Shown here: positions 1 to 16,041 of the stretch, in pieces
Layout of the letters: each line of letters starts with the position of its first letter
Position numbering within the stretch: position 1 is the first letter of the stretch
IMG/VR virus record: IMGVR_UViG_3300029877_000022
Span: 1 to 16,041 of that record
Strand: one strand, 5' to 3'
Length of the DNA: 16,041 nucleotides
DNA from: a virus
Taxonomy: Duplodnaviria > Heunggongvirae > Uroviricota > Caudoviricetes
Translations under genes and position numbers: made by a program
The notes under the pieces: model-generated
Told to the model about the DNA's origin: nothing
Seen by the model: the letters and a program-made list of their open reading frames with translations, nothing else
Databases searched by the model: none

Positions 1-99
1 CTCTGCGCTGAAATTTCTTTTTTTCATTGGAGCACCTGTGTTGTTCTGAGGTGAGCATATCACCTCTGTTCAGGTGGCCAAATTCAGTGTGCCACTTCA
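1..99 (-). mobile_element. IS3-family insertion sequence end (IS911-like): terminal inverted repeat plus first codons of orfA; element continues beyond the window start
   Basis: Reverse complement of 1..99 reads TGAAGTGGCACACTGAATTTGGCCACCTGAACAGAGGTGATATGCTCACCTCAGAACAACACAGGTGCTCCA followed by ATGAAAAAAAGAAATTTCAGCGCAGAG (MKKRNFSAE). I recognise this from memory as the IS911-type left end and orfA start; not verified by alignment. Element tip at position 99, minus-strand ATG at 26..28. Confidence 0.8.
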
Positions 100-220
100 T
101 CCTGACTTGGTAGGAGCCATTGTCCAATTTGTCTAGGAAGATATAAGTTTCATTATCATGACCCGTATTTCGGTAAAAAATTTGCTTTGAGTTCATTAAA
201 GAAATCCTCTAGAGAAAACT

Positions 221-748
221 ATGGCACTCACCGACAAGCAAGAAATGTTCTGTCGCGAGTACCTCATCGATTTAAACGCCACGCAAGCGGCTATTCGGGC
301 GGGGTACAGCGCAAAAACAGCCAACCGTACCGCATCCGAAAACCTGTCAAAACCTGACATACAATTCAGAATCTCCGAATTGAAAGCACAACGCAATGAC
401 TCTGTTGGAATAAATGCAGAATACGTACTTAATCGCCTTCTTGAAATCGACCAGATGGATGTGCTCGACATTCTCCTGCAAAACGGTGAGTTAAAGCCCA
501 TTAAAGACTGGCCTAAAGTATGGCGCACAACGCTATCAGGAATGGATGTCGTGGAGATGGTATCCGCAGATAGTTCCGCACTTCTGAAGAAAATCAAATG
601 GCCAGATAAGGTCAAAAACCTCGAACTTCTTGGTAAGCATGTTTCCGTTCAGGCATTTAAAGAACAAGCTTCTCATGAGCTAACCGGCAAAGACGGCGGC
701 GCAATCCAGATTGAAACATCACCGATGAGCACTCTATTCGGAAAATGA
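221..748 (+). CDS. Terminase small subunit (Terminase_2-type, N-terminal HTH)
   Basis: 175-aa ORF immediately upstream of and overlapping the large terminase (ATGA overlap at 745..748). N-terminus LTDKQEMFCREYLIDLNATQAAIRAGYSAKTA matches the conserved motif of the phage small terminase family as I recall it. Position is first gene of the packaging/structural operon. Confidence 0.85.
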   Translation: MALTDKQEMFCREYLIDLNATQAAIRAGYSAKTANRTASENLSKPDIQFRISELKAQRNDSVGINAEYVLNRLLEIDQMDVLDILLQNGELKPIKDWPKVWRTTLSGMDVVEMVSADSSALLKKIKWPDKVKNLELLGKHVSVQAFKEQASHELTGKDGGAIQIETSPMSTLFGK

Positions 749-2160
749 CCTCGATTAATCCTATCTTTGAACCGTTCATTGAGGCGCATCGCTACAAAGT
801 CGCCAAAGGCGGTCGAGGTAGCGGTAAGTCATGGGCAATTGCGAGGCTGCTTGTTGAAGCGGCGCGTCGGCAGCCTGTGCGCATCCTCTGTGCTCGTGAA
901 CTGCAAAACAGTATCAGCGATTCGGTAATCCGGTTGCTTGAAGACACCATCGAGCGGGAAGGGTATTCGGCTGAGTTTGAAATTCAGCGTTCAATGATTC
1001 GTCATCTCGGAACGAATGCTGAATTCATGTTCTACGGCATCAAAAACAACCCGACGAAGATTAAATCGCTCGAAGGCATTGATATCTGCTGGGTGGAAGA
1101 AGCGGAAGCGGTAACGAAGGAATCATGGGATATCCTGATCCCAACCATCCGTAAGCCGTTCTCTGAAATATGGGTGAGCTTTAACCCGAAGAACATCCTC
1201 GACGATACCTATCAGCGATTCGTCGTAAATCCTCCCGATGATATTTGCCTGCTGACGGTGAACTACACCGACAACCCGCACTTTCCTGAAGTTCTCCGTC
1301 TGGAGATGGAAGAGTGCAAACGCAGAAATCCGACACTGTATCGTCACATCTGGCTTGGTGAGCCAGTAAGCGCAAGTGATATGGCAATCATCAAACGTGA
1401 ATGGCTTGAAGCCGCAACCGATGCGCACAAGAAACTCGGATGGAAAGCGAAAGGCGCGGTTGTCTCTGCGCATGACCCGTCAGATACAGGGCCAGATGCT
1501 AAAGGTTACGCATCGCGTCACGGTTCGGTGGTTAAGCGCATTGCCGAAGGTCTGCTGATGGACATCAACGAGGGTGCTGACTGGGCTACTTCGCTGGCGA
1601 TTGAAGACGGCGCTGACCATTACCTGTGGGATGGTGATGGTGTTGGTGCCGGGCTACGCAGACAGACAACGGAAGCGTTCTCCGGTAAGAAAATCACCGC
1701 CACGATGTTTAAGGGTAGTGAATCGCCATTCGATGAAGATGCGCCTTATCAGGCCGGAGCATGGGCTGATGAAGTCGTACAGGGCGACAACGTTCGCACT
1801 GTTGGCGATGTGTTCCGCAATAAGCGAGCGCAATTCTATTACGCACTGGCTGACAGGCTGTATCTGACATATCGGGCGGTTGTCCACGGTGAGTATGCAG
1901 ACCCCGACGACATGCTGAGCTTCGACAAAGAAGCGATAGGCGAGAAGATGCTGGAGAAGCTGTTTGCAGAACTGACGCAGATTCAGCGCAAATTCAATAA
2001 TAACGGGAAGCTGGAGCTTATGACTAAGGTCGAAATGAAGCAGAAGCTCGGTATTCCATCTCCTAACCTGGCTGATGCGCTGATGATGTGTATGCATTGC
2101 CCGGAGTCGGCTGCGCAACCCGACTATTCCAGTTACTCAATTCCTTGTGGTGTAGGTTGA
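745..2160 (+). CDS. Terminase large subunit (ATPase/nuclease)
   Basis: 471-aa ORF with Walker A-like KGGRGSGKS near the N-terminus. Size and sequence recalled as very close to the Sf6-type large terminase (about 470 aa). Start overlaps the small terminase stop. Confidence 0.9.
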   Translation: MTSINPIFEPFIEAHRYKVAKGGRGSGKSWAIARLLVEAARRQPVRILCARELQNSISDSVIRLLEDTIEREGYSAEFEIQRSMIRHLGTNAEFMFYGIKNNPTKIKSLEGIDICWVEEAEAVTKESWDILIPTIRKPFSEIWVSFNPKNILDDTYQRFVVNPPDDICLLTVNYTDNPHFPEVLRLEMEECKRRNPTLYRHIWLGEPVSASDMAIIKREWLEAATDAHKKLGWKAKGAVVSAHDPSDTGPDAKGYASRHGSVVKRIAEGLLMDINEGADWATSLAIEDGADHYLWDGDGVGAGLRRQTTEAFSGKKITATMFKGSESPFDEDAPYQAGAWADEVVQGDNVRTVGDVFRNKRAQFYYALADRLYLTYRAVVHGEYADPDDMLSFDKEAIGEKMLEKLFAELTQIQRKFNNNGKLELMTKVEMKQKLGIPSPNLADALMMCMHCPESAAQPDYSSYSIPCGVG

Positions 2161-2161
2161 T

Positions 2162-4360
2162 ATGGCAGAAAAAAAGATGACTGACTGGCATCGCAAGGTG
2201 CTGTGCAACTTTGATAATGCCTGGTCAGCAACGCAGGATATGCGTGAGCAGATTATTGAGGCTCAACGTTTCGTCCGGGTGTCCGGCGCACAGTGGGAAG
2301 GCAGCACAAACGCTGGTTACTCATTTGATGAAGGCAGGTTTGAGCATTACCCGCGCTTTGAACTGAATAAGATTGCCCGTGAATGTGATCGCATCATTGG
2401 CGAGTATCGACAGAATCGCATCAGCGTTAAATTCAGGCCGAAGGACGATAAGGCATCGGAAGCGTTGGCCGAAAAGATGAACGGCAAATTCCGCGCTGAC
2501 TATCAGGAAACATCCGGTGGCGAAGCGTGTGATAACGCATTTGATGATGCTGTAACGGGTGGATTCGGTTGTTTCCGCATGTGTGCCGATTACGAAGATG
2601 AAATGGATCCGAGTAACGAGCAACGCCGTATAAGCCTTCTTCCTGTTTACGACCCAGCGACATGCGTCTTCTTTGATCAGGACAGCAAGCAATATGACCG
2701 CTCTGATGCTATGTGGGCTATGGAAATGTTCTCCATGACGCCCAAAGCGTTCGAGGCTGAATACCCTGATTCCATCGCGGCAAGCCTTTCTCGTGATGAC
2801 ACTGGCACTCAATATGACTGGTCAACGCCCGATGCCATCTATGTTGGACGCTACTACGAAGTTCGCATAGAGAAGGTGAAGCTCACGGCGTGGCGCAACC
2901 CTGTTAGCGGAGAAACGGCAATCTATGATGAAGAGCAAATCAAAGATGTTGTCGACGAGCTAACCGATGGCGCATTCGAACTGATTGGTGAGCGAACGGT
3001 GAAGAAACGCCGCGTTTATTGCGGCCTTCTGTCTGGCGCTGAATGGCTGGAAGAACCGAAGCGTATTCCGGGCGAACATATTCCTCTCATCCCGGTATAT
3101 GGGCGTCGCTCATTTGTTGATAATCAGGAGCGAATCGAAGGCCACGCAGCAAAAGCGATGGATGCACAGCGTCTTGAGAACCTGATGGTTTCCATGATTG
3201 CAGATAACGCTACTCAGGCTGGCGGTGATGGCATTCCTGTAGTTGATGTTGACATGATTCCTGGTCCTCTCGCCAATCATTGGGCGGAGCGCAACAAAAA
3301 GCGCCCGGCGTTCCTGCCGATGGTAAGTCTGAAAAACAAAAACGGAGATATTACTGCGCAGGCTCAGGTCAGCAGTTATACACCTCCAACACAAATGCCT
3401 CCTGCTCTTGCCGGGCTATTACAGTACACCGGAACGGCTATTCAGCAAATTACAGGTGCGTCGCAGCTTGAGAACATGCCGAGCAACGTCGCTACCGATA
3501 CCGTTGATAGCATCTTTAACAGGATGGACACGCAGTCATATATCTACATGGACAACATGGCTAAATCCATGCGTCGCGCTGGCGTTGTGTGGCTTTCTAT
3601 GGCGCGTGAGGTCTATGGCAGCGATACGCCAATGCGCATCGTTAATGAGGACGGCAGCGATGACGTGGCGCTGATGACTGGTGAAGTGGTTGACCGTCAG
3701 ACAGGGCAGGTTATCGCGCTTAACGACCTTTCGCAGGGTAACTATGAAGTGACTGTCGATGTCGGTCAGTCGTTCGCTACTCGCCGTGATGCAACGGTTA
3801 AGTCGTTACTTTCCATGCTGGCACTTATCCCACCAGGAACGCCGAAGCACGACCTTGTATCGTCGATGATTCTCGACAATATGGACGGCGAAGGGATGGA
3901 CGATCTTAAAGAATACAACCGCAATCAGTTGCTTCTGTCTGGAGTTATCAAGCCGAGAACACCAGAAGAACAGCAGATGGTTGAGCAGGCGAAACAACAA
4001 CAGGCCAGTCAGCCGGATCCGGCTATGGTTGCAGCGCAAGGTCAGCTTCTTGCTGGTCAGGCTGAATTGCAGAAAGCGCAGAACGAACAGGCAGCCATTC
4101 AGGTTAAAGCATTCCAGGCACAGACTGATGCTCAGGTTGCTGCGGCAAACGTTGTGAAAATCCTCGCATCTGCCGATAGCCAGCAGAAATCTGATATCCG
4201 CGAGGCTCTGAAACTGCTCGGACAGTTCCAGCAACAGCAAGGAGACAATGCCCGTGCTGATGCAGAGCTTGTCCTGAAAAGTCAGGCGCAGGGACATGCA
4301 CAACGCATGGACATCAGCAGCATCCTGCAAAAATCAACTCAGCAACAACCACAGCAATAA
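2162..4360 (+). CDS. Portal protein (P22 gp1-like)
   Basis: 732-aa ORF directly after the large terminase (stop 2158..2160, ATG 2162). Size close to P22 portal (725 aa). Shares recalled motifs with P22 gp1 (GEHIPLIPVYG, KPRTPEEQQ, DPAMVAAQGQLLAGQAELQKAQN) and has a Q-rich helical C-terminal tail. Confidence 0.9.
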   Translation: MAEKKMTDWHRKVLCNFDNAWSATQDMREQIIEAQRFVRVSGAQWEGSTNAGYSFDEGRFEHYPRFELNKIARECDRIIGEYRQNRISVKFRPKDDKASEALAEKMNGKFRADYQETSGGEACDNAFDDAVTGGFGCFRMCADYEDEMDPSNEQRRISLLPVYDPATCVFFDQDSKQYDRSDAMWAMEMFSMTPKAFEAEYPDSIAASLSRDDTGTQYDWSTPDAIYVGRYYEVRIEKVKLTAWRNPVSGETAIYDEEQIKDVVDELTDGAFELIGERTVKKRRVYCGLLSGAEWLEEPKRIPGEHIPLIPVYGRRSFVDNQERIEGHAAKAMDAQRLENLMVSMIADNATQAGGDGIPVVDVDMIPGPLANHWAERNKKRPAFLPMVSLKNKNGDITAQAQVSSYTPPTQMPPALAGLLQYTGTAIQQITGASQLENMPSNVATDTVDSIFNRMDTQSYIYMDNMAKSMRRAGVVWLSMAREVYGSDTPMRIVNEDGSDDVALMTGEVVDRQTGQVIALNDLSQGNYEVTVDVGQSFATRRDATVKSLLSMLALIPPGTPKHDLVSSMILDNMDGEGMDDLKEYNRNQLLLSGVIKPRTPEEQQMVEQAKQQQASQPDPAMVAAQGQLLAGQAELQKAQNEQAAIQVKAFQAQTDAQVAAANVVKILASADSQQKSDIREALKLLGQFQQQQGDNARADAELVLKSQAQGHAQRMDISSILQKSTQQQPQQ

Positions 4361-4450
4361 TTAACCCATAACGTGCAATGGCTGTCTTTATGAGGCCTGG
4401 CACCCTATTGCCTTCCGATGGGCTGAACATCGAGTAAACAGGGGTAACAA

Positions 4451-5344
4451 ATGGACCAGATGGCAGAAAACACACCAGAAGTTGAAATCGAAACCGACGC
4501 GTCAGAGCAGATTCCTGATGATGTCGAACTGGCTGAAGAAGTCGAAACAGAAGATGGCAGTGAGTCCTCCGGCAATGGTGCAGAGGAAGCTAGTGAAACT
4601 GATGACGACGAATCAGAACAGGAATTCTACTTTGGTGACGAAAAGCTGGATTCGCCAACCAGCGAAGATGGCGCAGAGCATGGACTGGTAAAACACCTGC
4701 GCAAGACGATTAAAGAGAAAGACCGCGAGCTGAAAGAGCTGATGCGTCAGTCTCAGAAACCCGTCGAGCAGCAGCCGGTAATCACTCTACCACCGCGGAT
4801 GCCAAAACTGGACGATGAGGACATCGGTTTCGATGAAGAAATCTACCAGCAACGCATGGCTAAGTGGGCAGAGGATAACGGCAAGTACCAGCAACAGGAG
4901 ATGGCTCGCAAGCAGAAGGAGCAGGAGCTTCAGGCTGCCTATCAAGAGCGATTATCCAAATATCAGCAACGTGTTAAGGCTCTCAAAGTTCCTGGCTATC
5001 AGGAAGCTGAGCAGGCCGTACTCGAGGAAATCCCCATCGAGACACAAAACGCGATCCTGTTTGAGTCAGAGAAGCCGGAAATCGTTGTTCTGGCGCTCGG
5101 TCGCAACGCTGAACTGCGCAAGCAACTGGCAGAAGCTACAAACCCCGTAGCAATTGGTCGTCTGCTGGAACGTATCGAATCGAAGGCCAGAATCATGCCA
5201 AAAGCAAAAACCACGGCAGCCACAACCCCGACAGTTAAGGGGAGCAACGGCGCAGTAATCAATAACCTCGACAAACTGAAAGCCAAGGCGCTGGAAACTG
5301 GTGACTGGACGCCGTATTTCGCCGCTAAAAAGGCAAAAAAATAA
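4451..5344 (+). CDS. Scaffolding protein (P22 gp8-like)
   Basis: 297-aa ORF between portal and coat. Very acidic N-terminus (D/E-rich), charged coiled-coil-like middle, basic C-terminus. Size near P22 gp8 (303 aa). RBS-like AGGGG 8 nt upstream of the ATG. Confidence 0.8.
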   Translation: MDQMAENTPEVEIETDASEQIPDDVELAEEVETEDGSESSGNGAEEASETDDDESEQEFYFGDEKLDSPTSEDGAEHGLVKHLRKTIKEKDRELKELMRQSQKPVEQQPVITLPPRMPKLDDEDIGFDEEIYQQRMAKWAEDNGKYQQQEMARKQKEQELQAAYQERLSKYQQRVKALKVPGYQEAEQAVLEEIPIETQNAILFESEKPEIVVLALGRNAELRKQLAEATNPVAIGRLLERIESKARIMPKAKTTAATTPTVKGSNGAVINNLDKLKAKALETGDWTPYFAAKKAKK

Positions 5345-5362
5345 CCTATCGGAGCATTAAGC

Positions 5363-6616
5363 ATGGCTAACCAATTAGCAAAAGACCTTGAAATCATGTT
5401 CGAAAACTACGTTGAAGGCTTTGAGGCCGCCTGCGTAGTTTCCCGTAACGCTAAAAAATTCCGTCCCGGTGATACAGCAATGCAGCGAGCAGGTGATGTT
5501 CTGTATCGTCCGCAGCATTACCACATGAACATTGAGGAAGGCCTCGACCTCAGCGGCAAAACGCCAACAGCACTGGTTCAGCGCCTTGTTCCTTCTGTGT
5601 TCAAGGAGCCGAAAAACATTCTGTACACTCTGGATGCGCGTGAAATGCGTGACCCGGAACATAAAACTGAAGCTGGTCGCGCCGCAGGTATGCGCCTTGC
5701 TGCACAGATTGACTCGGACCTGATTTCCATGGTCACGCAGCGTGCTACTAACGTGATCACAATGGCTGACTCAACCACTGGTTCACAGGGCCGTGATTTG
5801 TGGAACTGTGCGGCAGGTATTGATGCCACCATGACGGCGATTGGTGTACCACAGGGTATCAACCGCCGCTCTTTCTGGAACCCCTTCAACTACAAAGACC
5901 TTGCTGGCGAGCTTGGTCACCGTGCCTATGCTCAGGGCGCAACCCTGACAGCATACGAAAAAGCGCAGATCCCTCCGGTTGCTTCCTTTGATAGCTACAA
6001 GACCGATATTTCTGGTCGATTACCGAAAGGAAGCACTGAATCCTTGACAGTATCAGGCCAACCTGAACACAAGGTTGAAGCGAAAGATTCAAATGGTATG
6101 CCAGTTGATAACCGACAGGGGACTATTACGGTATCTGCATCTGGCTTGCAGGTTGGTGATGCGTTCACCATTGCCGGTGTGAATTCCGTACACCAGATCA
6201 CAAAAGATACCACCGGTCAACCGCAGGTATTCCGTGTTCTGGCTGTTAGCGGAAATACCGTAACAATTTCTCCAAAGATTCTCCCTGTTGAAAATACTGA
6301 TGTTGCGAGTCGTCCATATGCAAACGTCGATGCCAAACCGGCAGAATCAGCAGCAATCACCATTCTCAACAAGAACGCAGCACCTGCTAACCTGTTCTGG
6401 GCTGATGGTTCTGTTGAGCTTATGTACGGCAAACTGGCGTTCCCGACTGGTCAGGGTCCACAGGTAATGACAGCAACCACCGAGCAGGGCGCTACGCTGA
6501 TCATGTCTTACGCCTTCGACCACATCAAAGGCGTAACCACTGCTCGTTTCACCACTCTGTACGGTTGCTCTGTACTTGTTCCTGAATATACGGGCATCGT
6601 TATTGCCGGGCAGTAA
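5363..6616 (+). CDS. Major coat (capsid) protein (P22 gp5-like)
   Basis: 417-aa ORF after the scaffold gene with GGAG RBS. Size near P22 coat (430 aa). C-terminal region NLFWADGSVELMYGK resembles P22 coat NVFWADDAIRIVSQ from memory. Followed by a terminator hairpin. Confidence 0.85.
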   Translation: MANQLAKDLEIMFENYVEGFEAACVVSRNAKKFRPGDTAMQRAGDVLYRPQHYHMNIEEGLDLSGKTPTALVQRLVPSVFKEPKNILYTLDAREMRDPEHKTEAGRAAGMRLAAQIDSDLISMVTQRATNVITMADSTTGSQGRDLWNCAAGIDATMTAIGVPQGINRRSFWNPFNYKDLAGELGHRAYAQGATLTAYEKAQIPPVASFDSYKTDISGRLPKGSTESLTVSGQPEHKVEAKDSNGMPVDNRQGTITVSASGLQVGDAFTIAGVNSVHQITKDTTGQPQVFRVLAVSGNTVTISPKILPVENTDVASRPYANVDAKPAESAAITILNKNAAPANLFWADGSVELMYGKLAFPTGQGPQVMTATTEQGATLIMSYAFDHIKGVTTARFTTLYGCSVLVPEYTGIVIAGQ

Positions 6617-6620
6617 TTTT

Positions 6621-6646
6621 GGTGGGGCTTCGGCCCCATTTTTATT
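6621..6646 (+). terminator. Rho-independent terminator/attenuator after the coat gene
   Basis: GGGGC-TTCG-GCCCC stem-loop (6624..6637) with a TTCG tetraloop, followed by ATTTTTATT. Lies 5 nt after the coat stop codon. Confidence 0.65.
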
Positions 6647-6657
6647 GGGAGAAGACA

Positions 6658-6846
6658 ATGGCACGAACAATGCTCTATAAGCCTGGCAACATGATCACCT
6701 GTGGTCAGTTTGCTGTCGATTACATCATTGTTGATGACGAAGAAGTTAAATCTCACCTGAAAAAAGGTTGGGTAAAAACTCCTGAAGAAACCGCAACGAA
6801 GCAAAAAGTGGCTAAGGCGGAAGAAGATGGCGAAAACGAAGGGTGA
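6658..6846 (+). CDS. Small hypothetical protein (62 aa) between coat and gp4-like genes
   Basis: ORF-track frame 6619..6846. I place the start at ATG 6658 because GGGAGAAG sits 4 to 11 nt upstream and the 6619 start would lie inside the terminator hairpin. Acidic C-terminus. The 3' end overlaps the gp4-like start by 20 nt. Function unknown. Confidence 0.55.
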   Translation: MARTMLYKPGNMITCGQFAVDYIIVDDEEVKSHLKKGWVKTPEETATKQKVAKAEEDGENEG

Positions 6847-7288
6847 TCTCGTTCTAAAGGCTTTACGAAAAGCCGGGCTGTATTCCAGTGCCACGTTGAC
6901 AGATGCTGACCCTCAGGCAATTGAAGATGCCATTAATGACCTCGAAGACATGATGGCAGCATGGCAGGCTAAAGGTATCGAGCTTGGGTATCAGTTTGCT
7001 GATACAGAAAACGGCATCATGCCGTTACCGGACGATGATTCAGGTATCCCTGCATGGGCAAATGATGGCGTCGCTTTGAAACTCGCTGTGCAAGTGTGCA
7101 TGGATAACGTCATTCAGCCGTCAGACGCTCTCCTTACCGCTGCTGACAGTGCATATCAGACAATCTGTATCGCTTTAACCAAAATACCACCACTTGAGCG
7201 GCGAAATGACATGCCTCGCGGTAGTGGTAACAAAAGCGCGTTTACGTGGAATCGGTTTTACATCGAGAAAGATGATCCGAGTACGTGA
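6827..7288 (+). CDS. Head completion / portal-binding tail adaptor (P22 gp4-like)
   Basis: 153-aa ORF. N-terminus MAKTKGDLVLKALRKAGLYSSATLTDADPQAIEDAINDLEDMMAAW closely parallels recalled P22 gp4 ([44 protein letters not shown]). Gene order matches P22. Confidence 0.85.
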   Translation: MAKTKGDLVLKALRKAGLYSSATLTDADPQAIEDAINDLEDMMAAWQAKGIELGYQFADTENGIMPLPDDDSGIPAWANDGVALKLAVQVCMDNVIQPSDALLTAADSAYQTICIALTKIPPLERRNDMPRGSGNKSAFTWNRFYIEKDDPST

Positions 7289-7297
7289 GGTGAATAA

Positions 7298-8716
7298 ATG
7301 CCGATTCAGCAACTTCCGCTTATGAAAGGTGTCGGCAAAGACTTTCGAAACGCCGACTATATCGACTATCTGCCAGTGAATATGTTGGCTACACCCAAAG
7401 AAATCCTGAACAGCAGCGGATATCTTCGCTCATTCCCGGGCATTGCCAAACGTTCTGATGTGAACGGCGTATCGCGAGGCGTCGAGTACAACATGGCGCA
7501 GAATGCTGTTTATCGCGTGTGTGGTGGCAAACTGTATAAGGGCGAAAGTGAGGTCGGTGATGTTGCCGGAAGTGGTCGCGTATCAATGGCGCATGGTCGA
7601 ACATCACAGGCGGTAGGCGTTAACGGGCAACTGGTCGAATACCGCTATGATGGCACGGTTAAAACCGTCTCAAACTGGCCTGCAGACAGCGGGTTTACGC
7701 AGTATGAGTTAGGTTCGGTTCGCGACATTACGCGTTTACGTGGGCGTTATGCGTGGTCAAAAGACGGCACTGATTCATGGTTTATCACTGACCTTGAAGA
7801 CGAATCGCATCCTGACCGTTACAGCGCACAATATCGTGCCGAGTCTCAGCCGGACGGCATCATCGGTATCGGGACATGGCGAGACTTCATCGTCTGCTTT
7901 GGTTCATCGACTATTGAATATTTCTCCCTTACTGGCGCAACCACCGTTGGTGCTGCTTTGTATGTCGCACAGCCATCACTGATGGTGCAAAAAGGCATCG
8001 CCGGGACTTACTGCAAAACGCCGTTTGCTGATTCTTATGCATTCATCAGCAATCCGGCAACAGGTGCGCCGTCTGTATACATCATCGGCTCCGGTCAGGT
8101 GTTACCAATCGCCAGCGCGAGCATTGAGAAAATCCTCCGCTCCTACACTGCTGATGAACTGGCTGATGGCGTGATGGAATCGTTGCGGTTTGATGCTCAT
8201 GAGTTGCTGATTATTCACCTGCCGCGCCATGTACTCGTGTACGACGCATCTTCAAGCGCTAATGGTCCGCAATGGTGTGTGCTGAAAACAGGCCTGTATG
8301 ACGATGTGTACCGCGCTATCGACTTCATTTACGAAGGCAATCAGATAACGTGCGGCGATAAGCTGGAATCGGTTACCGGTAAATTGCAGTTCGATATCAG
8401 CAGCCAGTACGACAAGCAACAGGAACACCTGCTGTTTACTCCATTGTTCAAAGCGGATAACGCAAGAGTGTTTGACCTTGAAGTTGAATCGTCAACTGGT
8501 GTTGCGCAGTACGCTGACCGCCTGTTCCTCTCTGCTACCACTGACGGCATCAATTACGGTCGTGAGCAGATGATTGAGCAGAATGAACCGTTTGTTTACG
8601 ACAAACGCGTTTTGTGGAAGCGAGTCGGGCGCATCAGGAAAAATGTCGGCTTCAAATTGCGCGTTATCACGAAGTCACCTGTCACTCTGTCTGGTTGCCA
8701 GATAAGGATTGAGTAA
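7298..8716 (+). CDS. Tail hub / tail accessory factor (P22 gp10-like)
   Basis: 472-aa ORF, the same length as P22 gp10, in the syntenic position between the gp4-like and tail needle genes. Confidence 0.8.
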
Positions 8717-9417
8717 TGGCTGATTCGAATCTCAACACCCCTGTTATTGTGCAGGCGACGCGGCTCGATACATCAATCCTTCCACGCAATATATTCAGCC
8801 AGTCTTACCTGTTGTATGTCATTAATCAGGGGGCTGATGTCGGCGCAATTGCCGGGAAGGCAAATCAGGCTGGTCAGGGCGCTTACGATGCCCAGGTAAA
8901 AAACGATGAACAGGATGTCGAACTGGCTGATCACGACGCAAGAATCACCGCAAACACAAAAGCGATAAATCTCCTTGAGGTCAGGTTAACAACCGCCGAA
9001 GGGAAGATAGTCATACTACGTAGCGATGTTGATTACTTGCTGGATGAGGTTATCGATATTCAGGCGCATCTGGTCACTGTTGACCAAATGCTGGATGACG
9101 TAGAAAACGATGTCTCTGGCATTAAGAGTGATTACGTATCGAAAACCGTAACCGAATCGCAGTCTCTTGCGTCACCGCTGGATGTAAAAACATCATATTC
9201 AGTTGATGGAATTCAGGTTGTTGGAGCAAGAAATACCGGATGGACTGCAGCCACAGGTACACCTCTTTTGGGCTCATTCAACGCTAACCAGTCATACACA
9301 GTCGGCACTACGTACACACAATCCGAAGTCGCAGCCCTCGCTACAGGGTTGCAGCAGGCGCGGCAGCGTATTCTGGCGCTTGAAACGGCACTTAGATTAC
9401 ATGGGCTGATTGACTGA
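8716..9417 (+). CDS. Tail needle / cell-puncturing plug protein (P22 gp26-like)
   Basis: 233-aa ORF, the same length as P22 gp26. N-terminus [73 protein letters not shown] and C-terminus [25 protein letters not shown]...HGLID are near-identical to recalled gp26; the central coiled coil diverges. TAATG start/stop overlap with the gp10-like gene. Confidence 0.9.
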
Positions 9418-9872
9418 TGATTACATTCAAACCAACGCGAAACATCGACCTGATAGAAGCCGTAGGAAATCACCCTGACATTATCGCCGGGAGCAACAAC
9501 GGTGATGGATACGACTACAAACCTGATTACCGTTACTTTGAGGTGAACGTGCACGGGCAGTTCGGCGGAATTGTTTACTATCAGGAGATTCAGCCGCTAA
9601 CCTTTGATTGCCACGCCATGTACCTGCCAGAGATTCGCGGCTTCAGCAAGGAAATCGGGCTGGCGTTCTGGCGATACATTCTGACTAACACCACCGTTCA
9701 GTGCGTCACATCGTTCGCTGCGCGCAAATTCCGCCACGGGCAGATGTACTGCGCAATGATTGGCCTTAAGCGTGTAGGGACCATCAAGAAATACTTCAAA
9801 GGCGTGGATGACGTGACGTTTTACAGCGCCACACGCGAAGAACTAATCGACTTCCTGAATCACAGGAGATAG
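9417..9872 (+). CDS. gp14-like virion assembly/ejection-associated protein
   Basis: 151-aa ORF in the position of P22 gene 14 (between needle and ejection protein genes). Start ATG overlaps the needle gene stop (TGATGA). Assignment is by synteny and size only. Confidence 0.6.
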   Translation: MITFKPTRNIDLIEAVGNHPDIIAGSNNGDGYDYKPDYRYFEVNVHGQFGGIVYYQEIQPLTFDCHAMYLPEIRGFSKEIGLAFWRYILTNTTVQCVTSFAARKFRHGQMYCAMIGLKRVGTIKKYFKGVDDVTFYSATREELIDFLNHRR

Positions 9873-9874
9873 CC

Positions 9875-10567
9875 ATGTTATATGCATTTAAGCTGGGCAG
9901 AAAACTGCGCGGCGAGGAACCTTATTACCCTGAAAAAGGCGGGAAAGGTGGCAGTTCTGATAAAAGCGCAAAGTATGCAGCAGAAGCTCAGAAGTATGCC
10001 GCAGACCTGCAAAATCAGCAGTGGCAGACGATCATGAAAAACCTTGCTCCGTTCACGCCTCTTGCGGAGCAGTATGTTAACCAGCTTCAGAACATTTCCA
10101 GTTTAGAAGGTCAGGGGCAGGCACTTAATCAGTATTACAACTCTCAGCAGTATAAAGACCTTGCAGGTCAGGCTCGTTACCAGAGTCTTGCTGCTGCGGA
10201 GGCGACTGGCGGACTTGGTTCGACAGCTACAAGCAATCAACTGGCCACGATTGCCCCGACTCTCGGTCAGTCGTGGTTGTCGAACCAGATGAGCAACTAC
10301 AACAATCTGGCAAACATTGGCCTTGGTGCGCTGCAAGGTCAGGCGAACGCCGGGCAGACATACGCCAACAACATGAGCAGCATTGCGCAGCAAAGCGCAG
10401 CACTTGCCGCTGCTAACGCCAATAAACCATCAGGCCTTCAGACAGCAATTAGCGGTGGCACGTCTGGTGCGATTGCCGGTGCAGGTCTTGCCAGCCTTTT
10501 GGGAACATCAACGCCTTGGGGCGCTGGCATTGGTGCTGGTATCGGATTGCTTGGCTCGTTGTTTTAA
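9875..10567 (+). CDS. Ejection (internal virion) protein, P22 gp7-like
   Basis: 230-aa ORF (P22 gp7 is about 229 aa) with GGAG RBS. Q/N/A-rich low-complexity body and a Gly-rich hydrophobic C-terminus (GAIAGAGLASLLG...GAGIGAGIGLLGSLF) consistent with a membrane-inserting ejection protein. Syntenic position. Confidence 0.75.
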   Translation: MLYAFKLGRKLRGEEPYYPEKGGKGGSSDKSAKYAAEAQKYAADLQNQQWQTIMKNLAPFTPLAEQYVNQLQNISSLEGQGQALNQYYNSQQYKDLAGQARYQSLAAAEATGGLGSTATSNQLATIAPTLGQSWLSNQMSNYNNLANIGLGALQGQANAGQTYANNMSSIAQQSAALAAANANKPSGLQTAISGGTSGAIAGAGLASLLGTSTPWGAGIGAGIGLLGSLF

Positions 10568-10576
10568 GGGGTAATA

Positions 10577-11872
10577 ATGGCTACTTGGCAAGGATCAAAT
10601 GGCGGATTGTTGGCTGGTATCGGCGGCGTCAACTCAAACGCTCCGAGCGTAAATGACATCGGCAATACGCTTCAGCTTATCAGGCAGAACAATGATATTG
10701 AGCGTTCAGGCGCTAACAATGTTGGGCTGACTGCTTTGCAAGGCCTTTCAGGTATTGCAGGAGTGTTTCAGCAGGAAAAGCAGGCTCAGCGGCAGAAAGA
10801 ATTTCAGCAGGCGTACGCTAATGCTTATACGTCTGGTGATCGCGGTGCTTTGCGTCAGTTGGCTACTCAATATCCAGACCAGATTGAATCCGTTCGTAAA
10901 GGCATGGGATTCATTGATGAAGACCAGCGCAATTCCATCGGTACCTTAGCGGCTGGCGCACGCCTTGCGTCATCGTCTCCAGAAGCAATGCAATCATGGC
11001 TGCAAAACAACGCCAAGGAACTGACTCGCGTCGGTGTTGACCCTAATAACGTTGCTCAGATGTATCAGCAGAATCCTTCAGGATTTGGTGAGTTTGTTGA
11101 TCACCTTGGAATGGCTGCTCTTGGTCCGATTGATTACTTCAATGTTCAGGACAAGATGGCTGGTCGTGAGATTGACCGAGGCAGGCTGGCAGAGACAATC
11201 CGCAGCAATCAGGCAGGAGAAGCACTAACAGCTCGAGGTCAGGACATCCAGATACGTGGACAGAACATCAGCGCACAGAATGCTGCTCTTTCCCGAGAAA
11301 TACAAAGAGCAGAATTACAAGAAAAGGCTCTGGACAGACAGATAGCCAGAGAAAGCAATCAGTTAAAGCTTGAAGAGCTAAAACAGAAACAGGCAGATGT
11401 TCGGCAAAAGGCTGACATAGCCCGCGCTGACAGGCAGGCCGCCGCTCAGGGTGCAGTTGATACGTTCAGCACCGCGCTTGATTCTCTCAACGAGATAGAG
11501 CAAAGCCCCGGCCTTTCAAAAGCAGTAGGAATTCGCTCAGCGTTTCCGACAGTTCCTGGCTCTGATGCGGCTAACTTTGAAGCAAGGCTCGACACCTTTA
11601 AAGCTCAAACATTCCTTCCTATGGTGCAGTCCCTGAAGGGTATGGGCGCTCTTTCAGATGCAGAGGGTAAAAAATTATCCGATGCGGTTGGTGCCCTAAG
11701 CCCCAAAATGAGTGAAAAGGCTTTTCGTGACTCTATCGGAAAGATTAGAAATCAGCTTGAAAGCAAGTTGAGCACTGTTAAAAAACAGTTTGATTATCAG
11801 GAGCCGGTGCAGAATATGCCAGGGCAACAATCTACTACTGGCAGTAACTTTTCTTCGCTATGGGGTGATTAA
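10577..11872 (+). CDS. Ejection (internal virion) protein, P22 gp20-like
   Basis: 431-aa ORF in the syntenic position, with AAGGGG RBS. Contains a long charged coiled-coil segment (IRGQNISAQNAALSREIQRAELQEKALDRQIARESNQLKLEELKQKQADVRQKADIARADRQ). Confidence 0.7.
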   Translation: MATWQGSNGGLLAGIGGVNSNAPSVNDIGNTLQLIRQNNDIERSGANNVGLTALQGLSGIAGVFQQEKQAQRQKEFQQAYANAYTSGDRGALRQLATQYPDQIESVRKGMGFIDEDQRNSIGTLAAGARLASSSPEAMQSWLQNNAKELTRVGVDPNNVAQMYQQNPSGFGEFVDHLGMAALGPIDYFNVQDKMAGREIDRGRLAETIRSNQAGEALTARGQDIQIRGQNISAQNAALSREIQRAELQEKALDRQIARESNQLKLEELKQKQADVRQKADIARADRQAAAQGAVDTFSTALDSLNEIEQSPGLSKAVGIRSAFPTVPGSDAANFEARLDTFKAQTFLPMVQSLKGMGALSDAEGKKLSDAVGALSPKMSEKAFRDSIGKIRNQLESKLSTVKKQFDYQEPVQNMPGQQSTTGSNFSSLWGD

Positions 11873-13869
11873 TGGCTAAAGCATGGAAAGATGTTATCGC
11901 CTCTCCACAGTATCAGGCGTTAGCACCAGAACAAAAAGCGCAGGCTCAGGAGCAATACTTCAATGAAGTCGTTGCCCCGCAAGCCGGAGAAAATGCAGAG
12001 CAGGCTAAGCAAGCTTTCTATGCTGCCTATCCATTGCCATCTGTGCAGCCAGTGGAGACACAACAACCAGTATCACAGCAACAACCACAGCAAAGTGGAT
12101 TTATGTCGGATCTTGGTGAAGCCGTGAAAGAAACTGGTCGCGGACTGGTGCAGGCTGGCGTGAACGTGGCAAACATACCTGCATCAGTTGCCGATGCTGT
12201 AACAAGCGCGGCGGCTTGGGCTGGCGGTAAACTCGGAATTGGCGATGGGACATATCACCCAGCGCCACGAGTAACAACGCAGGGATTAGAGCAGGACTTT
12301 GGCCTTCAGCAAGGCGCGCTGACTCCACAAACTACAGAGGGCAGGGTATTTGCTGAGGCATTGCCTTACCTCACTCCTGCTGGCATTGAGAGAGCGGCAA
12401 CACAGGCACCAACACTCGCTGGTAGAATCGCTCAGGGTGCAACTCGCCTTCTCGCTGAAAACGCAGTCGGGTCACTTGCTGCAAATAGTGCGAAAGATGA
12501 TGCGGAAGCACTCGCTACCGATTTAGGCATTGGCGTTCTGGCTGGCGGCGCTATTAACGCTGCCGGACGTGGATTAGGCGCTGCTTATCGTGGCGTTCGT
12601 GGTGCTATTGCACCAGAAGCGCAGCAAGCTATCAGATTTGCAGAGCGTGAAGGAGTGCCTCTGCACACCACAGACCTGTTACAGCCTAGTTCCCGCGTCG
12701 GAAAAATGGCGCAAACGACAGCAGAAAATATCCCCCTGGCTGGCACAAGCGGAATGAGAGCAACGCAACAGGAAGCGAGAAGCCAGTTGGTTCAGAGATT
12801 TGCTGATAAATTCGGTGAGTATGATCCAGCGGTTGTTATTGACAGCCTTAAAGCGAAAACATCAGGAATTCGTCGCGCTGCAGGAAATCGACTGGAGCAG
12901 GTTCAGAATGCTATGGCGGGAATAAACATTCAGCCTGCAAGAGCAATTCAGCAGATTGATACAGAAATATCTAACCTGCAGAAGCTTGGTAAGGTTGCTG
13001 ATAACGAGACTATTTCAAAACTTCAGTCCTATCGTGATGAGCTTGTTCGCAATGCTGGTCCTGATGGTCCGGTAAATCTGGATTTGAAGCAATTAAGCGA
13101 TCTGCGCAGCCAGTTCAGAATGGACGTGAAGGGTGAGCGACCAGTGTTACCAAACCGTTCCGATGCTGCCATTCAGCGCGTTTACAAGGCAATGACCGAC
13201 GATATCAATGGTGCCATTGGTCAGAATCTTGGCAACGATACTCTCCGTAAATATCAGCAGGCCAATGCCGTCTACGCTGACGAAGCCGCGAAACTAAAGA
13301 ATACCAGGCTGAAGAATGTTCTCATGAAAGGCGATCTGACGCCGGAAGTTGTCAACAACATGCTATTCAGCAAGAACAAATCGGAAATTAAGACGCTGTA
13401 TAACTCAGTTGGTCGTGTTGGCAGGGCGCAAATGCGCAATGGCATCATTGGAAAGGCGATGGAGAAATCTGGCGGATCCCCTGACCAGTTCCTTCGGCAG
13501 CTTAACATCCTGCAAAACCAGACTGGCATCACATTTAAGGGGCAGGACGCTGCTTATCTGAAAGGATTAAAAAACTACCTGCAATCTACGCAGCAGGCTG
13601 CAAAAGCGGCAGTAACAACACCCACAGGGCAGCAAACTATCCCGTTCATTATTGGGTATGGGACGGCAATGAACCCTGCGACAACTGGCGCAGCAGTAAG
13701 CTACGGACTTCTTACTCGCGCCTATGAGAGCGAGCCATTCAGAAATGCAATGCTCAGAATGGCAAACACCCCACGCGGATCAACAGCGTTTGAGAAAGCC
13801 ATGCAGCAGGCACAAAAGGCAATTAACGCTATGACGCAGGGGGCTAAGTCTGATGCGTTGTCAGAATAG
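11872..13869 (+). CDS. Ejection (internal virion) protein, P22 gp16-like
   Basis: 665-aa ORF, last gene of the ejection protein trio. TAATG start/stop overlap with the previous gene. Assignment by synteny and size (P22 gp16 about 609 aa). Q/P-rich N-terminal segment. Confidence 0.7.
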   Translation: MAKAWKDVIASPQYQALAPEQKAQAQEQYFNEVVAPQAGENAEQAKQAFYAAYPLPSVQPVETQQPVSQQQPQQSGFMSDLGEAVKETGRGLVQAGVNVANIPASVADAVTSAAAWAGGKLGIGDGTYHPAPRVTTQGLEQDFGLQQGALTPQTTEGRVFAEALPYLTPAGIERAATQAPTLAGRIAQGATRLLAENAVGSLAANSAKDDAEALATDLGIGVLAGGAINAAGRGLGAAYRGVRGAIAPEAQQAIRFAEREGVPLHTTDLLQPSSRVGKMAQTTAENIPLAGTSGMRATQQEARSQLVQRFADKFGEYDPAVVIDSLKAKTSGIRRAAGNRLEQVQNAMAGINIQPARAIQQIDTEISNLQKLGKVADNETISKLQSYRDELVRNAGPDGPVNLDLKQLSDLRSQFRMDVKGERPVLPNRSDAAIQRVYKAMTDDINGAIGQNLGNDTLRKYQQANAVYADEAAKLKNTRLKNVLMKGDLTPEVVNNMLFSKNKSEIKTLYNSVGRVGRAQMRNGIIGKAMEKSGGSPDQFLRQLNILQNQTGITFKGQDAAYLKGLKNYLQSTQQAAKAAVTTPTGQQTIPFIIGYGTAMNPATTGAAVSYGLLTRAYESEPFRNAMLRMANTPRGSTAFEKAMQQAQKAINAMTQGAKSDALSE

Positions 13870-13962
13870 CTTTTCAAACACCAGGAACGTGCAAAAACCA
13901 AATATGTAGAACGCGAGGTTTATCGTATCCCTCTGCATAGGCGATGATACATTTGCTGATTG

Positions 13963-14448
13963 TTATCTGATGTTACTGCTACTGTTGCATGTGACTGTAT
14001 TTCCAAACCCTGAATTGCAGTTTGTGTAAGTTTCAACTCGTGTTGGATAGGGTTGAGTTATAACAGGCTGTCTCGCTTTTTGCTCGATCGCTTGCATTGT
14101 GTTTACAGCCTGATAATTCAATAAAGCCTGCTGGAATGCTTGGCTTTGCGCTATTTGTTGGGCTTGTTCTTGGCTTTGTAGTTGAACATAAAGATTCTGA
14201 AGCTCAAGTCTTGCCTGCGCGTCACTTATCTTGCCATCATCGACACCTTGCCCGAGCATCTTCGCAGCAAGGACATATAACTTAGGTGTTGGTGCTGATG
14301 CCATGCGTGAGTCGTTCTTCACGCTAGCATCAAGGCAATTAGCCATATCGCTAAGCTTTGGATAGCGTTGTTCGCAATTTGCCTGATAGTCGCTAACCTT
14401 TGCGCACCCTGCCAGCAGAAGCGGGATAATTAACAGTGATTTTTTCAT
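13963..14448 (-). CDS. Predicted secreted lipoprotein, function unknown (accessory/moron gene)
   Basis: Minus-strand ORF. I place the start at the ATG at 14446..14448 (MKKSLLIIPLLLAGC) because AAGGAG lies 9 nt upstream and this gives a canonical lipoprotein signal peptide with lipobox LAGC. Mature part has cysteines near both ends and a Q-rich helical middle. No recognisable homologue from memory. Confidence 0.7.
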   Translation of the reverse strand: MKKSLLIIPLLLAGCAKVSDYQANCEQRYPKLSDMANCLDASVKNDSRMASAPTPKLYVLAAKMLGQGVDDGKISDAQARLELQNLYVQLQSQEQAQQIAQSQAFQQALLNYQAVNTMQAIEQKARQPVITQPYPTRVETYTNCNSGFGNTVTCNSSSNIR

Positions 14449-14582
14449 ATGATTAACTCTCCTTATCTTTGCCATCATGGCACTGTTGGGTGTAAATGAG
14501 TTATTAACTCAATCGACAATATCTTCACGAAAATACTTTTTATTATTAAGATCTTTCTGATTCTAACAAAACGGAAAGTAAT

Positions 14583-15002
14583 ATGAAGAGGATTATCGGC
14601 GTCGTTGCTGGCGCTATATTGTTATCTGGGTGCGCAACTATTGTTGGTGATGAAACGCAGCTTGTGCAAGTGAACAGCAATCCTTCTGGCGCGAGCTTTA
14701 AGGTAAAAGATGAATCTGGTGTGATTGTTGCGCAAGGTAAGACTCCACAAGGTGTAACACTCGCCAAGTCAGATGGTAGCTATTTTGGCAAAAAGAGCTA
14801 CCAGATCACTATGGAGAAGGATGGGTACGAACCAGTTACCCTGCCAATCAAAGCCAATGCTAATGGTTGGTATATTGGTGGGAACCTTGTGTTTGGTGGG
14901 TTAATTGGTTGGCTTGCTGTAGATCCATTTAATGGTGGGATGTATACCTTGAAGCCTAAAGAGGCAAATGCATCCCTTATACCGTCCACAAAGCAAGACT
15001 AA
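14583..15002 (+). CDS. Predicted lipoprotein with PEGA-like domain, function unknown (accessory/moron gene)
   Basis: 139-aa ORF with lipoprotein signal MKRIIGVVAGAILLSGC (lipobox LSGC). Middle region NPSGASFKVKD...GKTPQGVTL...YQITMEKDGYEP resembles the PEGA domain pattern. Gly/Trp-rich C-terminal segment GWYIGGNLVFGGLIGWLAVDPFNGGMYTL. Followed by a terminator. Confidence 0.7.
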   Translation: MKRIIGVVAGAILLSGCATIVGDETQLVQVNSNPSGASFKVKDESGVIVAQGKTPQGVTLAKSDGSYFGKKSYQITMEKDGYEPVTLPIKANANGWYIGGNLVFGGLIGWLAVDPFNGGMYTLKPKEANASLIPSTKQD

Positions 15003-15009
15003 TAAATGG

Positions 15010-15033
15010 AACCCACCATCAGGTGGGTTTTTT
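15010..15033 (+). terminator. Rho-independent terminator after the lipoprotein gene, overlapping the mnt stop codon
   Basis: AACCCACC-ATCA-GGTGGGTT hairpin (15010..15029) followed by a T-run to 15033. The poor U-tract on the opposite strand suggests it acts mainly on + strand transcripts. Confidence 0.7.
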
Positions 15034-15270
15034 GTACAAATCCTTCAGCGTATCAAACACCATCTTCTTAACAAGTTCAGACTGCTCATCAGCGATGCGT
15101 TCCGCATCGTCTCGATAGCCTGAAATTTTGGATGGCCTTGATACAGCATCAGTCACTATCTGAACTAATTCTGAATTAAGAGAGCGGCCATTGGATTTGG
15201 CTCGCTGTTTTAGTTTTTCCTTTAATTCGTAAGGTAGCCGCAGATTAAATTGCGGGTCATCTCTTCCCAT
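15019..15270 (-). CDS. mnt: Mnt repressor (ribbon-helix-helix, Arc/MetJ family)
   Basis: 83-aa minus-strand ORF MGRDDPQFNLRLPYELKEKLKQRAKSNGRSLNSELVQIVTDAVSRPSKISGYRDDAERIADEQSELVKKMVFDTLKDLYKKPT. Near-identical in length and sequence to P22 Mnt as I recall it, including the N-terminal beta-strand DNA-reading motif and C-terminal tetramerisation helix. Confidence 0.9.
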   Translation of the reverse strand: MGRDDPQFNLRLPYELKEKLKQRAKSNGRSLNSELVQIVTDAVSRPSKISGYRDDAERIADEQSELVKKMVFDTLKDLYKKPT

Positions 15271-15332
15271 TCTTGATGCCTCGCTCTTGTGAGTGGATCG
15301 GCATCTTATTATCTGCTGGTTGCATCCTCAAT

Positions 15333-15349
15333 AAGACCACGGTGGTCGT
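15333..15349. promoter_or_regulatory. Mnt operator-like 17-bp palindrome
   Basis: AAGACCACGGTGGTCGT has a symmetric core GACCAC-G-GTGGTC (15335..15347). It resembles the P22 Mnt operator as I recall it (AGGTCCACGGTGGACCT). Located in the 135-bp gap between the mnt start and the tailspike start. Confidence 0.6.
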
Positions 15350-15405
15350 ATTTTTTGATTAATAATGAATCACTGCGGCCATTCCTTGTATCTGGAGCAA
15401 ATTAA

Positions 15406-15945
15406 ATGACAGACATTACAGCCAATGTTGTAGTGAGTATGCCTTCGCAACTCTTCACTATGGCTCGTTCTTTTAAAGCCGTAGCCAATGGCAAAATTTA
15501 TATCGGTAAAATTGACACTGACCCGGTAAATCCTGAAAACCAGATTCAGGTCTATGTTGAGAACGAAGATGGTTCTCACGTTCCTGTTGCACAGCCAATC
15601 GTCATCAATGCCGCAGGGTATCCAGTATATAACGGACAGATTGCCAAATTCGTTACCGTGCAAGGCCATTCTATGGCTGTTTATGATGCGTATGGTGCAC
15701 AGCAGTTCTATTTTCCTAATGTGCTGAAGTATGACCCGGATCAGTTTAAACAAAAAGTATTATCAAATGATATGCTAAATATGTCTCCTCTTTATTTTGG
15801 AGCTAAGGGGGATGGGATTAGCGATGATACTGAAGCATTTGTCGCGTTGGAAATGGATATAAAAAATAGGGTTATTGATTTAAGTGGAAGAGCATTTTTT
15901 GTTACTAAAAGTTTTATTGGAAATAGCTATATAAATGGTTCTTAG
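15406..15945 (+). pseudogene. Tailspike gene truncated by IS2 insertion; retains the P22-type head-binding domain and the start of a pectate-lyase-like receptor-binding domain
   Basis: N-terminus [59 protein letters not shown]...[15 protein letters not shown]...[10 protein letters not shown] is the conserved tailspike head-binding domain. It is followed by an AT-rich segment encoding [16 protein letters not shown]. The frame ends at a TAG that is the first 3 nt of the IS2 end (15943), so the ORF is 179 codons instead of the 600 to 700 expected. Confidence 0.85.
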
Positions 15946-16041
15946 ACTGGCCCCCTGAATCTCCAGACAACCAGTATCACTTAAATAAGTGATAGTCTTA
16001 ATACTAGTTTTTAGACTAGTCATTGGAGAACAGATGATTGA
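15943..16041 (+). mobile_element. IS2 left end (IRL, orfA promoter region and orfA start codon); element continues beyond the window end
   Basis: TAGACTGGCCCCCTGAATCTCCAGACAACCAGTATCACTTAAATAAGTGATAGTCTTAATACTAGTTTTTAGACTAGTCATTGGAGAACAGATGATTGA matches the IS2 left end as I recall it, ending with ATGATTGA (MID..., the start of the first IS2 ORF). One possible mismatch to my recalled consensus (CCAGTATC here, CCAATATC recalled). Confidence 0.85.

Follow-up and report, generated by a model that had tools for sequence, protein, structure and literature searches.

A 16-kb contig ending in IS911 and IS2 is probably the late half of an ordinary, decaying P22-like prophage of Escherichia coli

The window, by which we mean the whole analysed stretch of 16,041 nt, is one entire short-read contig, and what it contains is very probably the late half of an ordinary P22-like prophage of E. 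coli, hit very recently by two resident IS3-family elements, IS911 and IS2, with the contig cut at both.

We identified 13 intact P22-type morphogenesis genes in a row on the + strand (221-13869), with families called from Pfam and PHROGs. The terminase pair comes first, terS (small terminase, 221..748; Pfam Terminase_2, E=3.5e-40) being followed by terL (large terminase, 745..2160; Terminase_3, E=3.3e-41), whose 471-aa product is equal in length to that of phage vB_EcoP-720R6, and then, in order, by a P22-type portal (2162..4360; P22_portal, E=2.3e-170), a scaffolding protein (4451..5344; PHROG 648 head scaffolding protein, E=4e-118) and a P22-type coat protein (5363..6616; P22_CoatProtein, E=9e-77). 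The interval between coat and gp4 contains a conserved 62-aa ORF of unassigned function (6658..6846; PHROG 1175), found at the same position in relatives and in phage 720R6. The tail hub and needle are represented by a gp4-like tail accessory or head completion protein (6827..7288; P22_Tail-4, E=2.4e-40), a gp10-like packaged-DNA stabilisation protein (7298..8716; Phage_stabilise, E=6e-301) and a gp26-like tail needle (8716..9417; PHROG 1219 tail needle protein, E=3e-112). After a gp14-like protein (9417..9872; DUF2824, E=3e-52), the ejection proteins complete the block: gp7-like (9875..10567; P22_gp7, E=1.3e-133), gp20-like (10577..11872; Inj_translocase, E=2.8e-77) and gp16-like with a transglycosylase region (11872..13869; PHROG 770 DNA transfer protein, E=1.7e-238, and a precomputed Phage_P22_gp16 match). 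What this P22-like module lacks is a complete tailspike with both head-binding and receptor-binding domains, the gene being split. The initial annotation had described 14 consecutive, intact + strand morphogenesis ORFs with preserved start/stop overlaps and no frameshifts; the intactness stands, the number is 13 with the tailspike as the 14th gene, overlaps are present at five gene borders (745/748, 6827/6846, 8716, 9417 and 11872), and positions 100-15943 are 100% identical to prophage loci whose counterpart genes are full length. Rfam detected no RNA family in the window.

Between the 13-gene block and the tailspike lie three accessory genes, of which two are on the - strand. The first (13963..14448, - strand; PHROG 6067, unknown function) encodes 161 aa in all relatives; its function is unassigned, it occupies the sieA position of P22, and its predicted N-terminus is lipoprotein-like. 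The second (14583..15002, + strand; PHROG 6823) encodes a 139-aa product, annotated as a transthyretin-like domain protein, that also has a lipoprotein-like N-terminus, and a terminator-like hairpin lies 3' of it (15010-15029). The third is mnt (15019..15270, - strand), encoding an Mnt-type ribbon-helix-helix repressor (Pfam Arc and Repressor_Mnt). We take the two lipoprotein-like genes as morons.

The tailspike gene (15406..15945, + strand) is reduced to a 5' fragment of 178 of 881 aa, as seen by alignment to the intact 881-aa tailspike of prophage locus L008, and its product comprises the complete head-binding domain (Pfam Head_binding, 1-113 of 113) and 65 residues from the part that binds the receptor. 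The match to the intact gene runs as far as 15943, and the stop codon of the fragment is a TAG supplied by the IS2 terminus. The remaining sequence (15943..16041, + strand) is the left end of IS2, with the IRL TAGACTGGCC... and the orfA start ATGATTGA, and is identical at 99 of 99 positions to an annotated 1331-bp IS2 (L018); the element extends past the right window edge. To represent the other side of the insertion, we built a hypothetical reciprocal junction from the IRR of the same 1331-bp IS2, the pentamer GTTCT and the remainder of the L008 tailspike. This construct predicts a 716-aa ORF with a GTG start inside the IRR, and exactly that sequence was found in the protein collection (P0021, on two contigs, the longest of 3502 bp). 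IS2 thus appears to be a simple insertion with a 5-bp GTTCT target duplication, seen in related assemblies and presumed for the source of the window. The tailspike would accordingly have been split rather than deleted, because its 3' part sits directly past IS2.

At the opposite end, positions 1..99 (- strand) are the left end of IS911, with the IRL TGAAGTGGCACAC... and including the first nine codons of orfA (MKKRNFSAE). They match, at 99 of 99 positions, copies annotated as 'IS3-like element IS911 family transposase' (L017) and the copy in L002 (GCA_017733175.1), and are 94-97% identical to ISEc52. The element runs on past the left window edge, so that the window includes no more than about 99 nt of either IS, and the transcription of IS911 is directed away from the phage genes; a full copy of 1249 bp with HTH_Tnp_1 and rve ORFs occupies the same junction in L021. 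IS911 has cut a yodC-family moron at 99/100 (9879/9880 of L006, against which the junction was mapped), 120 bp upstream of terS. The first 32 of 77 codons of this gene remain (100..196, - strand) and read through into the IRL, forming a 66-aa fusion ORF (P0036); the gene is intact at 77 aa in L004 and L006, and PK6 has a YodC family gene annotated there. L002 and the window share the trinucleotide GGA beside the IRL; we rejected it as a sign of a shared event, since it is a 3-nt coincidence and the other L002 flank is mismatched. The IS911-like and IS2 boundaries and the truncated tailspike reported in the initial annotation are therefore all confirmed.

The two junctions are distributed differently among assemblies. 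The P0036 junction ORF was found on five further contigs, one of them an NCBI contig of 421 kb, which begins at the junction and lacks the truncated-tailspike ORF. As the IS911 junction is common to other assemblies, one of which has no such truncation, we infer that it is the older event and that IS2 came later. The truncated tailspike was found on five contigs, all of 10-20 kb, and on a sixth, a 16,006-bp NCBI contig with the same truncation and one amino-acid change. An independent metagenome contig (L001; 16,097 bp, k127) consists of the window extended by 28 nt of IS sequence at each end, reaching 28 nt further into IS2. Among the closed E. coli genomes searched for either junction, neither was present in any. 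Two scans of JGI metagenomes, a collection in which this lineage is not represented, likewise gave no match, one for the yodC-remainder / IS911 junction and one for the left junction of the window. Since short-read assemblies break at repeated IS copies, the IS-bracketed appearance of the contig seems to be partly to largely an effect of repeat breakpoints.

The initial annotation had also raised an IS-mobilisable cassette, in which IS911 and IS2 would jointly move the virion genes as a composite transposon. One IS at each end provides the geometry for this, but it is a superficial likeness, and we consider the proposal scarcely credible. A composite transposon has the same IS twice, or one transposase that binds both ends; here there are two different elements, whose ends agree at 17 of the first 40 positions, and therefore no composite transposon. 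Neither a terminal repeat linking the two window ends nor any att-like repeat turned up in a repeat search. The two IRLs point inward, with the transposase genes reading outward, the IS911 and IS2 junctions occur independently of each other across assemblies, and all relatives carrying this DNA have it at one chromosomal site. IS3-family elements, moreover, transpose by way of a circle that joins an element's own two ends.

The preferred reading of an ordinary prophage recently hit by IS911 and IS2 draws support from relatives without the insertions, a comparison that the initial annotation had suggested. The phage part (100-15943) shows no mismatch to L002 (over 100-10748), L008 (1872-15943) or L015 (4651-15943), and one mismatch to L006; against uninterrupted relatives there are 0 substitutions over 15.8 kb. 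Relatives that are 99.99-100% identical carry an integrase and att, immunity, replication, Q antiterminator and lysis genes. The matching prophages are located between torS and torT, with the integrase adjoining torS. Shigella was considered as the source and set aside, since every relative or protein record with a name is E. coli. The torS-torT site is the HK022 attB, occupied in about 5% of E. coli genomes (PMC6814406), and it is most likely also the site of the window's own prophage. Because there are no substitutions relative to uninterrupted prophages, both IS events are probably recent, and the 13 genes would look perfect simply because there has been no time for mutations to build up. 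Of the options previously offered, a freshly crippled prophage is supported; of the alternative 'recent or maintained', recency holds, whereas nothing indicates maintenance, which is not needed to explain the intactness of genes that are 100% identical to those of uninterrupted prophages.

That the module is domesticated and kept by selection, whether as a helper-dependent, GTA-like or defensive unit, we accordingly regard as very improbable. All 13 genes are indeed intact and the truncated product has a complete head-binding domain; several other truncated forms of the same tailspike (158-180 aa) exist, and IS insertions just past the head-binding domain recur in other strains. Several of the 'truncated' tailspikes, however, are contig-end partials, and with zero divergence from functional-looking prophages intactness says nothing about selection. 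Moreover, we saw no independent promoter or regulatory rewiring in the window, and sister lineages (GMF054, L013) show random further deletion. A defensive function could take the form of a head-binding-domain fragment that poisons related phages.

Within the reading of a recently interrupted prophage, the arrangement on the far side of IS911 can be viewed in two ways. Under the first, which we rate as less likely than not, the prophage is otherwise complete and has two simple IS insertions, with integrase, immunity, replication, Q and lysis genes still contiguous. IS2 is demonstrably simple; the closest analogue, in VTB97022v, likewise has an IS2 with a 5-bp duplication in a tailspike whose 3' part is retained; the IS911 junction falls within a moron that is dispensable; and Q-modified polymerase can read through insertions, as is established in lambdoid biology. 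Against this, the ORFs predicted across the yodC remainder and the IS911 IRR for a simple insertion (72, 74, 75, 51 and 50 aa, with 3- or 4-bp duplications) were absent from the protein collection, in which such short ORFs often go uncalled, and three other IS911 junctions in or beside this prophage type have no target duplications and represent deletions or rearrangements. The extra IS DNA, roughly 2.6 kb, would also probably be more than the terminal redundancy of a headful-packaged P22-like genome could accommodate. If there were two simple insertions, induction should yield tailspike-less heads that could be activated by a purified or co-expressed compatible tailspike.

Under the second, to which we give about an even chance, an IS911-mediated deletion or inversion severed the virion module and left an orphan late operon without its promoter. 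The join could take the form int' / IS911 / yodC', as in a precursor of GMF054, or of an inversion of about 0.5 Mb against an IS911 beside ISNCY'-SIR2-hipA. In GMF054, a remnant that is 100% identical to the window (10079-15943) adjoins an IS911 in the same orientation, with a truncated integrase on the other side (int' / IS911 / gp7'), and an inverted, internally deleted IS911 lies 0.51 Mb away between LysR and ISNCY'. The scaffold L021 crosses IS911, joining yodC' to ISNCY'-SIR2-hipA at a distance of about 0.5 Mb, and the flanks of IS911 differ (GGA vs. GAC), that is, there is no target duplication; L023 ends exactly at the IRR end of IS911, which implies at least two exits from the element. 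L021, however, is a metagenome scaffold, and its join could reflect either a genuine inversion or a chimera formed across the 1.25-kb repeat; among contigs of the window's lineage none was seen to cross IS911, and in the closed GMF054 genome the region is not inverted. Further deletion junctions without target duplications occur in the same prophage type, with ea22 / IS911 / lysozyme' in L002 beside the GMF054 case, and these independent junctions indicate that IS911-driven decay is ongoing in this prophage lineage.

A more specific version, in which the inversion of about 0.5 Mb against the IS911 near hipA detached the virion operon from the half of the prophage with the regulatory and lysis genes, and the orphan persists in several human-gut samples where it might be exploited by a co-resident P22-like phage or interfere with that phage, is improbable. 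If true, it would open two routes: recombinational rescue of the virion genes by the co-resident phage, and competition of an expressed head-binding-domain fragment for tailspike sites on related virions.

The sequence of events that we propose would begin with a P22-like, Lederbergvirus-type temperate phage in the E. coli chromosome. The older and more widely sampled event would be the IS911 junction in the yodC-like moron, followed in a sub-lineage by a simple copy-in insertion of IS2 after tailspike codon 178, with duplication of GTTCT. The resulting prophage would be unable by itself to make infectious particles, with a functional tailspike missing and 1.25 kb or more of IS911 standing between the late operon and the sequence that normally precedes it; as a last step, the short-read assembler would have broken the contig at both elements. 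In this scheme we infer the position in the chromosome, which IS event came first, and the loss of function; the gene identities, both junctions, the identity to intact relatives, the reciprocal IS2 junction and the repeat-bounded contig are observed. Late transcription normally starts upstream of the lysis genes, at a late promoter that depends on Q, and this part of the prophage would lie on the far side of IS911, outside the window. Helper complementation of the tailspike is classical P22 biology, and complementation of this structural module by a helper phage is possible, provided that late transcription also takes place.

Taken together, these findings indicate that the window is an ordinary decaying prophage, and its biological weight is small: phage, integration site, IS911 and IS2 are already known, and IS insertion and IS-mediated deletion are a textbook route to defective prophages in E. 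coli and Shigella. Two lessons follow for the reading of such sequences. Because assemblers stop at repeats, a short-read contig that begins and ends in IS termini should not be taken for a discrete unit bounded by IS elements, and intact genes reveal nothing about selection if functional relatives have an identical sequence. The nested IS911 junctions of the window's lineage, GMF054 and GCA_017733175.1 offer a tidy natural series for stepwise prophage decay.

Compared with known phages, the window shares its terS-to-tailspike gene order and its protein families with the P22-like Lederbergvirus podoviruses of the Sf6/CUS-3/Sf101 type (vB_EcoP-720R6, Sf101, CUS-3 and Sf6), with 94-96% nucleotide identity over 50-82% of its length. 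Gene order is the same in vB_EcoP-720R6, in which the genes from terL through gp10, and gp16, are equal in length to those of the window, whereas terS, needle, gp14, gp7 and gp20 differ. What sets the window apart from these podoviruses is the IS2 at tailspike codon 178 and the IS911 end 120 bp upstream of terS, besides a terS allele and a tailspike receptor-binding part unlike theirs, which is usual mosaicism. The uninterrupted torS-torT prophages (L006, L008, L009, L012 and L015) are 99.99-100% identical over the whole phage part and differ in lacking any IS; their yodC-like gene is intact, and so is their tailspike of 881 aa, after which comes a family-2 glycosyltransferase. The same prophage in IS-decayed form, 100% identical and with IS-associated junctions, is found in GMF054, GCA_017733175.1 and QOOH01000016 (the last with a deletion into gp20); these copies differ from the window in their breakpoints and in the virion or early genes already lost, and none has the IS2 insertion. 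The IS2 event itself has its parallel in a P22-like remnant of E. coli VTB97022v, which differs in being another prophage, in the argW/intS region, with another insertion point and most virion genes deleted, but which carries the 1331-bp IS2, flanked by its 5-bp duplication, just downstream of the head-binding domain.

Comparison of the two ends of the window to annotated elements confirmed the IS911-like left end, the IS2 right end and the truncated tailspike described in the initial annotation. Positions 1-99 (− strand) are the left terminus of IS911 (TGAAGTGGCACAC...), including the first nine orfA codons, and are identical at 99 of 99 positions to RefSeq copies named 'IS3-like element IS911 family transposase' (ISEc52 is 94-97% identical over the same stretch). 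At this junction (99/100) a 77-aa yodC-family moron is interrupted after its codon 32; in intact relatives the moron lies on the − strand immediately upstream of terS. Positions 15943-16041 are the left terminus of IS2 (TAGACTGGCC...), including the orfA start, and match an annotated 1331-bp IS2 at 99 of 99 positions. The tailspike gene, which begins at 15406, has a complete head-binding domain (residues 1-113) and stops at a TAG from IS2 after residue 178, vs. 881 residues in the uninterrupted gene. The portion of each IS within the window is only ~99 nt; in both elements the IRL points toward the phage genes and the transposase gene reads outward.

To separate recent insertion from maintenance of the virion genes, which had been offered as alternative reasons for their intactness, we compared positions 100-15943 to prophage loci uninterrupted over the corresponding stretch and identified 0 differences (L002, from GCA_017733175.1, over 100-10748; L008 and L015, prophages at torS-torT, over 1872-15943 and 4651-15943, respectively). 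Three more prophages at this site (L006, L009 and L012) show one or two mismatches to the phage DNA of the window. Because there are 0 substitutions in 15.8 kb, intactness is uninformative on selection: both insertions are too recent for decay to be visible, and a maintained structural cassette is unsupported. Zero divergence from uninterrupted prophages bears out the proposal of a freshly crippled prophage.

For the right side, we constructed a hypothetical reciprocal junction from the IS2 right end (taken from L018, the source of the annotated IS2), the 5-bp duplication GTTCT and the rest of the L008 tailspike, which predicts a 716-aa ORF starting at a GTG within the IS2 IRR. Exactly this sequence (P0021) is present in the public collection (ENA, two contigs, the longest of 3502 bp), as is a 675-aa version from the first internal ATG (P0020). 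Judged by sequence, the exact 716-aa match can only be the opposite junction of this IS2 insertion; it follows from the match that the tailspike was split by IS2, not deleted, and the event reads as a simple insertion. The 3.5-kb size of the P0021 contig is explained by assemblies breaking again at a (TGGC)n microsatellite downstream of the tailspike. In closed genomes, IS2 or IS3-family insertions occur soon after the head-binding domain in the tailspikes of other P22-like prophages (hits H35-H37). Other truncated forms of the window tailspike (15406-15945) in public data are 158-180 aa long (P0014-P0019); the recurrence of truncation at the head-binding boundary may be partly artefactual, since some fragments are contig-end partials.

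The microsatellite is a perfect array about 1.17-1.2 kb beyond the tailspike stop, outside the window, at the 5' end of the prophage family-2 glycosyltransferase gene (− strand). It spans 23624-23903 in L017 (E. coli GMF054), 17352-17443 in L009, 17352-17387 in L011, 17346-17405 in L013 (QOOH01000016) and 14573-14652 in L015, with 9, 14, 15, 20, 23 or 70 copies depending on the strain. The glycosyltransferase ORF call includes the repeat in strains with 9 or 15 copies (438 or 446 aa) and begins at an internal start in those with 23 or 70 (371 aa). The array looks like a slipped-strand phase switch, unusual for E. coli; a literature search found no description of it.

Five contigs, every one in the 10-20 kb class, encode the truncated tailspike protein. 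The one that we retrieved, L001 (16,097 bp; MEGAHIT k127; human gut metagenome), consists of the window extended by 28 nt of IS per end, and a 16,006-bp NCBI E. coli contig has the same truncation with one amino-acid change. Given contigs of 16,097, 16,041 and 16,006 bp for one block, size follows the assembler k-mer, which is the signature of contigs that stop within multi-copy repeats; sequences like the IS2 and IS911 ends occur at thousands of sites across complete E. coli genomes. The IS junctions are real and reproducible, but in a short-read assembly any inter-IS stretch takes on the look of a 'cassette bounded by two IS', and the bracketing described initially is mostly a contig-boundary artefact. 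A composite transposon was rejected: IS911 and IS2 are different elements with ends alike at 17 of the first 40 positions, a repeat search of the window found none joining its two ends, and the two junctions differ in distribution across assemblies. The same observations leave the suggested IS-mobilisable cassette unsupported.

Five further contigs carry P0036, the 66-aa ORF in which the yodC 5' part reads into the IS911 IRL. One NCBI contig, L020 (421 kb, GCA_014328055.1), begins at the IS911 junction and continues through the late genes; as the truncated tailspike is confined to 10-20 kb contigs, this strain carries the IS911 junction and lacks this IS2 insertion, which makes the IS911 junction the older or more widespread of the two. 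The 10-kb metagenome scaffold L021 spans a full 1249-bp IS911 and then an ISNCY-remnant/SIR2/hipA region (L021 5595-10002), with IS911 flanks that do not match (GGA vs. GAC). Complete genomes have this region as ordinary chromosome beside a LysR gene, roughly 0.5 Mb from torS, and closed GMF054 has an internally deleted IS911 exactly at the LysR/truncated ISNCY site (L026 8375-9111), inverted relative to the prophage IS911 copy 0.51 Mb away. L021 may thus represent a real inversion between two IS911 copies (~0.5 Mb); it may equally be a chimeric assembly path through the IS911 repeat. The IS911 junction may also be one side of a simple insertion within an otherwise contiguous prophage. The ORFs predicted for such an insertion are absent from the protein collection, which is uninformative as short ORFs are often uncalled, and scans of JGI metagenomes for IS911 junctions were empty, again uninformatively, in a collection without this lineage. 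A deletion junction or an inversion, taken together, is somewhat more likely, given that all other IS911 junctions observed in or next to this prophage type (L002, GMF054 and L021) are without target duplication.

Three prophages 100% identical to that of the window have lost parts of their genomes. L002 (7112-8360) joins ea22, IS911 and a truncated lysozyme gene, with the whole early region lost; GMF054 (L017 13231-14479) joins truncated int, IS911 and truncated gp7, with the integrase-to-gp7 interval lost; and in L013 a deletion runs from the early left operon into gp20. The IS911 junctions of L002 and GMF054 are independent and form a natural nested-deletion series. Alongside these stages of loss, and the insertions in the tailspikes of other P22-like prophages, the window is one more member of a decay series: an event of a known kind, involving known elements. 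Identical relatives sit in the torS-torT interval, with a lambda-type integrase and excisionase adjoining torS and the tailspike and family-2 glycosyltransferase on the torT side. This intergenic site is the HK022 attB, for which prophage occupancy of about 5% across E. coli genomes is reported (PMC6814406). The window, itself without chromosomal flank, would be placed there by its identical relatives.

P22 gene 9-null phages make DNA-filled heads that become infectious only once tailspike is supplied; provided that the late operon is still expressed, the IS2-split tailspike would be expected to give the same phenotype. To our knowledge, late genes in P22-like phages lack their own promoter and need Q-type antitermination from a late promoter located upstream of lysis, a region that would lie on the far side of IS911. 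Neither IS911 nor IS2 is oriented to drive the late operon.

The ORF map and family searches identified a P22-like late region of the textbook type, comprising, on the + strand, terS (221-748), terL (745-2160), portal (2162-4360), scaffold (4451-5344), coat (5363-6616), a conserved 62-aa ORF (6658-6846), gp4 (6827-7288), gp10 (7298-8716), the needle gp26 (8716-9417), gp14 (9417-9872) and the ejection proteins gp7 (9875-10567), gp20 (10577-11872) and gp16 (11872-13869). The consecutive + strand ORFs thus number 13, rather than the 14 counted initially, and their tight start/stop junctions hold. One relative, L011, has an HNH/NUMOD4 homing-endonuclease-like insertion at the gp10 5' end (4607-6698), which leaves a 34-aa gp10 fragment and a full-length copy downstream. 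Beyond gp16 lie accessory ORFs of 161 aa (13963-14448, − strand; PHROG 6067) and 139 aa (14583-15002, + strand; PHROG 6823), both of unknown function and, on direct reading, with lipoprotein-like N-termini, and a third accessory gene for a Mnt-type repressor (15019-15270, − strand). The 161-aa and 139-aa ORFs occupy the position of sieA in P22 (the gp16-mnt interval) and are candidate superinfection-exclusion or surface-modifying morons. The Mnt-type repressor is divergent from, and directly beside, the tailspike gene, with no arc/ant between (15019-15405), whereas VTB97022v, an E. coli strain with another P22-like remnant that has IS2 in its tailspike, keeps the P22 immI layout. The top phage matches to the window are Lederbergvirus/Sf6/CUS-3/Sf101-type phages (94-96% identity), and the isolated phage vB_EcoP-720R6 has the same gene order, with equal lengths from terL through gp10 and for gp16.

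What the first reader, a model, noticed from the sequence alone, without database searches (positions are those of the whole stretch)
6617..6657. Tetraloop terminator immediately after the coat gene, inside a polycistronic operon
A GC-rich hairpin with TTCG loop and a T-rich tail sits between the coat gene and the downstream tail and ejection genes. It is a plausible partial terminator or RNA-stability element that sets high coat (about 415 copies per capsid) versus low downstream protein stoichiometry.
Basis: seen in the sequence. Interest (0 to 1): 0.4.

Follow-up and report, generated by a model that had tools for sequence, protein, structure and literature searches.

The report
Terminator-type hairpin after phage coat gene
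A small, strongly conserved RNA hairpin with a U-rich tail sits just after the coat-protein gene of a P22-like (CUS-3-type) E. coli prophage; the same feature is already annotated in phages P22 and HK97, discussed for phage L, and present in lambda, so it is real but ordinary.

Summary
The window is the late operon of a CUS-3-like, P22-like E. coli prophage. The 41-nt gap between the coat gene (stop 6614-6616) and a conserved 62-codon ORF (ATG 6658) holds GGUGGGGC-UUCG-GCCCCAUU (6621-6640, about -13 kcal/mol), then UUUUUAUU and a Shine-Dalgarno sequence.

Folding energy alone is not remarkable; position and conservation are. The stem is far less variable than coat codon positions across 116 haplotypes. 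Nineteen of 23 P22-coat-family lineages, down to about 25% coat identity, have a different GC hairpin plus T tail within 105 nt of the coat stop. Pairing is kept through two-sided changes, and G-U pairs occur only on the sense strand.

The same layout is annotated in P22 and HK97, discussed for phage L, and present in lambda. T7's terminator after its capsid gene is the tested analogue. About a third of ORFs preceding this exact hairpin core in viral contigs are major capsid genes.

Most likely it is a leaky terminator and 3'-end protector of the coat message. It is read through because the operon is Q-antiterminated and the stem starts 4 nt after a heavily translated stop codon. The effect on protein ratios is inferred, not shown. 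Novelty and interest are low.

The parts
5363..6616 (+). Coat (major capsid) protein gene, 417 aa, stop TAA at 6614-6616. This is the cistron whose 3' end the hairpin marks.
   Evidence: Pfam P22_CoatProtein E=9e-77 over the full length. It is 99% identical to the CUS-3 coat protein.
6621..6640 (+). RNA hairpin: 5' arm 6621-6628 GGUGGGGC, UUCG tetraloop 6629-6632 closed by a C-G pair, 3' arm 6633-6640 GCCCCAUU. It has 6 Watson-Crick and 2 G-U pairs.
   Evidence: -13.3 kcal/mol. The core stem has nucleotide diversity 0.007 against 0.188 at coat third positions. Pairing is kept by two-sided changes across lineages. G-U pairs make the sense strand the more stable one.
6639..6646 (+). U-rich tract UUUUUAUU. 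If A6644-U6645 are the -2/-1 positions, the predicted 3' end of terminated RNA is near U6645.
   Evidence: It matches 8 of 11 positions of the GC(U)7RU motif: -10C, -2A, -1U and 5 of 7 U (motif from bioRxiv 10.64898/2026.05.29.728758). Tail diversity is 0.015.
6647..6651 (+). Shine-Dalgarno GGGAG for the next ORF, 6 nt before its ATG. It is not sequestered by the hairpin.
   Evidence: Sequence. The minimum-free-energy fold leaves it outside the main hairpin. Positions 6648-6651 are invariant in 116 haplotypes.
6658..6846 (+). Conserved 62-codon ORF, the positional equivalent of P22 orf69. It overlaps the start of the gp4-like gene (6827-7288) and is the first cistron that needs read-through.
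   Evidence: phrog_1175 E=9e-29. Annotated as a CDS in CUS-3 and as orf69 in P22. Third-position diversity is 0.049 against 0.018 at first and second positions.

Best explanation
The element is a Rho-independent-terminator-type RNA hairpin that acts on the sense late transcript at the 3' end of the coat cistron.

Shown here:
- The hairpin and its U-rich tract exist.
- They are under strong purifying selection.
- The position is conserved across the P22-coat family while the sequence changes, and pairing is maintained.
- G-U pairs show it works as sense-strand RNA.
- It has termination-specific features: a U run followed by A-U about 7 nt after the stem.
- It fills a gap with no room for a promoter, in an operon whose 12 downstream genes are needed for the virion.

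Inferred:
- During late infection most RNA polymerases pass it. They are Q-modified, and the ribosome finishing the heavily translated coat gene covers the 5' arm because the stop codon is 4 nt upstream.
- A minority of transcripts end near U6645. Read-through transcripts that are degraded 3' to 5' are trimmed back to the hairpin.
- In both cases the hairpin protects the 3' end, so scaffold-coat message outnumbers and outlasts the distal tail and ejection gene message.
- It would also stop polymerases that are not Q-modified and not followed by a ribosome.
For: - Structure.
- Chance: 0.52 comparable sites per shuffled 16-kb strand.
- Close relatives: the gap is nearly invariant in 80 viral contigs. 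Diversity is 0.007 in the core stem, 0.0085 in the loop and 0.015 in the tail. This compares with 0.188 and 0.033 at coat third and first/second positions, and 0.049 at orf62 third positions.
- Distant relatives: 19 of 23 lineage representatives have a compact hairpin plus T tail (dG at or below -10) within 105 nt after the coat stop. Elsewhere on the same strand there are 13 such sites in 138.7 kb.
- Covariation: 96% of cells paired, 7 of 8 pairs with two-sided changes, 0 of 500 shuffles as good, slid controls 32-73% paired. One alignable compensatory change is U-A in the window against A-U in L162.
- Strand: the sense fold is clearly the more stable one in most of the Vibrio-group hairpins, for example -13.6 against -4.6 kcal/mol, and equal or slightly more stable in most others.
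- Termination features: a U run followed by A-U in 12 of 22 lineages including the window, as in the published motif.
- Operon context: Q, then lysis genes, then terminase through coat in one orientation in CUS-3. No sigma-70-like site on the + strand between 1972 and 10551. [quoted passage not shown]
- Ribosome effect: tR2 was almost fully repressed at 8-9 bp from a stop codon and maximal beyond 30 bp (PMC4824070).
- Precedents: P22 stem_loop annotation; phage L text; HK97 putative terminators; the lambda E-FI hairpin; the RNA drop after T7's terminator behind gene 10.
- Generality: roughly a third of ORFs preceding exact GGGGCTTCGGCCCC cores in viral contigs are major capsid genes of many families.
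Against: - There is no transcript data for this or any P22-like phage in what I could search. Termination efficiency, 3' ends and half-lives are unmeasured.
- Q modification and ribosome occlusion may reduce termination to nearly nothing, leaving only the protection role.
- The -11 position is C rather than the preferred G, and the U tract has 5 of 7 U, so even unmodified polymerase may terminate inefficiently.
- Three lineages (Vibrio PVA1, Aeromonas 4_4512, L184) keep the hairpin without a T tail, and one (Ralstonia Hennie) has none directly after the coat gene.
- A terminator after the coat gene cannot explain the low expression of the upstream terminase and portal genes, so translation efficiency must contribute to the protein ratios.
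- The covariation alignment was centred on the loop, so it leans towards the structure.
Confidence: 0.6

Rival explanations
1. Safety terminator only. It stops polymerases that lack the Q modification, such as stray transcription in the lysogen or before late gene activation. That keeps tail and ejection genes silent. It has no role in setting protein ratios during late infection.
For: The phage L genome paper offers this as one of two possibilities (PMC8022706). The operon is Q-dependent in CUS-3, so modified polymerase should ignore the site. Terminator-specific features are present.
Against: The site is specifically after the capsid gene in many unrelated phage families. A general barrier to stray transcription does not predict that. 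Strictly lytic relatives also have it (Lumpael, Skarpretter, Sortsne). With the stop codon 4 nt away, the site works best on untranslated RNA, which fits this idea but does not explain the position.
Confidence: 0.15
2. Pure mRNA 3'-end stabiliser. Polymerase never terminates here. The hairpin only blocks 3'-to-5' exonucleases after downstream cleavage, prolonging the life of the coat message.
For: The hairpin is kept without a T tail in PVA1, Aeromonas 4_4512 and L184. The extra-stable C(UUCG)G or GNRA loops recur. Ribosome occlusion and Q should suppress termination.
Against: A T tail is retained in 19 of the 22 hairpins. The U-run-then-AU arrangement typical of termination sites is found in 12 of 22. 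Neither is needed for exonuclease blocking. The tail is as conserved as the stem within the CUS-3 group.
Confidence: 0.15
3. Translational element. The hairpin, placed right after the stop codon, controls ribosome release or re-initiation on the 62-codon ORF. It would uncouple the ORF from the very high ribosome traffic on the coat gene.
For: The stem starts 4 nt after the stop, and the Shine-Dalgarno sequence follows the tail within 7 nt. The median stop-to-core distance is 9.5 nt in 104 viral examples.
Against: In lytic relatives the hairpin lies 16-33 nt after the stop and 40-70 nt before the next start, so the tight spacing is not a conserved requirement. Nothing in the data tests translation.
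Confidence: 0.05
4. Chance palindrome or a DNA-level site (cruciform, recombination boundary, protein-binding site) with no RNA function.
For: The 41-nt gap as a whole folds only 1.66 SD better than shuffles. P22-like phages are mosaic, and module boundaries lie near here.
Against: The position is conserved with different sequences across lineages down to 25% coat identity. Two-sided changes keep the pairing. G-U pairs would be A-C mismatches on the other strand or in a cruciform. Diversity in the stem is very low. The chance expectation is about 0.001.
Confidence: 0.03

Closest known systems
[quoted passage not shown]
   Same: Same phage group (Lederbergvirus), same gene order, and the same place: 5 nt after the coat stop, before an orf69-like small ORF and gene 4. 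The core is the same, GGGGC-UNCG-GCCCC, with a tail ending UUUAU. The role proposed in the literature is the same: partial termination or stopping non-antiterminated transcription.
   Different: The coat proteins are only about 29% identical. The loop is UUCG here and UGCG in P22. The stem here has two extra G-U pairs. The hairpin is not annotated in the CUS-3 record or by PGAP in E. coli genomes.
Lambda hairpin between E (major capsid) and FI, and the HK97 'putative terminator' after gene 5
   Same: Lambda has a 41-nt gap with the stop codon, 2 nt, a 7-bp GC stem with a UUCG loop, a U-rich stretch, a Shine-Dalgarno sequence and an ATG. HK97 has an 11-bp stem with a GAAA loop and UUUU starting 6 nt after the stop. 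All three lie in Q-type late operons.
   Different: The capsid protein families are unrelated at the sequence level, and the stem sequences differ. The lambda tail (UGUUUCUCU) is poorer in U. HK97 also brackets its protease-capsid pair and its major tail gene with further putative terminators. In this window the portal-scaffold gap has no hairpin.
T7 terminator T-phi after gene 10 (major capsid)
   Same: [quoted passage not shown] RNA abundance drops across it (PMC6938266). It works like what is proposed here.
   Different: It acts on T7 RNA polymerase rather than Q-modified host polymerase. T7 also has its own promoters in front of gene 10. T-phi has direct experimental support, and this hairpin has none.
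Canonical E. coli intrinsic terminators such as lambda tR2
   Same: A GC-rich stem, a short stable loop, a U tract, and an A-U at the predicted release site.
   Different: It lies inside an operon, 4 nt from a stop codon, where tR2 itself is almost inactive in vivo. It has C instead of G at -11 and only 5 of 7 U.

Membership tests
Intrinsic (Rho-independent) terminator | GC-rich stem of at least 5 bp with a short loop, on the transcribed strand | tested here: met
   6 Watson-Crick plus 2 G-U pairs with a UUCG loop, -13.3 kcal/mol. The sense strand is more stable than the antisense strand.
Intrinsic (Rho-independent) terminator | U-rich tract of about 7-8 nt directly 3' of the stem | tested here: met
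   UUUUUAUU at 6639-6646.
Intrinsic (Rho-independent) terminator | Bubble-edge dinucleotides: GC at -11/-10 and RU at -2/-1 (GC(U)7RU; 2026 preprint) | tested here: inconclusive
   The best register is CCCAUUUUUAU. -10C, -2A and -1U match, -11 is C, and 5 of 7 positions are U, giving 8 of 11 (rule).
Intrinsic (Rho-independent) terminator | RNA 3' ends or release of polymerase at the site | not testable with these tools
   No transcript data are available. The literature searches found none for P22-like phages.
Post-capsid-gene stem-loop of tailed phages (P22, L, HK97, lambda; T7 T-phi as the tested analogue) | Hairpin within about 100 nt downstream of the major capsid gene stop, on the same strand | tested here: met
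   The stem starts 5 nt after the coat stop. The coat gene identity comes from Pfam.
Post-capsid-gene stem-loop of tailed phages (P22, L, HK97, lambda; T7 T-phi as the tested analogue) | Position conserved among relatives while the sequence diverges | tested here: met
   19 of 23 lineages have it, covariation is strong, and lambda, HK97 and P22 fold in the same way.
Post-capsid-gene stem-loop of tailed phages (P22, L, HK97, lambda; T7 T-phi as the tested analogue) | Lies inside one late operon, with downstream virion genes that have no promoter of their own | tested here: inconclusive
   The 41-nt gap is filled by the hairpin, tail and Shine-Dalgarno sequence. No sigma-70-like + strand site lies between 1972 and 10551 (a consensus scan only). 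CUS-3 has Q and the lysis genes upstream in the same orientation.
Post-capsid-gene stem-loop of tailed phages (P22, L, HK97, lambda; T7 T-phi as the tested analogue) | Drop in RNA abundance across the site | not testable with these tools
   This is shown only for T7.
Any curated Rfam RNA family | Covariance-model score at or above the gathering threshold | tested here: not met
   There were 0 matches in the whole window.
RNase III processing site | About 20 bp or more of double-stranded RNA | tested here: not met
   Only 8 pairs form, and the flanks add no helix.

The most novel reading that the evidence does not exclude
The hairpin may be a ribosome-gated terminator. Because the stem starts 4 nt after the coat stop, it would terminate only transcripts that are not being translated or not Q-modified. 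On translated late message it would serve purely as a 3'-end cap.

This tight 'stop codon then stable tetraloop hairpin' design would be a convergent rule for major capsid genes across unrelated tailed-phage families. Temperate Q-dependent phages use 2-6 nt spacing with no promoter after it. Lytic relatives use 16-33 nt spacing, and in Lumpael a promoter-like site overlaps the terminator, with the same GGCTTATACT stretch in Sortsne.
Probability: 0.3. Interest if true: 0.4.

Novelty: already known. Interest (0 to 1): 0.17.

Why it matters
It matters mainly as annotation and as a clean, testable example. The hairpin is missing from the CUS-3 record and from PGAP annotation of the 426 of 5426 complete E. 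coli genomes that carry this junction. Its function in lambdoid late operons is still described as 'not known' in the phage L genome paper.

If the leaky terminator and 3'-end protector model holds, it helps explain how one long antiterminated transcript yields about 415 coat subunits per particle but only a dozen or so of each downstream protein. It would also give phage engineers a compact 20-nt part for tuning expression inside operons.

The survey made here is a modest quantitative confirmation of a pattern known mostly from anecdote. It found an approximately 80-fold enrichment after coat genes, and about one third of exact-core hairpins in viral contigs following capsid genes.

Tried and rejected
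- Rfam gathering-threshold scan of the whole window: no family.
- Four literature searches for transcript mapping of P22-like or lambdoid late operons across the coat gene boundary. They returned structural 'tail terminator' papers or genome descriptions. Only the phage L and epsilon34 genome papers were useful. No RNA-seq or 3'-end data were found.
- A second hairpin or promoter in the other long gap, portal to scaffold at 4361-4450: no structure beyond chance (z 0.18) and no promoter-like site. The scaffold-coat pair is therefore not bracketed here as it is in HK97 and the lytic relatives.
- Bidirectional terminator: rejected. The antisense strand has a shorter stem and the tail CCAAAAUUAC.
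- RNase III site: rejected because the stem is too short.
- My first loose hairpin scan produced dozens of long imperfect structures and was not discriminating. It was replaced by a strict compact-hairpin definition.
- A Skarpretter coat query in viral contigs mostly re-found the CUS-3 group and added little diversity.
- First MAFFT run for the diversity analysis timed out and was repeated with fast settings.
- I did not use the d'Aubenton-Carafa terminator score because I could only recall its coefficients from memory.

Full report
**What the window is**

All long ORFs from 221 to 13869 lie on the + strand and are tightly packed. Pfam and PHROGs identify them in this order:
- small and large terminase
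- P22-type portal
- scaffolding protein
- P22 coat protein (5363-6616)
- a 62-codon ORF (6658-6846)
- P22 gp4-like tail accessory factor
- gp10-like stabilisation protein
- tail needle
- a gp14-like protein
- ejection proteins gp7, gp20 and gp16

The coat-to-gp4 stretch is 98.8% identical to phage CUS-3 (Lederbergvirus). The coat-orf62 junction occurs in 426 of 5426 complete E. coli genomes, almost always on the chromosome. In CUS-3 the same genes follow a Q antiterminator gene and the lysis cassette in one orientation, which is a classical lambdoid late operon (PMC2629481). Only two gaps in the operon exceed 20 nt: portal to scaffold (90 nt) and coat to orf62 (41 nt).

**Check of the observation**

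The finding's coordinates 6617-6657 are exactly the coat-orf62 gap. It reads UAA-UUUU-GGUGGGGC-UUCG-GCCCCAUU-UUUAUU-GGGAG-AAGACA-AUG.
- The hairpin at 6621-6640 has 6 Watson-Crick pairs, 2 outer G-U pairs and the extra-stable C(UUCG)G loop. It folds at -13.3 kcal/mol (z -2.8). The 16-nt core folds at -11.2.
- The whole gap folds only 1.66 SD better than shuffles, so energy alone would not be convincing.
- The consensus scan ranks it among the two best terminator-like sites in 16 kb.
- With a strict definition (compact hairpin, dG at or below -11.5, T-rich tail), dinucleotide shuffles give 0.52 sites per strand against 3 observed. A chance hit in this particular 41-nt gap has a probability near 0.001.
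- The opposite strand forms a shorter stem with no T tail, so the element is one-directional.

**Conservation among close relatives**

Eighty viral contigs with coat proteins 95-100% identical carry an almost invariant gap. The only recurrent changes are just outside the stem and a UUCG to UACG loop change, which stays within the UNCG class.

Nucleotide diversity over 116 distinct 900-nt haplotypes:

| Region | Diversity |
|---|---|
| Coat third codon positions | 0.188 |
| Coat first and second positions | 0.033 |
| orf62 third positions | 0.049 |
| Core stem | 0.007 |
| Loop | 0.0085 |
| U-rich tail | 0.015 |

The hairpin and tail are therefore more constrained than amino-acid-determining positions. 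These figures are not phylogenetically corrected.

**Conservation among distant relatives**

I collected P22-coat-family phages down to about 25% coat identity. They included P22, IME10, Lumpael, Skarpretter, Sortsne, Kosakonia Kc259, Vibrio and Aeromonas phages, Thalassomonas BA3, Ralstonia Hennie and marine metagenomic contigs.
- Nearly all have a compact GC-rich hairpin 3-33 nt after the coat stop, with different stem sequences.
- 19 of 23 lineage representatives have a hairpin plus T tail within 105 nt of the stop. Elsewhere on the same strand there are 13 such sites in 138.7 kb, roughly an 80-fold enrichment.
- In a loop-centred alignment of 19 four-nucleotide-loop examples, 96% of cells pair and 7 of 8 pairs show two-sided changes. 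None of 500 shuffles reach that, and slid registers pair at only 32-73%. That alignment is anchored on the structure and so leans towards it.
- G-U pairs occur on the sense strand only, and the sense fold is often much more stable than the antisense fold, for example -13.6 against -4.6 kcal/mol. This points to function as sense RNA rather than DNA.
- Exceptions: PVA1, Aeromonas 4_4512 and L184 keep the hairpin without a T tail. In Ralstonia Hennie the hairpin follows the next gene instead.

**Terminator-specific features**

A 2026 preprint reports that strong intrinsic terminators fit GC(U)7RU, with the RNA 3' end at the final U.
- In the window the best register is CCCAUUUUUAU: -10C, -2A, -1U and 5 of 7 U, but C at -11.
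- Twelve of 22 lineages share the 'U run then AU' ending.
- A pure exonuclease block would not need this, so the element looks able to terminate, probably with moderate strength. The predicted 3' end is near U6645. This is inference.

**Why it must be leaky**

The gap is fully used by the hairpin, tail and Shine-Dalgarno sequence. The consensus scan finds no promoter-like site on the + strand between 1972 and 10551. Twelve virion genes lie downstream. Two things should favour read-through:
- Q modification of RNA polymerase.
- The ribosome. [quoted passage not shown] Here the stem begins 4 nt after the stop of the most heavily translated gene.

Spacing differs between groups. The window, L162, P22, IME10 and lambda have 2-6 nt. 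The lytic relatives Lumpael, Skarpretter, Sortsne and Kc259 have 16-33 nt. In Lumpael a promoter-like site overlaps the terminator.

**What is already known**

- The curated P22 record annotates a stem_loop at 6102-6119, 'similar in location to stem-loops in phage HK97 and phage lambda'. It is the only RNA feature annotated between genes 3 and 16.
[quoted passage not shown] It proposes either partial termination or stopping transcription that lacks antitermination (PMC8022706).
- HK97's record annotates a putative terminator 6 nt after its major head gene, and others bracketing the protease-capsid pair and the major tail gene.
- I confirmed by folding that lambda has a 7-bp UUCG hairpin 2 nt after the E stop in a 41-nt gap. 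HK97 and P22 fold as annotated.
- T7's single terminator lies immediately after its capsid gene, and RNA drops across it (PMC6938266).

**A wider test**

The exact core GGGGCTTCGGCCCC was searched in IMG/VR. The scan stopped at 120 stretches.
- For 104 distinct ORFs of at least 100 aa ending within 100 nt upstream, the most frequent Pfam families were capsid families: Phage_capsid_4 (9), Phage_capsid (7), Mu gpT (7, which overlaps Phage_capsid_4), P22 coat (6), SU10 capsid (3), Phage_capsid_2 (3), and Crass, T4 gp23 and T7 gp10A (1 each).
- Eight of the ten most frequent PHROG families are 'major head protein'; the other two are a head-and-protease fusion and a head maturation protease.
- Clustering shows these are separate families.
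- Roughly a third are therefore capsid genes, against the 1-2% expected for one capsid gene per genome (my estimate).
- The median stop-to-core distance is 9.5 nt.
- The sample is the first 120 hits rather than a random draw.

**Mechanism and rivals**

The best-supported reading is a leaky terminator that also protects the 3' end. Most late transcription continues. Transcripts that end at the hairpin, or are trimmed back to it, are stable, which enriches scaffold-coat message over the distal part. The structure, selection, strand and context are shown. The RNA-level consequence is inferred.

Alternatives:
- Safety terminator for unmodified polymerase: does not explain the capsid-specific position.
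- Stabiliser only: does not explain the conserved U tract and AU.
- Translational role: the spacing is not conserved in lytic relatives.
- Chance or a DNA-level site: contradicted by covariation and G-U asymmetry.

The element cannot by itself set the protein ratios, because the low-copy terminase and portal genes lie upstream of it.

**Verdict**

The feature belongs to a kind already annotated in P22 and HK97, discussed for phage L, and present in lambda. Novelty is low and interest is low. The only mildly new points are the quantified enrichment, the possible ribosome gating, and the spacing difference between temperate and lytic relatives.

Noticed in passing
window 15010-15029: A second canonical hairpin, AACCCACC-AUCA-GGUGGGUU (perfect 8 bp, about -13 to -15 kcal/mol), has a T run on the + strand and a T-rich tail on the - strand. 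It sits between convergent ORFs: 14583-15002 (+) and an Arc/Mnt-type repressor gene at 15019-15270 (-). This is in the variable 'ant moron' between gp16 and the tailspike gene (15406 onward). Late transcription would also have to read through it to reach the tailspike.
   Followed up: partly
window 13963-14478 (-) and 14583-15002 (+): Two moron ORFs of unknown function (phrog_6067 and phrog_6823, no Pfam match) both start with lipoprotein-like signal peptides and lipoboxes (…LLAGC and …LLSGC). They occupy the place where P22 has sieA, so they are possible superinfection-exclusion or surface-modifying lipoproteins.
   Followed up: partly
window 4361-4450: The only other long gap in the operon, 90 nt between portal and scaffold, has no structure beyond chance (z 0.18) and no promoter-like or terminator-like site. 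Its purpose is unexplained.
   Followed up: partly
L003 355-381 and 2787-2815; L093, L009, L184 about 2.3-2.4 kb upstream of the coat stop; L005 after its hairpin: In Lumpael, Skarpretter, Vibrio 1.090.B and contig L184 a second terminator-like hairpin lies just before the scaffold gene. Scaffold and coat are therefore bracketed, as protease and capsid are in HK97. In Lumpael a promoter-like TTGGCT-17-TATACT overlaps the post-coat terminator, and Sortsne shares the GGCTTATACT stretch.
   Followed up: partly
L007 about 3464-3483 (Ralstonia phage Hennie): There is no hairpin in the 14-nt gap after the coat gene. A strong GGCCGCCC-UUCG-GGGCGGCU hairpin with a T tail instead follows the next gene (a 229-aa hypothetical protein). 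This suggests that gene belongs to the same highly expressed unit, perhaps as a decoration protein.
   Followed up: no
IMG/VR loci L203, L205, L208, L214, L220, L221, L242, L261, L266, L272 and others: A cluster of 19 related ORFs, mostly 120-190 aa (two exceed 300 aa); the one representative scanned (L203) has no Pfam match. Each ends 5-15 nt before the identical GGGGCUUCGGCCCC hairpin. They are an unidentified, presumably abundant, phage protein family.
   Followed up: no
L009, L173-L180, L008 (Vibrio-type hairpins): These hairpins keep a G-U wobble at the second pair from the loop (GGCGGC…GUCGCC) across contigs whose coat proteins are 60-69% identical to that of Vibrio phage 1.090.B. The wobble makes the antisense strand fold much worse. 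The reason for keeping a wobble there is unknown.
   Followed up: no

What the first reader, a model, noticed from the sequence alone, without database searches (positions are those of the whole stretch)
13963..14448. Uncharacterised Cys- and Gln-rich lipoprotein encoded antisense to the virion genes, in the moron slot between the ejection genes and mnt
This gene is on the minus strand, opposite to the whole structural operon, and has its own strong RBS (AAGGAG). It encodes a canonical lipoprotein (signal MKKSLLIIPLLLAGC) whose mature part has paired cysteines near both ends and a Gln-rich helical middle. In P22 this slot holds superinfection exclusion and immunity-I genes, so a secreted lipoprotein here is a plausible lysogenic conversion or exclusion factor (for example one that blocks DNA entry or alters the cell surface). 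I cannot assign it to any family from memory, which makes it the most likely undescribed element in the window.
Basis: partly seen in the sequence, partly recalled or inferred. Interest (0 to 1): 0.7.

Follow-up and report, generated by a model that had tools for sequence, protein, structure and literature searches.

The report
Prophage lipoprotein in the sieA slot
This is a real gene, transcribed in lysogens, for a small periplasmic lipoprotein of untested function that sits in P22-like prophages exactly where phage P22 keeps its superinfection-exclusion gene sieA, so it is probably an alternative way to block related phages.

Summary
Window 13963-14448 (-) encodes a 161-aa lipoprotein precursor with lipobox LLAG|C15, Ala at +2, Cys25/38 and Cys144/154, and a Gln-rich helix. 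An AAGGAG lies 10 nt before the ATG.

The gene is under strong purifying selection (dN/dS about 0.05). A 98%-identical copy in prophage Gally of E. coli LF82 is transcribed in the lysogen while the neighbouring late gene 16 stays at background (published RNA-seq).

It has no Pfam, NCBIfam, PADLOC or PDB relative. It belongs to PHROG 6067 (unknown function) and to a wider unnamed lipoprotein family (261 cluster representatives) whose distant members are chromosomal.

In about 100 prophage loci from E. coli to Proteus it always lies directly after ejection gene 16, convergent. It never occurs with SieA, and it does not co-vary with the ejection proteins.

In one prophage class the upstream region is 97.9% identical to P22, through the putative sieA promoter and the Shine-Dalgarno. 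Homology stops a few bases before the start codon, so this is an ORF-for-ORF replacement of sieA.

Best reading (confidence 0.4): an outer-membrane-anchored periplasmic exclusion protein that blocks P22-type DNA delivery. This is untested. A host-fitness envelope factor is the main rival.

The parts
13963..14448 (-). lipoA coding sequence (161 codons plus TAA): lipoprotein precursor
   Evidence: Translation. Conserved start. dN/dS about 0.05. PHROG 6067 full-length match.
14404..14448 (-). Signal peptide, residues 1-15, ending in lipobox L12-A13-G14-C15 (14404-14415). Cys15 is the predicted lipidated first residue of the mature protein, followed by Ala at +2.
   Evidence: Read directly from the sequence. 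C15 is at least 90% conserved and the lipobox is kept in all close homologues. 128 of 144 distant relatives have a lipobox, and none has Asp at +2.
14164..14403 (-). N-terminal helical-bundle domain, residues 16-95, with the invariant pair Cys25/Cys38
   Evidence: AF2 model m79d0e9dddd14 has block-mean pLDDT of about 88-95 over residues 21-100, with helices 18-28, 32-44, 47-50, 53-70 and 76 onward. It is the most conserved part of the family.
14074..14163 (-). Gln-rich continuation of the last helix, residues 96-125. This stalk is longer in the phage-borne subfamily than in chromosomal relatives.
   Evidence: The model shows one helix from 76 to 125. Q is 34% of residues 84-127. Q106, Q107, Q113, T117 and Q119 are at least 90% conserved. 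The linker is much shorter in distant relatives.
13966..14073 (-). Pro-rich linker (126-138) and C-terminal beta-hairpin (139-159) carrying Cys144/Cys154
   Evidence: Strands 139-146 and 152-159, pLDDT about 70-75. C154 is invariant among close homologues. 94 of 144 distant relatives have a C-terminal Cys pair.
14459..14464 (-). Shine-Dalgarno AAGGAG, 10 nt before the ATG. The same SD precedes sieA in P22.
14449..14582 (.). Divergent 134-bp intergenic region between lipoA (-) and lipoB (+). It presumably carries the promoters of both genes in this class of prophage.
   Evidence: Two sigma-70-like matches on the minus strand at 14587-14560 and 14569-14542, not above the shuffle expectation. Both genes are transcribed in the Gally lysogen, which has the same arrangement.
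11872..13869 (+). Gene 16 homologue (ejection protein), the invariable convergent neighbour of lipoA
14583..15002 (+). lipoB, a second and unrelated lipoprotein gene (context, not part of lipoA)
15019..15270 (-). mnt homologue (Arc plus Repressor_Mnt domains), context

Best explanation
lipoA is a prophage-expressed accessory gene.

Predicted pathway (inferred from sequence and established rules, not shown):
- The product is exported by Sec.
- It is lipidated and cleaved at Cys15 by Lgt, LspA and Lnt.
- With Ala at +2, Lol sorts it to the inner leaflet of the outer membrane.
- DsbA staples it with two disulfides, 25-38 and 144-154.

Predicted shape: a compact helical bundle next to the membrane, a long Gln-rich helix and Pro-rich linker projecting into the periplasm, and a small disulfide-closed hairpin at the tip.

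Proposed function (inferred, untested): superinfection exclusion of P22-like phages. [quoted passage not shown] It would be a non-homologous functional replacement of the inner-membrane protein SieA.
For: 1. Same slot. In all 84 loci carrying a lipoA copy at least 90% identical, and in divergent copies (48-74% identity) from Morganella, Providencia, Proteus, Tatumella and other prophage contigs, the gene lies directly after gene 16, convergent, between gene 16 and the tailspike gene. P22 sieA and E. coli HS1 sieA occupy that same place.

2. Exact swap. Locus L053 is 97.9% identical to P22 across mnt, orf59a and the 410-bp spacer, up to and including the AAGGAG. Homology stops 7 nt before the sieA GTG and 11 nt before the lipoA ATG, then resumes in gene 16. 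A shared element of about 30 nt (TCATGGTATCCTGC.CAAAACTAAGGAG) also precedes lipoA in the commonest class and in phage VSe13. In P22, 85 bp upstream plus sieA is sufficient for exclusion (PMC10883804).

3. Never together. No type A or type B SieA homologue occurs in any lipoA locus.

4. Restricted to this phage type. In 50,697 phage records, homologues occur only in five Lederbergvirus genomes. SieA acts only on P22-like phages and is likewise confined to this slot (PMC10883804).

5. Expressed in the lysogen. Gally gene GALLYPH_13 (98% identical) reads 70 normalised counts against a prophage median of 15.6 in LB. It reaches log2 10.3 in macrophages at 1 h, while gene 16 stays at 3.6-4.2 (PMC9928086 S1 Table).

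6. Envelope location. The protein has a lipobox, conserved Cys pairs and no membrane-spanning segment.

7. Functional constraint. dN/dS is about 0.05 over the whole length.
Against: - No phenotype exists for any family member. Nothing here tests exclusion.
- Sharing a slot proves only that the two genes are alternative cassettes in a region known for rapid gene flux (PMC2629481). Other unrelated secreted or membrane proteins sit there too.
- lipoA (96-100% identical) is linked to at least three very different gp16 types and to gp20 alleles of 34-100% identity. It does not track the ejection proteins, and it shows no sign of diversifying selection.
- Distant relatives are ordinary chromosomal lipoproteins of environmental proteobacteria. 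The fold therefore has a non-phage function.
- The strong induction in cell-culture medium and macrophages, shared with lipoB, mnt and the tailspike gene, fits a host-adaptation role as well.
- The LF82 authors did not score the gene as a moron in LB: 4.5-fold over background, below their 5-fold cut-off.
Confidence: 0.4

Rival explanations
1. Host-fitness lysogenic-conversion factor. lipoA would be an outer-membrane lipoprotein that changes envelope properties (stress, serum, antimicrobial-peptide or intracellular survival), in the manner of lambda Bor, with no direct action on phages.
For: - Transcription rises about 16-fold from LB to macrophages at 1 h, and is already raised in samples B1 and B6, taken from their labels to be bacteria alone at 1 h and 6 h.
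- Purifying selection is strong and there is no co-variation with phage ejection proteins.
- Relatives are chromosomal lipoproteins in non-phage contexts.
- A truncated relative persists between dsbB and ycgN beside a phage-type theta gene, possibly kept after prophage decay.
- The gene is common in pathogenic E. coli, including O104:H4, O26 and AIEC LF82.
Against: - A general fitness moron would be expected to move between phage types. This one is found only in P22-like genomes, and only beside gene 16.
- It replaces sieA behind the sieA upstream sequence.
- The macrophage induction covers the whole right end of the prophage, including the tailspike gene, so it is not specific to this gene.
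Confidence: 0.25
2. Exclusion by receptor inactivation. The lipoprotein would bind the periplasmic face of an outer-membrane protein that P22-like phages need after O-antigen binding and lock it in a form unusable for infection, as known for T5 Llp and proposed for Cor. It would not touch the ejection proteins.
For: - It is predicted to be an outer-membrane lipoprotein with Ala at +2.
- Its high conservation despite variable ejection proteins fits a conserved host target.
- The precedent of phage-encoded exclusion lipoproteins comes from my own knowledge of Llp and Cor, not from a test here.
Against: - There is no sequence or fold similarity to Cor. Matches to phrog_1119 and NF047972 cover only the signal peptide and fall below threshold.
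- The tight linkage to gene 16 is not explained.
- Secondary receptors of most P22-like phages are poorly defined.
Confidence: 0.15
3. Hitch-hiking or domesticated housekeeping lipoprotein with no role in phage-host conflict or conversion, kept merely because this slot tolerates insertions.
For: The region is described as the one place in the P22-like late operon that tolerates morons and is in rapid flux (PMC2629481). The wider family is chromosomal.
Against: dN/dS is about 0.05 across alleles that have recombined into many backgrounds. The gene keeps the same position from E. coli to Proteus at 55% identity. It is actively transcribed.
Confidence: 0.08
4. Lytic-cycle function such as a spanin-like lysis component or a virion or assembly factor.
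For: Weak matches to an Rz-like spanin PHROG and a minor tail PHROG (E 0.15 and 0.01).
Against: - Those matches are insignificant and cover the signal peptide or the low-complexity helix.
- The gene is antisense to the late operon and is transcribed in the uninduced lysogen while late genes are silent.
- These phages carry their own Rz lysis cassette elsewhere.
Confidence: 0.03

Closest known systems
P22 SieA (types A, B, C), superinfection exclusion protein of P22-like prophages
   Same: - Same genomic position and orientation, directly after gene 16.
- Same upstream sequence, including the SD, in some prophages.
- Similar size (161 vs 164 aa).
- Confined to P22-like prophages of Enterobacterales.
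- Expressed from the prophage.
- The two are mutually exclusive.
   Different: - No sequence similarity.
- SieA is a multi-pass inner-membrane protein with a cytoplasmic FxRYPxEAxxFNK motif. lipoA has no membrane-spanning segment or motif and is a secreted lipoprotein predicted to go to the outer membrane.
- SieA's exclusion activity is demonstrated. lipoA's is not.
Cor (phi80, N15, HK022) and T5 Llp, phage-encoded outer-membrane lipoproteins that block FhuA-dependent phages
   Same: Small phage-encoded lipoproteins of Gram-negative hosts, made to protect the infected or lysogenic cell. This is a possible mechanistic model (own knowledge).
   Different: - No homology. Matches to Cor models cover only the signal peptide and are far below cut-off.
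- Different phage type, different fold prediction (helical bundle plus stalk), and the target is unknown.
Ltp of Streptococcus phage TP-J34, an exclusion lipoprotein that targets the tape-measure protein
   Same: A membrane-anchored helical lipoprotein outside the cytoplasm that blocks DNA entry by binding an ejected phage protein. This matches the mechanism proposed here (cited as ref. 9 in PMC10883804).
   Different: - Gram-positive host and siphovirus target.
- No sequence match to any PDB chain at a meaningful E-value.
Lambda Bor, a prophage outer-membrane lipoprotein that confers serum resistance
   Same: A prophage-expressed small lipoprotein moron. This is the model for the host-fitness rival. 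Bor of the Perceval prophage is induced in the same LF82 data set.
   Different: No sequence relationship was detected in any library. Bor-type genes occur in several lambdoid phage types, whereas lipoA is tied to the gene 16 flank of P22-like phages.
PHROG 6067 and its wider unnamed lipoprotein family
   Same: lipoA is a full-length member (E 7.5e-109). Distant chromosomal proteins of 125-140 aa share the architecture: lipobox, Q..CE...C helical domain, and a C-terminal TTxC...GNxxxCxxY hairpin.
   Different: The phage-borne subfamily has a stalk about 30 residues longer and Gln-rich, and a fixed prophage position. No member has a known function.

Membership tests
Bacterial lipoprotein (SPase II substrate) | N-terminal signal peptide with a basic n-region, a hydrophobic h-region and a lipobox [LVI][ASTVI][GAS]C | tested here: met
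   MKK / SLLIIPLLL / L-A-G-C15. The feature is conserved in all 31 close homologues, and 128 of 144 distant relatives have a lipobox-like motif. No dedicated predictor such as SignalP or LipoP was available.
Bacterial lipoprotein (SPase II substrate) | Actual lipidation and cleavage, and outer- versus inner-membrane location | not testable with these tools
   Outer-membrane sorting is inferred from Ala at +2 (the Enterobacterales +2 rule, own knowledge). It needs globomycin sensitivity, palmitate labelling and membrane fractionation.
SieA | Sequence similarity to SieA type A or B | tested here: not met
   BLASTP finds no alignment at E <= 100 against P22 SieA. tblastn with P22 and HS1 SieA hits no lipoA locus. 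Type C was not tested because no sequence was in hand.
SieA | Multi-pass inner-membrane topology and the FxRYPxEAxxFNK motif | tested here: not met
   lipoA has no 19-residue window with Kyte-Doolittle score >= 1.6 and no motif. P22 and HS1 SieA have both.
SieA | Located between genes 16 and 9 of a P22-like prophage, next to gene 16 | tested here: met
SieA | Blocks DNA injection by P22-like phages | not testable with these tools
   Needs plating, K+ efflux and lysogenisation assays.
Cor exclusion lipoprotein | Match to the family model above threshold (NF047972 cut-off 31 bits; phrog_1119) | tested here: not met
   lipoA matches phrog_1119 at E 0.061, residues 1-29 only. It has no NF047972 hit.
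PHROG 6067 | Full-length match to the family profile | tested here: met
   E 7.5e-109, residues 1-161 on profile positions 1-161 of 161.
Moron (independently expressed prophage accessory gene) | Transcribed in the lysogen independently of the surrounding operon | tested here: met
   Published RNA-seq of the 98%-identical Gally gene shows 4.5-fold over the prophage median in LB and up to log2 10.3 in macrophages, with the gene 16 neighbour at background. This is literature data for a near-identical copy, not for this window's own host. The promoter is not mapped.
Known anti-phage defence systems (PADLOC) | Match to any defence-protein model | tested here: not met
   0 families at E <= 1.

The most novel reading that the evidence does not exclude
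lipoA would define a new, non-homologous class of superinfection-exclusion protein. It would be an outer-membrane-anchored periplasmic stalk, recruited from a widespread chromosomal lipoprotein family, that stops the P22-type ejection-protein conduit from the outer-membrane side. In E. coli it would be the commonest occupant of the sieA position: 186 genomes, against 35 and 21 for the detectable sieA types A and B.
Probability: 0.35. Interest if true: 0.65.

Novelty: new variant of a known kind. Interest (0 to 1): 0.5.

Why it matters
P22 is the model for how short-tailed phages build a trans-envelope DNA channel from ejected proteins. SieA is so far the only prophage protein known to block that channel, and it acts at the inner membrane.

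A second, unrelated protein in the same genetic slot, anchored in the other membrane, would be an independent probe of the outer-membrane and periplasmic steps of channel assembly. Escape mutants would show which ejection protein or host factor it contacts.

It would also explain what most E. coli P22-like prophages without sieA carry in its place. The gene occurs in about 3% of complete E. coli genomes, including O104:H4, O26 and the Crohn's-associated strain LF82. There it is among the most strongly transcribed genes of prophage Gally inside macrophages, so a host-fitness role would matter as well.

Either way the experiment is simple and the hypothesis is sharp.

Tried and rejected
**Searches that found no relative**
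- Pfam, NCBIfam and PADLOC gave nothing meaningful. The only NCBIfam hit is GspK at 18 bits against a cut-off of 130. That weak similarity probably explains a mis-named Cronobacter homologue.
- A PDB profile search found nothing below E = 2.
- Foldseek against viral models found nothing at E <= 0.001.
- The AFDB library was not available.

**Searches that added little**
- Two of the three word-indexed homology searches (alignments A2 and A3) added almost nothing.
- The genome-contig scan with A2 failed. With A1 it gave only 5 loci.

**Features looked for and not found**
- Co-variation of lipoA with gp16, gp20 or gp7: none.
- An intrinsic terminator after lipoA: none, fold z-score 0.11.
- The promoter scan was not above the shuffle expectation.

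**Readings rejected**
- The 171-aa start.
- A spanin or tail role.
- Cor or SieA membership.
- The plus-strand 62-aa ORF inside the gene, because selection acts on the minus frame.

**Literature**
- Searches by accession numbers and by topic found no paper that studies this protein.
- The library lacks most subscription journals.

Full report
**What the window is.** The window is the virion-assembly half of a P22-like (Lederbergvirus) prophage. It runs through terminase, portal, scaffold, coat, the head-completion genes and the three ejection-protein genes: gp7 at 9875-10567, gp20 at 10577-11872 and gp16 at 11872-13869. A short accessory region follows, and then the start of the tailspike gene at 15406. 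The accessory region is 96-97% identical to phages Gally and vB_EcoP-720R6. The finding's own 486-base gene (13963-14448) is 100% identical to a prophage of E. coli GMF054.

**The observation.**
- AAGGAG lies at 14464-14459, 10 nt before the ATG.
- The N-terminus is a textbook lipoprotein signal: MKK, a ten-residue hydrophobic core, and the lipobox L-A-G-C15.
- The mature protein is 147 aa, 16.2 kDa. It has Cys25/Cys38 near the N-terminus and Cys144/Cys154 near the C-terminus.
- Gln is 13.6% overall and 34% of residues 84-127.
- The mechanical ORF reaches an ATG at 14478. Homologues in other contexts have in-frame stops just upstream of the MKK start, so 14448 is the conserved start.

**It is a real gene.** dN/dS against E. 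coli and Salmonella alleles is 0.05-0.06 at dS 0.25-0.5, in every part of the protein.

**Family.**
- Pfam, NCBIfam, PADLOC and a PDB profile search find nothing meaningful.
- PHROGs places it full-length in phrog_6067, 'unknown function'.
- The word-indexed search finds 91 close homologues, all in Enterobacterales: Escherichia, Citrobacter, Serratia, Cronobacter, Klebsiella aerogenes, Pectobacterium, Yersinia, Tatumella, Morganella and Providencia. They are named 'hypothetical protein' or 'lipoprotein'.
- A full HMM search of 1.84 billion cluster representatives finds 261 at E <= 0.001.
- The distant relatives are mostly 125-140 aa and keep the same plan. They have a lipobox, a helical domain with the motif Q..CE...C, and a C-terminal TTxC...GNxxxCxxY. 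The linker between the two is much shorter.
- C25 and C38 are invariant in 137 sequences.
- Two distant members that could be placed lie in ordinary chromosomal neighbourhoods: one among uvrC, pgsA, EarP and bio genes, the other among rluD, yfiH and phaC. Others lie near mobile or defence-like genes.
- The phage gene therefore belongs to an unnamed lipoprotein family whose ancestral role is not phage-specific.

**Genomic position.** This is the informative part.
- P22 carries sieA directly after gene 16 on the opposite strand, followed by orf59a and mnt. The type B sieA of E. coli HS is in the same place.
- I collected about 100 P22-like loci that carry lipoA, from IMG/VR, GenBank phages, RefSeq E. 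coli and other genomes.
- In all 84 loci with a copy at least 90% identical, lipoA is the gene immediately after gene 16, convergent.
- The same holds for the divergent copies (48-74% identity) in Morganella, Providencia, Proteus phage Brookers, Tatumella and other contigs.
- None of these loci contains a type A or type B SieA homologue.

The upstream neighbour varies among the 84 loci:

| Upstream neighbour of lipoA | Strand relative to lipoA | Distance | Loci |
|---|---|---|---|
| mnt variant | same | 95 bp | 34 |
| P22 orf59a homologue | same | 417 bp | 18 |
| lipoB (this window's class) | divergent | 135 bp | 17 |
| small secreted protein (O104:H4 type) | same | 29 bp | 11 |
| other | - | - | 4 |

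**The swap junction.** In the orf59a class, locus L053 is 97.9% identical to P22 over 1040 bp covering mnt, orf59a and the spacer. Identity runs through the Shine-Dalgarno and ends 7 nt before the sieA GTG and 11 nt before the lipoA ATG. Homology resumes in gene 16. An element of about 30 nt, TCATGGTATCCTGC.CAAAACTAAGGAG, which includes an extended -10-like TGGTATCCT, is shared by P22 sieA, L053, the mnt class and phage VSe13. Leavitt et al. showed that sieA with only 85 bp of upstream DNA, the putative PsieA, suffices for exclusion (PMC10883804). lipoA is thus an ORF-for-ORF replacement of sieA, in many prophages behind the same promoter-proximal sequence. In this window's class only the last 25 nt or so are shared, and a different, divergent intergenic region supplies the promoter. 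Consensus scanning there is not above chance.

**Expression.** Misson et al. (PMC9928086) re-analysed RNA-seq of E. coli LF82, whose prophage Gally has the same lipoA-lipoB-mnt arrangement and a 98%-identical lipoA. Their S1 Table gives these values; apart from the first column they are log2(fpkm+5):

| Gene | LB, normalised counts | Samples B1/B6 (log2) | Macrophage 1 h (log2) | Macrophage 6 h (log2) |
|---|---|---|---|---|
| GALLYPH_13 (lipoA) | 70 (prophage median 15.6, so 4.5-fold) | 7.9-8.2 | 10.3 | 8.5-8.7 |
| gene 16 (neighbour) | background | 3.6-4.2 in every condition | 3.6-4.2 | 3.6-4.2 |

- In LB, lipoA is second only to the C2 repressor within Gally.
- It falls just under the authors' 5-fold moron cut-off, which is why they called Gally moron-free.
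- I read B1 and B6 as bacteria alone at 1 h and 6 h; that comes from the sample labels only.
- lipoB, mnt, the tailspike gene and the next gene rise together with lipoA.

**Frequency.** Megablast counts in 5426 complete E. coli genomes are below. Megablast misses divergent alleles, so these are rough numbers.

| Query | Genomes with a match |
|---|---|
| lipoA | 186 (all chromosomal) |
| P22-type sieA | 35 |
| HS1-type sieA | 21 |
| gp7 marker of this prophage type | 1174 |

**Interpretation.**
- Shown: a lipoprotein precursor gene, under selection, transcribed in lysogens, confined among phages to P22-like genomes, fixed beside gene 16, and a precise alternative to sieA.
- Inferred from established rules: export, lipidation at Cys15, outer-membrane sorting (Ala at +2, never Asp in the family) and periplasmic disulfides.
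- Inferred from context only: the function.

I consider superinfection exclusion of P22-like phages at the DNA-delivery step the most likely role (confidence 0.4). The slot, the regulatory sequence, the phage-type restriction and the mutual exclusivity all parallel SieA. SieA blocks the gp20/gp16 conduit and acts only on P22-like phages.

Against this reading, lipoA does not co-vary with the ejection proteins. Nearly identical lipoA sits next to at least three gp16 types and to gp20 alleles of 34-100% identity. It shows no diversifying selection. It also has chromosomal relatives. These points favour a conserved target, either a host envelope component or a conserved feature of the conduit. 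They keep open a pure host-fitness role (0.25) and a receptor-masking mechanism like Llp or Cor (0.15).

**Novelty.** The gene is catalogued but uncharacterised. I found no paper on it. The SieA paper notes only that 22 of 66 P22-like phages carry sieA and does not say what replaces it. The epsilon34 paper describes the region as an 'ant moron' in rapid flux, with only the P22 genes studied. If the exclusion reading is right, this is a new, non-homologous variant of a known kind of system, and it is readily testable.

Noticed in passing
window 14583-15002 (+): A second, unrelated lipoprotein gene (lipoB; MKRIIGVVAGAILLSGC...) lies divergent from lipoA. It matches phrog_6823 (unknown function) and weakly matches PEGA (E 0.0037, below threshold). 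RefSeq names it 'peptidase associated/transthyretin-like domain-containing protein', and it is the homologue of epsilon34 gene 15. In Gally it is even more strongly induced than lipoA, from log2 4.8-6.2 in LB to 11.0 in macrophages.
   Followed up: partly
window 15019-15270 (-): An mnt homologue is present without arc or ant, so its usual target (Pant) is absent in this class of prophage. In Gally, mnt rises about 40-fold in macrophages and its deletion had no effect on survival. What Mnt controls here is open; it could be the lipoA/lipoB or tailspike transcripts.
   Followed up: no
window 15010-15029: A GC-rich hairpin (AACCCACC TGAT GGTGGGTT) lies between the convergent ends of lipoB and mnt. 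It looks like a terminator for mnt and possibly a bidirectional one.
   Followed up: no
L016 (E. coli GMF054, NZ_CM183924.1 2926961-2939446): A segment 100% identical at protein level to the window's gp20, gp16, lipoA, lipoB, mnt and tailspike start survives in a decayed prophage. The left part of that prophage is cut off by IS911 inside the gp7 gene.
   Followed up: no
L104 8001-8411 (GCA_003312345.1): A 136-aa relative lacking the C-terminal Cys hairpin sits in an enterobacterial chromosome between dsbB and ycgN/ycgM/minCDE. It is next to a phage-type DNA pol III theta (holE-like) gene of the kind found beside the integrase in Morganella and Proteus P22-like prophages. It may be a domesticated prophage remnant.
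   Followed up: partly
L103 1762-4422 (MAG Enterobacteriaceae bran_bin.7): The gene 16 counterpart next to a 48%-identical lipoA is 886 aa and carries an N-terminal SLT lytic-transglycosylase domain (E 8.8e-26). The window's gp16 and the O104:H4 gp16 have no Pfam domain.
   Followed up: partly
L017 6511-6825 (-) and L008 7519-7980 (+): Other prophages place further small envelope proteins between mnt and lipoA. O104:H4-type prophages have a 104-aa protein with a signal peptide. Providencia has a 153-aa protein with an N-terminal membrane anchor. Neither has a Pfam match.
   Followed up: partly
L011 8001-8573, L012 512-1084 (metagenome): A distant family member (P0165, 190 aa) lies directly upstream of a TIR-domain protein and a large nSTAND/WD40 protein, a neighbourhood that looks like a defence island.
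   Followed up: no
P0024 (Cronobacter dublinensis homologue); Gally GALLYPH_13: Two annotation errors in public records. A 73%-identical homologue is named 'general secretion pathway protein GspK', probably from an 18-bit similarity of the Gln-rich helix to NF037980, whose cut-off is 130. The Gally CDS is extended to the upstream ATG, giving 171 aa.
   Followed up: yes

What the first reader, a model, noticed from the sequence alone, without database searches (positions are those of the whole stretch)
14449..14582. Divergent AT-rich control region between the two lipoprotein genes with repeated TTAACTC and a 13-bp palindrome
The 134-bp region between the divergently transcribed lipoprotein genes contains TTAACTC twice (14454..14460 and 14504..14510). 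The second copy is part of the palindrome GAGTTATTAACTC (14498..14510). Such symmetric sites in a divergent promoter region suggest binding of a dimeric regulator that could coordinate both moron genes. I could not place confident -35/-10 hexamers by eye.
Basis: seen in the sequence. Interest (0 to 1): 0.4.

Follow-up and report, generated by a model that had tools for sequence, protein, structure and literature searches.

The report
Prophage divergent promoter spacer with palindrome
The 134-base gap between two oppositely oriented prophage lipoprotein genes is an ordinary patchwork promoter region; the repeat and palindrome in it are real, but nothing beyond their symmetry marks them as a regulator's binding site.

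Summary
The sequence features exist, with small corrections. The repeat is really 8 nt (ATTAACTC). The palindrome is really 15 bp (TGAGTTATTAACTCA, 14497-14511).

The window is a P22-like E. coli prophage, and its spacer is 100% identical to phage Gally of strain LF82. Published LF82 RNA-seq shows that both lipoprotein genes are transcribed on their own and rise strongly in DMEM and in macrophages. The spacer therefore does carry active divergent promoters. The best candidates are:
- rightward: TTCACG-17-TAAGAT, whose hexamers are conserved in other contexts of the gene;
- leftward: TTCATA-16-TGtTAGAAT.

Repeat copy 1 lies between the Shine-Dalgarno sequence and the ATG of the leftward gene, and it travels with that gene in most of its contexts. 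Copy 2 and the palindrome sit in a 56-bp filler found only in one near-clonal lineage (25 of 5426 E. coli genomes). Related prophages with the same two genes back to back lack the palindrome. It does not recur meaningfully elsewhere in the phage genome, and it matches no recalled operator consensus.

Statistics are marginal: p is about 0.03 for the palindrome and 0.18 for the repeat. An operator role is possible but unsupported, at roughly 15%. Interest is low.

The parts
13963..14448 (-). Leftward lipoprotein gene (161 aa, MKKSLLIIPLLLAGC...; PHROG 6067, function unknown). It is GALLYPH_13 / LF82_138.
   Evidence: the 486-nt form is the one annotated in RefSeq genomes; 96-100% identical copies in 80 IMG/VR loci
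14452..14459 (+). Direct-repeat copy 1 (ATTAACTC). On the minus strand it is GAGTTAAT: the last G of the Shine-Dalgarno sequence AAGGAG (14464->14459) plus the start of the 10-nt spacer before ATG 14448.
   Evidence: GAGTTAA[C/T][C/T]ATATG precedes the ATG in 67 of 80 loci of this gene; GAGTTAG and GAGTTAT variants also exist
14470..14482 (.). Second perfect palindrome, TGCCATCATGGCA. It occupies the place where 51 of 80 related loci carry TGnTATCCT, an extended -10-like element.
14467..14522 (.). Lineage-specific 56-bp filler between the two gene modules. It holds both palindromes and its origin is unknown.
   Evidence: Homology to other contexts of the leftward gene ends at about 14465-14479, and blastn homology to other contexts of the rightward gene starts at 14539. 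The -35 hexamer at 14524-14529 is shared across contexts by inspection. The segment is present in only 25 of 5426 E. coli genomes and 2 isolated phages. No significant match in upstream regions of chromosomal homologues.
14497..14511 (.). The palindrome TGAGTTA-T-TAACTCA, which includes direct-repeat copy 2 at 14503-14510. Its centre is at about -55 from the predicted rightward start and about +49 from the predicted leftward start.
14524..14552 (+). Predicted rightward sigma-70 promoter: -35 TTCACG (14524-14529), 17-bp spacer, -10 TAAGAT (14547-14552), start at about 14559.
   Evidence: Best plus-strand candidate by PWM. The hexamers are kept as TTCACA-17-TAGGAT in the epsilon34-type context while the spacer is completely different. 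In a third context, homology begins exactly at CTTCACA. The -10 block is kept in Enterobacterales chromosomal homologues, often with an upstream TGn.
14560..14587 (-). Predicted leftward promoter: -35 TTCATA (14587->14582, overlapping the rightward ATG), 16-bp spacer, extended -10 TGtTAGAAT (14568->14560), start at about 14553.
   Evidence: best minus-strand candidate between the terminator and the gene. A promoter downstream of mnt is required because LF82_138 RNA exceeds mnt RNA in all five conditions. The position itself is not verified.
14553..14578 (+). CTTTCTG (14553-14559), directly after the -10, is complementary to CGGAAAG (14572-14578), which contains the rightward gene's Shine-Dalgarno sequence.
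   Evidence: 6 of 6 pairing in 9 of 11 homologues, with the outer pair varying as C-G, G-C, A-U, U-A and G-U; the energies are weak
14583..15002 (+). Rightward lipoprotein gene (139 aa, MKRIIGVVAGAILLSGC...; weak PEGA-domain match; PHROG 6823). It is GALLYPH_14 / LF82_139.
   Evidence: chromosomal homologues at 47-80% identity across Gammaproteobacteria
15010..15029 (.). Stem-loop AACCCACC-TGAT-GGTGGGTT with flanking T runs. It is the terminator of the rightward gene and overlaps the 3' end of mnt.
   Evidence: the same element is annotated as a rho-independent terminator in epsilon34

Best explanation
The 134-bp spacer is a patchwork, back-to-back promoter region. It serves two independently acquired, prophage-expressed lipoprotein genes in the variable region between the last ejection-protein gene and mnt/tailspike of a P22-like phage.

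Rightward gene. It brings its own unit: a promoter (TTCACG-17-TAAGAT, start near 14559), a ribosome-binding site, the gene and a terminator. This is a textbook moron.

Leftward gene. In most relatives it is driven either by an upstream mnt-like gene's promoter or by a conserved TGnTATCCT element just upstream of its ribosome-binding site. In this lineage that element is destroyed, and transcription most likely starts at an extended -10 promoter (TGtTAGAAT, start near 14553). That promoter lies inside the rightward gene's 5' untranslated region. The two promoters are therefore interleaved, and their -10 elements are 8 bp apart.

The repeat and palindrome. Copy 1 of TTAACTC is part of the leftward gene's translation-initiation region. 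Copy 2 and the palindrome lie in a 56-bp filler of unknown origin, upstream of the rightward -35 and within the presumed leftward leader. They most likely have no sequence-specific regulatory role.

Status of the steps. Shown: the anatomy, the mosaic boundaries, the conservation of the rightward promoter hexamers, and autonomous, condition-dependent transcription of both genes. Inferred: the exact start sites, the identity of the leftward promoter, and the lack of function of the palindrome.
For: Identity and context:
- The window is a P22-like structural-gene cluster followed by mnt and a tailspike head-binding domain.
- It is 97% identical to phages Gally and vB_EcoP-720R6 over 13870-15300, and its spacer is 100% identical to theirs.

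Mosaicism:
- Phage VSe13 shares only the leftward gene, up to about 14465. Phage epsilon34 shares only the rightward gene.
- Among E. coli genomes, 25 have the full combination. The others match only 14539-14640 or only 14400-14465/79.

Rightward promoter:
- The hexamers are conserved across three upstream contexts, while the spacer has diverged.
- One module boundary falls exactly at CTTCACA.
- The -10 block is conserved in chromosomal homologues.
- It is the top PWM candidate on its strand.

Leftward gene:
- 31 of 80 loci place it directly downstream of an mnt-like gene.
- 51 of 80 loci carry TGnTATCCT 15 nt upstream of AAGGAG; the window type has TGCCATGATGGCA at that place instead.
- The top minus-strand candidate is TTCATA-16-TGtTAGAAT.

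Expression (PMC9928086 S1 Table), in log2(fpkm+5):
- LF82_138 is 6.1 in LB, 8.0-8.1 in DMEM, 10.3 in macrophages at 1 h and 8.6 at 6 h.
- LF82_139 is 5.5, 10.0-10.4, 11.0 and 9.4 in the same conditions.
- The flanking late gene LF82_137 stays at 3.6-4.1.
- mnt is always lower than LF82_138.

Palindrome:
- It is absent from L076/L211, which carry the same two genes, and from all other contexts.
- The only other match in Gally with one mismatch or fewer is inside the late-terminator hairpin.
- Of 119 IMG/VR hits to the 15-mer, 113 have unrelated flanks that by eye look like ordinary AT-rich, probably coding, sequence; coding status was not checked.
- No recalled transcription-factor consensus fits it above chance. 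Rfam finds nothing. The leftward leader is not unusually structured, z = -0.43.
Against: - Two perfect 13-15-bp palindromes within 56 bp occur in only 0.5% of dinucleotide shuffles. That is more symmetry than an inert filler needs.
- Both genes do rise together in DMEM and macrophages, as a shared operator would predict.
- All carriers of the filler are about 99% identical, so conservation can neither support nor refute a function within the lineage.
- No transcription start has been mapped. The leftward promoter assignment rests only on consensus scoring, and other antisense candidates exist inside the rightward gene at about 14818-14884.
Confidence: 0.62

Rival explanations
1. One reading: the palindrome, alone or with the second palindrome 28 bp away, is an operator for a dimeric host or phage regulator. 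From about -55 of the rightward promoter and about +49 of the leftward one, it would co-regulate both lipoprotein genes, for example to produce the induction seen in DMEM and macrophages.
For: - Perfect 7+1+7 dyad symmetry; 2.7% of shuffles reach it, and 0.5% reach two palindromes.
- It lies in a spacer that must contain both promoters.
- Both genes are induced in the same conditions.
Against: - It is not present where the same two genes are divergent in other prophages (L076/L211), nor upstream of any other copy of either gene, phage or chromosomal.
- It does not overlap either predicted promoter core.
- There is no second regulatory copy in the phage genome; the one near-copy is a terminator stem.
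- It is unlike the phage's C2 operators and its Mnt-operator-like palindrome, and unlike 13 recalled host or other operator consensus sequences.
- The induction also includes mnt, the tailspike gene and GALLYPH_17, so it is not specific to this spacer.
- The two genes differ in amplitude: LF82_139 rises about 4.5 log2 units in DMEM, LF82_138 about 1.9.
Confidence: 0.15
2. The palindromes act at the RNA level. They would form small hairpins (GAGUU-AAU-AACUC and UGCCA-UGA-UGGCA) in the roughly 105-nt leader of the leftward transcript, affecting its stability, processing or translation.
For: - If the leftward start is near 14553, both palindromes are transcribed.
- Both hairpins appear in the minimum-free-energy and centroid folds.
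- The second hairpin ends 5 nt upstream of the Shine-Dalgarno sequence.
- A deletion derivative (L191) keeps exactly this leader fused to the mnt promoter region.
Against: - The leader folds no better than shuffles: z = -0.43, with 63 of 200 shuffles at least as stable.
- The stems are only 5 bp and, for the first, A/U-rich.
- Other contexts of the gene have a leader of only about 25 nt with neither hairpin.
- There is no Rfam match.
Confidence: 0.08
3. The filler is a recombination scar or a relic of a former coding sequence, and the palindrome is an accident of that history. This is compatible with the best explanation and adds only an origin.
For: - Read on the minus strand, 14559->14509 gives ...QKDLNNKKYFREDIVD-stop, and the TGA lies inside the palindrome.
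- AATAATAAAAAG is shared with the 3' end of the mnt-like gene that precedes the lipoprotein gene in 31 loci, which ends ...YSNNKKET-stop.
- On the plus strand, the palindrome would encode ELLTQ.
Against: - The match is only 12 nt.
- Part of the putative relic (14547-14559) is the -10 block, which is conserved in unrelated chromosomal contexts.
- No significant homologue of the filler was found.
Confidence: 0.15

Closest known systems
Phage morons as defined for lambdoid phages by Juhala et al. 2000 and Hendrix et al. 2000 (recalled from memory): promoter + gene + terminator units inserted between phage genes and expressed from the prophage
   Same: - The rightward gene has a predicted promoter whose hexamers are conserved, and one module boundary starts at the -35.
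- It has its own terminator.
- Its G+C is lower than the neighbouring late genes, 0.35-0.46 against 0.50-0.57.
- Its presence among relatives is patchy.
- It is transcribed while the flanking late genes are silent.
   Different: - The leftward gene has no detected terminator of its own.
- In most relatives the leftward gene is part of an mnt-led operon rather than a self-contained unit.
- The two units share one interleaved promoter region.
P22 immI region and the Mnt operator (mnt - Omnt/Pant - arc - ant)
   Same: - Same genomic neighbourhood.
- An Mnt homologue (Arc fold plus Mnt C-terminal domain) lies 437 bp to the right.
- A perfect 13-bp dyad, GACCACGGTGGTC, sits in its promoter region (15335-15347). 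This is what a real operator looks like in this phage.
   Different: - The palindrome in the finding shares no half-site with the Mnt dyad: best match 8 of 15, at chance.
- arc and ant are absent from this phage.
- The Mnt dyad sits in the mnt-tailspike intergenic region at the position where epsilon34 annotates Pmnt/Pant and arcO. The palindrome lies outside both predicted promoter cores.
IS10 'fold-back inhibition' of transposase translation in read-through transcripts (Davis, Simons and Kleckner 1985; recalled from memory)
   Same: For the side observation only. The bases immediately upstream of the predicted start are complementary to the gene's own Shine-Dalgarno sequence. Only transcripts entering from upstream could therefore sequester the ribosome-binding site.
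   Different: - This is untested here.
- The stems are 6-7 bp with loops of about 12 nt, and their energies are mostly within the shuffle range.
- No start site has been mapped.

Membership tests
Phage moron (promoter + gene + terminator unit) | Lies between conserved phage genes and is present in some relatives but absent from others | tested here: met
   Each lipoprotein gene occurs without the other in related phages and prophages, always between the last ejection-protein gene and mnt/tailspike.
Phage moron (promoter + gene + terminator unit) | Own promoter | tested here: inconclusive
   Rightward gene: conserved TTCAC[G/A]-17-TA[A/G]GAT, with a module boundary at the -35. Leftward gene: a consensus-level candidate only. 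RNA-seq requires promoters for both. No start site has been mapped.
Phage moron (promoter + gene + terminator unit) | Own terminator | tested here: met
   Met for the rightward gene: stem-loop 15010-15029 with T runs, annotated as a terminator in epsilon34. No terminator-like site was found downstream of the leftward gene in 13870-13962.
Phage moron (promoter + gene + terminator unit) | Transcribed from the repressed prophage, independently of lytic genes | tested here: met
   From the literature, for the identical spacer in LF82: LF82_138 and LF82_139 reach 8-11 log2(fpkm+5) while the adjacent late gene stays at 3.6-4.1 (PMC9928086 S1 Table). In LB stationary phase they are only 3.3-4.5 times background, below that paper's 5-fold cutoff.
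Operator of a dimeric transcription regulator | Dyad symmetry beyond chance | tested here: inconclusive
   A 7+1+7 perfect dyad occurs in 2.7% of shuffles of the spacer, and two 6-arm dyads in 0.5%. The 16-kb window holds 11 perfect 6-arm dyads, mostly in coding sequence, and the test was chosen after seeing the data.
Operator of a dimeric transcription regulator | Positioned to affect RNA polymerase (overlapping the core promoter or at a standard activator position) | tested here: inconclusive
   The centre is at about -55 of the predicted rightward start and about +49 of the predicted leftward start, with no overlap of any predicted hexamer. The starts themselves are only predicted.
Operator of a dimeric transcription regulator | Conserved wherever the regulated genes occur | tested here: not met
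   Absent from L076/L211 (same gene pair), from the type B and type C contexts of the rightward gene, from all other contexts of the leftward gene, and from chromosomal homologues.
Operator of a dimeric transcription regulator | Recurs at other regulated promoters, or matches a known operator | tested here: not met
   In Gally the only other match with one mismatch or fewer is the late-terminator stem. IMG/VR hits outside the lineage have unrelated flanks. A panel of 15 recalled consensus sequences gave nothing above chance at the palindrome.
Operator of a dimeric transcription regulator | A cognate protein binds it | not testable with these tools
   This needs a gel shift, a footprint or a DNA pull-down.

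The most novel reading that the evidence does not exclude
The two perfect palindromes in the lineage-specific 56-bp filler (14470-14482 and 14497-14511) are binding sites for an unidentified host or phage regulator. That regulator would switch on both prophage lipoprotein genes when the adherent-invasive E. coli host leaves rich medium or enters macrophages. Gally-type prophages would then carry a host-environment-responsive moron pair, although the published analysis reports none.
Probability: 0.12. Interest if true: 0.5.

Novelty: new member of a known kind. Interest (0 to 1): 0.2.

Why it matters
The practical gain is annotation and a pointer rather than a new mechanism.

- The two 'hypothetical' genes of Gally-type prophages are lipoprotein morons with their own interleaved promoters. 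Published data show they reach repressor-like RNA levels in DMEM and in macrophages, even though the prophage was reported as moron-free from LB data.
- These prophages are found in LF82 and 24 other complete E. coli genomes.
- Anyone studying what this prophage gives adherent-invasive E. coli should look at these two genes and this spacer.
- The palindrome is a cheap mutational target in such a study, but it should not be annotated as an operator.

Tried and rejected
- Known RNA family in 13800-15450: none at E <= 1.
- Structured leftward leader: z = -0.43, rejected.
- Motif enrichment: TTAACTC occurs 3 times in the window against 1.42 expected. In Gally there are 9 occurrences on both strands. 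My own arithmetic gives about 4.7 expected for a uniform 38.7-kb sequence. All but the two in the spacer and the one in the late-terminator hairpin fall within annotated genes.
- A second operator copy in the phage: the one-mismatch hit at Gally 35240 looked promising because it is intergenic, just after the late promoter. It is the stem-loop of the late terminator, AAAGCCCTGAGTTAATAGCTCGGGGCTTT followed by a T run.
- Palindrome upstream of chromosomal homologues of the rightward gene: none within 3 mismatches in the 43 loci checked (L082-L124, viral and chromosomal).
- Origin of the 56-bp filler: no other context in 5426 E. coli genomes or 50,697 phage records. No significant similarity to upstream regions of homologues. 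An apparent MAFFT alignment to Tatumella did not survive BLAST.
- Sigma-54 reading of TGGCAC-N5-...: the -12 GC is missing, so it was rejected by inspection.
- Match to the Fur, CRP, FNR, PhoP, ArcA, IHF, LexA, TrpR, TyrR, Mnt, P22 C2, OmpR, NagC, Zur or MntR consensus (all recalled from memory): nothing above chance at the palindrome. The best was a Fur-like 13 of 19 match in the rightward promoter spacer, p about 0.11.
- Start-site data from another phage carrying the rightward gene: only Gally, 720R6 and epsilon34 among isolated phages have it, and none has mapped start sites that I could find.
- A CRISPRi study of LF82 mentions Gally but not these genes.
- An in-register alignment for the count of structure pairs on the anti-Shine-Dalgarno stem failed because MAFFT put the gaps at the ends. 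A scripted arm-pairing test replaced it.

Full report
**What the window is.** The ORFs and domain hits identify a P22-like (Lederbergvirus) virion-gene cluster. After the last ejection-protein gene (11872-13869) come these features:
- a minus-strand lipoprotein gene (13963-14448);
- a plus-strand lipoprotein gene with a weak PEGA-domain match (14583-15002);
- a stem-loop terminator (15010-15029);
- mnt on the minus strand (15019-15270; Arc and Mnt domains);
- a tailspike head-binding domain (from 15406).

The stretch 13870-15300 is 97% identical to Escherichia phages Gally (a prophage of strain LF82) and vB_EcoP-720R6. The 134-bp spacer is 100% identical in both.

**The observation.**
- TTAACTC is at 14453-14459, one base left of the coordinates given, and at 14504-14510. 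GAGTTATTAACTC is at 14498-14510.
- Extending the matches gives an 8-nt direct repeat (ATTAACTC) and a 15-bp palindrome (TGAGTTA-T-TAACTCA, 14497-14511).
- A second perfect palindrome, TGCCATCATGGCA (14470-14482), was not reported.
- The 7-mer count is at chance: 3 against 1.42 expected. Some 8-mer repeat arises in 18% of dinucleotide shuffles of the spacer.
- A 7-arm palindrome arises in 2.7% of shuffles, and two 6-arm palindromes in 0.5%.
- The 16-kb window as a whole has 11 perfect 6-arm palindromes.

The repeat is unremarkable. The symmetry is nominally unusual, but the test was chosen after looking at the data.

**What copy 1 is.** On the minus strand the sequence reads AAGGAG-AGTTAATCAT-ATG. 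Copy 1 (GAGTTAA) is the last base of the Shine-Dalgarno sequence plus the spacer to the start codon of the leftward gene.

In 80 IMG/VR loci carrying this gene (96-100% protein identity), GAGTTAA[C/T][C/T]ATATG precedes the ATG in 67 loci. This holds whatever lies further upstream. GAGTTAG and GAGTTAT variants exist, and nine loci have a different ribosome-binding region. No locus outside the window's lineage has a second copy. Copy 1 is thus explained by the gene's translation-initiation region.

**Where the palindrome sits.**
- Salmonella phage VSe13 shares only the leftward gene, with homology ending near 14465. Phage epsilon34 shares only the rightward gene.
- In 5426 complete E. coli genomes, 25 have the whole arrangement. 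Others match only 14539-14640 or only 14400-14465/72/79.
- The middle segment alone (14462-14545) finds only those 25 genomes, LF82 among them, all at least 98.8% identical.
- It finds nothing further among 50,697 phage records.

The palindrome therefore lies in a filler of about 56 bp (14467-22) private to one near-clonal lineage. The origin of the filler could not be traced.

**Natural controls.**
- The rightward gene has three upstream contexts in 80 IMG/VR loci: the window type, an epsilon34 type and a third in which a plus-strand gene precedes it.
- Locus L076 (also seen as L211) has the same two lipoprotein genes divergently arranged, but with the epsilon34-type spacer and no palindrome.
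- Upstream regions of the 43 homologue loci checked, viral and chromosomal, contain nothing within 3 mismatches of it.

**The promoters.**

*Rightward.*
- Across the three contexts the only conserved upstream blocks are TTCAC[G/A], then 17 bp, then TA[A/G]GAT followed by [C/G]TTTC[C/T]G. The 17-bp spacer differs completely between contexts.
- In the third context, homology starts exactly at CTTCACA.
- The -10 block persists in chromosomal homologues from Erwiniaceae, Tatumella, Rosenbergiella and Pseudescherichia, often preceded by TGn.
- This is the footprint of a sigma-70 promoter with -35 at 14524-14529, -10 at 14547-14552 and a start near 14559. It is also the top plus-strand candidate in a simple PWM scan.

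*Leftward.*
- In 31 of 80 loci the gene follows an mnt-like gene in an operon-like arrangement.
- In 51 of 80 loci TGnTATCCT lies 15 nt upstream of AAGGAG. The same cassette precedes a different gene, hkcB, in epsilon34.
- In the window lineage this element is replaced by the second palindrome. The best remaining candidate is TTCATA-16-TGtTAGAAT (14587->14560, start near 14553).
- If both assignments hold, the promoters are interleaved back to back. The palindrome centre is then at about -55 for the rightward promoter and about +49 for the leftward one, outside both cores.

**Expression data.** Misson et al. 2023 (PMC9928086) re-analysed stranded RNA-seq of LF82. Values from their S1 Table, in log2(fpkm+5):

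| Gene | LB stationary | DMEM 1 h / 6 h | Macrophage 1 h | Macrophage 6 h |
|---|---|---|---|---|
| GALLYPH_13 (leftward) | 6.3 / 6.0 | 7.9-8.2 | 10.3 | 8.5-8.7 |
| GALLYPH_14 (rightward) | 6.2 / 4.8 | 9.8-10.5 | 11.0 | 9.4-9.5 |
| adjacent late gene | 3.6-4.1 | 3.6-4.1 | 3.6-4.1 | 3.6-4.1 |
| mnt | 3.6-3.9 | 5.7 / 7.0 | 9.0 | 8.4 |
| c2 repressor | 8.9-12.0 across all conditions | | | |

Three conclusions follow.
- Both genes are transcribed autonomously and are condition-dependent.
- The leftward gene needs a promoter of its own, because it always exceeds mnt.
- The paper's statement that Gally has no morons reflects its 5-fold cutoff in LB: 70 and 51 against a cutoff of 78.

The paper also notes that the five rightmost prophage genes are all induced in macrophages. 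The co-induction is therefore regional, not specific to this spacer. The two genes also differ in amplitude.

**Tests of the operator idea.**
- In the 38.7-kb Gally genome the only other site within one mismatch is at 35240. It is the stem-loop of the terminator that follows the late promoter.
- The phage's C2 operators are P22-like (ATTTAAG...CTTAAAT). Its Mnt-operator-like dyad is GACCACGGTGGTC (15335-15347). Neither resembles the palindrome.
- A panel of recalled consensus sequences (Fur, CRP, FNR, PhoP, ArcA, IHF, LexA, TrpR, TyrR, OmpR, NagC, Zur, MntR) gave no match above chance at the palindrome.
- An exact scan of IMG/VR for the 15-mer returned 119 or more loci. Six are this lineage. 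The other 113 have unrelated flanks that by eye look like ordinary AT-rich, probably coding, sequence; coding status was not checked.
- Rfam finds nothing, and the presumed leftward leader folds no better than shuffles.

**Verdict.** The specific proposal rests only on symmetry. It held that the repeated TTAACTC and the palindrome mark a dimeric regulator's site coordinating both genes. One copy is the ribosome-binding region of the leftward gene. The other is in a private filler that relatives with the same gene pair lack.

I put the chance that the palindrome is a real protein-binding site at about 15%, an RNA-level role at under 10%, and no specific function at about 60%. The residual oddity is that two perfect palindromes share a 56-bp filler. 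Because all carriers are about 99% identical, only experiments can settle it.

**Side observation.** The six bases immediately after the rightward -10 (NTTTCY) pair 6 of 6 with the gene's Shine-Dalgarno hexamer in 9 of 11 homologues. The outer pair appears as C-G, G-C, A-U, U-A or G-U.

If the start is where the -10 predicts, only read-through transcripts from upstream would contain the 5' arm. That would silence their translation, much like IS10 fold-back inhibition. The stems are weak and mostly within the shuffle range, so this is a lead and not a finding.

Noticed in passing
window 14470-14482: A second perfect 13-bp palindrome, TGCCATCATGGCA, lies 28 bp (centre to centre) from the reported one. 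It replaces the TGnTATCCT element that 51 of 80 related loci carry at this position. Two perfect palindromes in the 134-bp spacer occur in only 0.5% of shuffles.
   Followed up: partly
L002 1390-1425; L004-L007; L169-L248 (about 40 nt upstream of the leftward gene's ATG): A conserved cassette, TCATGnTATCCTGnnnAAAACTAAGGAG (an extended -10-like element plus a Shine-Dalgarno sequence), precedes different leftward genes in P22-like phages: hkcB in epsilon34, and the lipoprotein gene elsewhere. What lies upstream of it varies. In some loci its complement also supplies the ribosome-binding site and ATG of a rightward gene (AGGATACCATG). It looks like a portable promoter/RBS boundary sequence.
   Followed up: partly
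window 14553-14559 and 14572-14578: CTTTCTG directly after the rightward -10 is complementary to CGGAAAG, which contains the Shine-Dalgarno sequence. The same pairing (6 of 6) is kept in 9 of 11 homologues with compensatory outer pairs. It could insulate the gene from translation of read-through transcripts, but the energies are weak.
   Followed up: partly
window 15019-15405; L191 1000-1200: This phage keeps mnt and a dyad like the Mnt operator (GACCACGGTGGTC, 15335-15347) directly upstream of the tailspike gene, but it has no arc or ant. Locus L191 is a deletion derivative: the mnt promoter region and the first two mnt codons are fused to window position ~14537. The rightward lipoprotein gene and mnt are removed, and the palindrome-bearing leader is kept.
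   Followed up: partly
window 13963-15002 (LF82_138 / LF82_139 in PMC9928086 S1 Table): The published paper lists Gally as the only LF82 prophage without morons. Its own table nevertheless shows these two genes at 3.3-4.5 times background in LB, and at levels close to the c2 repressor in DMEM and in macrophages.
   Followed up: yes
L088-L167: The rightward lipoprotein has chromosomal homologues at 47-80% identity across Gammaproteobacteria (Erwiniaceae, Photorhabdus, Xenorhabdus, Halomonas and others). The phage gene is therefore a captured bacterial lipoprotein of unknown function.
   Followed up: no
window 14400-14409 and 14628-14637: There is a 10-nt perfect inverted repeat, TTGCGCACCC / GGGTGCGCAA. 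Both arms encode the G-C-A of the two genes' lipoboxes on opposite strands, so it is a by-product of similar signal peptides.
   Followed up: yes
L168 (Gally) 35232-35260: The late-transcript terminator hairpin after the late promoter (TTGACT-17-TAAATT) contains GAGTTAATAGCTC. This is one mismatch from the reverse complement of the palindrome (GAGTTAATAACTC) and looks coincidental.
   Followed up: yes
window 14432-14438 and 14481-14487: A 7-nt inverted repeat, AACAGTG / CACTGTT, brackets the Shine-Dalgarno sequence and start codon of the leftward gene, leaving a 42-nt loop in the mRNA. Its significance was not examined.
   Followed up: no

What the first reader, a model, noticed from the sequence alone, without database searches (positions are those of the whole stretch)
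14583..15033. Second moron: PEGA-like lipoprotein with a Gly/Trp-rich C-terminal segment and its own terminator
This gene diverges from the lipoprotein above and has a lipobox (LSGC), a middle region fitting the PEGA-domain pattern, and a C-terminal stretch GWYIGGNLVFGGLIGWLAVDPFNGGMYTL that looks like a membrane-interacting or oligomerising segment. The unit is self-contained with a 134-bp AT-rich upstream region and an intrinsic terminator, as expected for a moron expressed from the prophage. Its function is unknown; superinfection exclusion or envelope modification are candidates.
Basis: partly seen in the sequence, partly recalled or inferred. Interest (0 to 1): 0.65.

Follow-up and report, generated by a model that had tools for sequence, protein, structure and literature searches.

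The report
Prophage accessory outer-membrane lipoprotein gene
This is a real, strongly conserved accessory gene of a P22-like E. coli prophage that is switched on while the phage is dormant and encodes a small lipoprotein, predicted to sit in the outer membrane, from a large uncharacterised bacterial family; what it does (possibly blocking other phages or remodelling the envelope) has never been tested.

Summary
Bases 14583-15002 (+) encode a 139-aa protein with a signal peptide and lipobox (LSGC, Cys17). A hairpin plus T-run terminator follows at about 15008-15035, and a 134-bp, 30.6% GC divergent intergenic region lies upstream.

The window is the late region of a P22-like (Lederbergvirus) prophage. 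The gene lies between the gp16-type ejection gene and mnt, in the variable "ant moron" where P22 carries sieA. It equals epsilon34 gp15 (97.8%) and phage Gally GALLYPH_14 (100%), both annotated hypothetical, and PHROG 6823.

Published LF82 RNA-seq for the identical allele, with an identical upstream region, shows transcription about 60-130 times that of the adjacent structural gene in DMEM and in macrophages. It is only about 3-fold above background in stationary LB, which is why that paper called Gally moron-free.

Alleles differ almost only synonymously (dN/dS 0-0.04).

The fold is a divergent PEGA/transthyretin-like beta-sandwich. A nearly invariant Gly/Trp helical hairpin (residues 95-112) is inserted in it and is predicted to dip into a membrane leaflet. 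Ala at +2 predicts outer-membrane sorting.

The family is large and mostly chromosomal in Proteobacteria, but phages captured it repeatedly next to DNA-delivery genes. Function is untested; superinfection exclusion is the leading inference. It is a new member of a known kind.

The parts
14449..14582 (.). 134-bp AT-rich (30.6% GC) divergent intergenic region between the two lipoprotein genes. It must hold the promoters of both.
   Evidence: The region is 100% identical in phage Gally / E. coli LF82, where both flanking genes are transcribed in the lysogen.
14524..14552 (+). Candidate sigma-70 promoter: TTCACG (14524-14529), 17-nt spacer, TAAGAT (14547-14552). This is an inference; it matches 8 of 12 positions, below the scanner's threshold of 9.
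   Evidence: Read from the sequence. The same arrangement is kept in epsilon34 as TTCACA-17-TAGGAT, although the sequence further upstream is unrelated. The scan found no + strand site at its threshold.
14573..14578 (+). Shine-Dalgarno-like GGAAAG, 4 nt before the ATG.
   Evidence: GGAAA is conserved in epsilon34.
14583..15002 (+). Coding sequence of the 139-aa prolipoprotein, with a double stop TAATAA.
   Evidence: PHROG 6823 matches full length at E = 6e-86. 100% identical to Gally GALLYPH_14 and 97.8% to epsilon34 gp15.
14583..14633 (+). Signal peptide and lipobox (residues 1-17; Cys17 is codon 14631-14633). Ala18 at +2 predicts sorting to the outer membrane.
   Evidence: C17 is invariant. 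The +2 residue is Ala in 141 of 149 aligned relatives and never Asp.
14652..14861 (+). Main part of the divergent PEGA / transthyretin-like beta-sandwich (residues 24-93).
14862..14942 (+). Nearly invariant Gly/Trp-rich hydrophobic insertion (residues 94-120). It is predicted as two short helices (95-104 and 106-112) followed by VDPxNGGMY, and is a candidate re-entrant membrane hairpin.
   Evidence: Most conserved block of the family: 0.74 against 0.46 for the sandwich. Helices predicted with pLDDT 70-82. Interfacial free energy -7.35 kcal/mol against a median of +4.3.
14943..14975 (+). Two closing beta-strands (residues 121-131) that return to the sandwich.
   Evidence: pLDDT about 97 for residues 121-130; also predicted.
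15008..15035 (.). Intrinsic terminator hairpin plus T-run, placed between the convergent target gene and mnt.
   Evidence: Annotated as a terminator in epsilon34.
13963..14448 (-). Divergent neighbour: an unrelated 161-aa lipoprotein (PHROG 6067). It is context, not part of the unit.
   Evidence: It is present next to the target in only about 16 of the 74 P22-like loci examined.
15019..15270 (-). Convergent neighbour: the Mnt repressor gene (context).
   Evidence: Pfam Arc (1e-21) and Repressor_Mnt (2e-18).

Best explanation
The unit is a moron: a self-contained accessory transcription unit inserted in the late operon of a P22-like prophage, between the gp16-type ejection-protein gene and mnt.

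Shown:
- It has its own terminator.
- In LF82, which carries an identical protein and an identical upstream region, it is transcribed from the repressed prophage. Levels approach those of the C2 repressor during growth in DMEM and inside macrophages.
- The protein is under strong purifying selection.

Inferred from sequence:
- The prolipoprotein is exported by Sec, acylated at Cys17 and cleaved by signal peptidase II.

Inferred from the structure model:
- The mature ~122-residue protein has no flexible tether. A divergent PEGA beta-sandwich starts about 7 residues after the lipid anchor.
- It carries a conserved, uniformly hydrophobic Gly/Trp helical hairpin (residues 95-112). This is too short to span a bilayer twice, and its ends are held by the sandwich, so it most likely dips into the same leaflet as the anchor.
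- The whole domain would therefore be clamped flat against the periplasmic face of the outer membrane.

Inferred from context only:
- From there it probably changes an outer-membrane property or engages an outer-membrane protein.
- For the phage, the likeliest pay-off is a barrier to incoming phages, either at the outer-membrane receptor or at the channel-forming step.
- Because it lies on the late-operon strand, it should also be made late in lytic growth.
For: Genomic setting.
- P22-like late gene order, with a tailspike head-binding domain downstream.
- Same slot as in epsilon34 and Gally.
- The epsilon34 genome paper defines this slot as the fast-changing 'ant moron' that holds sieA in P22 (PMC2629481).

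Modularity.
- Among 80 IMG/VR loci, 74 have the gene in the P22-like slot with varying partners, 4 lie between tail gene T and the tape measure, and 2 lie between I and J.
- Each phage copy has its own downstream terminator.

Expression (PMC9928086 S1 Table). LF82_139 / GALLYPH_14, at the same coordinates as RefSeq LF82_RS05025, has these log2(fpkm+5) values:
- 9.8-10.5 in DMEM
- 11.0 and 9.4-9.5 in macrophages
- 3.6-4.1 for the adjacent injection gene
- 10.5-12.0 for C2 in the DMEM and macrophage samples (8.9-9.9 in stationary LB)
The upstream 134 bp is identical to the window.

Selection. dN/dS 0-0.04.

Lipoprotein and sorting signals..

Fold..

Hairpin. Conservation, predicted helices, interfacial energy.

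Links to the outer membrane.
- In three Pasteurellaceae genomes the gene lies 10-17 bp downstream of a small OmpA-like beta-barrel gene on the same strand.
- One family cluster (P0140) is a fusion to an OmpA-like transmembrane barrel (PF01389, 2e-15).

Precedent.
- Unrelated small lipoproteins encoded inside structural gene clusters of mEpimmI coliphages exclude OmpA- or LamB-dependent phages experimentally (PMC11893012).
- The T|tape-measure slot is where HK97 gp15, a known exclusion protein, lies. That placement is my own knowledge of Cumby et al. 2012, a paper cited.
Against: - No experiment on any member of the family was found.
- No match to 5,027 defence-system models.
- No homology to Cor beyond the signal peptide.
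- The same protein (68-100% identical) rides in podophages and siphophages with unrelated receptor-binding proteins. That argues against a receptor-specific self-exclusion role of the Cor/Llp type.
- Most family members are chromosomal genes of free-living Proteobacteria. This points to a native envelope function unrelated to phages.
- Misson et al. classed Gally as having no moron, because expression in stationary LB was only about 3.3 times background.
- The promoter is only an 8/12 match.
- Localisation, acylation and membrane insertion are predictions.
- The hairpin has the lowest confidence in the models: pLDDT below 50 with the shallow alignment and 70-82 with the deep one.
Confidence: 0.55

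Rival explanations
1. Host-benefit envelope factor rather than anti-phage function. The phage carries a borrowed host lipoprotein that strengthens or remodels the outer membrane under host-associated stress (macrophage vacuole, serum, bile, cationic peptides). This would raise lysogen fitness in the way Bor, Lom/Ail or phage-borne porins are thought to.
For: - The family is predominantly chromosomal, with conserved species-level synteny: Erwinia/Pantoea between mmuPM and speG, Photorhabdus between rimJ and murJ, and Enterobacter.
- Expression of the identical allele rises about 30-60-fold from stationary LB to DMEM and macrophages. The neighbouring lipoprotein and mnt rise too.
- It is carried by phages with unrelated receptor-binding proteins.
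- The E. coli lambdoid prophages that carry the 68% homologue also carry a porin moron nearby.
Against: - Misson et al. report no adverse effect of the Gally prophage on LF82 survival in macrophages (PMC9928086). No benefit from it or from this gene has been shown either.
- A CRISPRi gut-colonisation screen of LF82 highlights other Gally genes and does not mention this one.
- The recurrent placement directly beside ejection, tape-measure and tail-tip genes is what is seen for known exclusion genes. These are also generic moron slots, so this point is weak.
Confidence: 0.3
2. Bitopic or inner-membrane protein. Residues 95-112 form a true transmembrane helix, or the protein stays in the inner membrane, so that it acts at the cytoplasmic membrane like SieA or HK97 gp15.
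For: - The hydrophobic stretch is 18 residues with a low hydrophobic moment.
- It sits in the slots used by the inner-membrane exclusion proteins SieA and HK97 gp15.
Against: - Ala, never Asp, at +2 in 141 of 149 relatives.
- Kyte-Doolittle 19-residue mean only 1.3.
- Six glycines and a predicted break at G105.
- The strands after the segment (121-131) pack back into the sandwich with pLDDT about 97, which is topologically incompatible with a single membrane pass.
- Fusion and operon links are to outer-membrane barrels.
Confidence: 0.07
3. Lytic-cycle function: a lysis or virion-associated lipoprotein (spanin-like or assembly factor) rather than a lysogen-expressed gene.
For: - Same strand as the late operon, so late read-through transcription is expected.
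- It lies among virion genes.
Against: [quoted passage not shown]
- High expression while structural genes are silent.
- Own terminator.
- No similarity to spanin or virion PHROGs.
Confidence: 0.03

Closest known systems
Salmonella phage epsilon34 gp15 / Escherichia phage Gally GALLYPH_14 / PHROG 6823
   Same: This is the same gene: 97.8-100% protein identity, the same slot between the gp16 homologue and mnt, and the same terminator.
   Different: Nothing differs except the neighbours: hkcB-like in epsilon34, and the PHROG 6067 lipoprotein here and in Gally. All are annotated 'hypothetical', and no function has been published.
P22 SieA and HK97 gp15 (prophage-expressed superinfection-exclusion morons)
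   Same: - Same genomic slots: gene 16|mnt for SieA, and T|tape measure for the 68% homologue P0061.
- Independently transcribed accessory genes.
- They lie next to the proteins that build the DNA-delivery conduit.
   Different: - SieA and gp15 are inner-membrane proteins with no lipobox.
- There is no sequence or fold relation.
- The target is predicted to be an outer-membrane lipoprotein.
- Exclusion by the target is untested.
Cor (phi80/N15/HK022), T5 Llp, and mEpimmI Lpp021/Lpp010 (exclusion lipoproteins)
   Same: - Small phage-encoded lipoproteins predicted to sit on the periplasmic face of the outer membrane.
- They are encoded within or beside tail genes.
- They block OM-receptor-dependent entry (PMC11893012; preprint on FhuA:Llp listed).
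   Different: - Similarity to Cor is confined to the signal peptide (NCBIfam E = 0.19, residues 1-30; PHROG 1119 residues 1-20).
- The target is about twice as large, has a PEGA sandwich plus a hydrophobic hairpin, and has thousands of chromosomal relatives.
- Its carriers use unrelated receptors.
PEGA domain (Pfam PF08308) / transthyretin-like fold class
   Same: - It shows the S-x-P-x-G-A ... G-x-T-P ... K-x-G-Y pattern.
- It has a 7-8-strand sandwich.
- 25 of 83 relatives pass at E <= 0.01.
   Different: - The window protein scores below the gathering threshold.
- It carries a KSDGSYFGKK insertion.
- It also carries the 27-residue hydrophobic insertion, which no Pfam model covers.
SlyB/PCP-type glycine-zipper outer-membrane lipoproteins
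   Same: Architectural analogy only: a lipid anchor, a Gly-rich membrane-embedded helical hairpin and a small beta-sandwich. SlyB is known to surround outer-membrane proteins (my own knowledge: Janssens et al. 2024).
   Different: - No hit to any glycine-zipper Pfam family at E <= 1.
- The order of elements differs: here the hairpin is inside the sandwich, not before it.
- The hairpin arms (10 and 7 residues) are too short to span the bilayer.

Membership tests
Bacterial lipoprotein (Lgt/LspA substrate) | N-terminal signal peptide ending in a lipobox [LVI][ASTVI][GAS]C | tested here: met
   MKR-IIGVVAGAILL-LSGC17. Cys is invariant in 38 close and 83 distant relatives.
Bacterial lipoprotein (Lgt/LspA substrate) | Covalent acylation and globomycin-sensitive cleavage | not testable with these tools
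   Needs labelling or mass spectrometry.
Outer-membrane-sorted lipoprotein (Lol pathway) | No inner-membrane retention signal (Asp) at position +2 | tested here: met
   Ala18. The +2 residue is Ala in 141, Ser in 4, Gly in 2, Thr in 1 and Arg in 1 of 149 relatives.
Outer-membrane-sorted lipoprotein (Lol pathway) | Physical location in the outer membrane | not testable with these tools
   Only indirect support: a fusion to an OmpA-like barrel (P0140) and an operon with an OMP_b-brl gene in Pasteurellaceae.
PEGA domain (PF08308) | Score at or above the Pfam gathering threshold | tested here: not met
   17.6 bits against 20.8, E = 0.0037, residues 28-93.
PEGA domain (PF08308) | Homology to PEGA shown through relatives | tested here: met
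   25 of 83 relatives at 38-54% identity hit PF08308 at E <= 0.01, best 5e-9. 9 of 38 close relatives hit at E <= 0.1.
PEGA domain (PF08308) | Transthyretin-like beta-sandwich fold | tested here: met
Moron (phage accessory transcription unit) | Present in some and absent from other closely related phages at the same position | tested here: met
   Only 4 of 50,697 phage records carry it, while mnt and gp16 are widespread. Its partners vary among 74 P22-like loci. PMC2629481 describes this.
Moron (phage accessory transcription unit) | Own terminator | tested here: met
   Independent copies in siphophages also end in their own hairpin plus T-run.
Moron (phage accessory transcription unit) | Own promoter | tested here: inconclusive
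   The only candidate is an 8/12 match, TTCACG-17-TAAGAT. No transcription start site data. Expression data imply that a promoter exists.
Moron (phage accessory transcription unit) | Transcribed from the repressed prophage, independently of lytic genes | tested here: met
   Published RNA-seq for the identical allele: 60-130 times the adjacent injection gene in DMEM and macrophages, and about 3.3 times background in stationary LB. This was measured in LF82, not in the window's own strain.
Moron (phage accessory transcription unit) | Base composition differs from the flanking operon | tested here: met
   45.2% GC for the gene and 30.6% upstream, against 50.3% for the late genes. The difference is modest.
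Cor / Llp exclusion lipoproteins | Profile match over the mature protein | tested here: not met
   NCBIfam Cor E = 0.19 over residues 1-30 only. PHROG 1119 E = 0.0034 over residues 1-20 only.
Known anti-phage defence systems (PADLOC-DB 2.0) | Match to any defence-protein model | tested here: not met
   0 families at E <= 1.
YceK/DUF1375 lipoproteins (the name JGI gives two homologues) | Profile similarity beyond the lipobox | tested here: not met
   hhalign aligned only 15 columns around LSGC (probability 41%). The YceK sequence I supplied from memory was confirmed as DUF1375.
Glycine-zipper lipoproteins (SlyB/PCP; PF05433, PF13488, PF13441) | Pfam match to a glycine-zipper model | tested here: not met
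   PEGA was the only Pfam family at E <= 1.

The most novel reading that the evidence does not exclude
The family defines a previously undescribed class of monotopic outer-membrane lipoproteins. A PEGA sandwich would be clamped to the periplasmic leaflet by both its lipid anchor and an invariant Gly/Trp re-entrant hairpin, and would engage small OmpA-like beta-barrels; this is hinted at by one gene fusion and a Pasteurellaceae operon. Phage-borne copies would then give broad superinfection exclusion across both podophages and siphophages. They would do so by masking outer-membrane-protein secondary receptors or by preventing ejection or tape-measure proteins from breaching the outer membrane. 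In addition, the gene would be environmentally induced in host-like conditions, so the published statement that the Gally prophage of the Crohn's-associated strain LF82 carries no moron would need revising.
Probability: 0.15. Interest if true: 0.7.

Novelty: new member of a known kind. Interest (0 to 1): 0.42.

Why it matters
Prophage accessory genes that act on the cell surface decide which phages can infect a strain, and they can change how pathogens cope with the host.

- This gene is present in about 2.3% of complete E. coli genomes.
- It is one of the most highly transcribed genes of the Gally prophage of the adherent-invasive strain LF82 in DMEM and inside macrophages, yet it has been overlooked.
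- It belongs to a family of thousands of uncharacterised proteobacterial lipoproteins whose most conserved element has no Pfam model.
- A cheap plating and fractionation experiment would assign a first function to that whole family. It would also test whether one lipoprotein can protect against phages of different tail types.

If it turns out to be a plain envelope protein, the case is still a clean example of phages repeatedly capturing a host envelope gene.

Tried and rejected
1. YceK/DUF1375 relationship, suggested by JGI names. hhalign aligned only the lipobox region. Rejected.
2. Cor-like exclusion lipoprotein. Hits were confined to the signal peptide. Rejected as homology.
3. Known defence systems. 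No PADLOC hit.
6. Automatic promoter scan. No + strand site at threshold in the intergenic region. I propose a weaker candidate by eye.
7. Literature.
   - Nothing on the accession numbers or locus tags.
   - The 'PEGA domain' literature is uninformative.
   - The OCTIN paper concerns FGE-domain proteins and is irrelevant.
   - One search was badly designed and wasted.
   - The LF82 CRISPRi preprint does not mention the gene.
8. Conserved operon partners in chromosomal loci.
   - None is general; the gene is usually monocistronic.
   - An EAL-domain gene lies about 300 bp upstream in both Lonsdalea and Halomonadaceae. Such genes are numerous, so I treat this as possibly chance.
9. Plasmids. 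Homologues are rare, and several of the hits are in chromosome-sized records.
10. E. coli GMF054 matches this 1.5-kb stretch 100%, but it is not the source of the window. Its tailspike is intact and it has an IS911 elsewhere.
Full report
**What is in the window**

The window is the late region of a P22-like (Lederbergvirus) prophage of E. coli. A run of + strand ORFs ends in three ejection-protein genes. After them come:
- a minus-strand lipoprotein gene, 13963-14448
- the target ORF, 14583-15002 (+)
- a minus-strand mnt repressor gene, 15019-15270 (Pfam Arc 1e-21, Repressor_Mnt 2e-18)
- the N-terminal head-binding domain of a tailspike, 15406-15945 (PF09008, 6e-68)

The 1.5-kb stretch is 96-97% identical to Escherichia phages vB_EcoP-720R6 and Gally. 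The part carrying the target is 94.9% identical to Salmonella phage epsilon34.

At protein level the target is 100% identical to Gally GALLYPH_14, 99.3% to the 720R6 copy and 97.8% to epsilon34 gp15. All are annotated hypothetical. It matches PHROG 6823 ("unknown function") over its full length at E = 6e-86.

**Check of the observation**

- The protein begins MKRIIGVVAGAILLSGC, with a single lipobox match at residues 14-17.
- The Gly/Trp stretch is residues 95-123.
- The upstream intergenic region is 134 bp and 30.6% GC. The gene is 45.2% GC and the late genes 50.3%.
- Downstream, GAACCCACC-AUCA-GGUGGGUU followed by a U-run folds at -15.4 kcal/mol. epsilon34 carries an annotated Rho-independent terminator at the same place.

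The ORF is a real gene. I compared 50 distinct alleles from 76 P22-like loci with the window. The differences summed to 894.5 synonymous against 77.5 non-synonymous, and pairwise dN/dS was 0-0.04. One allele has 26 synonymous and no non-synonymous changes.

**Is it a moron, and is it expressed?**

The epsilon34 genome paper describes the region between gene 16 and the tailspike gene as the "ant moron". It is a fast-changing insertion that in P22 holds sieA, hkcC, mnt, arc and ant. [quoted passage not shown]

I confirmed the modularity. In 80 IMG/VR loci:
- 74 have the gene in the P22-like slot, but with varying partners. The PHROG 6067 lipoprotein is present in about 16 and an hkcB-like gene in about 12.
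- 4 lie between tail gene T and the tape-measure gene.
- 2 lie between tail genes I and J.

Exact-sequence look-ups showed the same pattern:
- a 68% homologue between T and the tape measure in E. coli lambdoid prophages such as that of ED1a
- a 71% homologue just before the tape measure in Proteus prophages
- a 78% homologue between I and J in Pseudescherichia

Each of these copies ends in its own hairpin plus T-run.

The strongest evidence for expression is published RNA-seq of E. coli LF82, the natural Gally lysogen. The 134-bp upstream region in LF82 is base-for-base identical to the window. The gene's coordinates, 1033474-1033893, tie LF82_139 to the RefSeq gene.

Values from S1 Table of PMC9928086, as log2(fpkm+5):

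| Gene | Stationary LB | DMEM 1 h | DMEM 6 h | Macrophage 1 h | Macrophage 6 h |
|---|---|---|---|---|---|
| LF82_139 (target) | 6.22 / 4.79 | 9.82 / 10.19 | 10.49 / 10.24 | 11.03 / 11.00 | 9.39 / 9.50 |

In the same table the adjacent injection-protein gene stays at 3.6-4.1 in every condition. The C2 repressor is at 8.9-9.9 in stationary LB and 10.5-12.0 in the DMEM and macrophage samples.

So the gene is transcribed autonomously from the repressed prophage, at 60-130 times the level of its structural neighbour. The authors concluded that Gally is "devoid of any moron" because they applied a 5-fold cut-off to the stationary-LB samples only. There the gene reached 51 against a cut-off of 78.

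I could not map the promoter. The scanner found no + strand site at its threshold. The best candidate is TTCACG(14524)-17-TAAGAT(14552). epsilon34 keeps it as TTCACA-17-TAGGAT even though the sequence further upstream is unrelated.

**The protein**

- **PEGA.** Pfam gives only PEGA, below threshold (17.6 against 20.8 bits). Among 83 relatives at 38-54% identity, 25 hit PEGA at E <= 0.01, best 5e-9. The sandwich is therefore a divergent PEGA domain.
- **Model.** AlphaFold with a 38-sequence alignment gave a confident sandwich (residues 24-93 and 121-131) but pLDDT below 50 for residues 96-115. With 83 more diverse sequences the mean pLDDT rose to 88.9. The Gly/Trp segment then resolved into two short helices, 95-104 and 106-112, at pLDDT 70-82.
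- **Conservation.** The Gly/Trp block is the most conserved part of the family: mean consensus frequency 0.74 against 0.46 for the sandwich. The consensus is GWY..GN..FGGLIGWLIVDP.TGAMW.L.P. Residues C17, P55, G109, D114, P115 and G118 are invariant.
- **Membrane propensity.** The block has the most favourable Wimley-White interfacial free energy of the mature protein (-7.35 kcal/mol against a median of +4.3), with almost no hydrophobic moment. Its Kyte-Doolittle 19-residue mean is only 1.3.
- **Topology.** The helices are 10 and 7 residues long, and both ends are held by the sandwich. A re-entrant, single-leaflet insertion is therefore the reading that fits, not a transmembrane pass.
- **Tether.** The sandwich starts about 7 residues after the acylated Cys, and those residues (ATIVGD) are themselves conserved. 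There is no flexible tether.
- **Sorting.** The +2 residue is Ala in 141 of 149 relatives and never Asp. By the Lol sorting rule (established knowledge) this predicts the outer membrane.
- **Independent hints for the outer membrane.** In three Pasteurellaceae genomes the gene lies 10-17 bp downstream of an OmpA-like eight-strand barrel gene (PF13505, 2e-16). One family cluster (P0140) is a fusion to an OmpA-like transmembrane barrel (PF01389, 2e-15).

**The family**

- The exhaustive search found 3,682 clusters at 50% identity with E <= 1e-3, and 1,332 at E <= 1e-10.
- The module often forms the N-terminus of longer lipoproteins with variable tails.
- In one genome per species, relatives occur across Enterobacterales, Pasteurellaceae, Halomonadaceae, Shewanella, Nitrosomonas, Gallionellaceae, Mariprofundus and Syntrophaceae.
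- 74 of 80 such loci have no lambdoid or P22 hallmark gene within 5 kb. This screen cannot detect unrelated phages.
- Several clades show stable chromosomal synteny: Erwinia/Pantoea between mmuPM and speG, Photorhabdus between rimJ and murJ, and Enterobacter.
- In E. coli, 126 of 5,426 complete genomes (2.3%) carry the gene, always on the chromosome. Every locus I inspected was a prophage.
- Only 4 of 50,697 sequenced phage records carry it.

The picture is a host envelope lipoprotein repeatedly captured by temperate phages of Enterobacterales.

**Mechanism**

Shown:
- an independent, terminated, prophage-expressed unit
- strong purifying selection
- a lipoprotein signal

Inferred:
- outer-membrane inner-leaflet location
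- a sandwich clamped to the membrane by the anchor plus a re-entrant hairpin

Inferred from context only: what it does.

I favour a barrier to incoming phages, for three reasons.
- In four different phage architectures the gene sits directly beside the genes whose products breach the envelope (gp16, tape measure, tail tip).
- Two of these slots house proven exclusion genes (SieA; HK97 gp15, from my knowledge of Cumby et al. 2012, cited).
- Unrelated small lipoproteins in structural clusters of mEpimmI phages exclude OmpA- or LamB-dependent phages experimentally (PMC11893012).

Three observations count against this.
- Carriage by phages with unrelated receptor-binding proteins.
- The mainly chromosomal family.
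- The absence of any match to defence models.

Together with the 30-60-fold induction in DMEM and macrophages, these keep a host-fitness envelope role as a serious rival. I put about 0.35-0.4 on exclusion, 0.3 on host fitness, and less than 0.1 each on inner-membrane action and a lytic-cycle role.

**Comparison and verdict**

This is the already-sequenced but never-studied gene epsilon34 gp15 / Gally gp14.
- It resembles Cor, Llp or Lpp lipoproteins in being a phage-encoded, tail-adjacent lipoprotein with a predicted outer-membrane location, but it is not homologous to Cor.
- It resembles SieA and HK97 gp15 in genomic position, but not in protein type.
- It is a divergent PEGA-domain protein carrying an insertion that no Pfam model covers.

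I class it as a new member of a known kind (a prophage moron lipoprotein), of moderate interest. The useful new points are:
- the re-reading of the LF82 data, which shows strong conditional expression
- the recurrent capture at DNA-delivery slots
- the definition of the conserved hairpin as the likely functional core of a very large uncharacterised family

Noticed in passing
window 15946-16041: The tailspike ORF is cut after about 179 codons by the end of an IS2 element. The segment is 99% identical to IS2 ends annotated as 'IS3-like element IS2 family transposase', and the IS supplies the stop codon. The prophage in this window therefore probably cannot make a functional tailspike and is defective, yet the two lipoprotein genes and mnt are intact.
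   Followed up: partly
window 13963-14448 (-): The divergent neighbour is an unrelated 161-aa lipoprotein (lipobox LAGC, PHROG 6067, no Pfam family) with a Gln-rich middle region. In LF82 its identical-context copy GALLYPH_13 rises from log2 about 6 in LB to 10.3 in macrophages. It is also an unrecognised prophage-expressed gene. It occurs without the target in Salmonella phage VSe13.
   Followed up: partly
window 15271-15405: There is no arc or ant gene between mnt and the tailspike gene. The palindrome ACCACGGTGGT (15336-15346), which the scanner flagged as terminator-like, resembles the P22 Mnt operator as I recall it. If so, the Mnt-controlled Pant-type promoter now faces the tailspike gene directly. 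In LF82, mnt rises 40-fold and the tailspike gene about 16-fold in macrophages.
   Followed up: no
PMC9928086 S1 Table (LF82 1032854-1033893), equivalent to window 13963-15002: [quoted passage not shown] The paper's own table shows GALLYPH_13 and GALLYPH_14 as the most highly expressed Gally genes after C2 in DMEM and in macrophages at 1 h.
   Followed up: yes
L130, L132, L155 (Lonepinella spp., Pasteurellaceae bacterium Pebbles2), about 4400-5400; protein P0140: The chromosomal homologue lies 10-17 bp downstream of a 196-aa OmpA-like outer-membrane beta-barrel gene on the same strand. One family representative (P0140) is a fusion of the lipoprotein module to an OmpA-like barrel. This may be a functional link to small outer-membrane barrels.
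   Followed up: partly
L118, L121, L122, L124, L126 (Lonsdalea) and L144, L154, L161, L168 (Chromohalobacter/Halomonas), about 260-360 bp upstream of the homologue: An EAL-domain (c-di-GMP phosphodiesterase-type) gene lies directly upstream on the same strand in two distant clades. It may be chance, because such genes are numerous.
   Followed up: no
L003, L005, L006, L007 (E. coli lambdoid prophages), 10261-11424: The prophages that carry the 68% homologue between T and the tape measure also carry a porin gene (Porin_1/Porin_4) inserted between tail genes M and L. That makes two envelope morons in one tail operon.
   Followed up: no
L181 (E. coli GMF054) 1-700: In the genome that matches this 1.5-kb stretch 100%, an IS911 truncates the gene annotated 'P22-gp17 family phage DNA ejection protein', while the tailspike is intact. 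So independent IS hits disable related prophages at different virion genes, while the lipoprotein genes are kept.
   Followed up: no

What the first reader, a model, noticed from the sequence alone, without database searches (positions are those of the whole stretch)
15019..15405. Reduced immunity-I region: mnt retained without arc/ant, with an Mnt operator-like palindrome directly upstream of the tailspike gene
In P22 the immI region between the ejection genes and the tailspike contains mnt, arc and ant, and Mnt represses the promoter driving arc-ant and reading into the tailspike. Here only mnt is present, and the 135-bp gap between mnt and the tailspike ATG carries the operator-like palindrome (15333..15349). 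Mnt may therefore directly gate tailspike transcription in the lysogen, or be an orphan repressor left after antirepressor loss. Orphan Mnt could also give immunity against superinfecting phages that carry ant.
Basis: partly seen in the sequence, partly recalled or inferred. Interest (0 to 1): 0.6.

Follow-up and report, generated by a model that had tools for sequence, protein, structure and literature searches.

The report
Known mnt-only immunity region with operator
This P22-like prophage keeps the small Mnt repressor and its DNA binding site next to the tailspike gene but has no antirepressor, an arrangement already described in phages L, ST64T, SE1 and Gally, so it is largely ordinary.

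Summary
An intact 83-aa Mnt (15019-15270, minus strand) lies 135 bp from the tailspike ATG. There is no arc, sar or ant. The palindrome AAGACCAC-G-GTGGTCgT (15333-15349) sits where P22 has its Mnt operator.

It is not a new reduction. The same arrangement occurs in phages Gally (96-97% identical), SE1, ST160 and ST64T (L and ST104 per the literature), in 24 complete E. coli genomes, and in 68 of 68 IMG/VR loci with this Mnt type. The literature already describes a mnt-only 'ant moron'.

My additions:
- mnt is under strong purifying selection (dN/dS 0.06-0.13 at dS about 0.5), so it is not a decaying remnant.
- The operator half-sites are fixed while the central base is G, A, T or C.
- This Mnt has Gln6 where P22 has His6, and its half-site differs at two positions. 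The same pairing controls a strong Pant-arc-ant unit in other phages.
- P22's Pant is degenerate here, and only a Pmnt-like promoter is kept.

Gating of a tailspike promoter by Mnt is therefore unsupported. An autonomous repressor-operator module is the best reading. It may act in trans on phages with the matching operator, but not on P22. Interest is low to moderate.

The parts
15019..15270 (-). mnt: an 83-aa ribbon-helix-helix repressor. Residues 1-51 form the DNA-binding domain (beta-strand PQFNLRLP, with Gln6 where P22 has His6). Residues 52-83 form the P22-type tetramerisation domain.
   Evidence: It is 98.8-100% identical in 46 IMG/VR and GenBank loci. dN/dS is 0.06-0.13 between E. coli and Salmonella lineages.
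15118..15270 (-). The part of mnt that encodes the RHH DNA-binding domain. Together with the operator and promoter region it forms the specificity cassette. A mosaic joint lies near 15117.
   Evidence: The megablast match to epsilon34 (95% identity) covers ORF139 and the 3' part of mnt and ends at query position 1248, which is window 15117. Epsilon34 Mnt is the His6 type with a P22 operator.
15333..15349 (.). Mnt operator homologue AAGACCAC-G-GTGGTCgT, with dyad centre at 15341 and perfect core GACCAC-G-GTGGTC at 15335-15347.
   Evidence: It occupies the same position as P22 Omnt AGGTCCAC-G-GTGGACCT. Half-sites are invariant apart from 6 single-sequence changes, while the central base is G, A, T or C across 34 distinct intergenic sequences. 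An identical 20-mer, caatAAGACCACGGTGGTCT, lies at the start of Pant-arc-ant in L086 and L126.
15303..15331 (-). Pmnt-like promoter: -35 TTGAGG (15331-15326), 17-nt spacer, -10 TAAGAT (15308-15303). The inferred start near 15296 puts the operator centre at about -45.
   Evidence: It has the same place and spacing as P22 TTGAGA-17-TATCAT (10 of 12) and as TTGTGG-17-TATGAT in SE1 and ST64T types. The epsilon34 record annotates Pmnt/Pant at the homologous place. Promoter activity was not tested.
15296..15326 (+). Degenerate remnant of Pant and the Arc operator. P22's TTGACA is replaced by GATCGG/ATCGGC, and TATATT by TGCATC.
15374..15405 (+). Tailspike leader and ribosome-binding site (GGAG at 15394-15397), conserved with the P22 gene 9 leader.
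15406..15942 (+). Tailspike gene 5' part (head-binding domain plus about 65 further codons), cut by IS2.
   Evidence: The GMF054 match ends at 15943. The intact gene is seen in L004 and L001.
15943..16041 (+). Left end of IS2, which disrupts the tailspike gene.
   Evidence: 100% identity to elements annotated as IS3-like element IS2 family.
15008..15033 (.). Bidirectional intrinsic terminator between ORF139 and mnt (10-bp stem by the fold, 8 by the pattern scan; -15 kcal/mol; followed by a U-run).
   Evidence: It is annotated as a terminator in epsilon34.
14583..15002 (+). ORF139, a lipoprotein-like moron gene (lipobox LLSGC, weak PEGA match). It is context, not part of the immunity system.
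   Evidence: Its homologue GALLYPH_14 is strongly expressed in lysogens.
13963..14478 (-). ORF171, a lipoprotein-like gene (lipobox LLAGC) at the position of P22 sieA but unrelated in sequence. It is context only.
   Evidence: Its homologue GALLYPH_13 is expressed in lysogens.

Best explanation
This is the already-described mnt-only form of the P22-like 'ant moron' (immI region), as found in phages L, ST64T, ST104, SE1, ST160 and Gally. It is a self-contained repressor-operator module. Mnt is made from a Pmnt-like promoter and, as a tetramer, binds the dyad AAGACCAC-N-GTGGTCT just upstream of that promoter's -35, centred at about -45.

The divergent antirepressor promoter that this operator controls in complete immI regions has been lost together with arc, sar and ant. 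The tailspike is therefore expressed essentially as the last gene of the late operon, not from an Mnt-gated promoter.

The DNA-binding domain and operator form a specificity class different from P22's: Gln6 with half-site AAGACCAC, against His6 with AGGTCCAC. The module is kept by selection. The most likely reasons are autoregulation in cis, and repression in trans of the antirepressor promoter of incoming phages that carry the same operator class.

Shown here: gene integrity, homology, the conservation pattern, purifying selection, loss of Pant, and the existence of cognate Pant-arc-ant units. Inferred: binding, autoregulation and the trans effect.
For: Prior description and distribution:
- The same architecture occurs in Gally (96.4%), vB_EcoP-720R6 (96.8%), SE1, ST160 and ST64T and in 24 complete E. 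coli genomes.
- It is described in PMC2629481 and PMC8022706.
- All 68 loci with the MGRDDPQFNLRLP-type Mnt lack arc and ant. All 17 loci with the MARDDPHFNFRMP type have both.

Selection on mnt:
- 66 of 68 copies are intact.
- dS is about 0.5 with dN/dS 0.06-0.13 between the E. coli and Salmonella lineages.

Operator:
- Half-sites are fixed while the centre base takes all four values.
- There are zero changes in 16 operator positions between lineages whose synonymous p-distance is about 0.40.
- The identical operator follows TTGACA-17-CATCAT and precedes arc-ant in L086, L126 and L134. Their Mnt-like proteins share only the N-terminal MARDDPQFNLRM. L217 and L218 show the same with AAGACCACCGTGGTAT.
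- Only one operator copy is found in the whole Gally genome.

Promoters:
- A Pmnt-like promoter is conserved. No rightward promoter is conserved.

Specificity:
- The window Mnt strand PQFNLR equals the Arc strand.
- N-terminal residues are known to set Arc/Mnt specificity (Knight and Sauer 1989; Raumann et al. 1995; cited).
- Phage L lacks functional secondary immunity.
Against: - No binding, promoter or reporter data exist for this Mnt type.
- If Pant is truly gone, P22 precedent gives no clear cis role for an operator at -45. From my memory of Vershon et al. 1987, Mnt stimulates Pmnt only indirectly, by shutting Pant. So the reason the operator is conserved is not explained mechanistically.
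- In LF82, the Gally tailspike mRNA rises 6- to 16-fold above the late-operon background in macrophages, together with mnt. Some late-independent transcription therefore reaches the tailspike, and its origin is unknown.
- Deleting mnt gave no phenotype in the one assay done, macrophage survival.
- The cognate ant-carrying phages are known only as five metagenomic contigs of unknown host.
Confidence: 0.7

Rival explanations
1. One reading: a promoter in the 135-bp spacer drives the tailspike gene, and Mnt bound at the palindrome keeps it shut in the lysogen.
For: The operator lies between mnt and the tailspike at the place where P22 Mnt blocks Pant, whose transcripts can read into gene 9. In the LF82 lysogen, the Gally tailspike is transcribed independently of the late operon: log2 values of 6.7-7.8 against 4.0-4.1 for gene 16 in macrophages. 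A TGn motif precedes the degenerate -10 in all lineages (TGgTTGCAT, TGgTTATAT).
Against: No sigma-70-like rightward promoter appears in the tool scan, and none of at least 7 of 12 is shared between lineages. The -35 is lost, and the -10 candidates lack either the A at position 2 or the T at position 6. In LB stationary phase both mnt and tailspike mRNA are at prophage background. In macrophages they rise together rather than reciprocally. The flanking genes on both strands rise too, which suggests regional derepression or read-through rather than an Mnt switch.
Confidence: 0.15
2. Trans-immunity is the main selected function. The orphan Mnt protects the lysogen from induction by superinfecting phages whose antirepressor promoter carries the AAGACCAC-type operator.
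For: Complete mnt-arc-ant units with the identical operator, a strong Pant and a P22_AR-family Ant exist (L086, L126, L134, L217, L218). Purifying selection acts on mnt in prophages that have no ant of their own. mnt stays intact in IS-inactivated prophages (this window, L036, L004).
Against: The cognate phages are rare in the collections searched: 5 contigs, none among isolated phages, and no match to their mnt-operator-arc part in complete E. coli genomes. It does not explain why the cis operator is conserved. mnt mRNA is at background in LB-grown LF82. Phage L lysogens show no secondary immunity towards P22, although that is expected if the specificities differ.
Confidence: 0.3
3. Non-functional remnant: mnt and the palindrome are leftovers of a deleted immI region, drifting towards loss.
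For: Authors of the phage L genome raised this possibility. Two of 68 copies carry an internal stop, and one of those also has an operator change (L063, L064). Pant has decayed.
Against: dN/dS is 0.06-0.13 at dS about 0.5. The N-terminal 32 residues are invariant in nearly all solo copies and identical between the E. coli and Salmonella lineages. The operator half-sites are invariant between lineages, and the Pmnt spacing is kept.
Confidence: 0.05
4. The palindrome is an RNA hairpin or intrinsic terminator (GACCA-CGG-UGGUC plus a U-run) that stops transcription entering the tailspike gene, rather than a protein-binding site.
For: The terminator scan lists it. In the window subtype the stem is followed by GTATTTTTTG. 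Variation of the central base is also compatible with a loop.
Against: The hairpin is weak (-6.3 kcal/mol, z -0.7; 44 of 200 shuffles fold as well). The T-run is absent in the SE1, ST64T and Gally subtypes. The stem shows no compensatory variation, only invariance. The same sequence sits at a promoter start in L126.
Confidence: 0.03

Closest known systems
mnt-only 'ant moron' of phages L, ST64T, ST104 (described) and SE1, ST160, Gally (annotated)
   Same: The gene order is the same: ejection genes, small moron genes, mnt on the minus strand, then the tailspike. The spacer is 135-148 bp. The Mnt N-terminus MGRDDPQFNLRLPYELKEK, the operator AAGACCAC-N-GTGGTCT and the Pmnt-like promoter are shared. 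Gally is 96.4% identical over 13870-15460.
   Different: The window subtype has an 11-nt deletion in the variable stretch right of the operator, and a G in place of T at the last operator position. ST64T and L have a different C-terminal domain. Here the tailspike is cut by IS2.
Phage P22 / epsilon34 immI (mnt, Omnt, Pmnt/Pant, arc, sar, ant)
   Same: mnt is homologous (75% aa). The C-terminal domain is nearly identical. The operator is at the same place with the same 17-bp dyad geometry and core CCAC-N-GTGG. Pmnt has the same spacing. The location is the same, between gene 16 and gene 9.
   Different: There is no arc, sar, ant or ant terminator. The Pant -35 is lost. The half-site is AAGACCAC rather than AGGTCCAC. 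Mnt has Gln6, Leu9 and Leu11 instead of His6, Phe9 and Met11.
Uncultured-phage immI units L086 / L126 / L134 / L217 / L218
   Same: The operator class is the same (caatAAGACCACGGTGGTCT), and so is the Mnt beta-strand region ARDDPQFNLRM.
   Different: They keep a strong Pant, arc and a P22_AR-family ant. Their Mnt-like protein is 117-128 aa with an unrelated C-terminal part.
Arc repressor of P22
   Same: The DNA-reading strand is identical (PQFNLR), and the fold is RHH. The outer operator bases AAGA resemble the TAGA boxes of the Arc operator (from my memory of Raumann et al. 1994).
   Different: The window protein has the Mnt C-terminal tetramerisation domain and an Mnt-type 17-bp operator spacing. 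It is not followed by ant.

Membership tests
Mnt repressor family (P22 Mnt) | N-terminal ribbon-helix-helix domain | tested here: met
   Pfam Arc PF03869, E 1.1e-21. PDB 1mnt, E 7e-34, over residues 3-77.
Mnt repressor family (P22 Mnt) | C-terminal tetramerisation domain | tested here: met
   Pfam Repressor_Mnt PF11423, E 1.4e-18, residues 53-80. PDB 1qey, E 3e-12.
Mnt repressor family (P22 Mnt) | P22 base-contacting residues Arg2, His6, Asn8, Arg10 (list from my memory of Knight and Sauer 1992) | tested here: not met
   Arg2, Asn8 and Arg10 are kept, but His6 is Gln. This argues for a different operator specificity, not against family membership.
Mnt repressor family (P22 Mnt) | Binds a 17-bp dyad operator next to its own promoter | not testable with these tools
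   A dyad with the right geometry and position is present and conserved. Binding itself needs EMSA or footprinting.
Complete P22-type immI (secondary immunity) region | arc gene divergent from mnt | tested here: not met
   tblastn with P22 Arc finds only the cross-match inside mnt. The 135-bp spacer holds no ORF.
Complete P22-type immI (secondary immunity) region | ant antirepressor gene | tested here: not met
   No tblastn hit in the window, and none with E below 0.05 in the whole Gally genome or the GMF054 relative.
Complete P22-type immI (secondary immunity) region | sar antisense RNA | tested here: not met
   No Rfam match in 13800-16041 at E up to 1 apart from an unrelated weak hit. I recall that Rfam holds a sar family but did not confirm it, so this test may be uninformative. 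The DNA that would encode sar is absent in any case.
Complete P22-type immI (secondary immunity) region | Strong Pant promoter overlapping the Mnt operator | tested here: not met
   P22 scores 11 of 12. The window has no rightward candidate at the homologous place.
mnt-only ant moron (L / ST64T / SE1 / Gally type) | mnt directly divergent from the tailspike gene, with a spacer of about 135-150 bp and no arc or ant | tested here: met
mnt-only ant moron (L / ST64T / SE1 / Gally type) | Shared intergenic sequence with the AAGACCAC-N-GTGGTC operator and Gln6-type Mnt N-terminus | tested here: met

The most novel reading that the evidence does not exclude
The Gln6 Mnt with the AAGACCAC operator is a natural, distinct specificity class of secondary immunity. 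It has been kept for a long time as a stand-alone 'anti-antirepressor' guard in prophages that have no antirepressor. It protects the lysogen, even an IS-crippled one, from induction by incoming phages of the same operator class. It may be switched on with the neighbouring lipoprotein morons and the tailspike under host-associated conditions such as life inside macrophages.
Probability: 0.25. Interest if true: 0.5.

Novelty: already known. Interest (0 to 1): 0.3.

Why it matters
The arrangement itself is already described, so its presence here adds little. The comparison does bear on a question left open in the phage L genome paper: whether the lone mnt is a remnant or has a function. Strong purifying selection, a fixed operator with a free centre base, and the same repressor-operator pairing controlling antirepressor genes in other phages all argue for a working module with its own specificity.

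If the trans-immunity idea holds, orphan Mnt genes would be a cheap prophage-encoded defence against antirepressor-mediated induction. They would also offer a natural example of repressor-operator co-evolution in the well-studied Arc/Mnt system. The necessary strain, LF82 Gally with mnt deleted, already exists, so the question can be tested directly.

Tried and rejected
- **Exact-pattern scan of GTDB species genomes.** The scan for CAATAAGACCACNGTGGTC gave 8 hits, all in unrelated MAGs, so these are chance matches.
- **Quantitative P22 Mnt contact data.** I tried to read Knight and Sauer (1989, 1992) and Man and Stormo (2001). These papers are not held. I obtained only the P22 optimal half-site GTGGACC and the weak effect of its last position. 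The claim that P22 Mnt would bind the AAGACCAC site poorly therefore remains an inference.
- **Second operator in the phage genome.** Only one site with up to 3 mismatches was found in the 38.7-kb Gally genome. Mnt therefore probably has no second full site in its own genome. Gally's Rha/KilAC 'antirepressor' in the nin region is not a P22-type Ant and has no operator nearby.
- **Palindrome as terminator.** The hairpin is weak and the T-run is not conserved.
- **L126-type immI in other collections.** Isolated phages gave only a 67% match to phage Emek. Complete E. coli genomes matched only over the ant 3' end. A distant search instead found a third mnt-arc-ant class with a different operator.
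- **ORF171 as sieA.** It shows no similarity to P22 SieA.

Full report
**1. What is there**

The window is the late region of a P22-like (Lederbergvirus) prophage.
- ORF 15019-15270 (minus strand) encodes the 83-aa protein MGRDDPQFNLRLPYELKEKLKQRAKSNGRSLNSELVQIVTDAVSRPSKISGYRDDAERIADEQSELVKKMVFDTLKDLYKKPT.
- It matches Pfam Arc (E 1e-21) and Repressor_Mnt (E 1e-18).
- It is 75% identical to P22 Mnt and matches the solved Mnt structures 1mnt and 1qey.
- The tailspike head-binding domain starts at 15406, which leaves a 135-bp spacer.
- The inverted repeat AATAAGACCAC/GTGGTCGTATT lies at 15330-15352. A 15-mer version with up to 2 mismatches is unique in the window, against 0.03 expected.
- tblastn with P22 Arc and Ant finds nothing beyond the Arc-to-Mnt cross-match, and no RNA family matches.
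- The tailspike ORF is cut at 15943 by the left end of IS2.

**2. Homology with P22 immI**

In P22 (L003) the spacer between mnt and arc reads CAT-gccatcactccaagttagtgtaTTGACAtgatagaagcactctacTATATTctcaatAGGTCCACGGTGGACCTgtattgtgaggtgaatATG. The window reads ...ggatcggcatcttattatctgctggttgcatcctcaatAAGACCACGGTGGTCGTatttttt....
- The palindrome sits at the same place, after the same 'ctcaat', with the same core CCACGGTGG and the same 17-bp geometry.
- Each half-site differs at two positions: AGGTCCAC in P22 against AAGACCAC here.
- On the minus strand, TTGAGG-17-TAAGAT (15331-15303) lies where P22 has TTGAGA-17-TATCAT (Pmnt). The SE1 and ST64T types have TTGTGG-17-TATGAT.
- P22's Pant (TTGACA-17-TATATT, 11 of 12) has no counterpart. 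Its -35 is replaced by GATCGG, and its -10 by TGCATC in E. coli types and TATATC or TGTATC in Salmonella types.
- No rightward candidate of at least 7 of 12 is shared between lineages.
- The last 32 or so nt before the tailspike ATG match the P22 gene 9 leader.

**3. The arrangement is not new**
- The stretch 13870-15460 is 96-97% identical to phages vB_EcoP-720R6 and Gally, where 'Mnt repressor' is annotated next to the tailspike.
- The mnt-spacer-tailspike part is about 85% identical to Salmonella phages SE1, ST160 and others.
- ST64T has the same Mnt N-terminus, a near-identical spacer and the perfect operator AAGACCACCGTGGTCTT, but a different C-terminal domain.
- Phage L is reported to be 99.9% identical to ST64T.
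- Villafane et al. [quoted passage not shown]
- Zaworski et al. [quoted passage not shown]
- Twenty-four complete E. coli genomes, including LF82 (the Gally host), hold at least 80% of 14500-16041.
- In GMF054 (100% identical up to the IS2 junction) and in Gally the tailspike is intact. It is followed by unrelated genes and the torT flank, with no arc or ant.

**4. Comparative analysis**

A scan of IMG/VR with the window Mnt returned 80 loci. Together with the GenBank loci and the window, the results were as follows.
- All 68 loci with the MGRDDPQFNLRLP type lack arc and ant. Their tailspike ATG lies 135-148 nt away, or about 424 nt away where a tailspike swap left a scar.
- All 17 loci with the P22-type MARDDPHFNFRMP have both arc and ant.
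- 66 of the 68 solo copies are intact.
- Between E. coli-type and Salmonella-type copies, dS is 0.44-0.59 and dN/dS is 0.06-0.13.
- The N-terminal 32 residues are invariant in nearly all solo copies and identical between the two lineages.
- Among 34 distinct spacers, the 14 half-site positions (AAGACCAC and GTGGTC) carry only six single-sequence changes. The centre base deviates from the majority in 19 of 34 sequences and takes all four values, even among otherwise near-identical sequences. This is the pattern expected for a dyad site read by a symmetric protein that does not contact the centre.
- Between the two lineages, none of the 16 non-central operator positions differs. By comparison, 10 of the 62 spacer positions to the left differ, and the synonymous p-distance is about 0.40.
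- The stretch right of the operator is the variable, indel-prone part. The window subtype lacks 11 nt there.

**5. Repressor and operator co-vary**

An exact-pattern scan of IMG/VR for AAGACCACNGTGGTCT found 36 further solo-type loci, a set of presumably chance hits, and three contigs of a different kind (L086, L126, L134). In those three contigs:
- The 20-mer caatAAGACCACGGTGGTCT follows a strong TTGACA-17-CATCAT promoter.
- It precedes an arc homologue (60-64% identical to P22 Arc) and a P22_AR-family ant.
- The divergent Mnt-like protein begins MARDDPQFNLRM and then continues into an unrelated, longer C-terminal part.

Two more contigs (L217, L218; 73% identical Mnt-like protein) show the same N-terminus with AAGACCACCGTGGTAT. 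Epsilon34 and P22 pair His6 with AGGTCCAC.

The DNA-binding domain and the operator therefore travel as one cassette. The megablast match to epsilon34 (95% identity) covers ORF139 and the 3' part of mnt and stops at window 15117, the boundary between the RHH and tetramerisation domains.

The window strand PQFNLR is identical to that of Arc. Short N-terminal regions and single strand residues are known to set Arc/Mnt specificity (Knight and Sauer 1989; Raumann et al. 1995; cited). A third class occurs in an ETEC prophage: VARNDPQFNVRMP with ATAGTAGTAC-g-GTGCTATCAT, arc and ant. Several specificities therefore exist, and Gln6 alone is not the whole determinant.

That P22 Mnt would not use the AAGACCAC site, and the reverse, is inferred. 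[quoted passage not shown] It also fits my recollection that P22 grows on L lysogens through its antirepressor.

**6. Experimental data on a near-identical copy**

Misson et al. 2023 (PMC9928086) studied Gally in E. coli LF82. Values below are log2(fpkm+5) from their S1 and S4 tables.

| Gene | LB stationary | Macrophage 1 h | Macrophage 6 h |
|---|---|---|---|
| Gene 16 homologue | 3.8 | 4.0 | 4.1 |
| GALLYPH_13 | 6.1 | 10.3 | 8.6 |
| GALLYPH_14 | 5.5 | 11.0 | 9.4 |
| mnt | 3.7 | 9.0 | 8.4 |
| Tailspike | 3.9 | 6.7 | 7.8 |
| GALLYPH_17 | 4.1 | 8.0 | 8.5 |

- mnt is induced 40-fold in macrophages, and a mnt deletion did not change survival in macrophages.
- Some transcription reaches the tailspike without the late operon.
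- That transcription rises together with mnt and with all neighbours on both strands. Both mnt and the tailspike are at background in LB.
- This pattern does not look like a simple Mnt switch on a constitutive promoter. Read-through past the terminator at 15008-15033 (-15 kcal/mol) or regional derepression of this somewhat AT-rich segment (GC 0.39-0.46) are equally possible. The data do not settle the origin.

**7. Interpretation**

The best-supported reading is a stand-alone, selected repressor-operator module of a known kind.
- Mnt is made from the Pmnt-like promoter and binds the dyad centred about 45 bp upstream of the inferred start.
- The antirepressor promoter, arc, sar and ant are gone.
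- The tailspike depends on the late operon.

Why the cis operator is kept is the weak point. Autoregulation is the natural guess, but P22 precedent is only indirect stimulation through Pant occlusion, as I recall it.

A trans role against phages with the same operator class gives a selective reason for keeping mnt, and such phages exist. They are rare in the collections searched, however.

The remnant and terminator readings are contradicted.

**8. Verdict**

It is partly unsupported (gating of the tailspike) and partly in need of narrowing (immunity only within the same operator class). The arrangement is already known from well-studied phages. The added value is evidence that it is functional and belongs to a distinct specificity class.

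Noticed in passing
window 15943-16041; L036; L004 3339-4507: The tailspike gene is cut by IS2 after codon 179. A related IMG/VR prophage (L036) has IS1 in tailspike codon 19 or so. The GMF054 relative has lost everything upstream of the ejection genes to an IS911-associated deletion. In all three, mnt and the operator are intact.
   Followed up: partly
window 13963-14478 (-) and 14583-15002 (+): Both genes between the ejection genes and mnt encode lipoprotein-like proteins (lipoboxes LLAGC and LLSGC). ORF171 sits where P22 has sieA but shows no similarity to it. Their Gally homologues are expressed in lysogens and are strongly induced in macrophages, although the Gally paper lists no morons for that prophage.
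   Followed up: partly
window ~15117 (inside mnt): There is a mosaic joint at the boundary between the RHH domain and the tetramerisation domain. The 3' part of mnt plus ORF139 is 95% identical to epsilon34, which has a His6 Mnt and a full immI. The 5' part of mnt and the operator belong to the Gln6 class.
   Followed up: partly
L028, L040, L050-L054, L059, L063, L064 (mnt-tailspike spacer about 420-430 nt): These loci keep the tailspike leader and the first 14 nt of the ORF (ATGACAGATATTAT). About 280 nt of AT-rich DNA and a different tailspike start follow, which looks like a scar of tailspike replacement. L063 and L064 also carry a stop codon in mnt, and L063 has an operator change.
   Followed up: no
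L069-L073: These loci have a P22-type (His6) Mnt but no P22-type operator within 3.5 kb. A second RHH gene and different repeats lie between mnt and an arc-like gene followed by ant. This appears to be another immI architecture.
   Followed up: no
L220 2245-3713 (E. coli ETEC1730 prophage): This is a third repressor-operator class in a P22-like prophage. The Mnt-like protein begins VARNDPQFNVRMP, the imperfect dyad is ATAGTAGTAC-g-GTGCTATCAT, and arc and ant are present. Similar regions occur in 74 complete E. coli genomes.
   Followed up: partly
window 15360-15385 versus L001 4480-4520: The window subtype lacks 11 nt present in the Gally subtype, in the variable stretch between the operator and the tailspike leader. 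The missing stretch is flanked by short direct repeats (CACTG...GCTG).
   Followed up: no
L010 4890-4967: A second fragment 65% identical to the Mnt C-terminal domain (residues 56-81) lies about 1.1 kb from mnt in one IMG/VR locus.
   Followed up: no

What the first reader, a model, noticed from the sequence alone, without database searches (positions are those of the whole stretch)
15235..15349. Possible repressor-operator co-variation: Mnt N-terminal reading residues and symmetric operator positions both differ from my recalled P22 versions
The N-terminal strand of this Mnt reads MGRDDPQFNLRL, whereas I recall P22 Mnt as MARDDPHFNFRM; this is a change at the position equivalent to His6, a classic specificity determinant. 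The operator-like site AAGACCACGGTGGTCGT differs from my recalled P22 operator AGGTCCACGGTGGACCT at symmetry-related positions (4/14 and 2/16) while keeping the CCACGGTGG core. If my recollection is right, this is a natural altered-specificity repressor-operator pair and could define a distinct immunity specificity.
Basis: inference. Interest (0 to 1): 0.55.

Follow-up and report, generated by a model that had tools for sequence, protein, structure and literature searches.

The report
Mnt repressor with matching altered operator
This E. coli prophage carries a variant of the textbook phage P22 Mnt repressor in which the key DNA-reading residue (His6 to Gln) and both halves of its binding site have changed together, a pairing kept in over a hundred related prophages even though the antirepressor gene that Mnt normally controls is missing here.

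Summary
The true P22 record gives Mnt MARDDPHFNFRM and operator AGGTCCACGGTGGACCT. The window has MGRDDPQFNLRL (mnt 15019-15270, minus strand) and AAGACCACGGTGGTCGT (15333-15349), differing at operator positions 2, 4, 14 and 16.

The co-variation holds across public loci:
- Every Gln6/Asn8 Mnt with a recognisable site sits beside GACCAC-N-GTGGTC.
- Every His6 Mnt with a recognisable site sits beside GTCCAC-N-GTGGAC.
- No mixed pairs were found, even where the C-terminal domains and spacer DNA are unrelated.
- Two further classes follow the same rule: Gln6/His8 with TACC-N5-GGTA, and Lys6/Thr8 with GGTCAC-C-GTGACC.

The site is selectively conserved. The half-sites are fixed, the centre base is free, and mnt has dN/dS of about 0.1.

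The Gln strand PQFNLR is identical to Arc's. Arc Gln9 contacts the adenine at the operator position that changes here from T to A.

This is the common "mnt-only" module of phages L, ST64T and Gally. So it is a real, apparently undescribed specificity class, but not an immunity circuit in this prophage. No binding data exist. The regulatory output is inferred.

The parts
15019..15270 (-). mnt gene: 83-aa Mnt-family ribbon-helix-helix repressor with a C-terminal tetramerisation helix
   Evidence: ORF and translation. Pfam Arc PF03869 (E 1e-21) and Repressor_Mnt PF11423 (E 1e-18). Matches PDB 1mnt (E 7e-34) and 1qey. dN/dS is 0.08-0.11 against ST160-type homologues.
15238..15264 (-). Codons for the DNA-reading beta-strand, mature residues Arg2 to Arg10 (RDDPQFNLR). 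Gln6 is the codon at 15250-15252.
   Evidence: Sequence. The HMMER alignment places PQFNLR on Arc P8-Q9-F10-N11-L12-R13.
15333..15349 (.). Putative Mnt operator AAGACCACGGTGGTCGT. Core palindrome 15335-15347, centre 15341. The mnt-proximal half AAGACCAC is consensus; the distal half ACGACCAC has one outer deviation.
   Evidence: It is a conserved island in 38 distinct intergenic sequences, with a free centre base. A single copy exists in the whole Gally genome.
15326..15331 (-). Putative Pmnt -35 hexamer TTGAGG, 1 bp from the operator edge
   Evidence: Read from the sequence. It is positionally homologous to the annotated P22 Pmnt (TTGAGA) and conserved as TTGAGG/TTGTGG. It falls below the threshold of the consensus scan.
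15303..15308 (-). Putative Pmnt -10 hexamer TAAGAT (TATGAT in Salmonella relatives), with a 17-nt spacer
   Evidence: Read from the sequence and conserved in the alignment. Inferred, not mapped.
15350..15405 (+). Tailspike leader. Its last ~35 nt are shared with the P22 gene 9 leader. Arc, sar and ant are absent between the operator and the tailspike gene.
15406..15945 (+). 5' part of the tailspike gene (P22 gp9-type head-binding domain), cut after codon 179
15946..16041 (+). End of an IS2 element inserted in the tailspike gene
   Evidence: 99% match to annotated IS2 copies in about 4,600 E. coli genomes. Strain GMF054 matches the window at 100% only up to 15943.
15010..15029 (.). Bidirectional terminator-like hairpin between the upstream lipoprotein gene and the end of mnt
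   Evidence: The equivalent hairpin is annotated in epsilon34.

Best explanation
The window carries a cognate Mnt repressor/operator pair of a specificity class different from P22's.

Binding model. A tetramer of this Mnt (Arg2, Gln6, Asn8 and Arg10 on the beta-strand) binds the single dyad-symmetric site AAGACCAC-N-GTGGTCTT, one dimer per half-site. Relative to P22, His6>Gln is matched by T>A at operator position 6 and A>T at position 16 (21-bp numbering; positions 4/14 of the 17-mer). It is usually also matched by G>A at 4 and C>T at 18. The CCAC-N-GTGG part is unchanged, as are Arg2, Asn8 and Arg10. Gln6 most likely reads the new adenine, as Arc Gln9 reads the A of its TAGA box.

Regulatory output. 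The site abuts the -35 of the mnt promoter (centre about -45) and lies 56 bp upstream of the tailspike start codon. No arc or ant is present. In this prophage the pair therefore most likely autoregulates mnt and/or limits transcription running into the tailspike gene. It does not control an antirepressor.

Shown: the sequences, the strict co-occurrence, and the selective conservation.
Inferred: binding, the residue-base contact, the promoter, and the regulatory output.
For: 1. Exact comparison with P22.
2. Loci found by protein search (unbiased with respect to the operator). All 67 Gln6 Mnt have (A/C/T)GACCAC-N-GTGGTCT at the same place. His6 Mnt have AGGTCCAC-N-GTGGACCT.
3. Loci found by operator search. 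47 of 47 Mnt-like neighbours of AGACCACNGTGGTCT have Gln6, covering 17 distinct proteins on at least six backbones with unrelated C-terminal domains. 67 of 67 neighbours of GGTCCACNGTGGACC have His6.
4. Pooled table: 80, 107 and 76 loci on the diagonal and none off it.
5. Two more classes fit the same logic: KYDEAQFHLRL with ATACC-N5-GGTAC, and ARDEPKFTFRM with AAGGTCAC-C-GTGACCTT.
6. Prediction test. SREDPQFNFRM has Gln6 on a P22-like hydrophobic background. Its promoter-proximal half-site is GTGGTCT.
7. Footprint. 0 of 12 half-site columns are polymorphic against 51 of 138 other columns (Fisher p = 0.0085). The centre base is C12/A10/T8/G8.
8. mnt is under purifying selection, with dN/dS 0.08-0.11 at dS about 0.5.
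9. PQFNLR aligns residue for residue with Arc. In the Arc-operator crystal, Gln9 contacts the A of TAGA (PMC12645479). That base is at the same distance from the dyad as the new A here (operator coordinates).
10. A single amino-acid change in Mnt is reported to alter the preferred site mainly at two adjacent positions (PMC1184061).
11. Phage L carries this same N-terminus and operator. It is genetically described as lacking functional immI immunity against P22 (PMC8022706). That fits non-cross-reacting specificities.
Against: - No binding or expression data exist for any Gln6 Mnt.
- Codon 6 and the operator are only about 85 bp apart, so part of the co-occurrence could be linkage. The unrelated backbones and spacers argue against this.
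- The window's distal half-site deviates at one outer position (C instead of A).
- More distant proteins with Arg/Gln/Asn/Arg on the strand (Kapi1 and ES2 type, SREEPQINIR) have no GACCAC palindrome upstream. Residue 6 is therefore not the sole determinant.
- No convincing sigma-70 promoter facing the tailspike overlaps the site (and manual reading), and the P22 Pant -10 equivalent is degenerate (TGCATC). What the bound repressor represses is therefore unknown.
- A few His6 Mnt (L068-L072) have no operator nearby.
- The primary papers that assign His6 to specific operator positions could not be retrieved. That assignment rests on my memory.
Confidence: 0.75

Rival explanations
1. The differences from P22 are neutral drift in a decaying remnant of an immI region. 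Mnt and the palindrome no longer function, and the co-occurrence only reflects tight physical linkage.
For: Arc, sar and ant are gone. The phage L genome paper raises the remnant idea for its mnt (PMC8022706). The Pant -10 equivalent is degenerate (manual reading). This prophage is itself defective, with IS2 in the tailspike gene. Codon 6 and the operator are about 85 bp apart.
Against: dN/dS is 0.08-0.11, and synonymous sites are saturated against phage L while the protein is conserved. Half-sites are invariant, the centre base takes all four values, and the flanking DNA has indels. Both half-sites changed in the same way. The same pairing recurs on unrelated backbones and with non-homologous spacers, including complete mnt-arc-ant modules.
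Confidence: 0.08
2. The Gln6 Mnt is functional but has the same or broadly overlapping specificity as P22 Mnt. The operator differences would then tune affinity rather than switch specificity, so there is no heteroimmunity.
For: The CCAC-N-GTGG core and Arg2, Asn8 and Arg10 are shared. The outermost changed position (2/16) is variable even within the Gln6 class. No binding data exist.
Against: No mixed pair occurs in 263 loci with a recognisable site. Position 6/16 is fixed as A/T in every Gln class, including Arc's operator, and as T/A with His. Residue 6 is the classical specificity determinant (from memory: Youderian et al. 1983; Knight and Sauer). Phage L lysogens do not provide immI immunity to P22 (PMC8022706).
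Confidence: 0.12
3. The palindrome acts as an RNA hairpin: an intrinsic terminator or attenuator in front of the tailspike gene on the plus strand. It would not be a protein-binding site.
For: The consensus scan flags GACCACGGTGGTC followed by GTATTTTTTG as terminator-like.
Against: The hairpin is weak (-6.3 kcal/mol, z = -0.73 against shuffles). The T-run is absent in the Salmonella L/ST64T type. The position is fixed relative to the mnt -35 rather than to the tailspike leader. The homologous P22 site is an experimentally defined protein-binding site (annotation).
Confidence: 0.03

Closest known systems
Phage P22 Mnt repressor and its operator Omnt (immI region)
   Same: Same two-domain protein (Arc-type RHH domain plus Mnt tetramerisation helix). 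The C-terminal 33 residues are 30/33 identical. There is a single 17-bp dyad-symmetric site with a CCAC-N-GTGG core, placed 1 bp from the -35 of a divergent mnt promoter.
   Different: Residue 6 is Gln, not His. The half-site is AAGACCAC, not AGGTCCAC. No Pant, arc, sar or ant lies downstream of the operator. The N-terminal domain is anciently diverged, with synonymous sites saturated, whereas the C-terminal domain is recent.
'mnt-only ant moron' of phages L, ST64T, ST104, ST160, SE1 and Gally
   Same: Same architecture (gene 16 - small genes - mnt - tailspike), same Mnt N-terminus and same operator. The arrangement is described in PMC2629481 and PMC8022706.
   Different: Those papers treat mnt as poorly conserved or of unknown or remnant function. 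As far as the searchable literature shows, they do not describe the operator or the specificity change. The window copy has one outer-position deviation and an 11-bp deletion in the tailspike leader.
Phage P22 Arc repressor and its operator (crystal structures 1PAR/1BDT)
   Same: The beta-strand is identical (PQFNLR). An adenine lies at operator position 6 from the dyad: TAGA in the arc operator, AGAC here.
   Different: This protein keeps Mnt's Arg2 arm, the Mnt core CCAC-N-GTGG and the tetramerisation domain. It is Mnt by descent, not Arc.
Engineered altered-specificity Mnt mutants (His6>Pro 'mnt-bs'; position-6 libraries from the Sauer and Stormo laboratories)
   Same: A change at residue 6 shifts the preference at the outer operator positions (PMC1184061; details from memory).
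   Different: Here the change is natural. It is fixed together with compensating symmetric operator changes and is maintained in many prophage lineages.

Membership tests
Mnt repressor family (Arc-type RHH with Mnt C-terminal tetramerisation domain) | N-terminal Arc-like ribbon-helix-helix domain | tested here: met
   Pfam PF03869, E 1.1e-21, 76.8 bits against a cut-off of 20.4. PDB 1mnt, E 7e-34.
Mnt repressor family (Arc-type RHH with Mnt C-terminal tetramerisation domain) | C-terminal coiled-coil tetramerisation domain | tested here: met
   Pfam PF11423, E 1.4e-18. PDB 1qey aligned over residues 53-83.
Mnt repressor family (Arc-type RHH with Mnt C-terminal tetramerisation domain) | Strand residues Arg2, His6, Asn8 and Arg10, as in P22 Mnt | tested here: not met
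   Arg2, Asn8 and Arg10 are present. Residue 6 is Gln. This is the variant feature. It marks a different specificity class rather than excluding homology.
Mnt repressor family (Arc-type RHH with Mnt C-terminal tetramerisation domain) | A single dyad-symmetric ~17-bp operator beside the divergent mnt promoter | tested here: met
   One site at 15333-15349 in the window. One site in the complete Gally genome. Same register to the -35 as in P22.
Mnt repressor family (Arc-type RHH with Mnt C-terminal tetramerisation domain) | Sequence-specific binding of the tetramer to that operator | not testable with these tools
   Needs EMSA or footprinting. Supported only by co-variation and conservation.
P22 immI immunity region (mnt-Omnt/Pant-arc-sar-ant) | arc and ant genes downstream of the operator, transcribed from Pant | tested here: not met
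   135 bp separate mnt from the tailspike gene, with no ORF for Arc or Ant. Relatives of the P22 type do have them.
P22 immI immunity region (mnt-Omnt/Pant-arc-sar-ant) | Operator overlaps the start site of a strong promoter (Pant) facing away from mnt | tested here: not met
   The P22 Pant -10 TATATT corresponds to TGCATC here. The scan finds no promoter-like site in 15200-15400 on either strand.
P22 immI immunity region (mnt-Omnt/Pant-arc-sar-ant) | Prophage Mnt prevents antirepressor synthesis (maintenance of lysogeny, superinfection immunity) | not testable with these tools
   There is no ant in cis. Action in trans on incoming phages is conceivable but untested.

The most novel reading that the evidence does not exclude
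Mnt-family repressors fall into at least four natural specificity classes:
- His6/Asn8 with GGTCCAC
- Gln6/Asn8 with AGACCAC
- Lys6/Thr8 with AGGTCAC
- Gln6/His8 with (G/A)TACC

Together these amount to a natural recognition code for the ribbon-helix-helix beta-strand.

In addition, ant-less prophages such as this one keep the Gln6 Mnt/operator under selection as a stand-alone module with a function nobody has assigned. One possibility is control of tailspike expression. The other is a trans-acting shield that silences the antirepressor of incoming phages of the same operator class, so the resident prophage is not induced.
Probability: 0.3. Interest if true: 0.6.

Novelty: new variant of a known kind. 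Interest (0 to 1): 0.45.

Why it matters
Mnt and Arc are textbook models for DNA recognition by beta-sheets, and residue 6 of Mnt is the classic engineered specificity switch. Nature has made the same switch and fixed it together with symmetric operator changes, in at least four classes. This offers ready-made cognate pairs for testing recognition rules, for building orthogonal repressors, and for predicting which P22-like phages are hetero-immune at immI.

It also reframes the "orphan" mnt of phage L, ST64T and Gally-type prophages as a conserved, functional module of unknown purpose rather than a remnant. These prophages occur in about 2% of complete E. coli genomes, including the LF82 type.

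In itself the finding is an incremental extension of a very well-understood system.

Tried and rejected
- Protein-pattern scan of genome contigs with the window Mnt: 600 pattern matches but no confirmed relative.
- Gapped DNA scan of genome contigs for an Arc start (CCTTTCAT) within 8-30 nt of a GACCAC-N-GTGGTC site: 27 matches, all chance hits in unrelated taxa with no RHH gene. No enterobacterial reference genome with a Gln6-type operator next to arc was found this way.
- Primary papers on Mnt contacts (PMC506813, PMC140065, PMC55749, PMC286564) are not held. Text searches gave only reference-list mentions.
- Search for a cultured phage with the L224-type Gln6 Mnt plus arc-ant: none. The best protein identity was 45%. 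Erwinia phage Midgardsormr38 matches only the ant part and has a different regulator.
- Promoter scan: no sigma-70-like site facing the tailspike near the operator. The proposed Pmnt itself scores 8/12, below the tool's threshold.
- Terminator reading of the palindrome: rejected as weak and not conserved.
- A second operator copy elsewhere in the phage: none in the window or in the whole Gally genome.
- Cronobacter phage ES2 and Kapi1 as further test cases: their regulators share the strand's polar residues but not the operator, and it is unclear which palindrome belongs to which of their two RHH proteins. I treat this as a caveat, not as support.

Full report
**What is there.**
- The minus-strand ORF 15019..15270 encodes an 83-aa protein, MGRDDPQFNLRLPYELKEKLKQRAKSNGRSLNSELVQIVTDAVSRPSKISGYRDDAERIADEQSELVKKMVFDTLKDLYKKPT.
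- It has an Arc-type ribbon-helix-helix domain (PF03869) and the Mnt tetramerisation domain (PF11423). It matches the solved Mnt fragments 1mnt and 1qey.
- Sixty-two bp upstream of its start codon lies AAGACCACGGTGGTCGT (15333-15349), with the perfect palindrome GACCAC-G-GTGGTC at its core. This is the only such site in the window.
- The next gene, starting at 15406 on the plus strand, is a P22-type tailspike. There is no arc, sar or ant.
- The window is an E. coli P22-like prophage. It is 100% identical to strain GMF054 up to 15943 and about 95% identical to phages Gally and vB_EcoP-720R6.

**Check of the recollection.** The P22 reference record gives Mnt MARDDPHFNFRMPMEV..., with the N-terminal Met removed, so His is residue 6. 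It also gives an annotated mnt operator containing AGGTCCACCGTGGACCT.
- The operators differ at 17-mer positions 2, 4, 14 and 16.
- The strands differ at residues 1, 6, 9 and 11. Only residue 6 faces the DNA.

**Is the co-variation real?**
- IMG/VR loci retrieved with the protein, and therefore blind to the operator, split cleanly. All 67 Gln6 proteins have (A/C/T)GACCAC-N-GTGGTCT one base from the mnt -35, directly beside the tailspike gene. His6 proteins have AGGTCCAC-N-GTGGACCT followed by arc and ant.
- Scans starting from the DNA pattern gave the converse. All 47 Mnt-like neighbours of AGACCACNGTGGTCT have Gln6, and all 67 neighbours of GGTCCACNGTGGACC have His6. The remaining pattern matches are chance hits with no RHH gene.
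- The Gln6 set comprises 17 distinct proteins on at least six backbones whose C-terminal halves are unrelated. It includes complete mnt-operator-arc-ant modules (L171, L224, L235) in which the spacer between operator and mnt is not homologous to the window's.
- Pooled, 80, 107 and 76 loci sit on the diagonal of the residue/operator table and none off it. The few 'none' cases are point-mutated sites or loci lacking a site.

**Further classes.**
- Sf101, IME10 and VSe13-type proteins (KYDEAQFHLRL; Gln6, His8, Tyr in place of Arg2) pair with ATACC-N5-GGTAC in the same register to the -35.
- A Salmonella/Serratia class (ARDEPKFTFRM; Lys6, Thr8), with arc and ant, pairs with AAGGTCAC-C-GTGACCTT.
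- As a prediction test, a protein with Gln6 on a P22-like hydrophobic background (SREDPQFNFRM) has the Gln-type promoter-proximal half-site GTGGTCT. Its distal half is degenerate.

Half-sites aligned on the dyad (21-bp numbering, positions 1-10):

| System | Half-site |
|---|---|
| P22 Mnt (His6) | ATAGGTCCAC |
| Gln6/Asn8 class | ATAAGACCAC |
| Lys6/Thr8 class | ATAAGGTCAC |
| Sf101 class | ATAGTACCAT |
| Arc operator | ATGATAGAAG |

Position 6 is A in all three Gln-bearing systems and T with His.

**Structural rationale.** The window's PQFNLR aligns residue for residue with Arc P8-R13. A recent analysis of the Arc-operator crystal lists Gln9 (with Asn11 and Arg13) contacting the A of the TAGA box (PMC12645479). 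From the P22 annotation of the arc operator, that A is at position 6 from the dyad. This is the base that changes from T to A in the Gln6 Mnt operators. A single amino-acid change in Mnt is reported to shift preference mainly at two adjacent operator positions (PMC1184061). From memory, these are positions 16 and 17, the symmetry mates of 6 and 5. I could not retrieve the primary papers.

**Is it functional or a relic?**
- In 38 distinct mnt-tailspike intergenic sequences from 107 loci, none of the 12 half-site columns is polymorphic (minor allele count of 3 or more). By contrast 51 of 138 other columns are (Fisher p = 0.0085).
- The centre base is C12/A10/T8/G8. The DNA just beyond the site on the tailspike side is full of substitutions and a 13-bp indel.
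- mnt shows dN/dS of 0.08-0.11 against ST160-type genes at dS of about 0.5. Synonymous sites are saturated against phage L while the protein is conserved.
- About 2% of complete E. coli genomes (112 of 5,426) carry the module.
- This argues against the 'remnant' option raised for phage L's mnt (PMC8022706). The mnt-only arrangement itself is known (PMC2629481). I found no description of its operator or of specificity classes.

**How it probably works.**
- The site occupies the same register as P22 Omnt relative to the mnt promoter. Here that promoter is TTGAGG (15326-15331), a 17-nt spacer, then TAAGAT (15303-15308) on the minus strand. The site's centre is at about -45.
- The P22 Pant -10 equivalent on the other strand has degenerated (TGCATC). 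No promoter-like site facing the tailspike is detected.
- The whole Gally genome has only this one site.
- I therefore infer that Mnt autoregulates its own promoter and/or impedes transcription entering the tailspike gene.
- A trans role against antirepressor genes of incoming phages of the same operator class is possible. It is unsupported for E. coli and Salmonella: Gln6-type arc-ant modules were found only in metagenomic contigs.
- The terminator reading of the palindrome is weak: -6.3 kcal/mol, z = -0.73, and the T-run is not conserved.

**Caveats.**
- There are no binding data.
- Codon 6 and the site are closely linked.
- The window's distal half-site has C instead of the usual A at its outer position.
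- Distant relatives with the same polar strand residues (Kapi1, ES2) lack this palindrome.
- A small group of His6 Mnt has no operator and is preceded by another RHH gene.

**Verdict.** The altered-specificity interpretation is well supported by comparative evidence. The immunity implication does not apply to this ant-less and, because of the IS2 insertion, defective prophage. It is a new variant of a very well-known system and of moderate interest.

Noticed in passing
window 15946-16041 (and tailspike ORF 15406-15945): An IS2 end is inserted in the tailspike gene after codon 179, so this prophage cannot make a functional tailspike. Strain GMF054 has the identical prophage sequence without the insertion at this point.
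   Followed up: yes
window 15019-15270: There is a mosaic junction inside mnt. Against P22, codons 1-50 (DNA-binding domain) are saturated at synonymous sites (29/33.5). Codons 51-83 (tetramerisation domain) have dS 0.36 and 30/33 identical residues. Phage L has the same N-domain and operator but an unrelated C-terminal helix.
   Followed up: partly
window 15275-15280 and 15300-15305: A conserved inverted repeat GATGCC...GGCATC brackets the mnt leader. Its promoter-side arm overlaps the putative -10. The inner part shows paired changes between the E. coli and Salmonella types (CTCAC/GCGAG against CTTAC/GTGAG), and an analogous repeat exists in Sf101-type loci. It is absent from P22. Function unknown.
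   Followed up: no
window ~15375-15385 (tailspike leader): Compared with most relatives, the window and its subgroup lack 11 bp (CGCCGCAGCAT) between two GCCGCAG direct repeats in the tailspike leader. This removes part of a hairpin-forming stretch that is conserved as far as P22's gene 9 leader.
   Followed up: no
window 13963-14478 (-) and 14583-15002 (+): Two small genes with lipoprotein-like N-termini fill the rest of the 'ant moron'. The second is a homologue of epsilon34 gene 15 and has only a sub-threshold PEGA-domain match. Both would be candidates for prophage-expressed envelope or exclusion functions.
   Followed up: partly
L087, L088, L091-L170 (Sf101/IME10/VSe13 type): A third Mnt class (KYDEAQFHLRL) has a different dyad site, ATACC-N5-GGTAC, at the same place. 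It is also directly beside the tailspike gene with no arc or ant.
   Followed up: partly
L413-L415 (Salmonella), L419 (Serratia): A fourth Mnt class (ARDEPKFTFRM; Lys6, Thr8) has the site AAGGTCAC-C-GTGACCTT and a complete arc-ant module. This is a candidate third immI hetero-immunity group in Salmonella prophages.
   Followed up: partly
L068-L072 (IMG/VR contigs): A P22-type His6 Mnt has no P22-type operator anywhere in the 3.2-kb locus. It is preceded in tandem by a second, unrelated RHH gene (MPMSDRKYKNPQVNLRLP...) and a divergent small RHH gene. This looks like a replaced control region.
   Followed up: partly
L171, L224, L235 (IMG/VR), L416-L418 (Logan): These are full mnt-operator-arc-ant modules with a Gln6 Mnt and an AGACCAC-type site. 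Their Arc homologues have PNFNLR or PQFNLR strands. Hosts are unknown, and no cultured phage in the collection matches.
   Followed up: partly
L001 1095-1235 (P22, between ant terminator and gene 9): P22 carries two direct copies of aaaattcaccgtagcca(c/t)gct upstream of gene 9. The second copy continues into the leader shared with the mnt-only phages. This hints at how arc-ant was inserted or deleted.
   Followed up: no

Follow-up and report, generated by a model that had tools for sequence, protein, structure and literature searches.

A P22-like prophage remnant of Escherichia coli carries a copy of the insertion sequence IS2 in its tailspike gene, and the insertion is best explained, with a probability of roughly 88%, as neutral decay that came after or among other IS-mediated lesions. 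The window, that is, the whole stretch of 16,041 nt that was analyzed, represents bases 29..16069 of ENA contig ERZ918213 k127_33847, a 16,097-bp MEGAHIT assembly from a human gut metagenome. In the proposed course of events, a full IS2 (1,331 bp) would have transposed between codons 179 and 180 of the tailspike gene, in the same orientation as the gene, with duplication of the 5-bp target GTTCT. The TAG contributed by IS2 would end translation and leave a fragment of 179 residues, consisting of the head-binding domain and 66 residues behind it, while the other 702 codons, which encode the receptor-binding body and a self-cleaving C-terminal chaperone domain, would lie beyond IS2. The repressor, replication, Q, and holin genes had most probably already been lost from the ancestral arrangement, and an IS911-adjacent deletion to the left of the virion module would have removed the remaining lysis genes. 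The break in the tailspike would then be neutral decay, not the event that created an adsorption defect in a working phage.

The left end of IS2 is read directly at positions 15943..16041 (plus strand), co-oriented with the tailspike gene, and comprises the IRL, the leader, and the start codon of orfA; its first three bases are a stop codon. All 99 nucleotides agree with the left end of an IS2-family element of 1,331 bp annotated in E. coli VTB97022v (L002:4457-4555; 99/99, E=6e-48), in which the annotated CDS start (L002:4548) corresponds to the orfA ATG at 16034. The same segment is 98% identical to a second IS2 copy, in E. coli 702/18, from which the window differs at one IRL base (G versus A). 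Three independent insertions with unrelated flanks all open with TAGACTGG, and because this boundary is common to them, IS2 starts at 15943 and supplies the TAG (15943..15945). Past the window, the contig continues for 28 nt more, reading MIDVLGPEKRRR, and the remaining transposase gene lies beyond the contig end. Exact scans of the genome contigs and viral contigs collections for the left tailspike-IS2 junction gave 0 matches.

IS2 is a 1.3-kb element of the IS3 family with 41/42-bp inverted repeats that inserts via a minicircle intermediate, and direct repeats are a signature of its insertion (PMC3299598). In the uninterrupted target, AATGGTTCT is followed by TTTATT, which in codons reads ...AAT GGT TCT and then TTT ATT CGT in E. 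coli GMF054. The five bases in front of the junction, 15938..15942 (plus strand), are GTTCT, which is therefore the expected target duplication and its left copy. The preliminary description had read GGTTC at these positions, which is off by one base, as GGTTC occupies 15937..15941. Its central claim, an interruption by IS2 with an IS-derived TAG at 15943, is correct, and the 100% alignment of the right end of the window to annotated IS2 goes far past a chance match.

The tailspike ORF (15406..15945, plus strand) consists of an ATG start, 179 sense codons, and the TAG stop, and it matches the opening 537 nt of the tailspike gene of GMF054 (881 aa) at 100% identity. Codons 1-113 (15406..15744, plus strand) encode the head-binding domain, which matches the Pfam Head_binding profile PF09008 end to end (profile positions 1-113/113, E=5.7e-68), and the PDB entries for the Sf6 and P22 tailspikes align through their N-terminal domains with residues 1-120. 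Codons 114-179 (plus strand) encode the linker and the start of the receptor-binding body, that is, 66 further residues of the next domain kept in the 179-residue product. The ORF reading and the match over the whole profile bear out the earlier description of an ORF that ends after codon 179 with its head-binding domain retained. The gene stands downstream of gp7, gp20, gp16, and the immI region, in the same order as in GMF054 and at other loci. The receptor-binding body itself is absent from the ORF of the window, which stops after codon 179, and is found only in uninterrupted alleles of 881 aa; the window carries a tailspike gene fragment and no functional P22-like (gp9 family) member. In P22-like tailspikes, attachment to the tail hub is by the N-terminal domain, and receptor recognition is the task of the body behind it (PMC9728967). 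At best, the 179-residue product could fill the docking sites; it cannot provide host recognition. The G+C content is 31% in 15751..15942 (codons 116-179) versus 43% in the head-binding domain and 50% in the virion module; the drop marks where recombination has joined the conserved anchor to the exchangeable body, and this is also the stretch struck by IS2.

Five contigs in ENA, Logan, and JGI/IMG encode the 179-aa product. A variant with one substitution, cut at the same codon, is present in an NCBI E. coli draft genome (WP_250220204.1, on a 16,006-nt contig) and suggests a lineage of isolates with the same architecture; this record is labeled partial, and it may be that its contig merely breaks off where the repeat begins, with no IS2 sequence on it. 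Public assemblies also contain other truncated alleles of this tailspike, namely P0017, with a -1 frameshift in a T run (175 aa), and P0020, with a -1 frameshift in an A run (158 aa). These two alleles are either independent inactivations or homopolymer sequencing errors.

The uninterrupted allele is observed in E. coli GMF054, where the tailspike of 881 aa is identical to the window up to 15943 and then continues with TTT ATT CGT. Over window positions 10079..15943 (5,865 nt), GMF054 is 100% identical with no mismatch. The assembly GCA_049823245.1 is 100% identical over 8098..15943 and also encodes an 881-aa tailspike, and the same intact gene is present in several E. coli draft genomes. The intact protein consists of the head-binding domain, a body of roughly 580 residues, and a Peptidase_S74 chaperone at residues 713-774; the chaperone domain matches PDB entries 3gw6, 4uw8, and 3gud by sequence and fold. 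That the gene part for the receptor-binding body and the C-terminal region now lies past the IS, as had been proposed, is supported by the existence of P0023, a predicted junction-spanning protein described below. The C-terminal part, which had been called the trimerization region, is indeed displaced and is more precisely a Peptidase_S74 intramolecular chaperone than a simple trimerization region.

The body of the intact tailspike has no Pfam match, and a comparison with 50,697 deposited phage records gives a single weak, partial hit (E=5e-6; 27% identity over 30% of the query). An AlphaFold2 model of the 881-aa protein, built on an alignment of nine sequences, is poor (pLDDT 46.8), the C-terminal chaperone match being its one trustworthy part, and a beta-propeller-like center can be suggested from it tentatively. 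The label endo-alpha-sialidase on GCX96392.1 probably reflects the chaperone domain only. The same body (L001:4644-6200) occurs on other N-terminal anchors (PF18668, PF12218, and PF21311) in Leclercia and metagenome proteins, and as it is found on several anchors, it is a module shared between phage types. The receptor-binding body lost here belongs to a family without a characterized phage representative and may interest those who catalog depolymerases. Many draft E. coli contigs with the intact tailspike (L048-L057) stop at one and the same base, their position 1 (equivalent to L001:7922), just past the start of the neighboring GT2 glycosyltransferase gene. A repeat beyond the GT2 gene was considered as the cause of these contig breaks and rejected, as the DNA there is not multi-copy in complete genomes.

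The right junction of IS2 is approached through a protein predicted to span it. The far side of the insertion would consist of IS2-IRR, GTTCT, and TTTATTCGT, with the right end of IS2 joined to GTTCTTTTATTCGT on the side of the displaced tailspike. A construct was assembled from the IS2 right end (IRR), GTTCT, and the GMF054 tailspike from codon 180 (Phe180) onward. In this construct, a GTG located 37 nt from the end of IS2 opens an ORF of 716 aa that runs in frame into the body (MITDVWKYRGKSSS-FIRDG...). The 716-aa ORF is the exact sequence of P0023, an entry in the public protein collection that derives from ENA (two contigs, the longest of 3,502 nt). The opening 12 codons of P0023 are encoded only by the IS2 right end (MITDVWKYRGKS), and the Ser codon that follows combines the last base of IS2 with bases of the duplication. 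The residues ...GKSSSF... contain S-S-F, which corresponds to A+GT TCT TTT and requires the arrangement IS2-A+GTTCT+TTT. The first 14 residues of P0023 can come only from IS2-IRR followed by A and GT TCT, and therefore the right end, the GTTCT repeat, and the in-frame continuation exist in some assembly. For the element in the window, the right copy of GTTCT and the in-frame continuation are indicated indirectly by P0023, which may come from another sample. The in-frame continuation and 5-bp repeat that had been predicted past IS2 are in this indirect manner supported, with GTTCT as the repeat in place of GGTTC.

An 18-mer made of the IS2 end and GTTCTT was found at 40 loci in metagenome contigs, all of them chance matches except an unrelated IS2 insertion (L044). 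A product of 675 aa (P0022) was dropped as evidence for the insertion, since it is also present in L052, a locus without room for IS2. The contigs reached through the neighboring GT2 protein, all from NCBI and Logan, have intact or frameshifted tailspikes.

Both ends of the contig are placed at insertion sequences. The contig stops exactly 127 nt, the value of k, after the first base of IS2, and at its left end, window positions 1..99 together with the 28 nt outside the window equal the terminal 127 nt of an IS911-family element. As both ends lie 127 nt, the MEGAHIT k, inside multi-copy IS elements, they are assembly breaks; contigs that end exactly k bases inside IS elements are to be read in this way rather than as biological ends. 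Since the short-read assembly broke within the repeat, the remainder of the tailspike would be found on a different contig. The source is a metagenome, and cells with the uninterrupted allele may coexist with those carrying the interrupted one.

Between the two insertion sequences, the 15.8-kb phage segment of the window contains a complete virion module of the P22 type (221..13869, plus strand; PHROGs and Pfam). All 12 virion genes from terS to gp16 are present, 10 of them at full length by profile. The terminase genes terS (221..748) and terL (745..2160) are complete ORFs with partial profile matches. Full-length profile matches are obtained for the portal (2162..4360), scaffold (4451..5344), coat (5363..6616), gp4 (6827..7288), gp10 (7298..8716), needle gp26 (8716..9417), gp14 (9417..9872), and the ejection proteins gp7 (9875..10567) and gp20 (10577..11872). 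The gene of the third ejection protein, gp16 (11872..13869), which is also on the plus strand like all of the above, has no match in the Pfam profile search and is assigned from a precomputed PF26808 label and the GMF054 annotation. The immI region (15019..15405) is reduced to a mnt-like gene of the Arc family of repressors (15019..15270, minus strand, 83 aa; Pfam Arc E=1e-21, Repressor_Mnt E=1e-18) and is without arc and ant, which the related prophages L002, L003, and L051 possess. Just upstream of the tailspike gene, a consensus scan alone indicates a terminator-like hairpin, GACCACGGTGGTC followed by a T run (15335..15358, plus strand).

On the left, the window opens with the IRL end of an IS911-family (IS3 family) element at 1..99 (minus strand), whose transposase gene points left, away from the window, and whose terminal bases TGAAGTGG occupy 99..92 of the minus strand. 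Of 5,426 genomes, 4,021 contain a match to this segment, on plasmids as well as chromosomes, annotated as IS3-like element IS911 family transposase; the identity is 100% with the IS911-family copy of GMF054 and 98% with copies from thousands of genomes. Positions 100..220 are phage DNA upstream of terS and hold the 5' part of a small minus-strand gene cut by IS911, the deletion junction being IRL joined to TCCTGACTTGG. Intact relatives have a minus-strand ORF of 77-79 aa at this place, and L067 and L058 read through it uninterrupted (...CCCG directly followed by TCCTGAC). An exact scan of the genome contigs collection for the IS911 junction of the window gave 0 matches.

Near-identical prophages line up as a nested set of IS911-adjacent deletions. 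L062, with 1 mismatch in 10,649 nt against the window, is an intact prophage that has repressor, cro, replication, nin, Q, holin, lysozyme, and Rz genes. L058, which has 0 mismatches to the window over 10.6 kb, runs from torS through int, xis, and further genes to ea22, then IS911, and then a truncated lysozyme gene; everything from cI to holin is absent, and its IS911 end is also 100% identical to that of the window (L058:7112-8360, 9880). L067 (1 mismatch) has the same lysozyme junction adjoining the IS911 IRL (L067:410-1928). In the window, the same IRL is fused 1,519 bp further in, 120 nt before terS, and the lysozyme fragment, Rz/Rz1, and small ORFs are gone. In GMF054 (L005), which is 100% identical over 10079..15943, the same IRL is fused inside gp7 (22331/22332), and on its other side IS911 borders on a truncated integrase adjacent to torS. 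As the truncated integrase is next to torS, this is the attachment region of the prophage family, which in GMF054 is integrated between torS and torT and in L058 next to torS. The GMF054 remnant, from the truncated gp7 through the tailspike to GT2, is positioned between torT and torS (NZ_CM183924.1 2927000-2939000). At the same lysozyme junction (adjoining ATATACCGG), IS911 stands in opposite orientations in the near-identical prophages L058 (L058:8360) and L067 (L067:409), which implies an inversion in place, for which recombination between IS911 copies in inverted orientation is the presumed cause.

Whether the tailspike break cost a working phage its infectivity depends on the state of the remaining prophage. 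In P22, heads that lack the tailspike are stable, do not infect, and can be made complete in vitro, and an otherwise functional, inducible prophage would accordingly yield DNA-filled heads that are non-infectious only for the missing receptor-binding body. The full set of virion genes from terS to gp16, with terminase subunits as complete ORFs, would fit such a prophage, as would the intact sibling L062, which is a single nucleotide apart in 10.6 kb, as expected of very recent decay. This reading is nevertheless unlikely given what adjoins IS911: the element lies 120 nt upstream of terS, the Rz/Rz1 genes and lysozyme fragment of the closest relatives are deleted, L058 with an identical IS911 end and 10.6 kb in common lacks cI to holin, and in GMF054 the IS with the same IS911 end abuts a truncated integrase. 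The simplest reading of the sequence comparison is that the element was non-inducible and lysis-defective before IS2 landed, or became so independently, and the prophage probably cannot make virions at all; we infer this absence of virion production, as well as the content to the left of IS911 in the strain of the window, where an intact early region could conceivably exist elsewhere, separated only by IS911. The preliminary description considered the prophage adsorption-defective, and its logic holds for a working phage; that the element still makes particles is not well supported in view of the IS911 deletions. Since the window most likely contains a non-inducible remnant, the loss of adsorption is moot. 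A further alternative, that the tailspike-IS2 junction is an assembly chimera or a minority state and the gene is intact in the dominant population, draws on the short-read metagenome assembly as the source and on the 100%-identical intact alleles that are common in E. coli isolates. This alternative is extremely improbable, as a run of 127 nt past the junction in a de Bruijn contig needs junction k-mers and no strong competing branch, the same 179-aa product appears in five contigs of three origins, a one-residue variant is cut at the same codon in an NCBI isolate, and the reciprocal junction product P0023 exists with the expected 5-bp duplication.

The remaining alternative takes the insertion as selected or functional. 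Complete E. coli genomes supply three further independent IS2 insertions, each in another P22-like tailspike gene (L002:4457-5787, L047:3977-5307, and L003:4916-6246) and each co-oriented with the gene. In VTB97022v, IS2 (1,331 bp) follows codon 143 and is flanked by the direct repeat ATGTC; in 2014-01-7375, IS2 (1,331 bp) follows codon 154 with the direct repeat CGAAA; and in 702/18, IS2 follows codon 294 with a direct repeat of 14 bp (ATCCATCTTCCGAA), which is unusual for IS2. With the window, this makes four independent co-oriented insertions in different P22-like tailspikes, after codons 143, 154, 179, and 294, as if IS2 hit recurrently behind the head-binding domain. IS2 might prefer the AT-rich stretch there, codons 116-179 having far less G+C than the virion module (31% versus 50%), and DNA curvature has been linked to IS2 target choice (PMC3299598). 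In three of the four cases, an ORF from the IS2 right end runs in frame into the body, and a GTG or ATG at the right end might thereby express a virion-free receptor-binding protein or depolymerase; lysogens might be selected to disarm the tailspike or to express a polysaccharide-binding or -degrading protein free of the virion. Such selection is very unlikely, as four of four insertions in one orientation correspond to p=0.125, two of three reading frames give such fusions by chance, and frameshift alleles of the same gene family (P0017 and P0020) are as expected under neutral decay; a promoter scan at the IS2 right end also found no promoter-like site. No specific report of an IS insertion in a P22-like tailspike emerged from a literature search.

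The tailspike insertion, as one of several lesions, is best accounted for by neutral decay of a cryptic prophage, and the kind of event, an IS insertion in a cryptic prophage gene, is already known; beyond annotation, the case matters little. For annotation, it illustrates that a prophage may be dead even though its virion genes earn it a complete score. The aligned prophages form a series of very recent, stepwise, IS-driven decay in gut E. coli, with the order of an intact prophage, an IS911 deletion of the early genes, nested IS911-adjacent deletions, and IS2 in the tailspike.

Comparison with known systems places the parts of this locus in familiar families. With regard to IS2 of E. coli, nothing is different in kind: the left end alone is visible, and orfA starts at the expected distance. 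The tailspikes of P22 (gp9) and Sf6 (gene 14 protein) share the head-binding domain (PDB 7sg7, 2xc1, and 1lkt; E=1e-45 to 1e-65) and the position of the gene after the ejection-protein genes and the immI region. Their endorhamnosidase beta-helix, however, has no sequence similarity to the body of the 881-aa allele, and they lack the Peptidase_S74 chaperone with which that allele ends. Peptidase_S74 is shared instead with proteins that have a C-terminal chaperone, such as the endosialidases of K1F and CUS-3, the L-shaped tail fiber pb1 of T5, and gp12 of phi29, although by its sequence the central domain of the 881-aa allele is no endosialidase. Cryptic prophages of E. coli and Shigella that are riddled with IS elements combine IS insertions in structural genes with nested, IS-adjacent deletions that remove regulatory and lysis genes, and the same pattern is seen here; the difference is that decay in the present family is very recent, such that successive states can be lined up.

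Follow-up and report, generated by a model that had tools for sequence, protein, structure and literature searches.

A P22-like tailspike gene of a gut Escherichia coli prophage with an exchanged, predicted propeller-type receptor-binding module, interrupted by IS2

The tailspike gene at this locus raises two questions: which kind of receptor-binding module stands behind its conserved N-terminal domain, and why its reading frame closes after 179 codons. The window (the whole stretch of 16,041 nucleotides that was analysed) spans the block of late genes in a P22/Sf6-like prophage of a human-gut Escherichia coli, and an exact-protein look-up of the reading frame leads to a human-gut metagenome contig (ERZ918213, k127_33847, 16,097 bases) from sample ERR912181. 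Upstream of the tailspike, which comes last, lie P22/Sf6-like late genes for the small and large terminase, portal, scaffold, coat, head closure and a gp16-like DNA transfer protein. Of the sequenced phages, the best match extends over 82% of the window with 96.2% identity; Sf6, CUS-3 and Sf101 reach about 95% identity over 50–65% of it. The region from the ejection genes to the tailspike (13963–15270) is reduced and atypical among P22-like phages, with a single Arc-family gene and without ant or mnt. The features of this end of the window, as far as the junction, are the following.

13963–14478, minus strand: gene of unknown function (phrog_6067)
14583–15002, plus strand: gene of unknown function (phrog_6823), annotated as a transthyretin-like domain protein
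15019–15270, minus strand: Arc-family repressor gene directly upstream of the tailspike, in a reduced immI-like region (phrog_3178/7906, Arc-like; Arc family annotation in the identical GMF054 locus)
15406–15945, plus strand: tailspike reading frame, 179 codons and a TAG stop
15406–15747, plus strand: tailspike codons 1–114, P22/Sf6-type head-binding (tail-attachment) domain, from Pfam, PDB and phage DNA identity
15743–15753, no strand: homology breakpoint, at which the DNA match ends and the conserved anchor gives way to the exchangeable receptor-binding module

The other AT-rich stretch of the window (about 14426–14623, GC 0.28–0.33) falls between the first two of these genes, and a TTG-start reading frame of 127 codons on the minus strand (15370–15753), antisense to the head-binding coding region, is very probably spurious.

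The translation of 15406–15945 is the one quoted in the earlier note, which had read the protein as P22-family head-binding domain up to about codon 110, and this reading is borne out. The Pfam family Head_binding (PF09008) matches residues 1–113 over its full length (profile 1–113 of 113) with E 5.7e-68 and 226.7 bits against a cut-off of 24, and the PDB matches are Sf6 gp14 (7sg7) over residues 1–120, with about 93% identical residues by our own count, and P22 gp9 over residues 1–116, without a match beyond. The downstream part is thus not the P22/Sf6 endorhamnosidase, in line with the earlier note, which had seen no resemblance to that of P22. At the DNA level the head-binding region is 94–96% identical to many P22-like phages as far as the junction. 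The protein is a member of the P22-family (Head_binding) tailspikes, encoded at the end of a P22-like morphogenesis and ejection block. In P22-like virions the tail carries six trimeric spikes, each held by this domain.

The position at which this similarity stops is sharply defined. In 14 of the 15 best-matching P22-like phages the DNA match ends at 15743–15753 (in the fifteenth already at 13679), in E. coli prophages with other receptor modules it is lost at about 15743–15759, and a direct alignment with the tailspike gene of E. coli VTB97022v, which carries a different module, loses homology after ...GATCAGTT, at base 15746. The base composition changes as well, as the earlier note had expected from about 15740 onward: GC falls from 0.440 (15406–15744) to 0.303 (15745–15942) and third-position GC from 0.42 to 0.18 across the same split, which was set beforehand at 15744/15745 (Fisher p 0.0018). 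None of the 198-base windows in 1–15405 is as low as 0.303 (minimum 0.323, mean 0.497, sd 0.040), so that the sequence after the junction is the lowest stretch of this length in the window. The compositional shift is thus present, though a change-point fit on GC alone within the reading frame places the sharpest drop at about 15851–15857 (log-likelihood gain 5.6), some 100 bases past the junction; composition alone would therefore miss the boundary, which is located by the homology breakpoints. In the intact allele of E. coli GMF054, described below, AT-richness is strongest over codons 115–200, and the module as a whole has a GC of 0.397. The comparison with related phages and prophages thus confirms that the junction is truly mosaic and coincides with the swap point known from the P22 family, and the horizontal replacement proposed earlier gains further weight from the several anchors on which relatives of the module are found. 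That P22-like phages swap their receptor-binding domains while keeping an N-terminal domain of some 115 residues has long been described (PMC2629481). The exchange seen here is ordinary in kind and adds little to the principle.

All that the window retains of the receptor-binding module is about 66 residues:

15748–15942, plus strand: tailspike codons 115–179, linker and first part of the cap segment, AT-rich

The earlier note had assigned this segment to right-handed beta-helix, pectate-lyase-like polysaccharide depolymerases from its N-terminal motif. The association of the motif with beta-helix glycosidases is real, in that GAKGDGxSDDTxAF is the start of PF12708 (the pectate-lyase-like family), and a profile of the cap segment, built from 11 relatives and run against solved proteins, matches the marine tailspike Dpo31 (8e-13) and GH55 glucanases (3e-9) and also polygalacturonase, the CBA120 and phiAB6 tailspikes and phi29 gp12; in Dpo31 the matched residues (229–289) straddle the start of the beta-helix domain and run into it. 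The same profile matches the endosialidases 1v0e, 3gvl and 4hiz (2e-8 to 3e-6, over 51 residues), where the cap precedes a propeller. The GAKGDGxSDDT motif is present in beta-helix enzymes and likewise stands at the start of the endosialidase N-terminal extension, and on sequence it appears to mark a cap common to both; it is therefore not diagnostic of the fold and does not identify what stands behind it. Pfam searches with the 70 post-junction residues alone gave two sub-threshold matches to different families, PF12708 (12.8 bits against a cut-off of 27, E 0.11, 15 residues) and the endosialidase N-terminal extension PF12218 (18.0 bits against 26.3, E 0.0023).

The fold was read from an intact allele. 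In E. coli GMF054 (L001) the tailspike gene encodes 881 residues annotated as 'phage tailspike protein' under the accession WP_134316561.1, and its DNA is 100% identical to window 15300–15943, with codons 115–179 likewise 100% identical; the module downstream of the window is taken from this allele, the identity being known over the shared part only. The intact protein matches Head_binding over residues 1–113 and Peptidase_S74 (PF13884) over residues 713–774 (33 bits, cut-off 22), and more weakly the family Phage_RBD_prop (PF21311) over residues 229–471 (15.9 bits against a cut-off of 23.7, E 0.01); PF12708 gave no match in the 881 residues. Among 13 relatives, which are 27–72% identical in the alignment to P0001, a protein 98% identical to the intact allele, End_N_terminal (E at most 0.01, best 2.8e-8) and Peptidase_S74 are each found in 11, Phage_RBD_prop in six (best E 2.9e-12) and PF12708 in one (E 0.0019). 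Of the relatives scanned singly, P0012 reached 31.3 bits on PF12218, over the cut-off of 26.3, and P0014 25.4 bits, just under it; P0012 also scores 29.2 bits on PF21311. The residues Q232, D237, H280-Q281, W296, R370, Y387, E394, D412, Y417 and E466 are invariant across the family.

Structure prediction points in the same direction. The AlphaFold model of P0001, a monomer from a 13-sequence alignment (mean pLDDT 64.9; residues 522–597 and 690–722 poor), has a pLDDT of 75–91 over about residues 200–510, where it displays successive four-strand sets. Foldseek places the receptor-binding proteins of phi11, 80alpha, P68 and NF5 at the top of the PDB matches (E 5e-15 to 2e-12) and matches the C-terminus to the intramolecular chaperones 3gw6 and 4uw8; among predicted viral structures the best match is the neck appendage protein of Bacillus phage GA-1 (E 1.7e-26, 725 columns). 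The receptor-binding body is thus predicted to be a five-bladed beta-propeller that resembles phi11 Gp45, and the intact module shows what appears to be an endosialidase-type cap, the propeller, a stalk and a C-terminal Peptidase_S74 chaperone domain. Ser713 and Lys718 of the intact allele (SDRNYK, Ser-x4-Lys) align with the serine and lysine of SDGTLK in CUS-3, and by this analogy the C-terminal chaperone should cleave itself at the Ser713/Lys718 dyad. In endosialidase maturation the C-terminal domain drives folding of the trimer and then removes itself.

These results bear directly on the beta-helix reading. A pectate-lyase-like profile is below the cut-off in the window and absent from the intact allele, and the fold behind the cap is, from the Pfam matches of relatives, the AlphaFold model and the Foldseek comparisons, a propeller rather than a right-handed or parallel beta-helix. 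Among the folds of phage depolymerases about 86% are beta-helices and about 12% propellers (PMC11326577), which, together with the motif and the cap-profile matches to beta-helix proteins, speaks for a depolymerase of the common type; being contradicted by the propeller evidence of the intact allele, a beta-helix depolymerase is nevertheless a very improbable identity for the module. The assignment of the module as an endosialidase was likewise rejected on the propeller evidence, with no detectable similarity to the six-bladed sialidase propeller.

What a propeller of this type might do can be approached through its two sets of relatives. Characterised P22-like spikes are enzymes, and phi11 Gp45, the nearest structural relative, is a binder and is not known to be an enzyme. 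From these opposing analogies an enzymatic propeller would seem slightly the likelier of the two, with a pure binder close behind.

The module is rare. It occurs in four of 5426 complete E. coli genomes, and none of 50,697 phage records contains at least 80% of it; tblastn of the module against the same records found no close relative (best identity 28%), and the only paper that a literature search on E. coli tailspikes with a five-bladed propeller brought up was one on Staphylococcus P68. Its relatives are carried behind the same linker on different N-terminal anchors (Head_binding, Tail_spike_N, Phage_T7_tail and others without a Pfam match), from which it follows that it was acquired as a module. 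One such event can be followed between E. coli GMF054 and E. coli 'C' (milk) (L002): upstream of the tailspike gene the two are unrelated, the first 225 or so bases of the gene are 85–93% identical, and from about base 226 onward identity rises to about 100%, across the module and a GT2 glycosyltransferase gene (PF00535, E 1e-31) of convergent orientation and further still (L001 4332–8644 in comparison with L002, a region outside the window and downstream of the IS2). This pattern implies one crossover inside the head-binding coding sequence, with the module travelling together with the GT2 gene, and it suggests a linked cassette for spike specificity and surface modification.

Two further proteins were observed in the course of these comparisons. 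P0014 (899 residues) carries a second propeller-type module, 29% identical, also on a P22 head-binding domain, and its junction and linker are almost identical to those of the window tailspike; the conserved linker may itself be a recombination site. The partial E. coli protein P0010 has the same propeller body (92% identical) on a different N-terminal anchor, while in the cap segment identity to window residues 126–179 falls to 69%, which hints at a second putative recombination point inside the cap, at about window 15880–15900 (around codon 160).

The second question, why the reading frame closes where it does, is answered by the last bases of the window, the insertion in which had been absent from the earlier note.

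15943–16041, plus strand: left end of IS2 (IS3 family), with terminal repeat TAGACTGGCCCCCTGAATCTCC..., leader and the start of orfA (ATG at 16034), in the same orientation as the tailspike and running off the window
15943–15945, plus strand: TAG stop of the 179-codon reading frame, formed by the first three bases of IS2, from comparison of the window with L001

In the intact allele the corresponding bases (15943–15945) are TTT, coding for Phe180, and the frame continues TTTATTCGTGATGG... (TTT ATT CGT...); identity with the window ends at 15943. By our own comparison 15943–16041 is identical to the sequence that precedes an 'IS3-like element IS2 family transposase' in E. coli VTB97022v (L003), and the distance from the end of the element to the ATG is 91 bases in both, an agreement that assigns this stretch, as judged from its sequence, to IS2. 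The stop codon consists of IS2 bases, so the 179-residue protein is a truncation product and not a complete gene. The rest of the tailspike gene presumably lies beyond IS2 in the source strain; a larger rearrangement at the element would also be compatible with the data, since its right end and any 5-bp target-site duplication lie beyond the window, and the source contig, too, ends inside IS2.

IS2 in the same orientation was also observed in P22-like tailspike genes of three complete E. coli genomes (L003 4457, L007 ~3977 and L006 ~4416), at about codons 144, 154 and 294 compared with 179 here, that is, at different codons shortly after the head-binding domain. Such recurrence may be due to chance, to a preference of the element for AT-rich targets or to selection that disarms prophage spikes.

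Alternatively, IS2 could have created a short gene in its own right, the 179-residue reading frame coding for a head-binding protein that acts by itself, for example as a tail plug or decoy, and that selection has retained. The frame is intact, with a normal tailspike start and upstream region, and it has been called on five metagenome contigs (the first and four similar ones); the insertions just behind the head-binding domain in the three complete genomes would fit as well. Against this, the stop codon is the terminus of IS2, the frame ends in the middle of a cap segment that continues unbroken in the intact allele, the four insertions lie at different codons and in different modules, as for independent disruptions, and the fragment bears no sign of selection, so that a functional short product is hard to credit. 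Equally little credence attaches to an artefact of short-read metagenome assembly, with the gene intact in the organism: the source contig is MEGAHIT-style and breaks off in a repeat, 127 bases into IS2 by our own arithmetic from the look-up coordinates (the length that a repeat would give if the contig's 'k127' denotes the k-mer size of the assembly), and IS2 matches are present in 4841 of 5426 E. coli genomes, but the tailspike and IS2 share a single base at the join, so that a de Bruijn path needs junction-containing reads, the reading frame on five contigs is possible only with the IS2 stop codon, and comparable insertions are found in tailspike genes of closed genomes, which makes an artefactual join very unlikely.

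In summary, it is very probable that the locus combines a P22-like anchor, a swapped propeller-type module and a disruption by IS2 after codon 179. Codons 1–114 encode the domain by which the trimeric spike attaches to the tail, and at 15743–15753 the gene switches to a horizontally exchanged receptor-binding module, in which the cap would be followed by a five-bladed 'RBD platform' propeller that is likely to bind and could possibly cleave a glycan. The class of receptor would be a surface glycan, O-antigen or capsule, and the C-terminal intramolecular chaperone would first bring the spike into its trimeric form and then release itself by a cut at Ser713. Exchange of the module would proceed by homologous recombination, with one of the crossovers in conserved 5′ coding sequence and with the GT2 gene moving along, and IS2, inserted after codon 179 and supplying the stop, would leave the prophage with no functional tailspike unless the element excises. 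A more far-reaching interpretation is tentative and, in our estimate, rather unlikely, namely that the module represents an uncharacterised enterobacterial receptor-binding family, with a phi11-Gp45-like propeller, an endosialidase-type cap and a self-cleaving chaperone, that serves as a plug-in cassette on several tail anchors and is linked to a GT2 serotype-converting gene, the repeated IS2 hits then possibly marking selection to disarm such spikes; if it were true, a glycan specificity or an enzymatic chemistry new to P22-like phages would be possible.

The host range of phages is set by tailspike receptor modules, which also find use as reagents for typing, in engineered pyocins and as enzymes against capsule or O-antigen. 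Gut E. coli prophages carry here a rare, uncharacterised module of the predicted propeller type that is carried by no isolated phage in the collection. The results also indicate that a GAxGDGxTDDT motif is unfit for calling a beta-helix depolymerase from an N-terminal fragment, and that a '179-aa tailspike' which is an IS2 truncation matters wherever host range or prophage viability is predicted from such contigs.

Among known systems, the closest analogue in overall layout is the endosialidase tailspike of CUS-3 (siaK1, ABQ88383.1), whose P22-type head-binding domain is identical in sequence up to YDPDQ. In the CUS-3, K1F and K1E endosialidases, as in the intact allele, a GAxGDGxxDDT cap leads into a beta-propeller body, which is followed by a stalk and then by a C-terminal chaperone of the Peptidase_S74 type. 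Between CUS-3 and the intact allele the chaperone region is 25% identical, with the Ser-x4-Lys motif conserved, and some relatives of the module (P0007 and P0009) carry the endosialidase linker KYPxL...GDPRGWGA. The difference lies in the propeller, predicted as five-bladed and phi11-like in the intact allele and six-bladed, with sialidase catalysis, in CUS-3, the two being without detectable similarity. The right-handed beta-helix O-antigen hydrolases that serve P22, Sf6 and HK620 as tailspikes share the head-binding domain, the gene position at the end of the late operon and the swap point at about residue 115, whereas their receptor-binding part is unrelated (beta-helix compared with the predicted propeller here), and P22 gp9 is without the cleavable C-terminal chaperone that the intact allele possesses, its cleavage being predicted. 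The Staphylococcus receptor-binding proteins of phi11 (Gp45, 5efv), 80alpha, P68 and NF5 (PF21311) are only about 11–12% identical in sequence to the intact allele and differ in phage type, Gram-positive hosts, teichoic-acid receptors and N-terminal attachment, with no S74 chaperone in the same arrangement. Finally, the tail spike protein of Escherichia phage Pollock, the closest among the 50,697 phage genomes (28% identity over 68% of the module), and the GA-1 neck appendage protein are distant relatives on different anchors, in which the domain is, as far as found, functionally uncharacterised.
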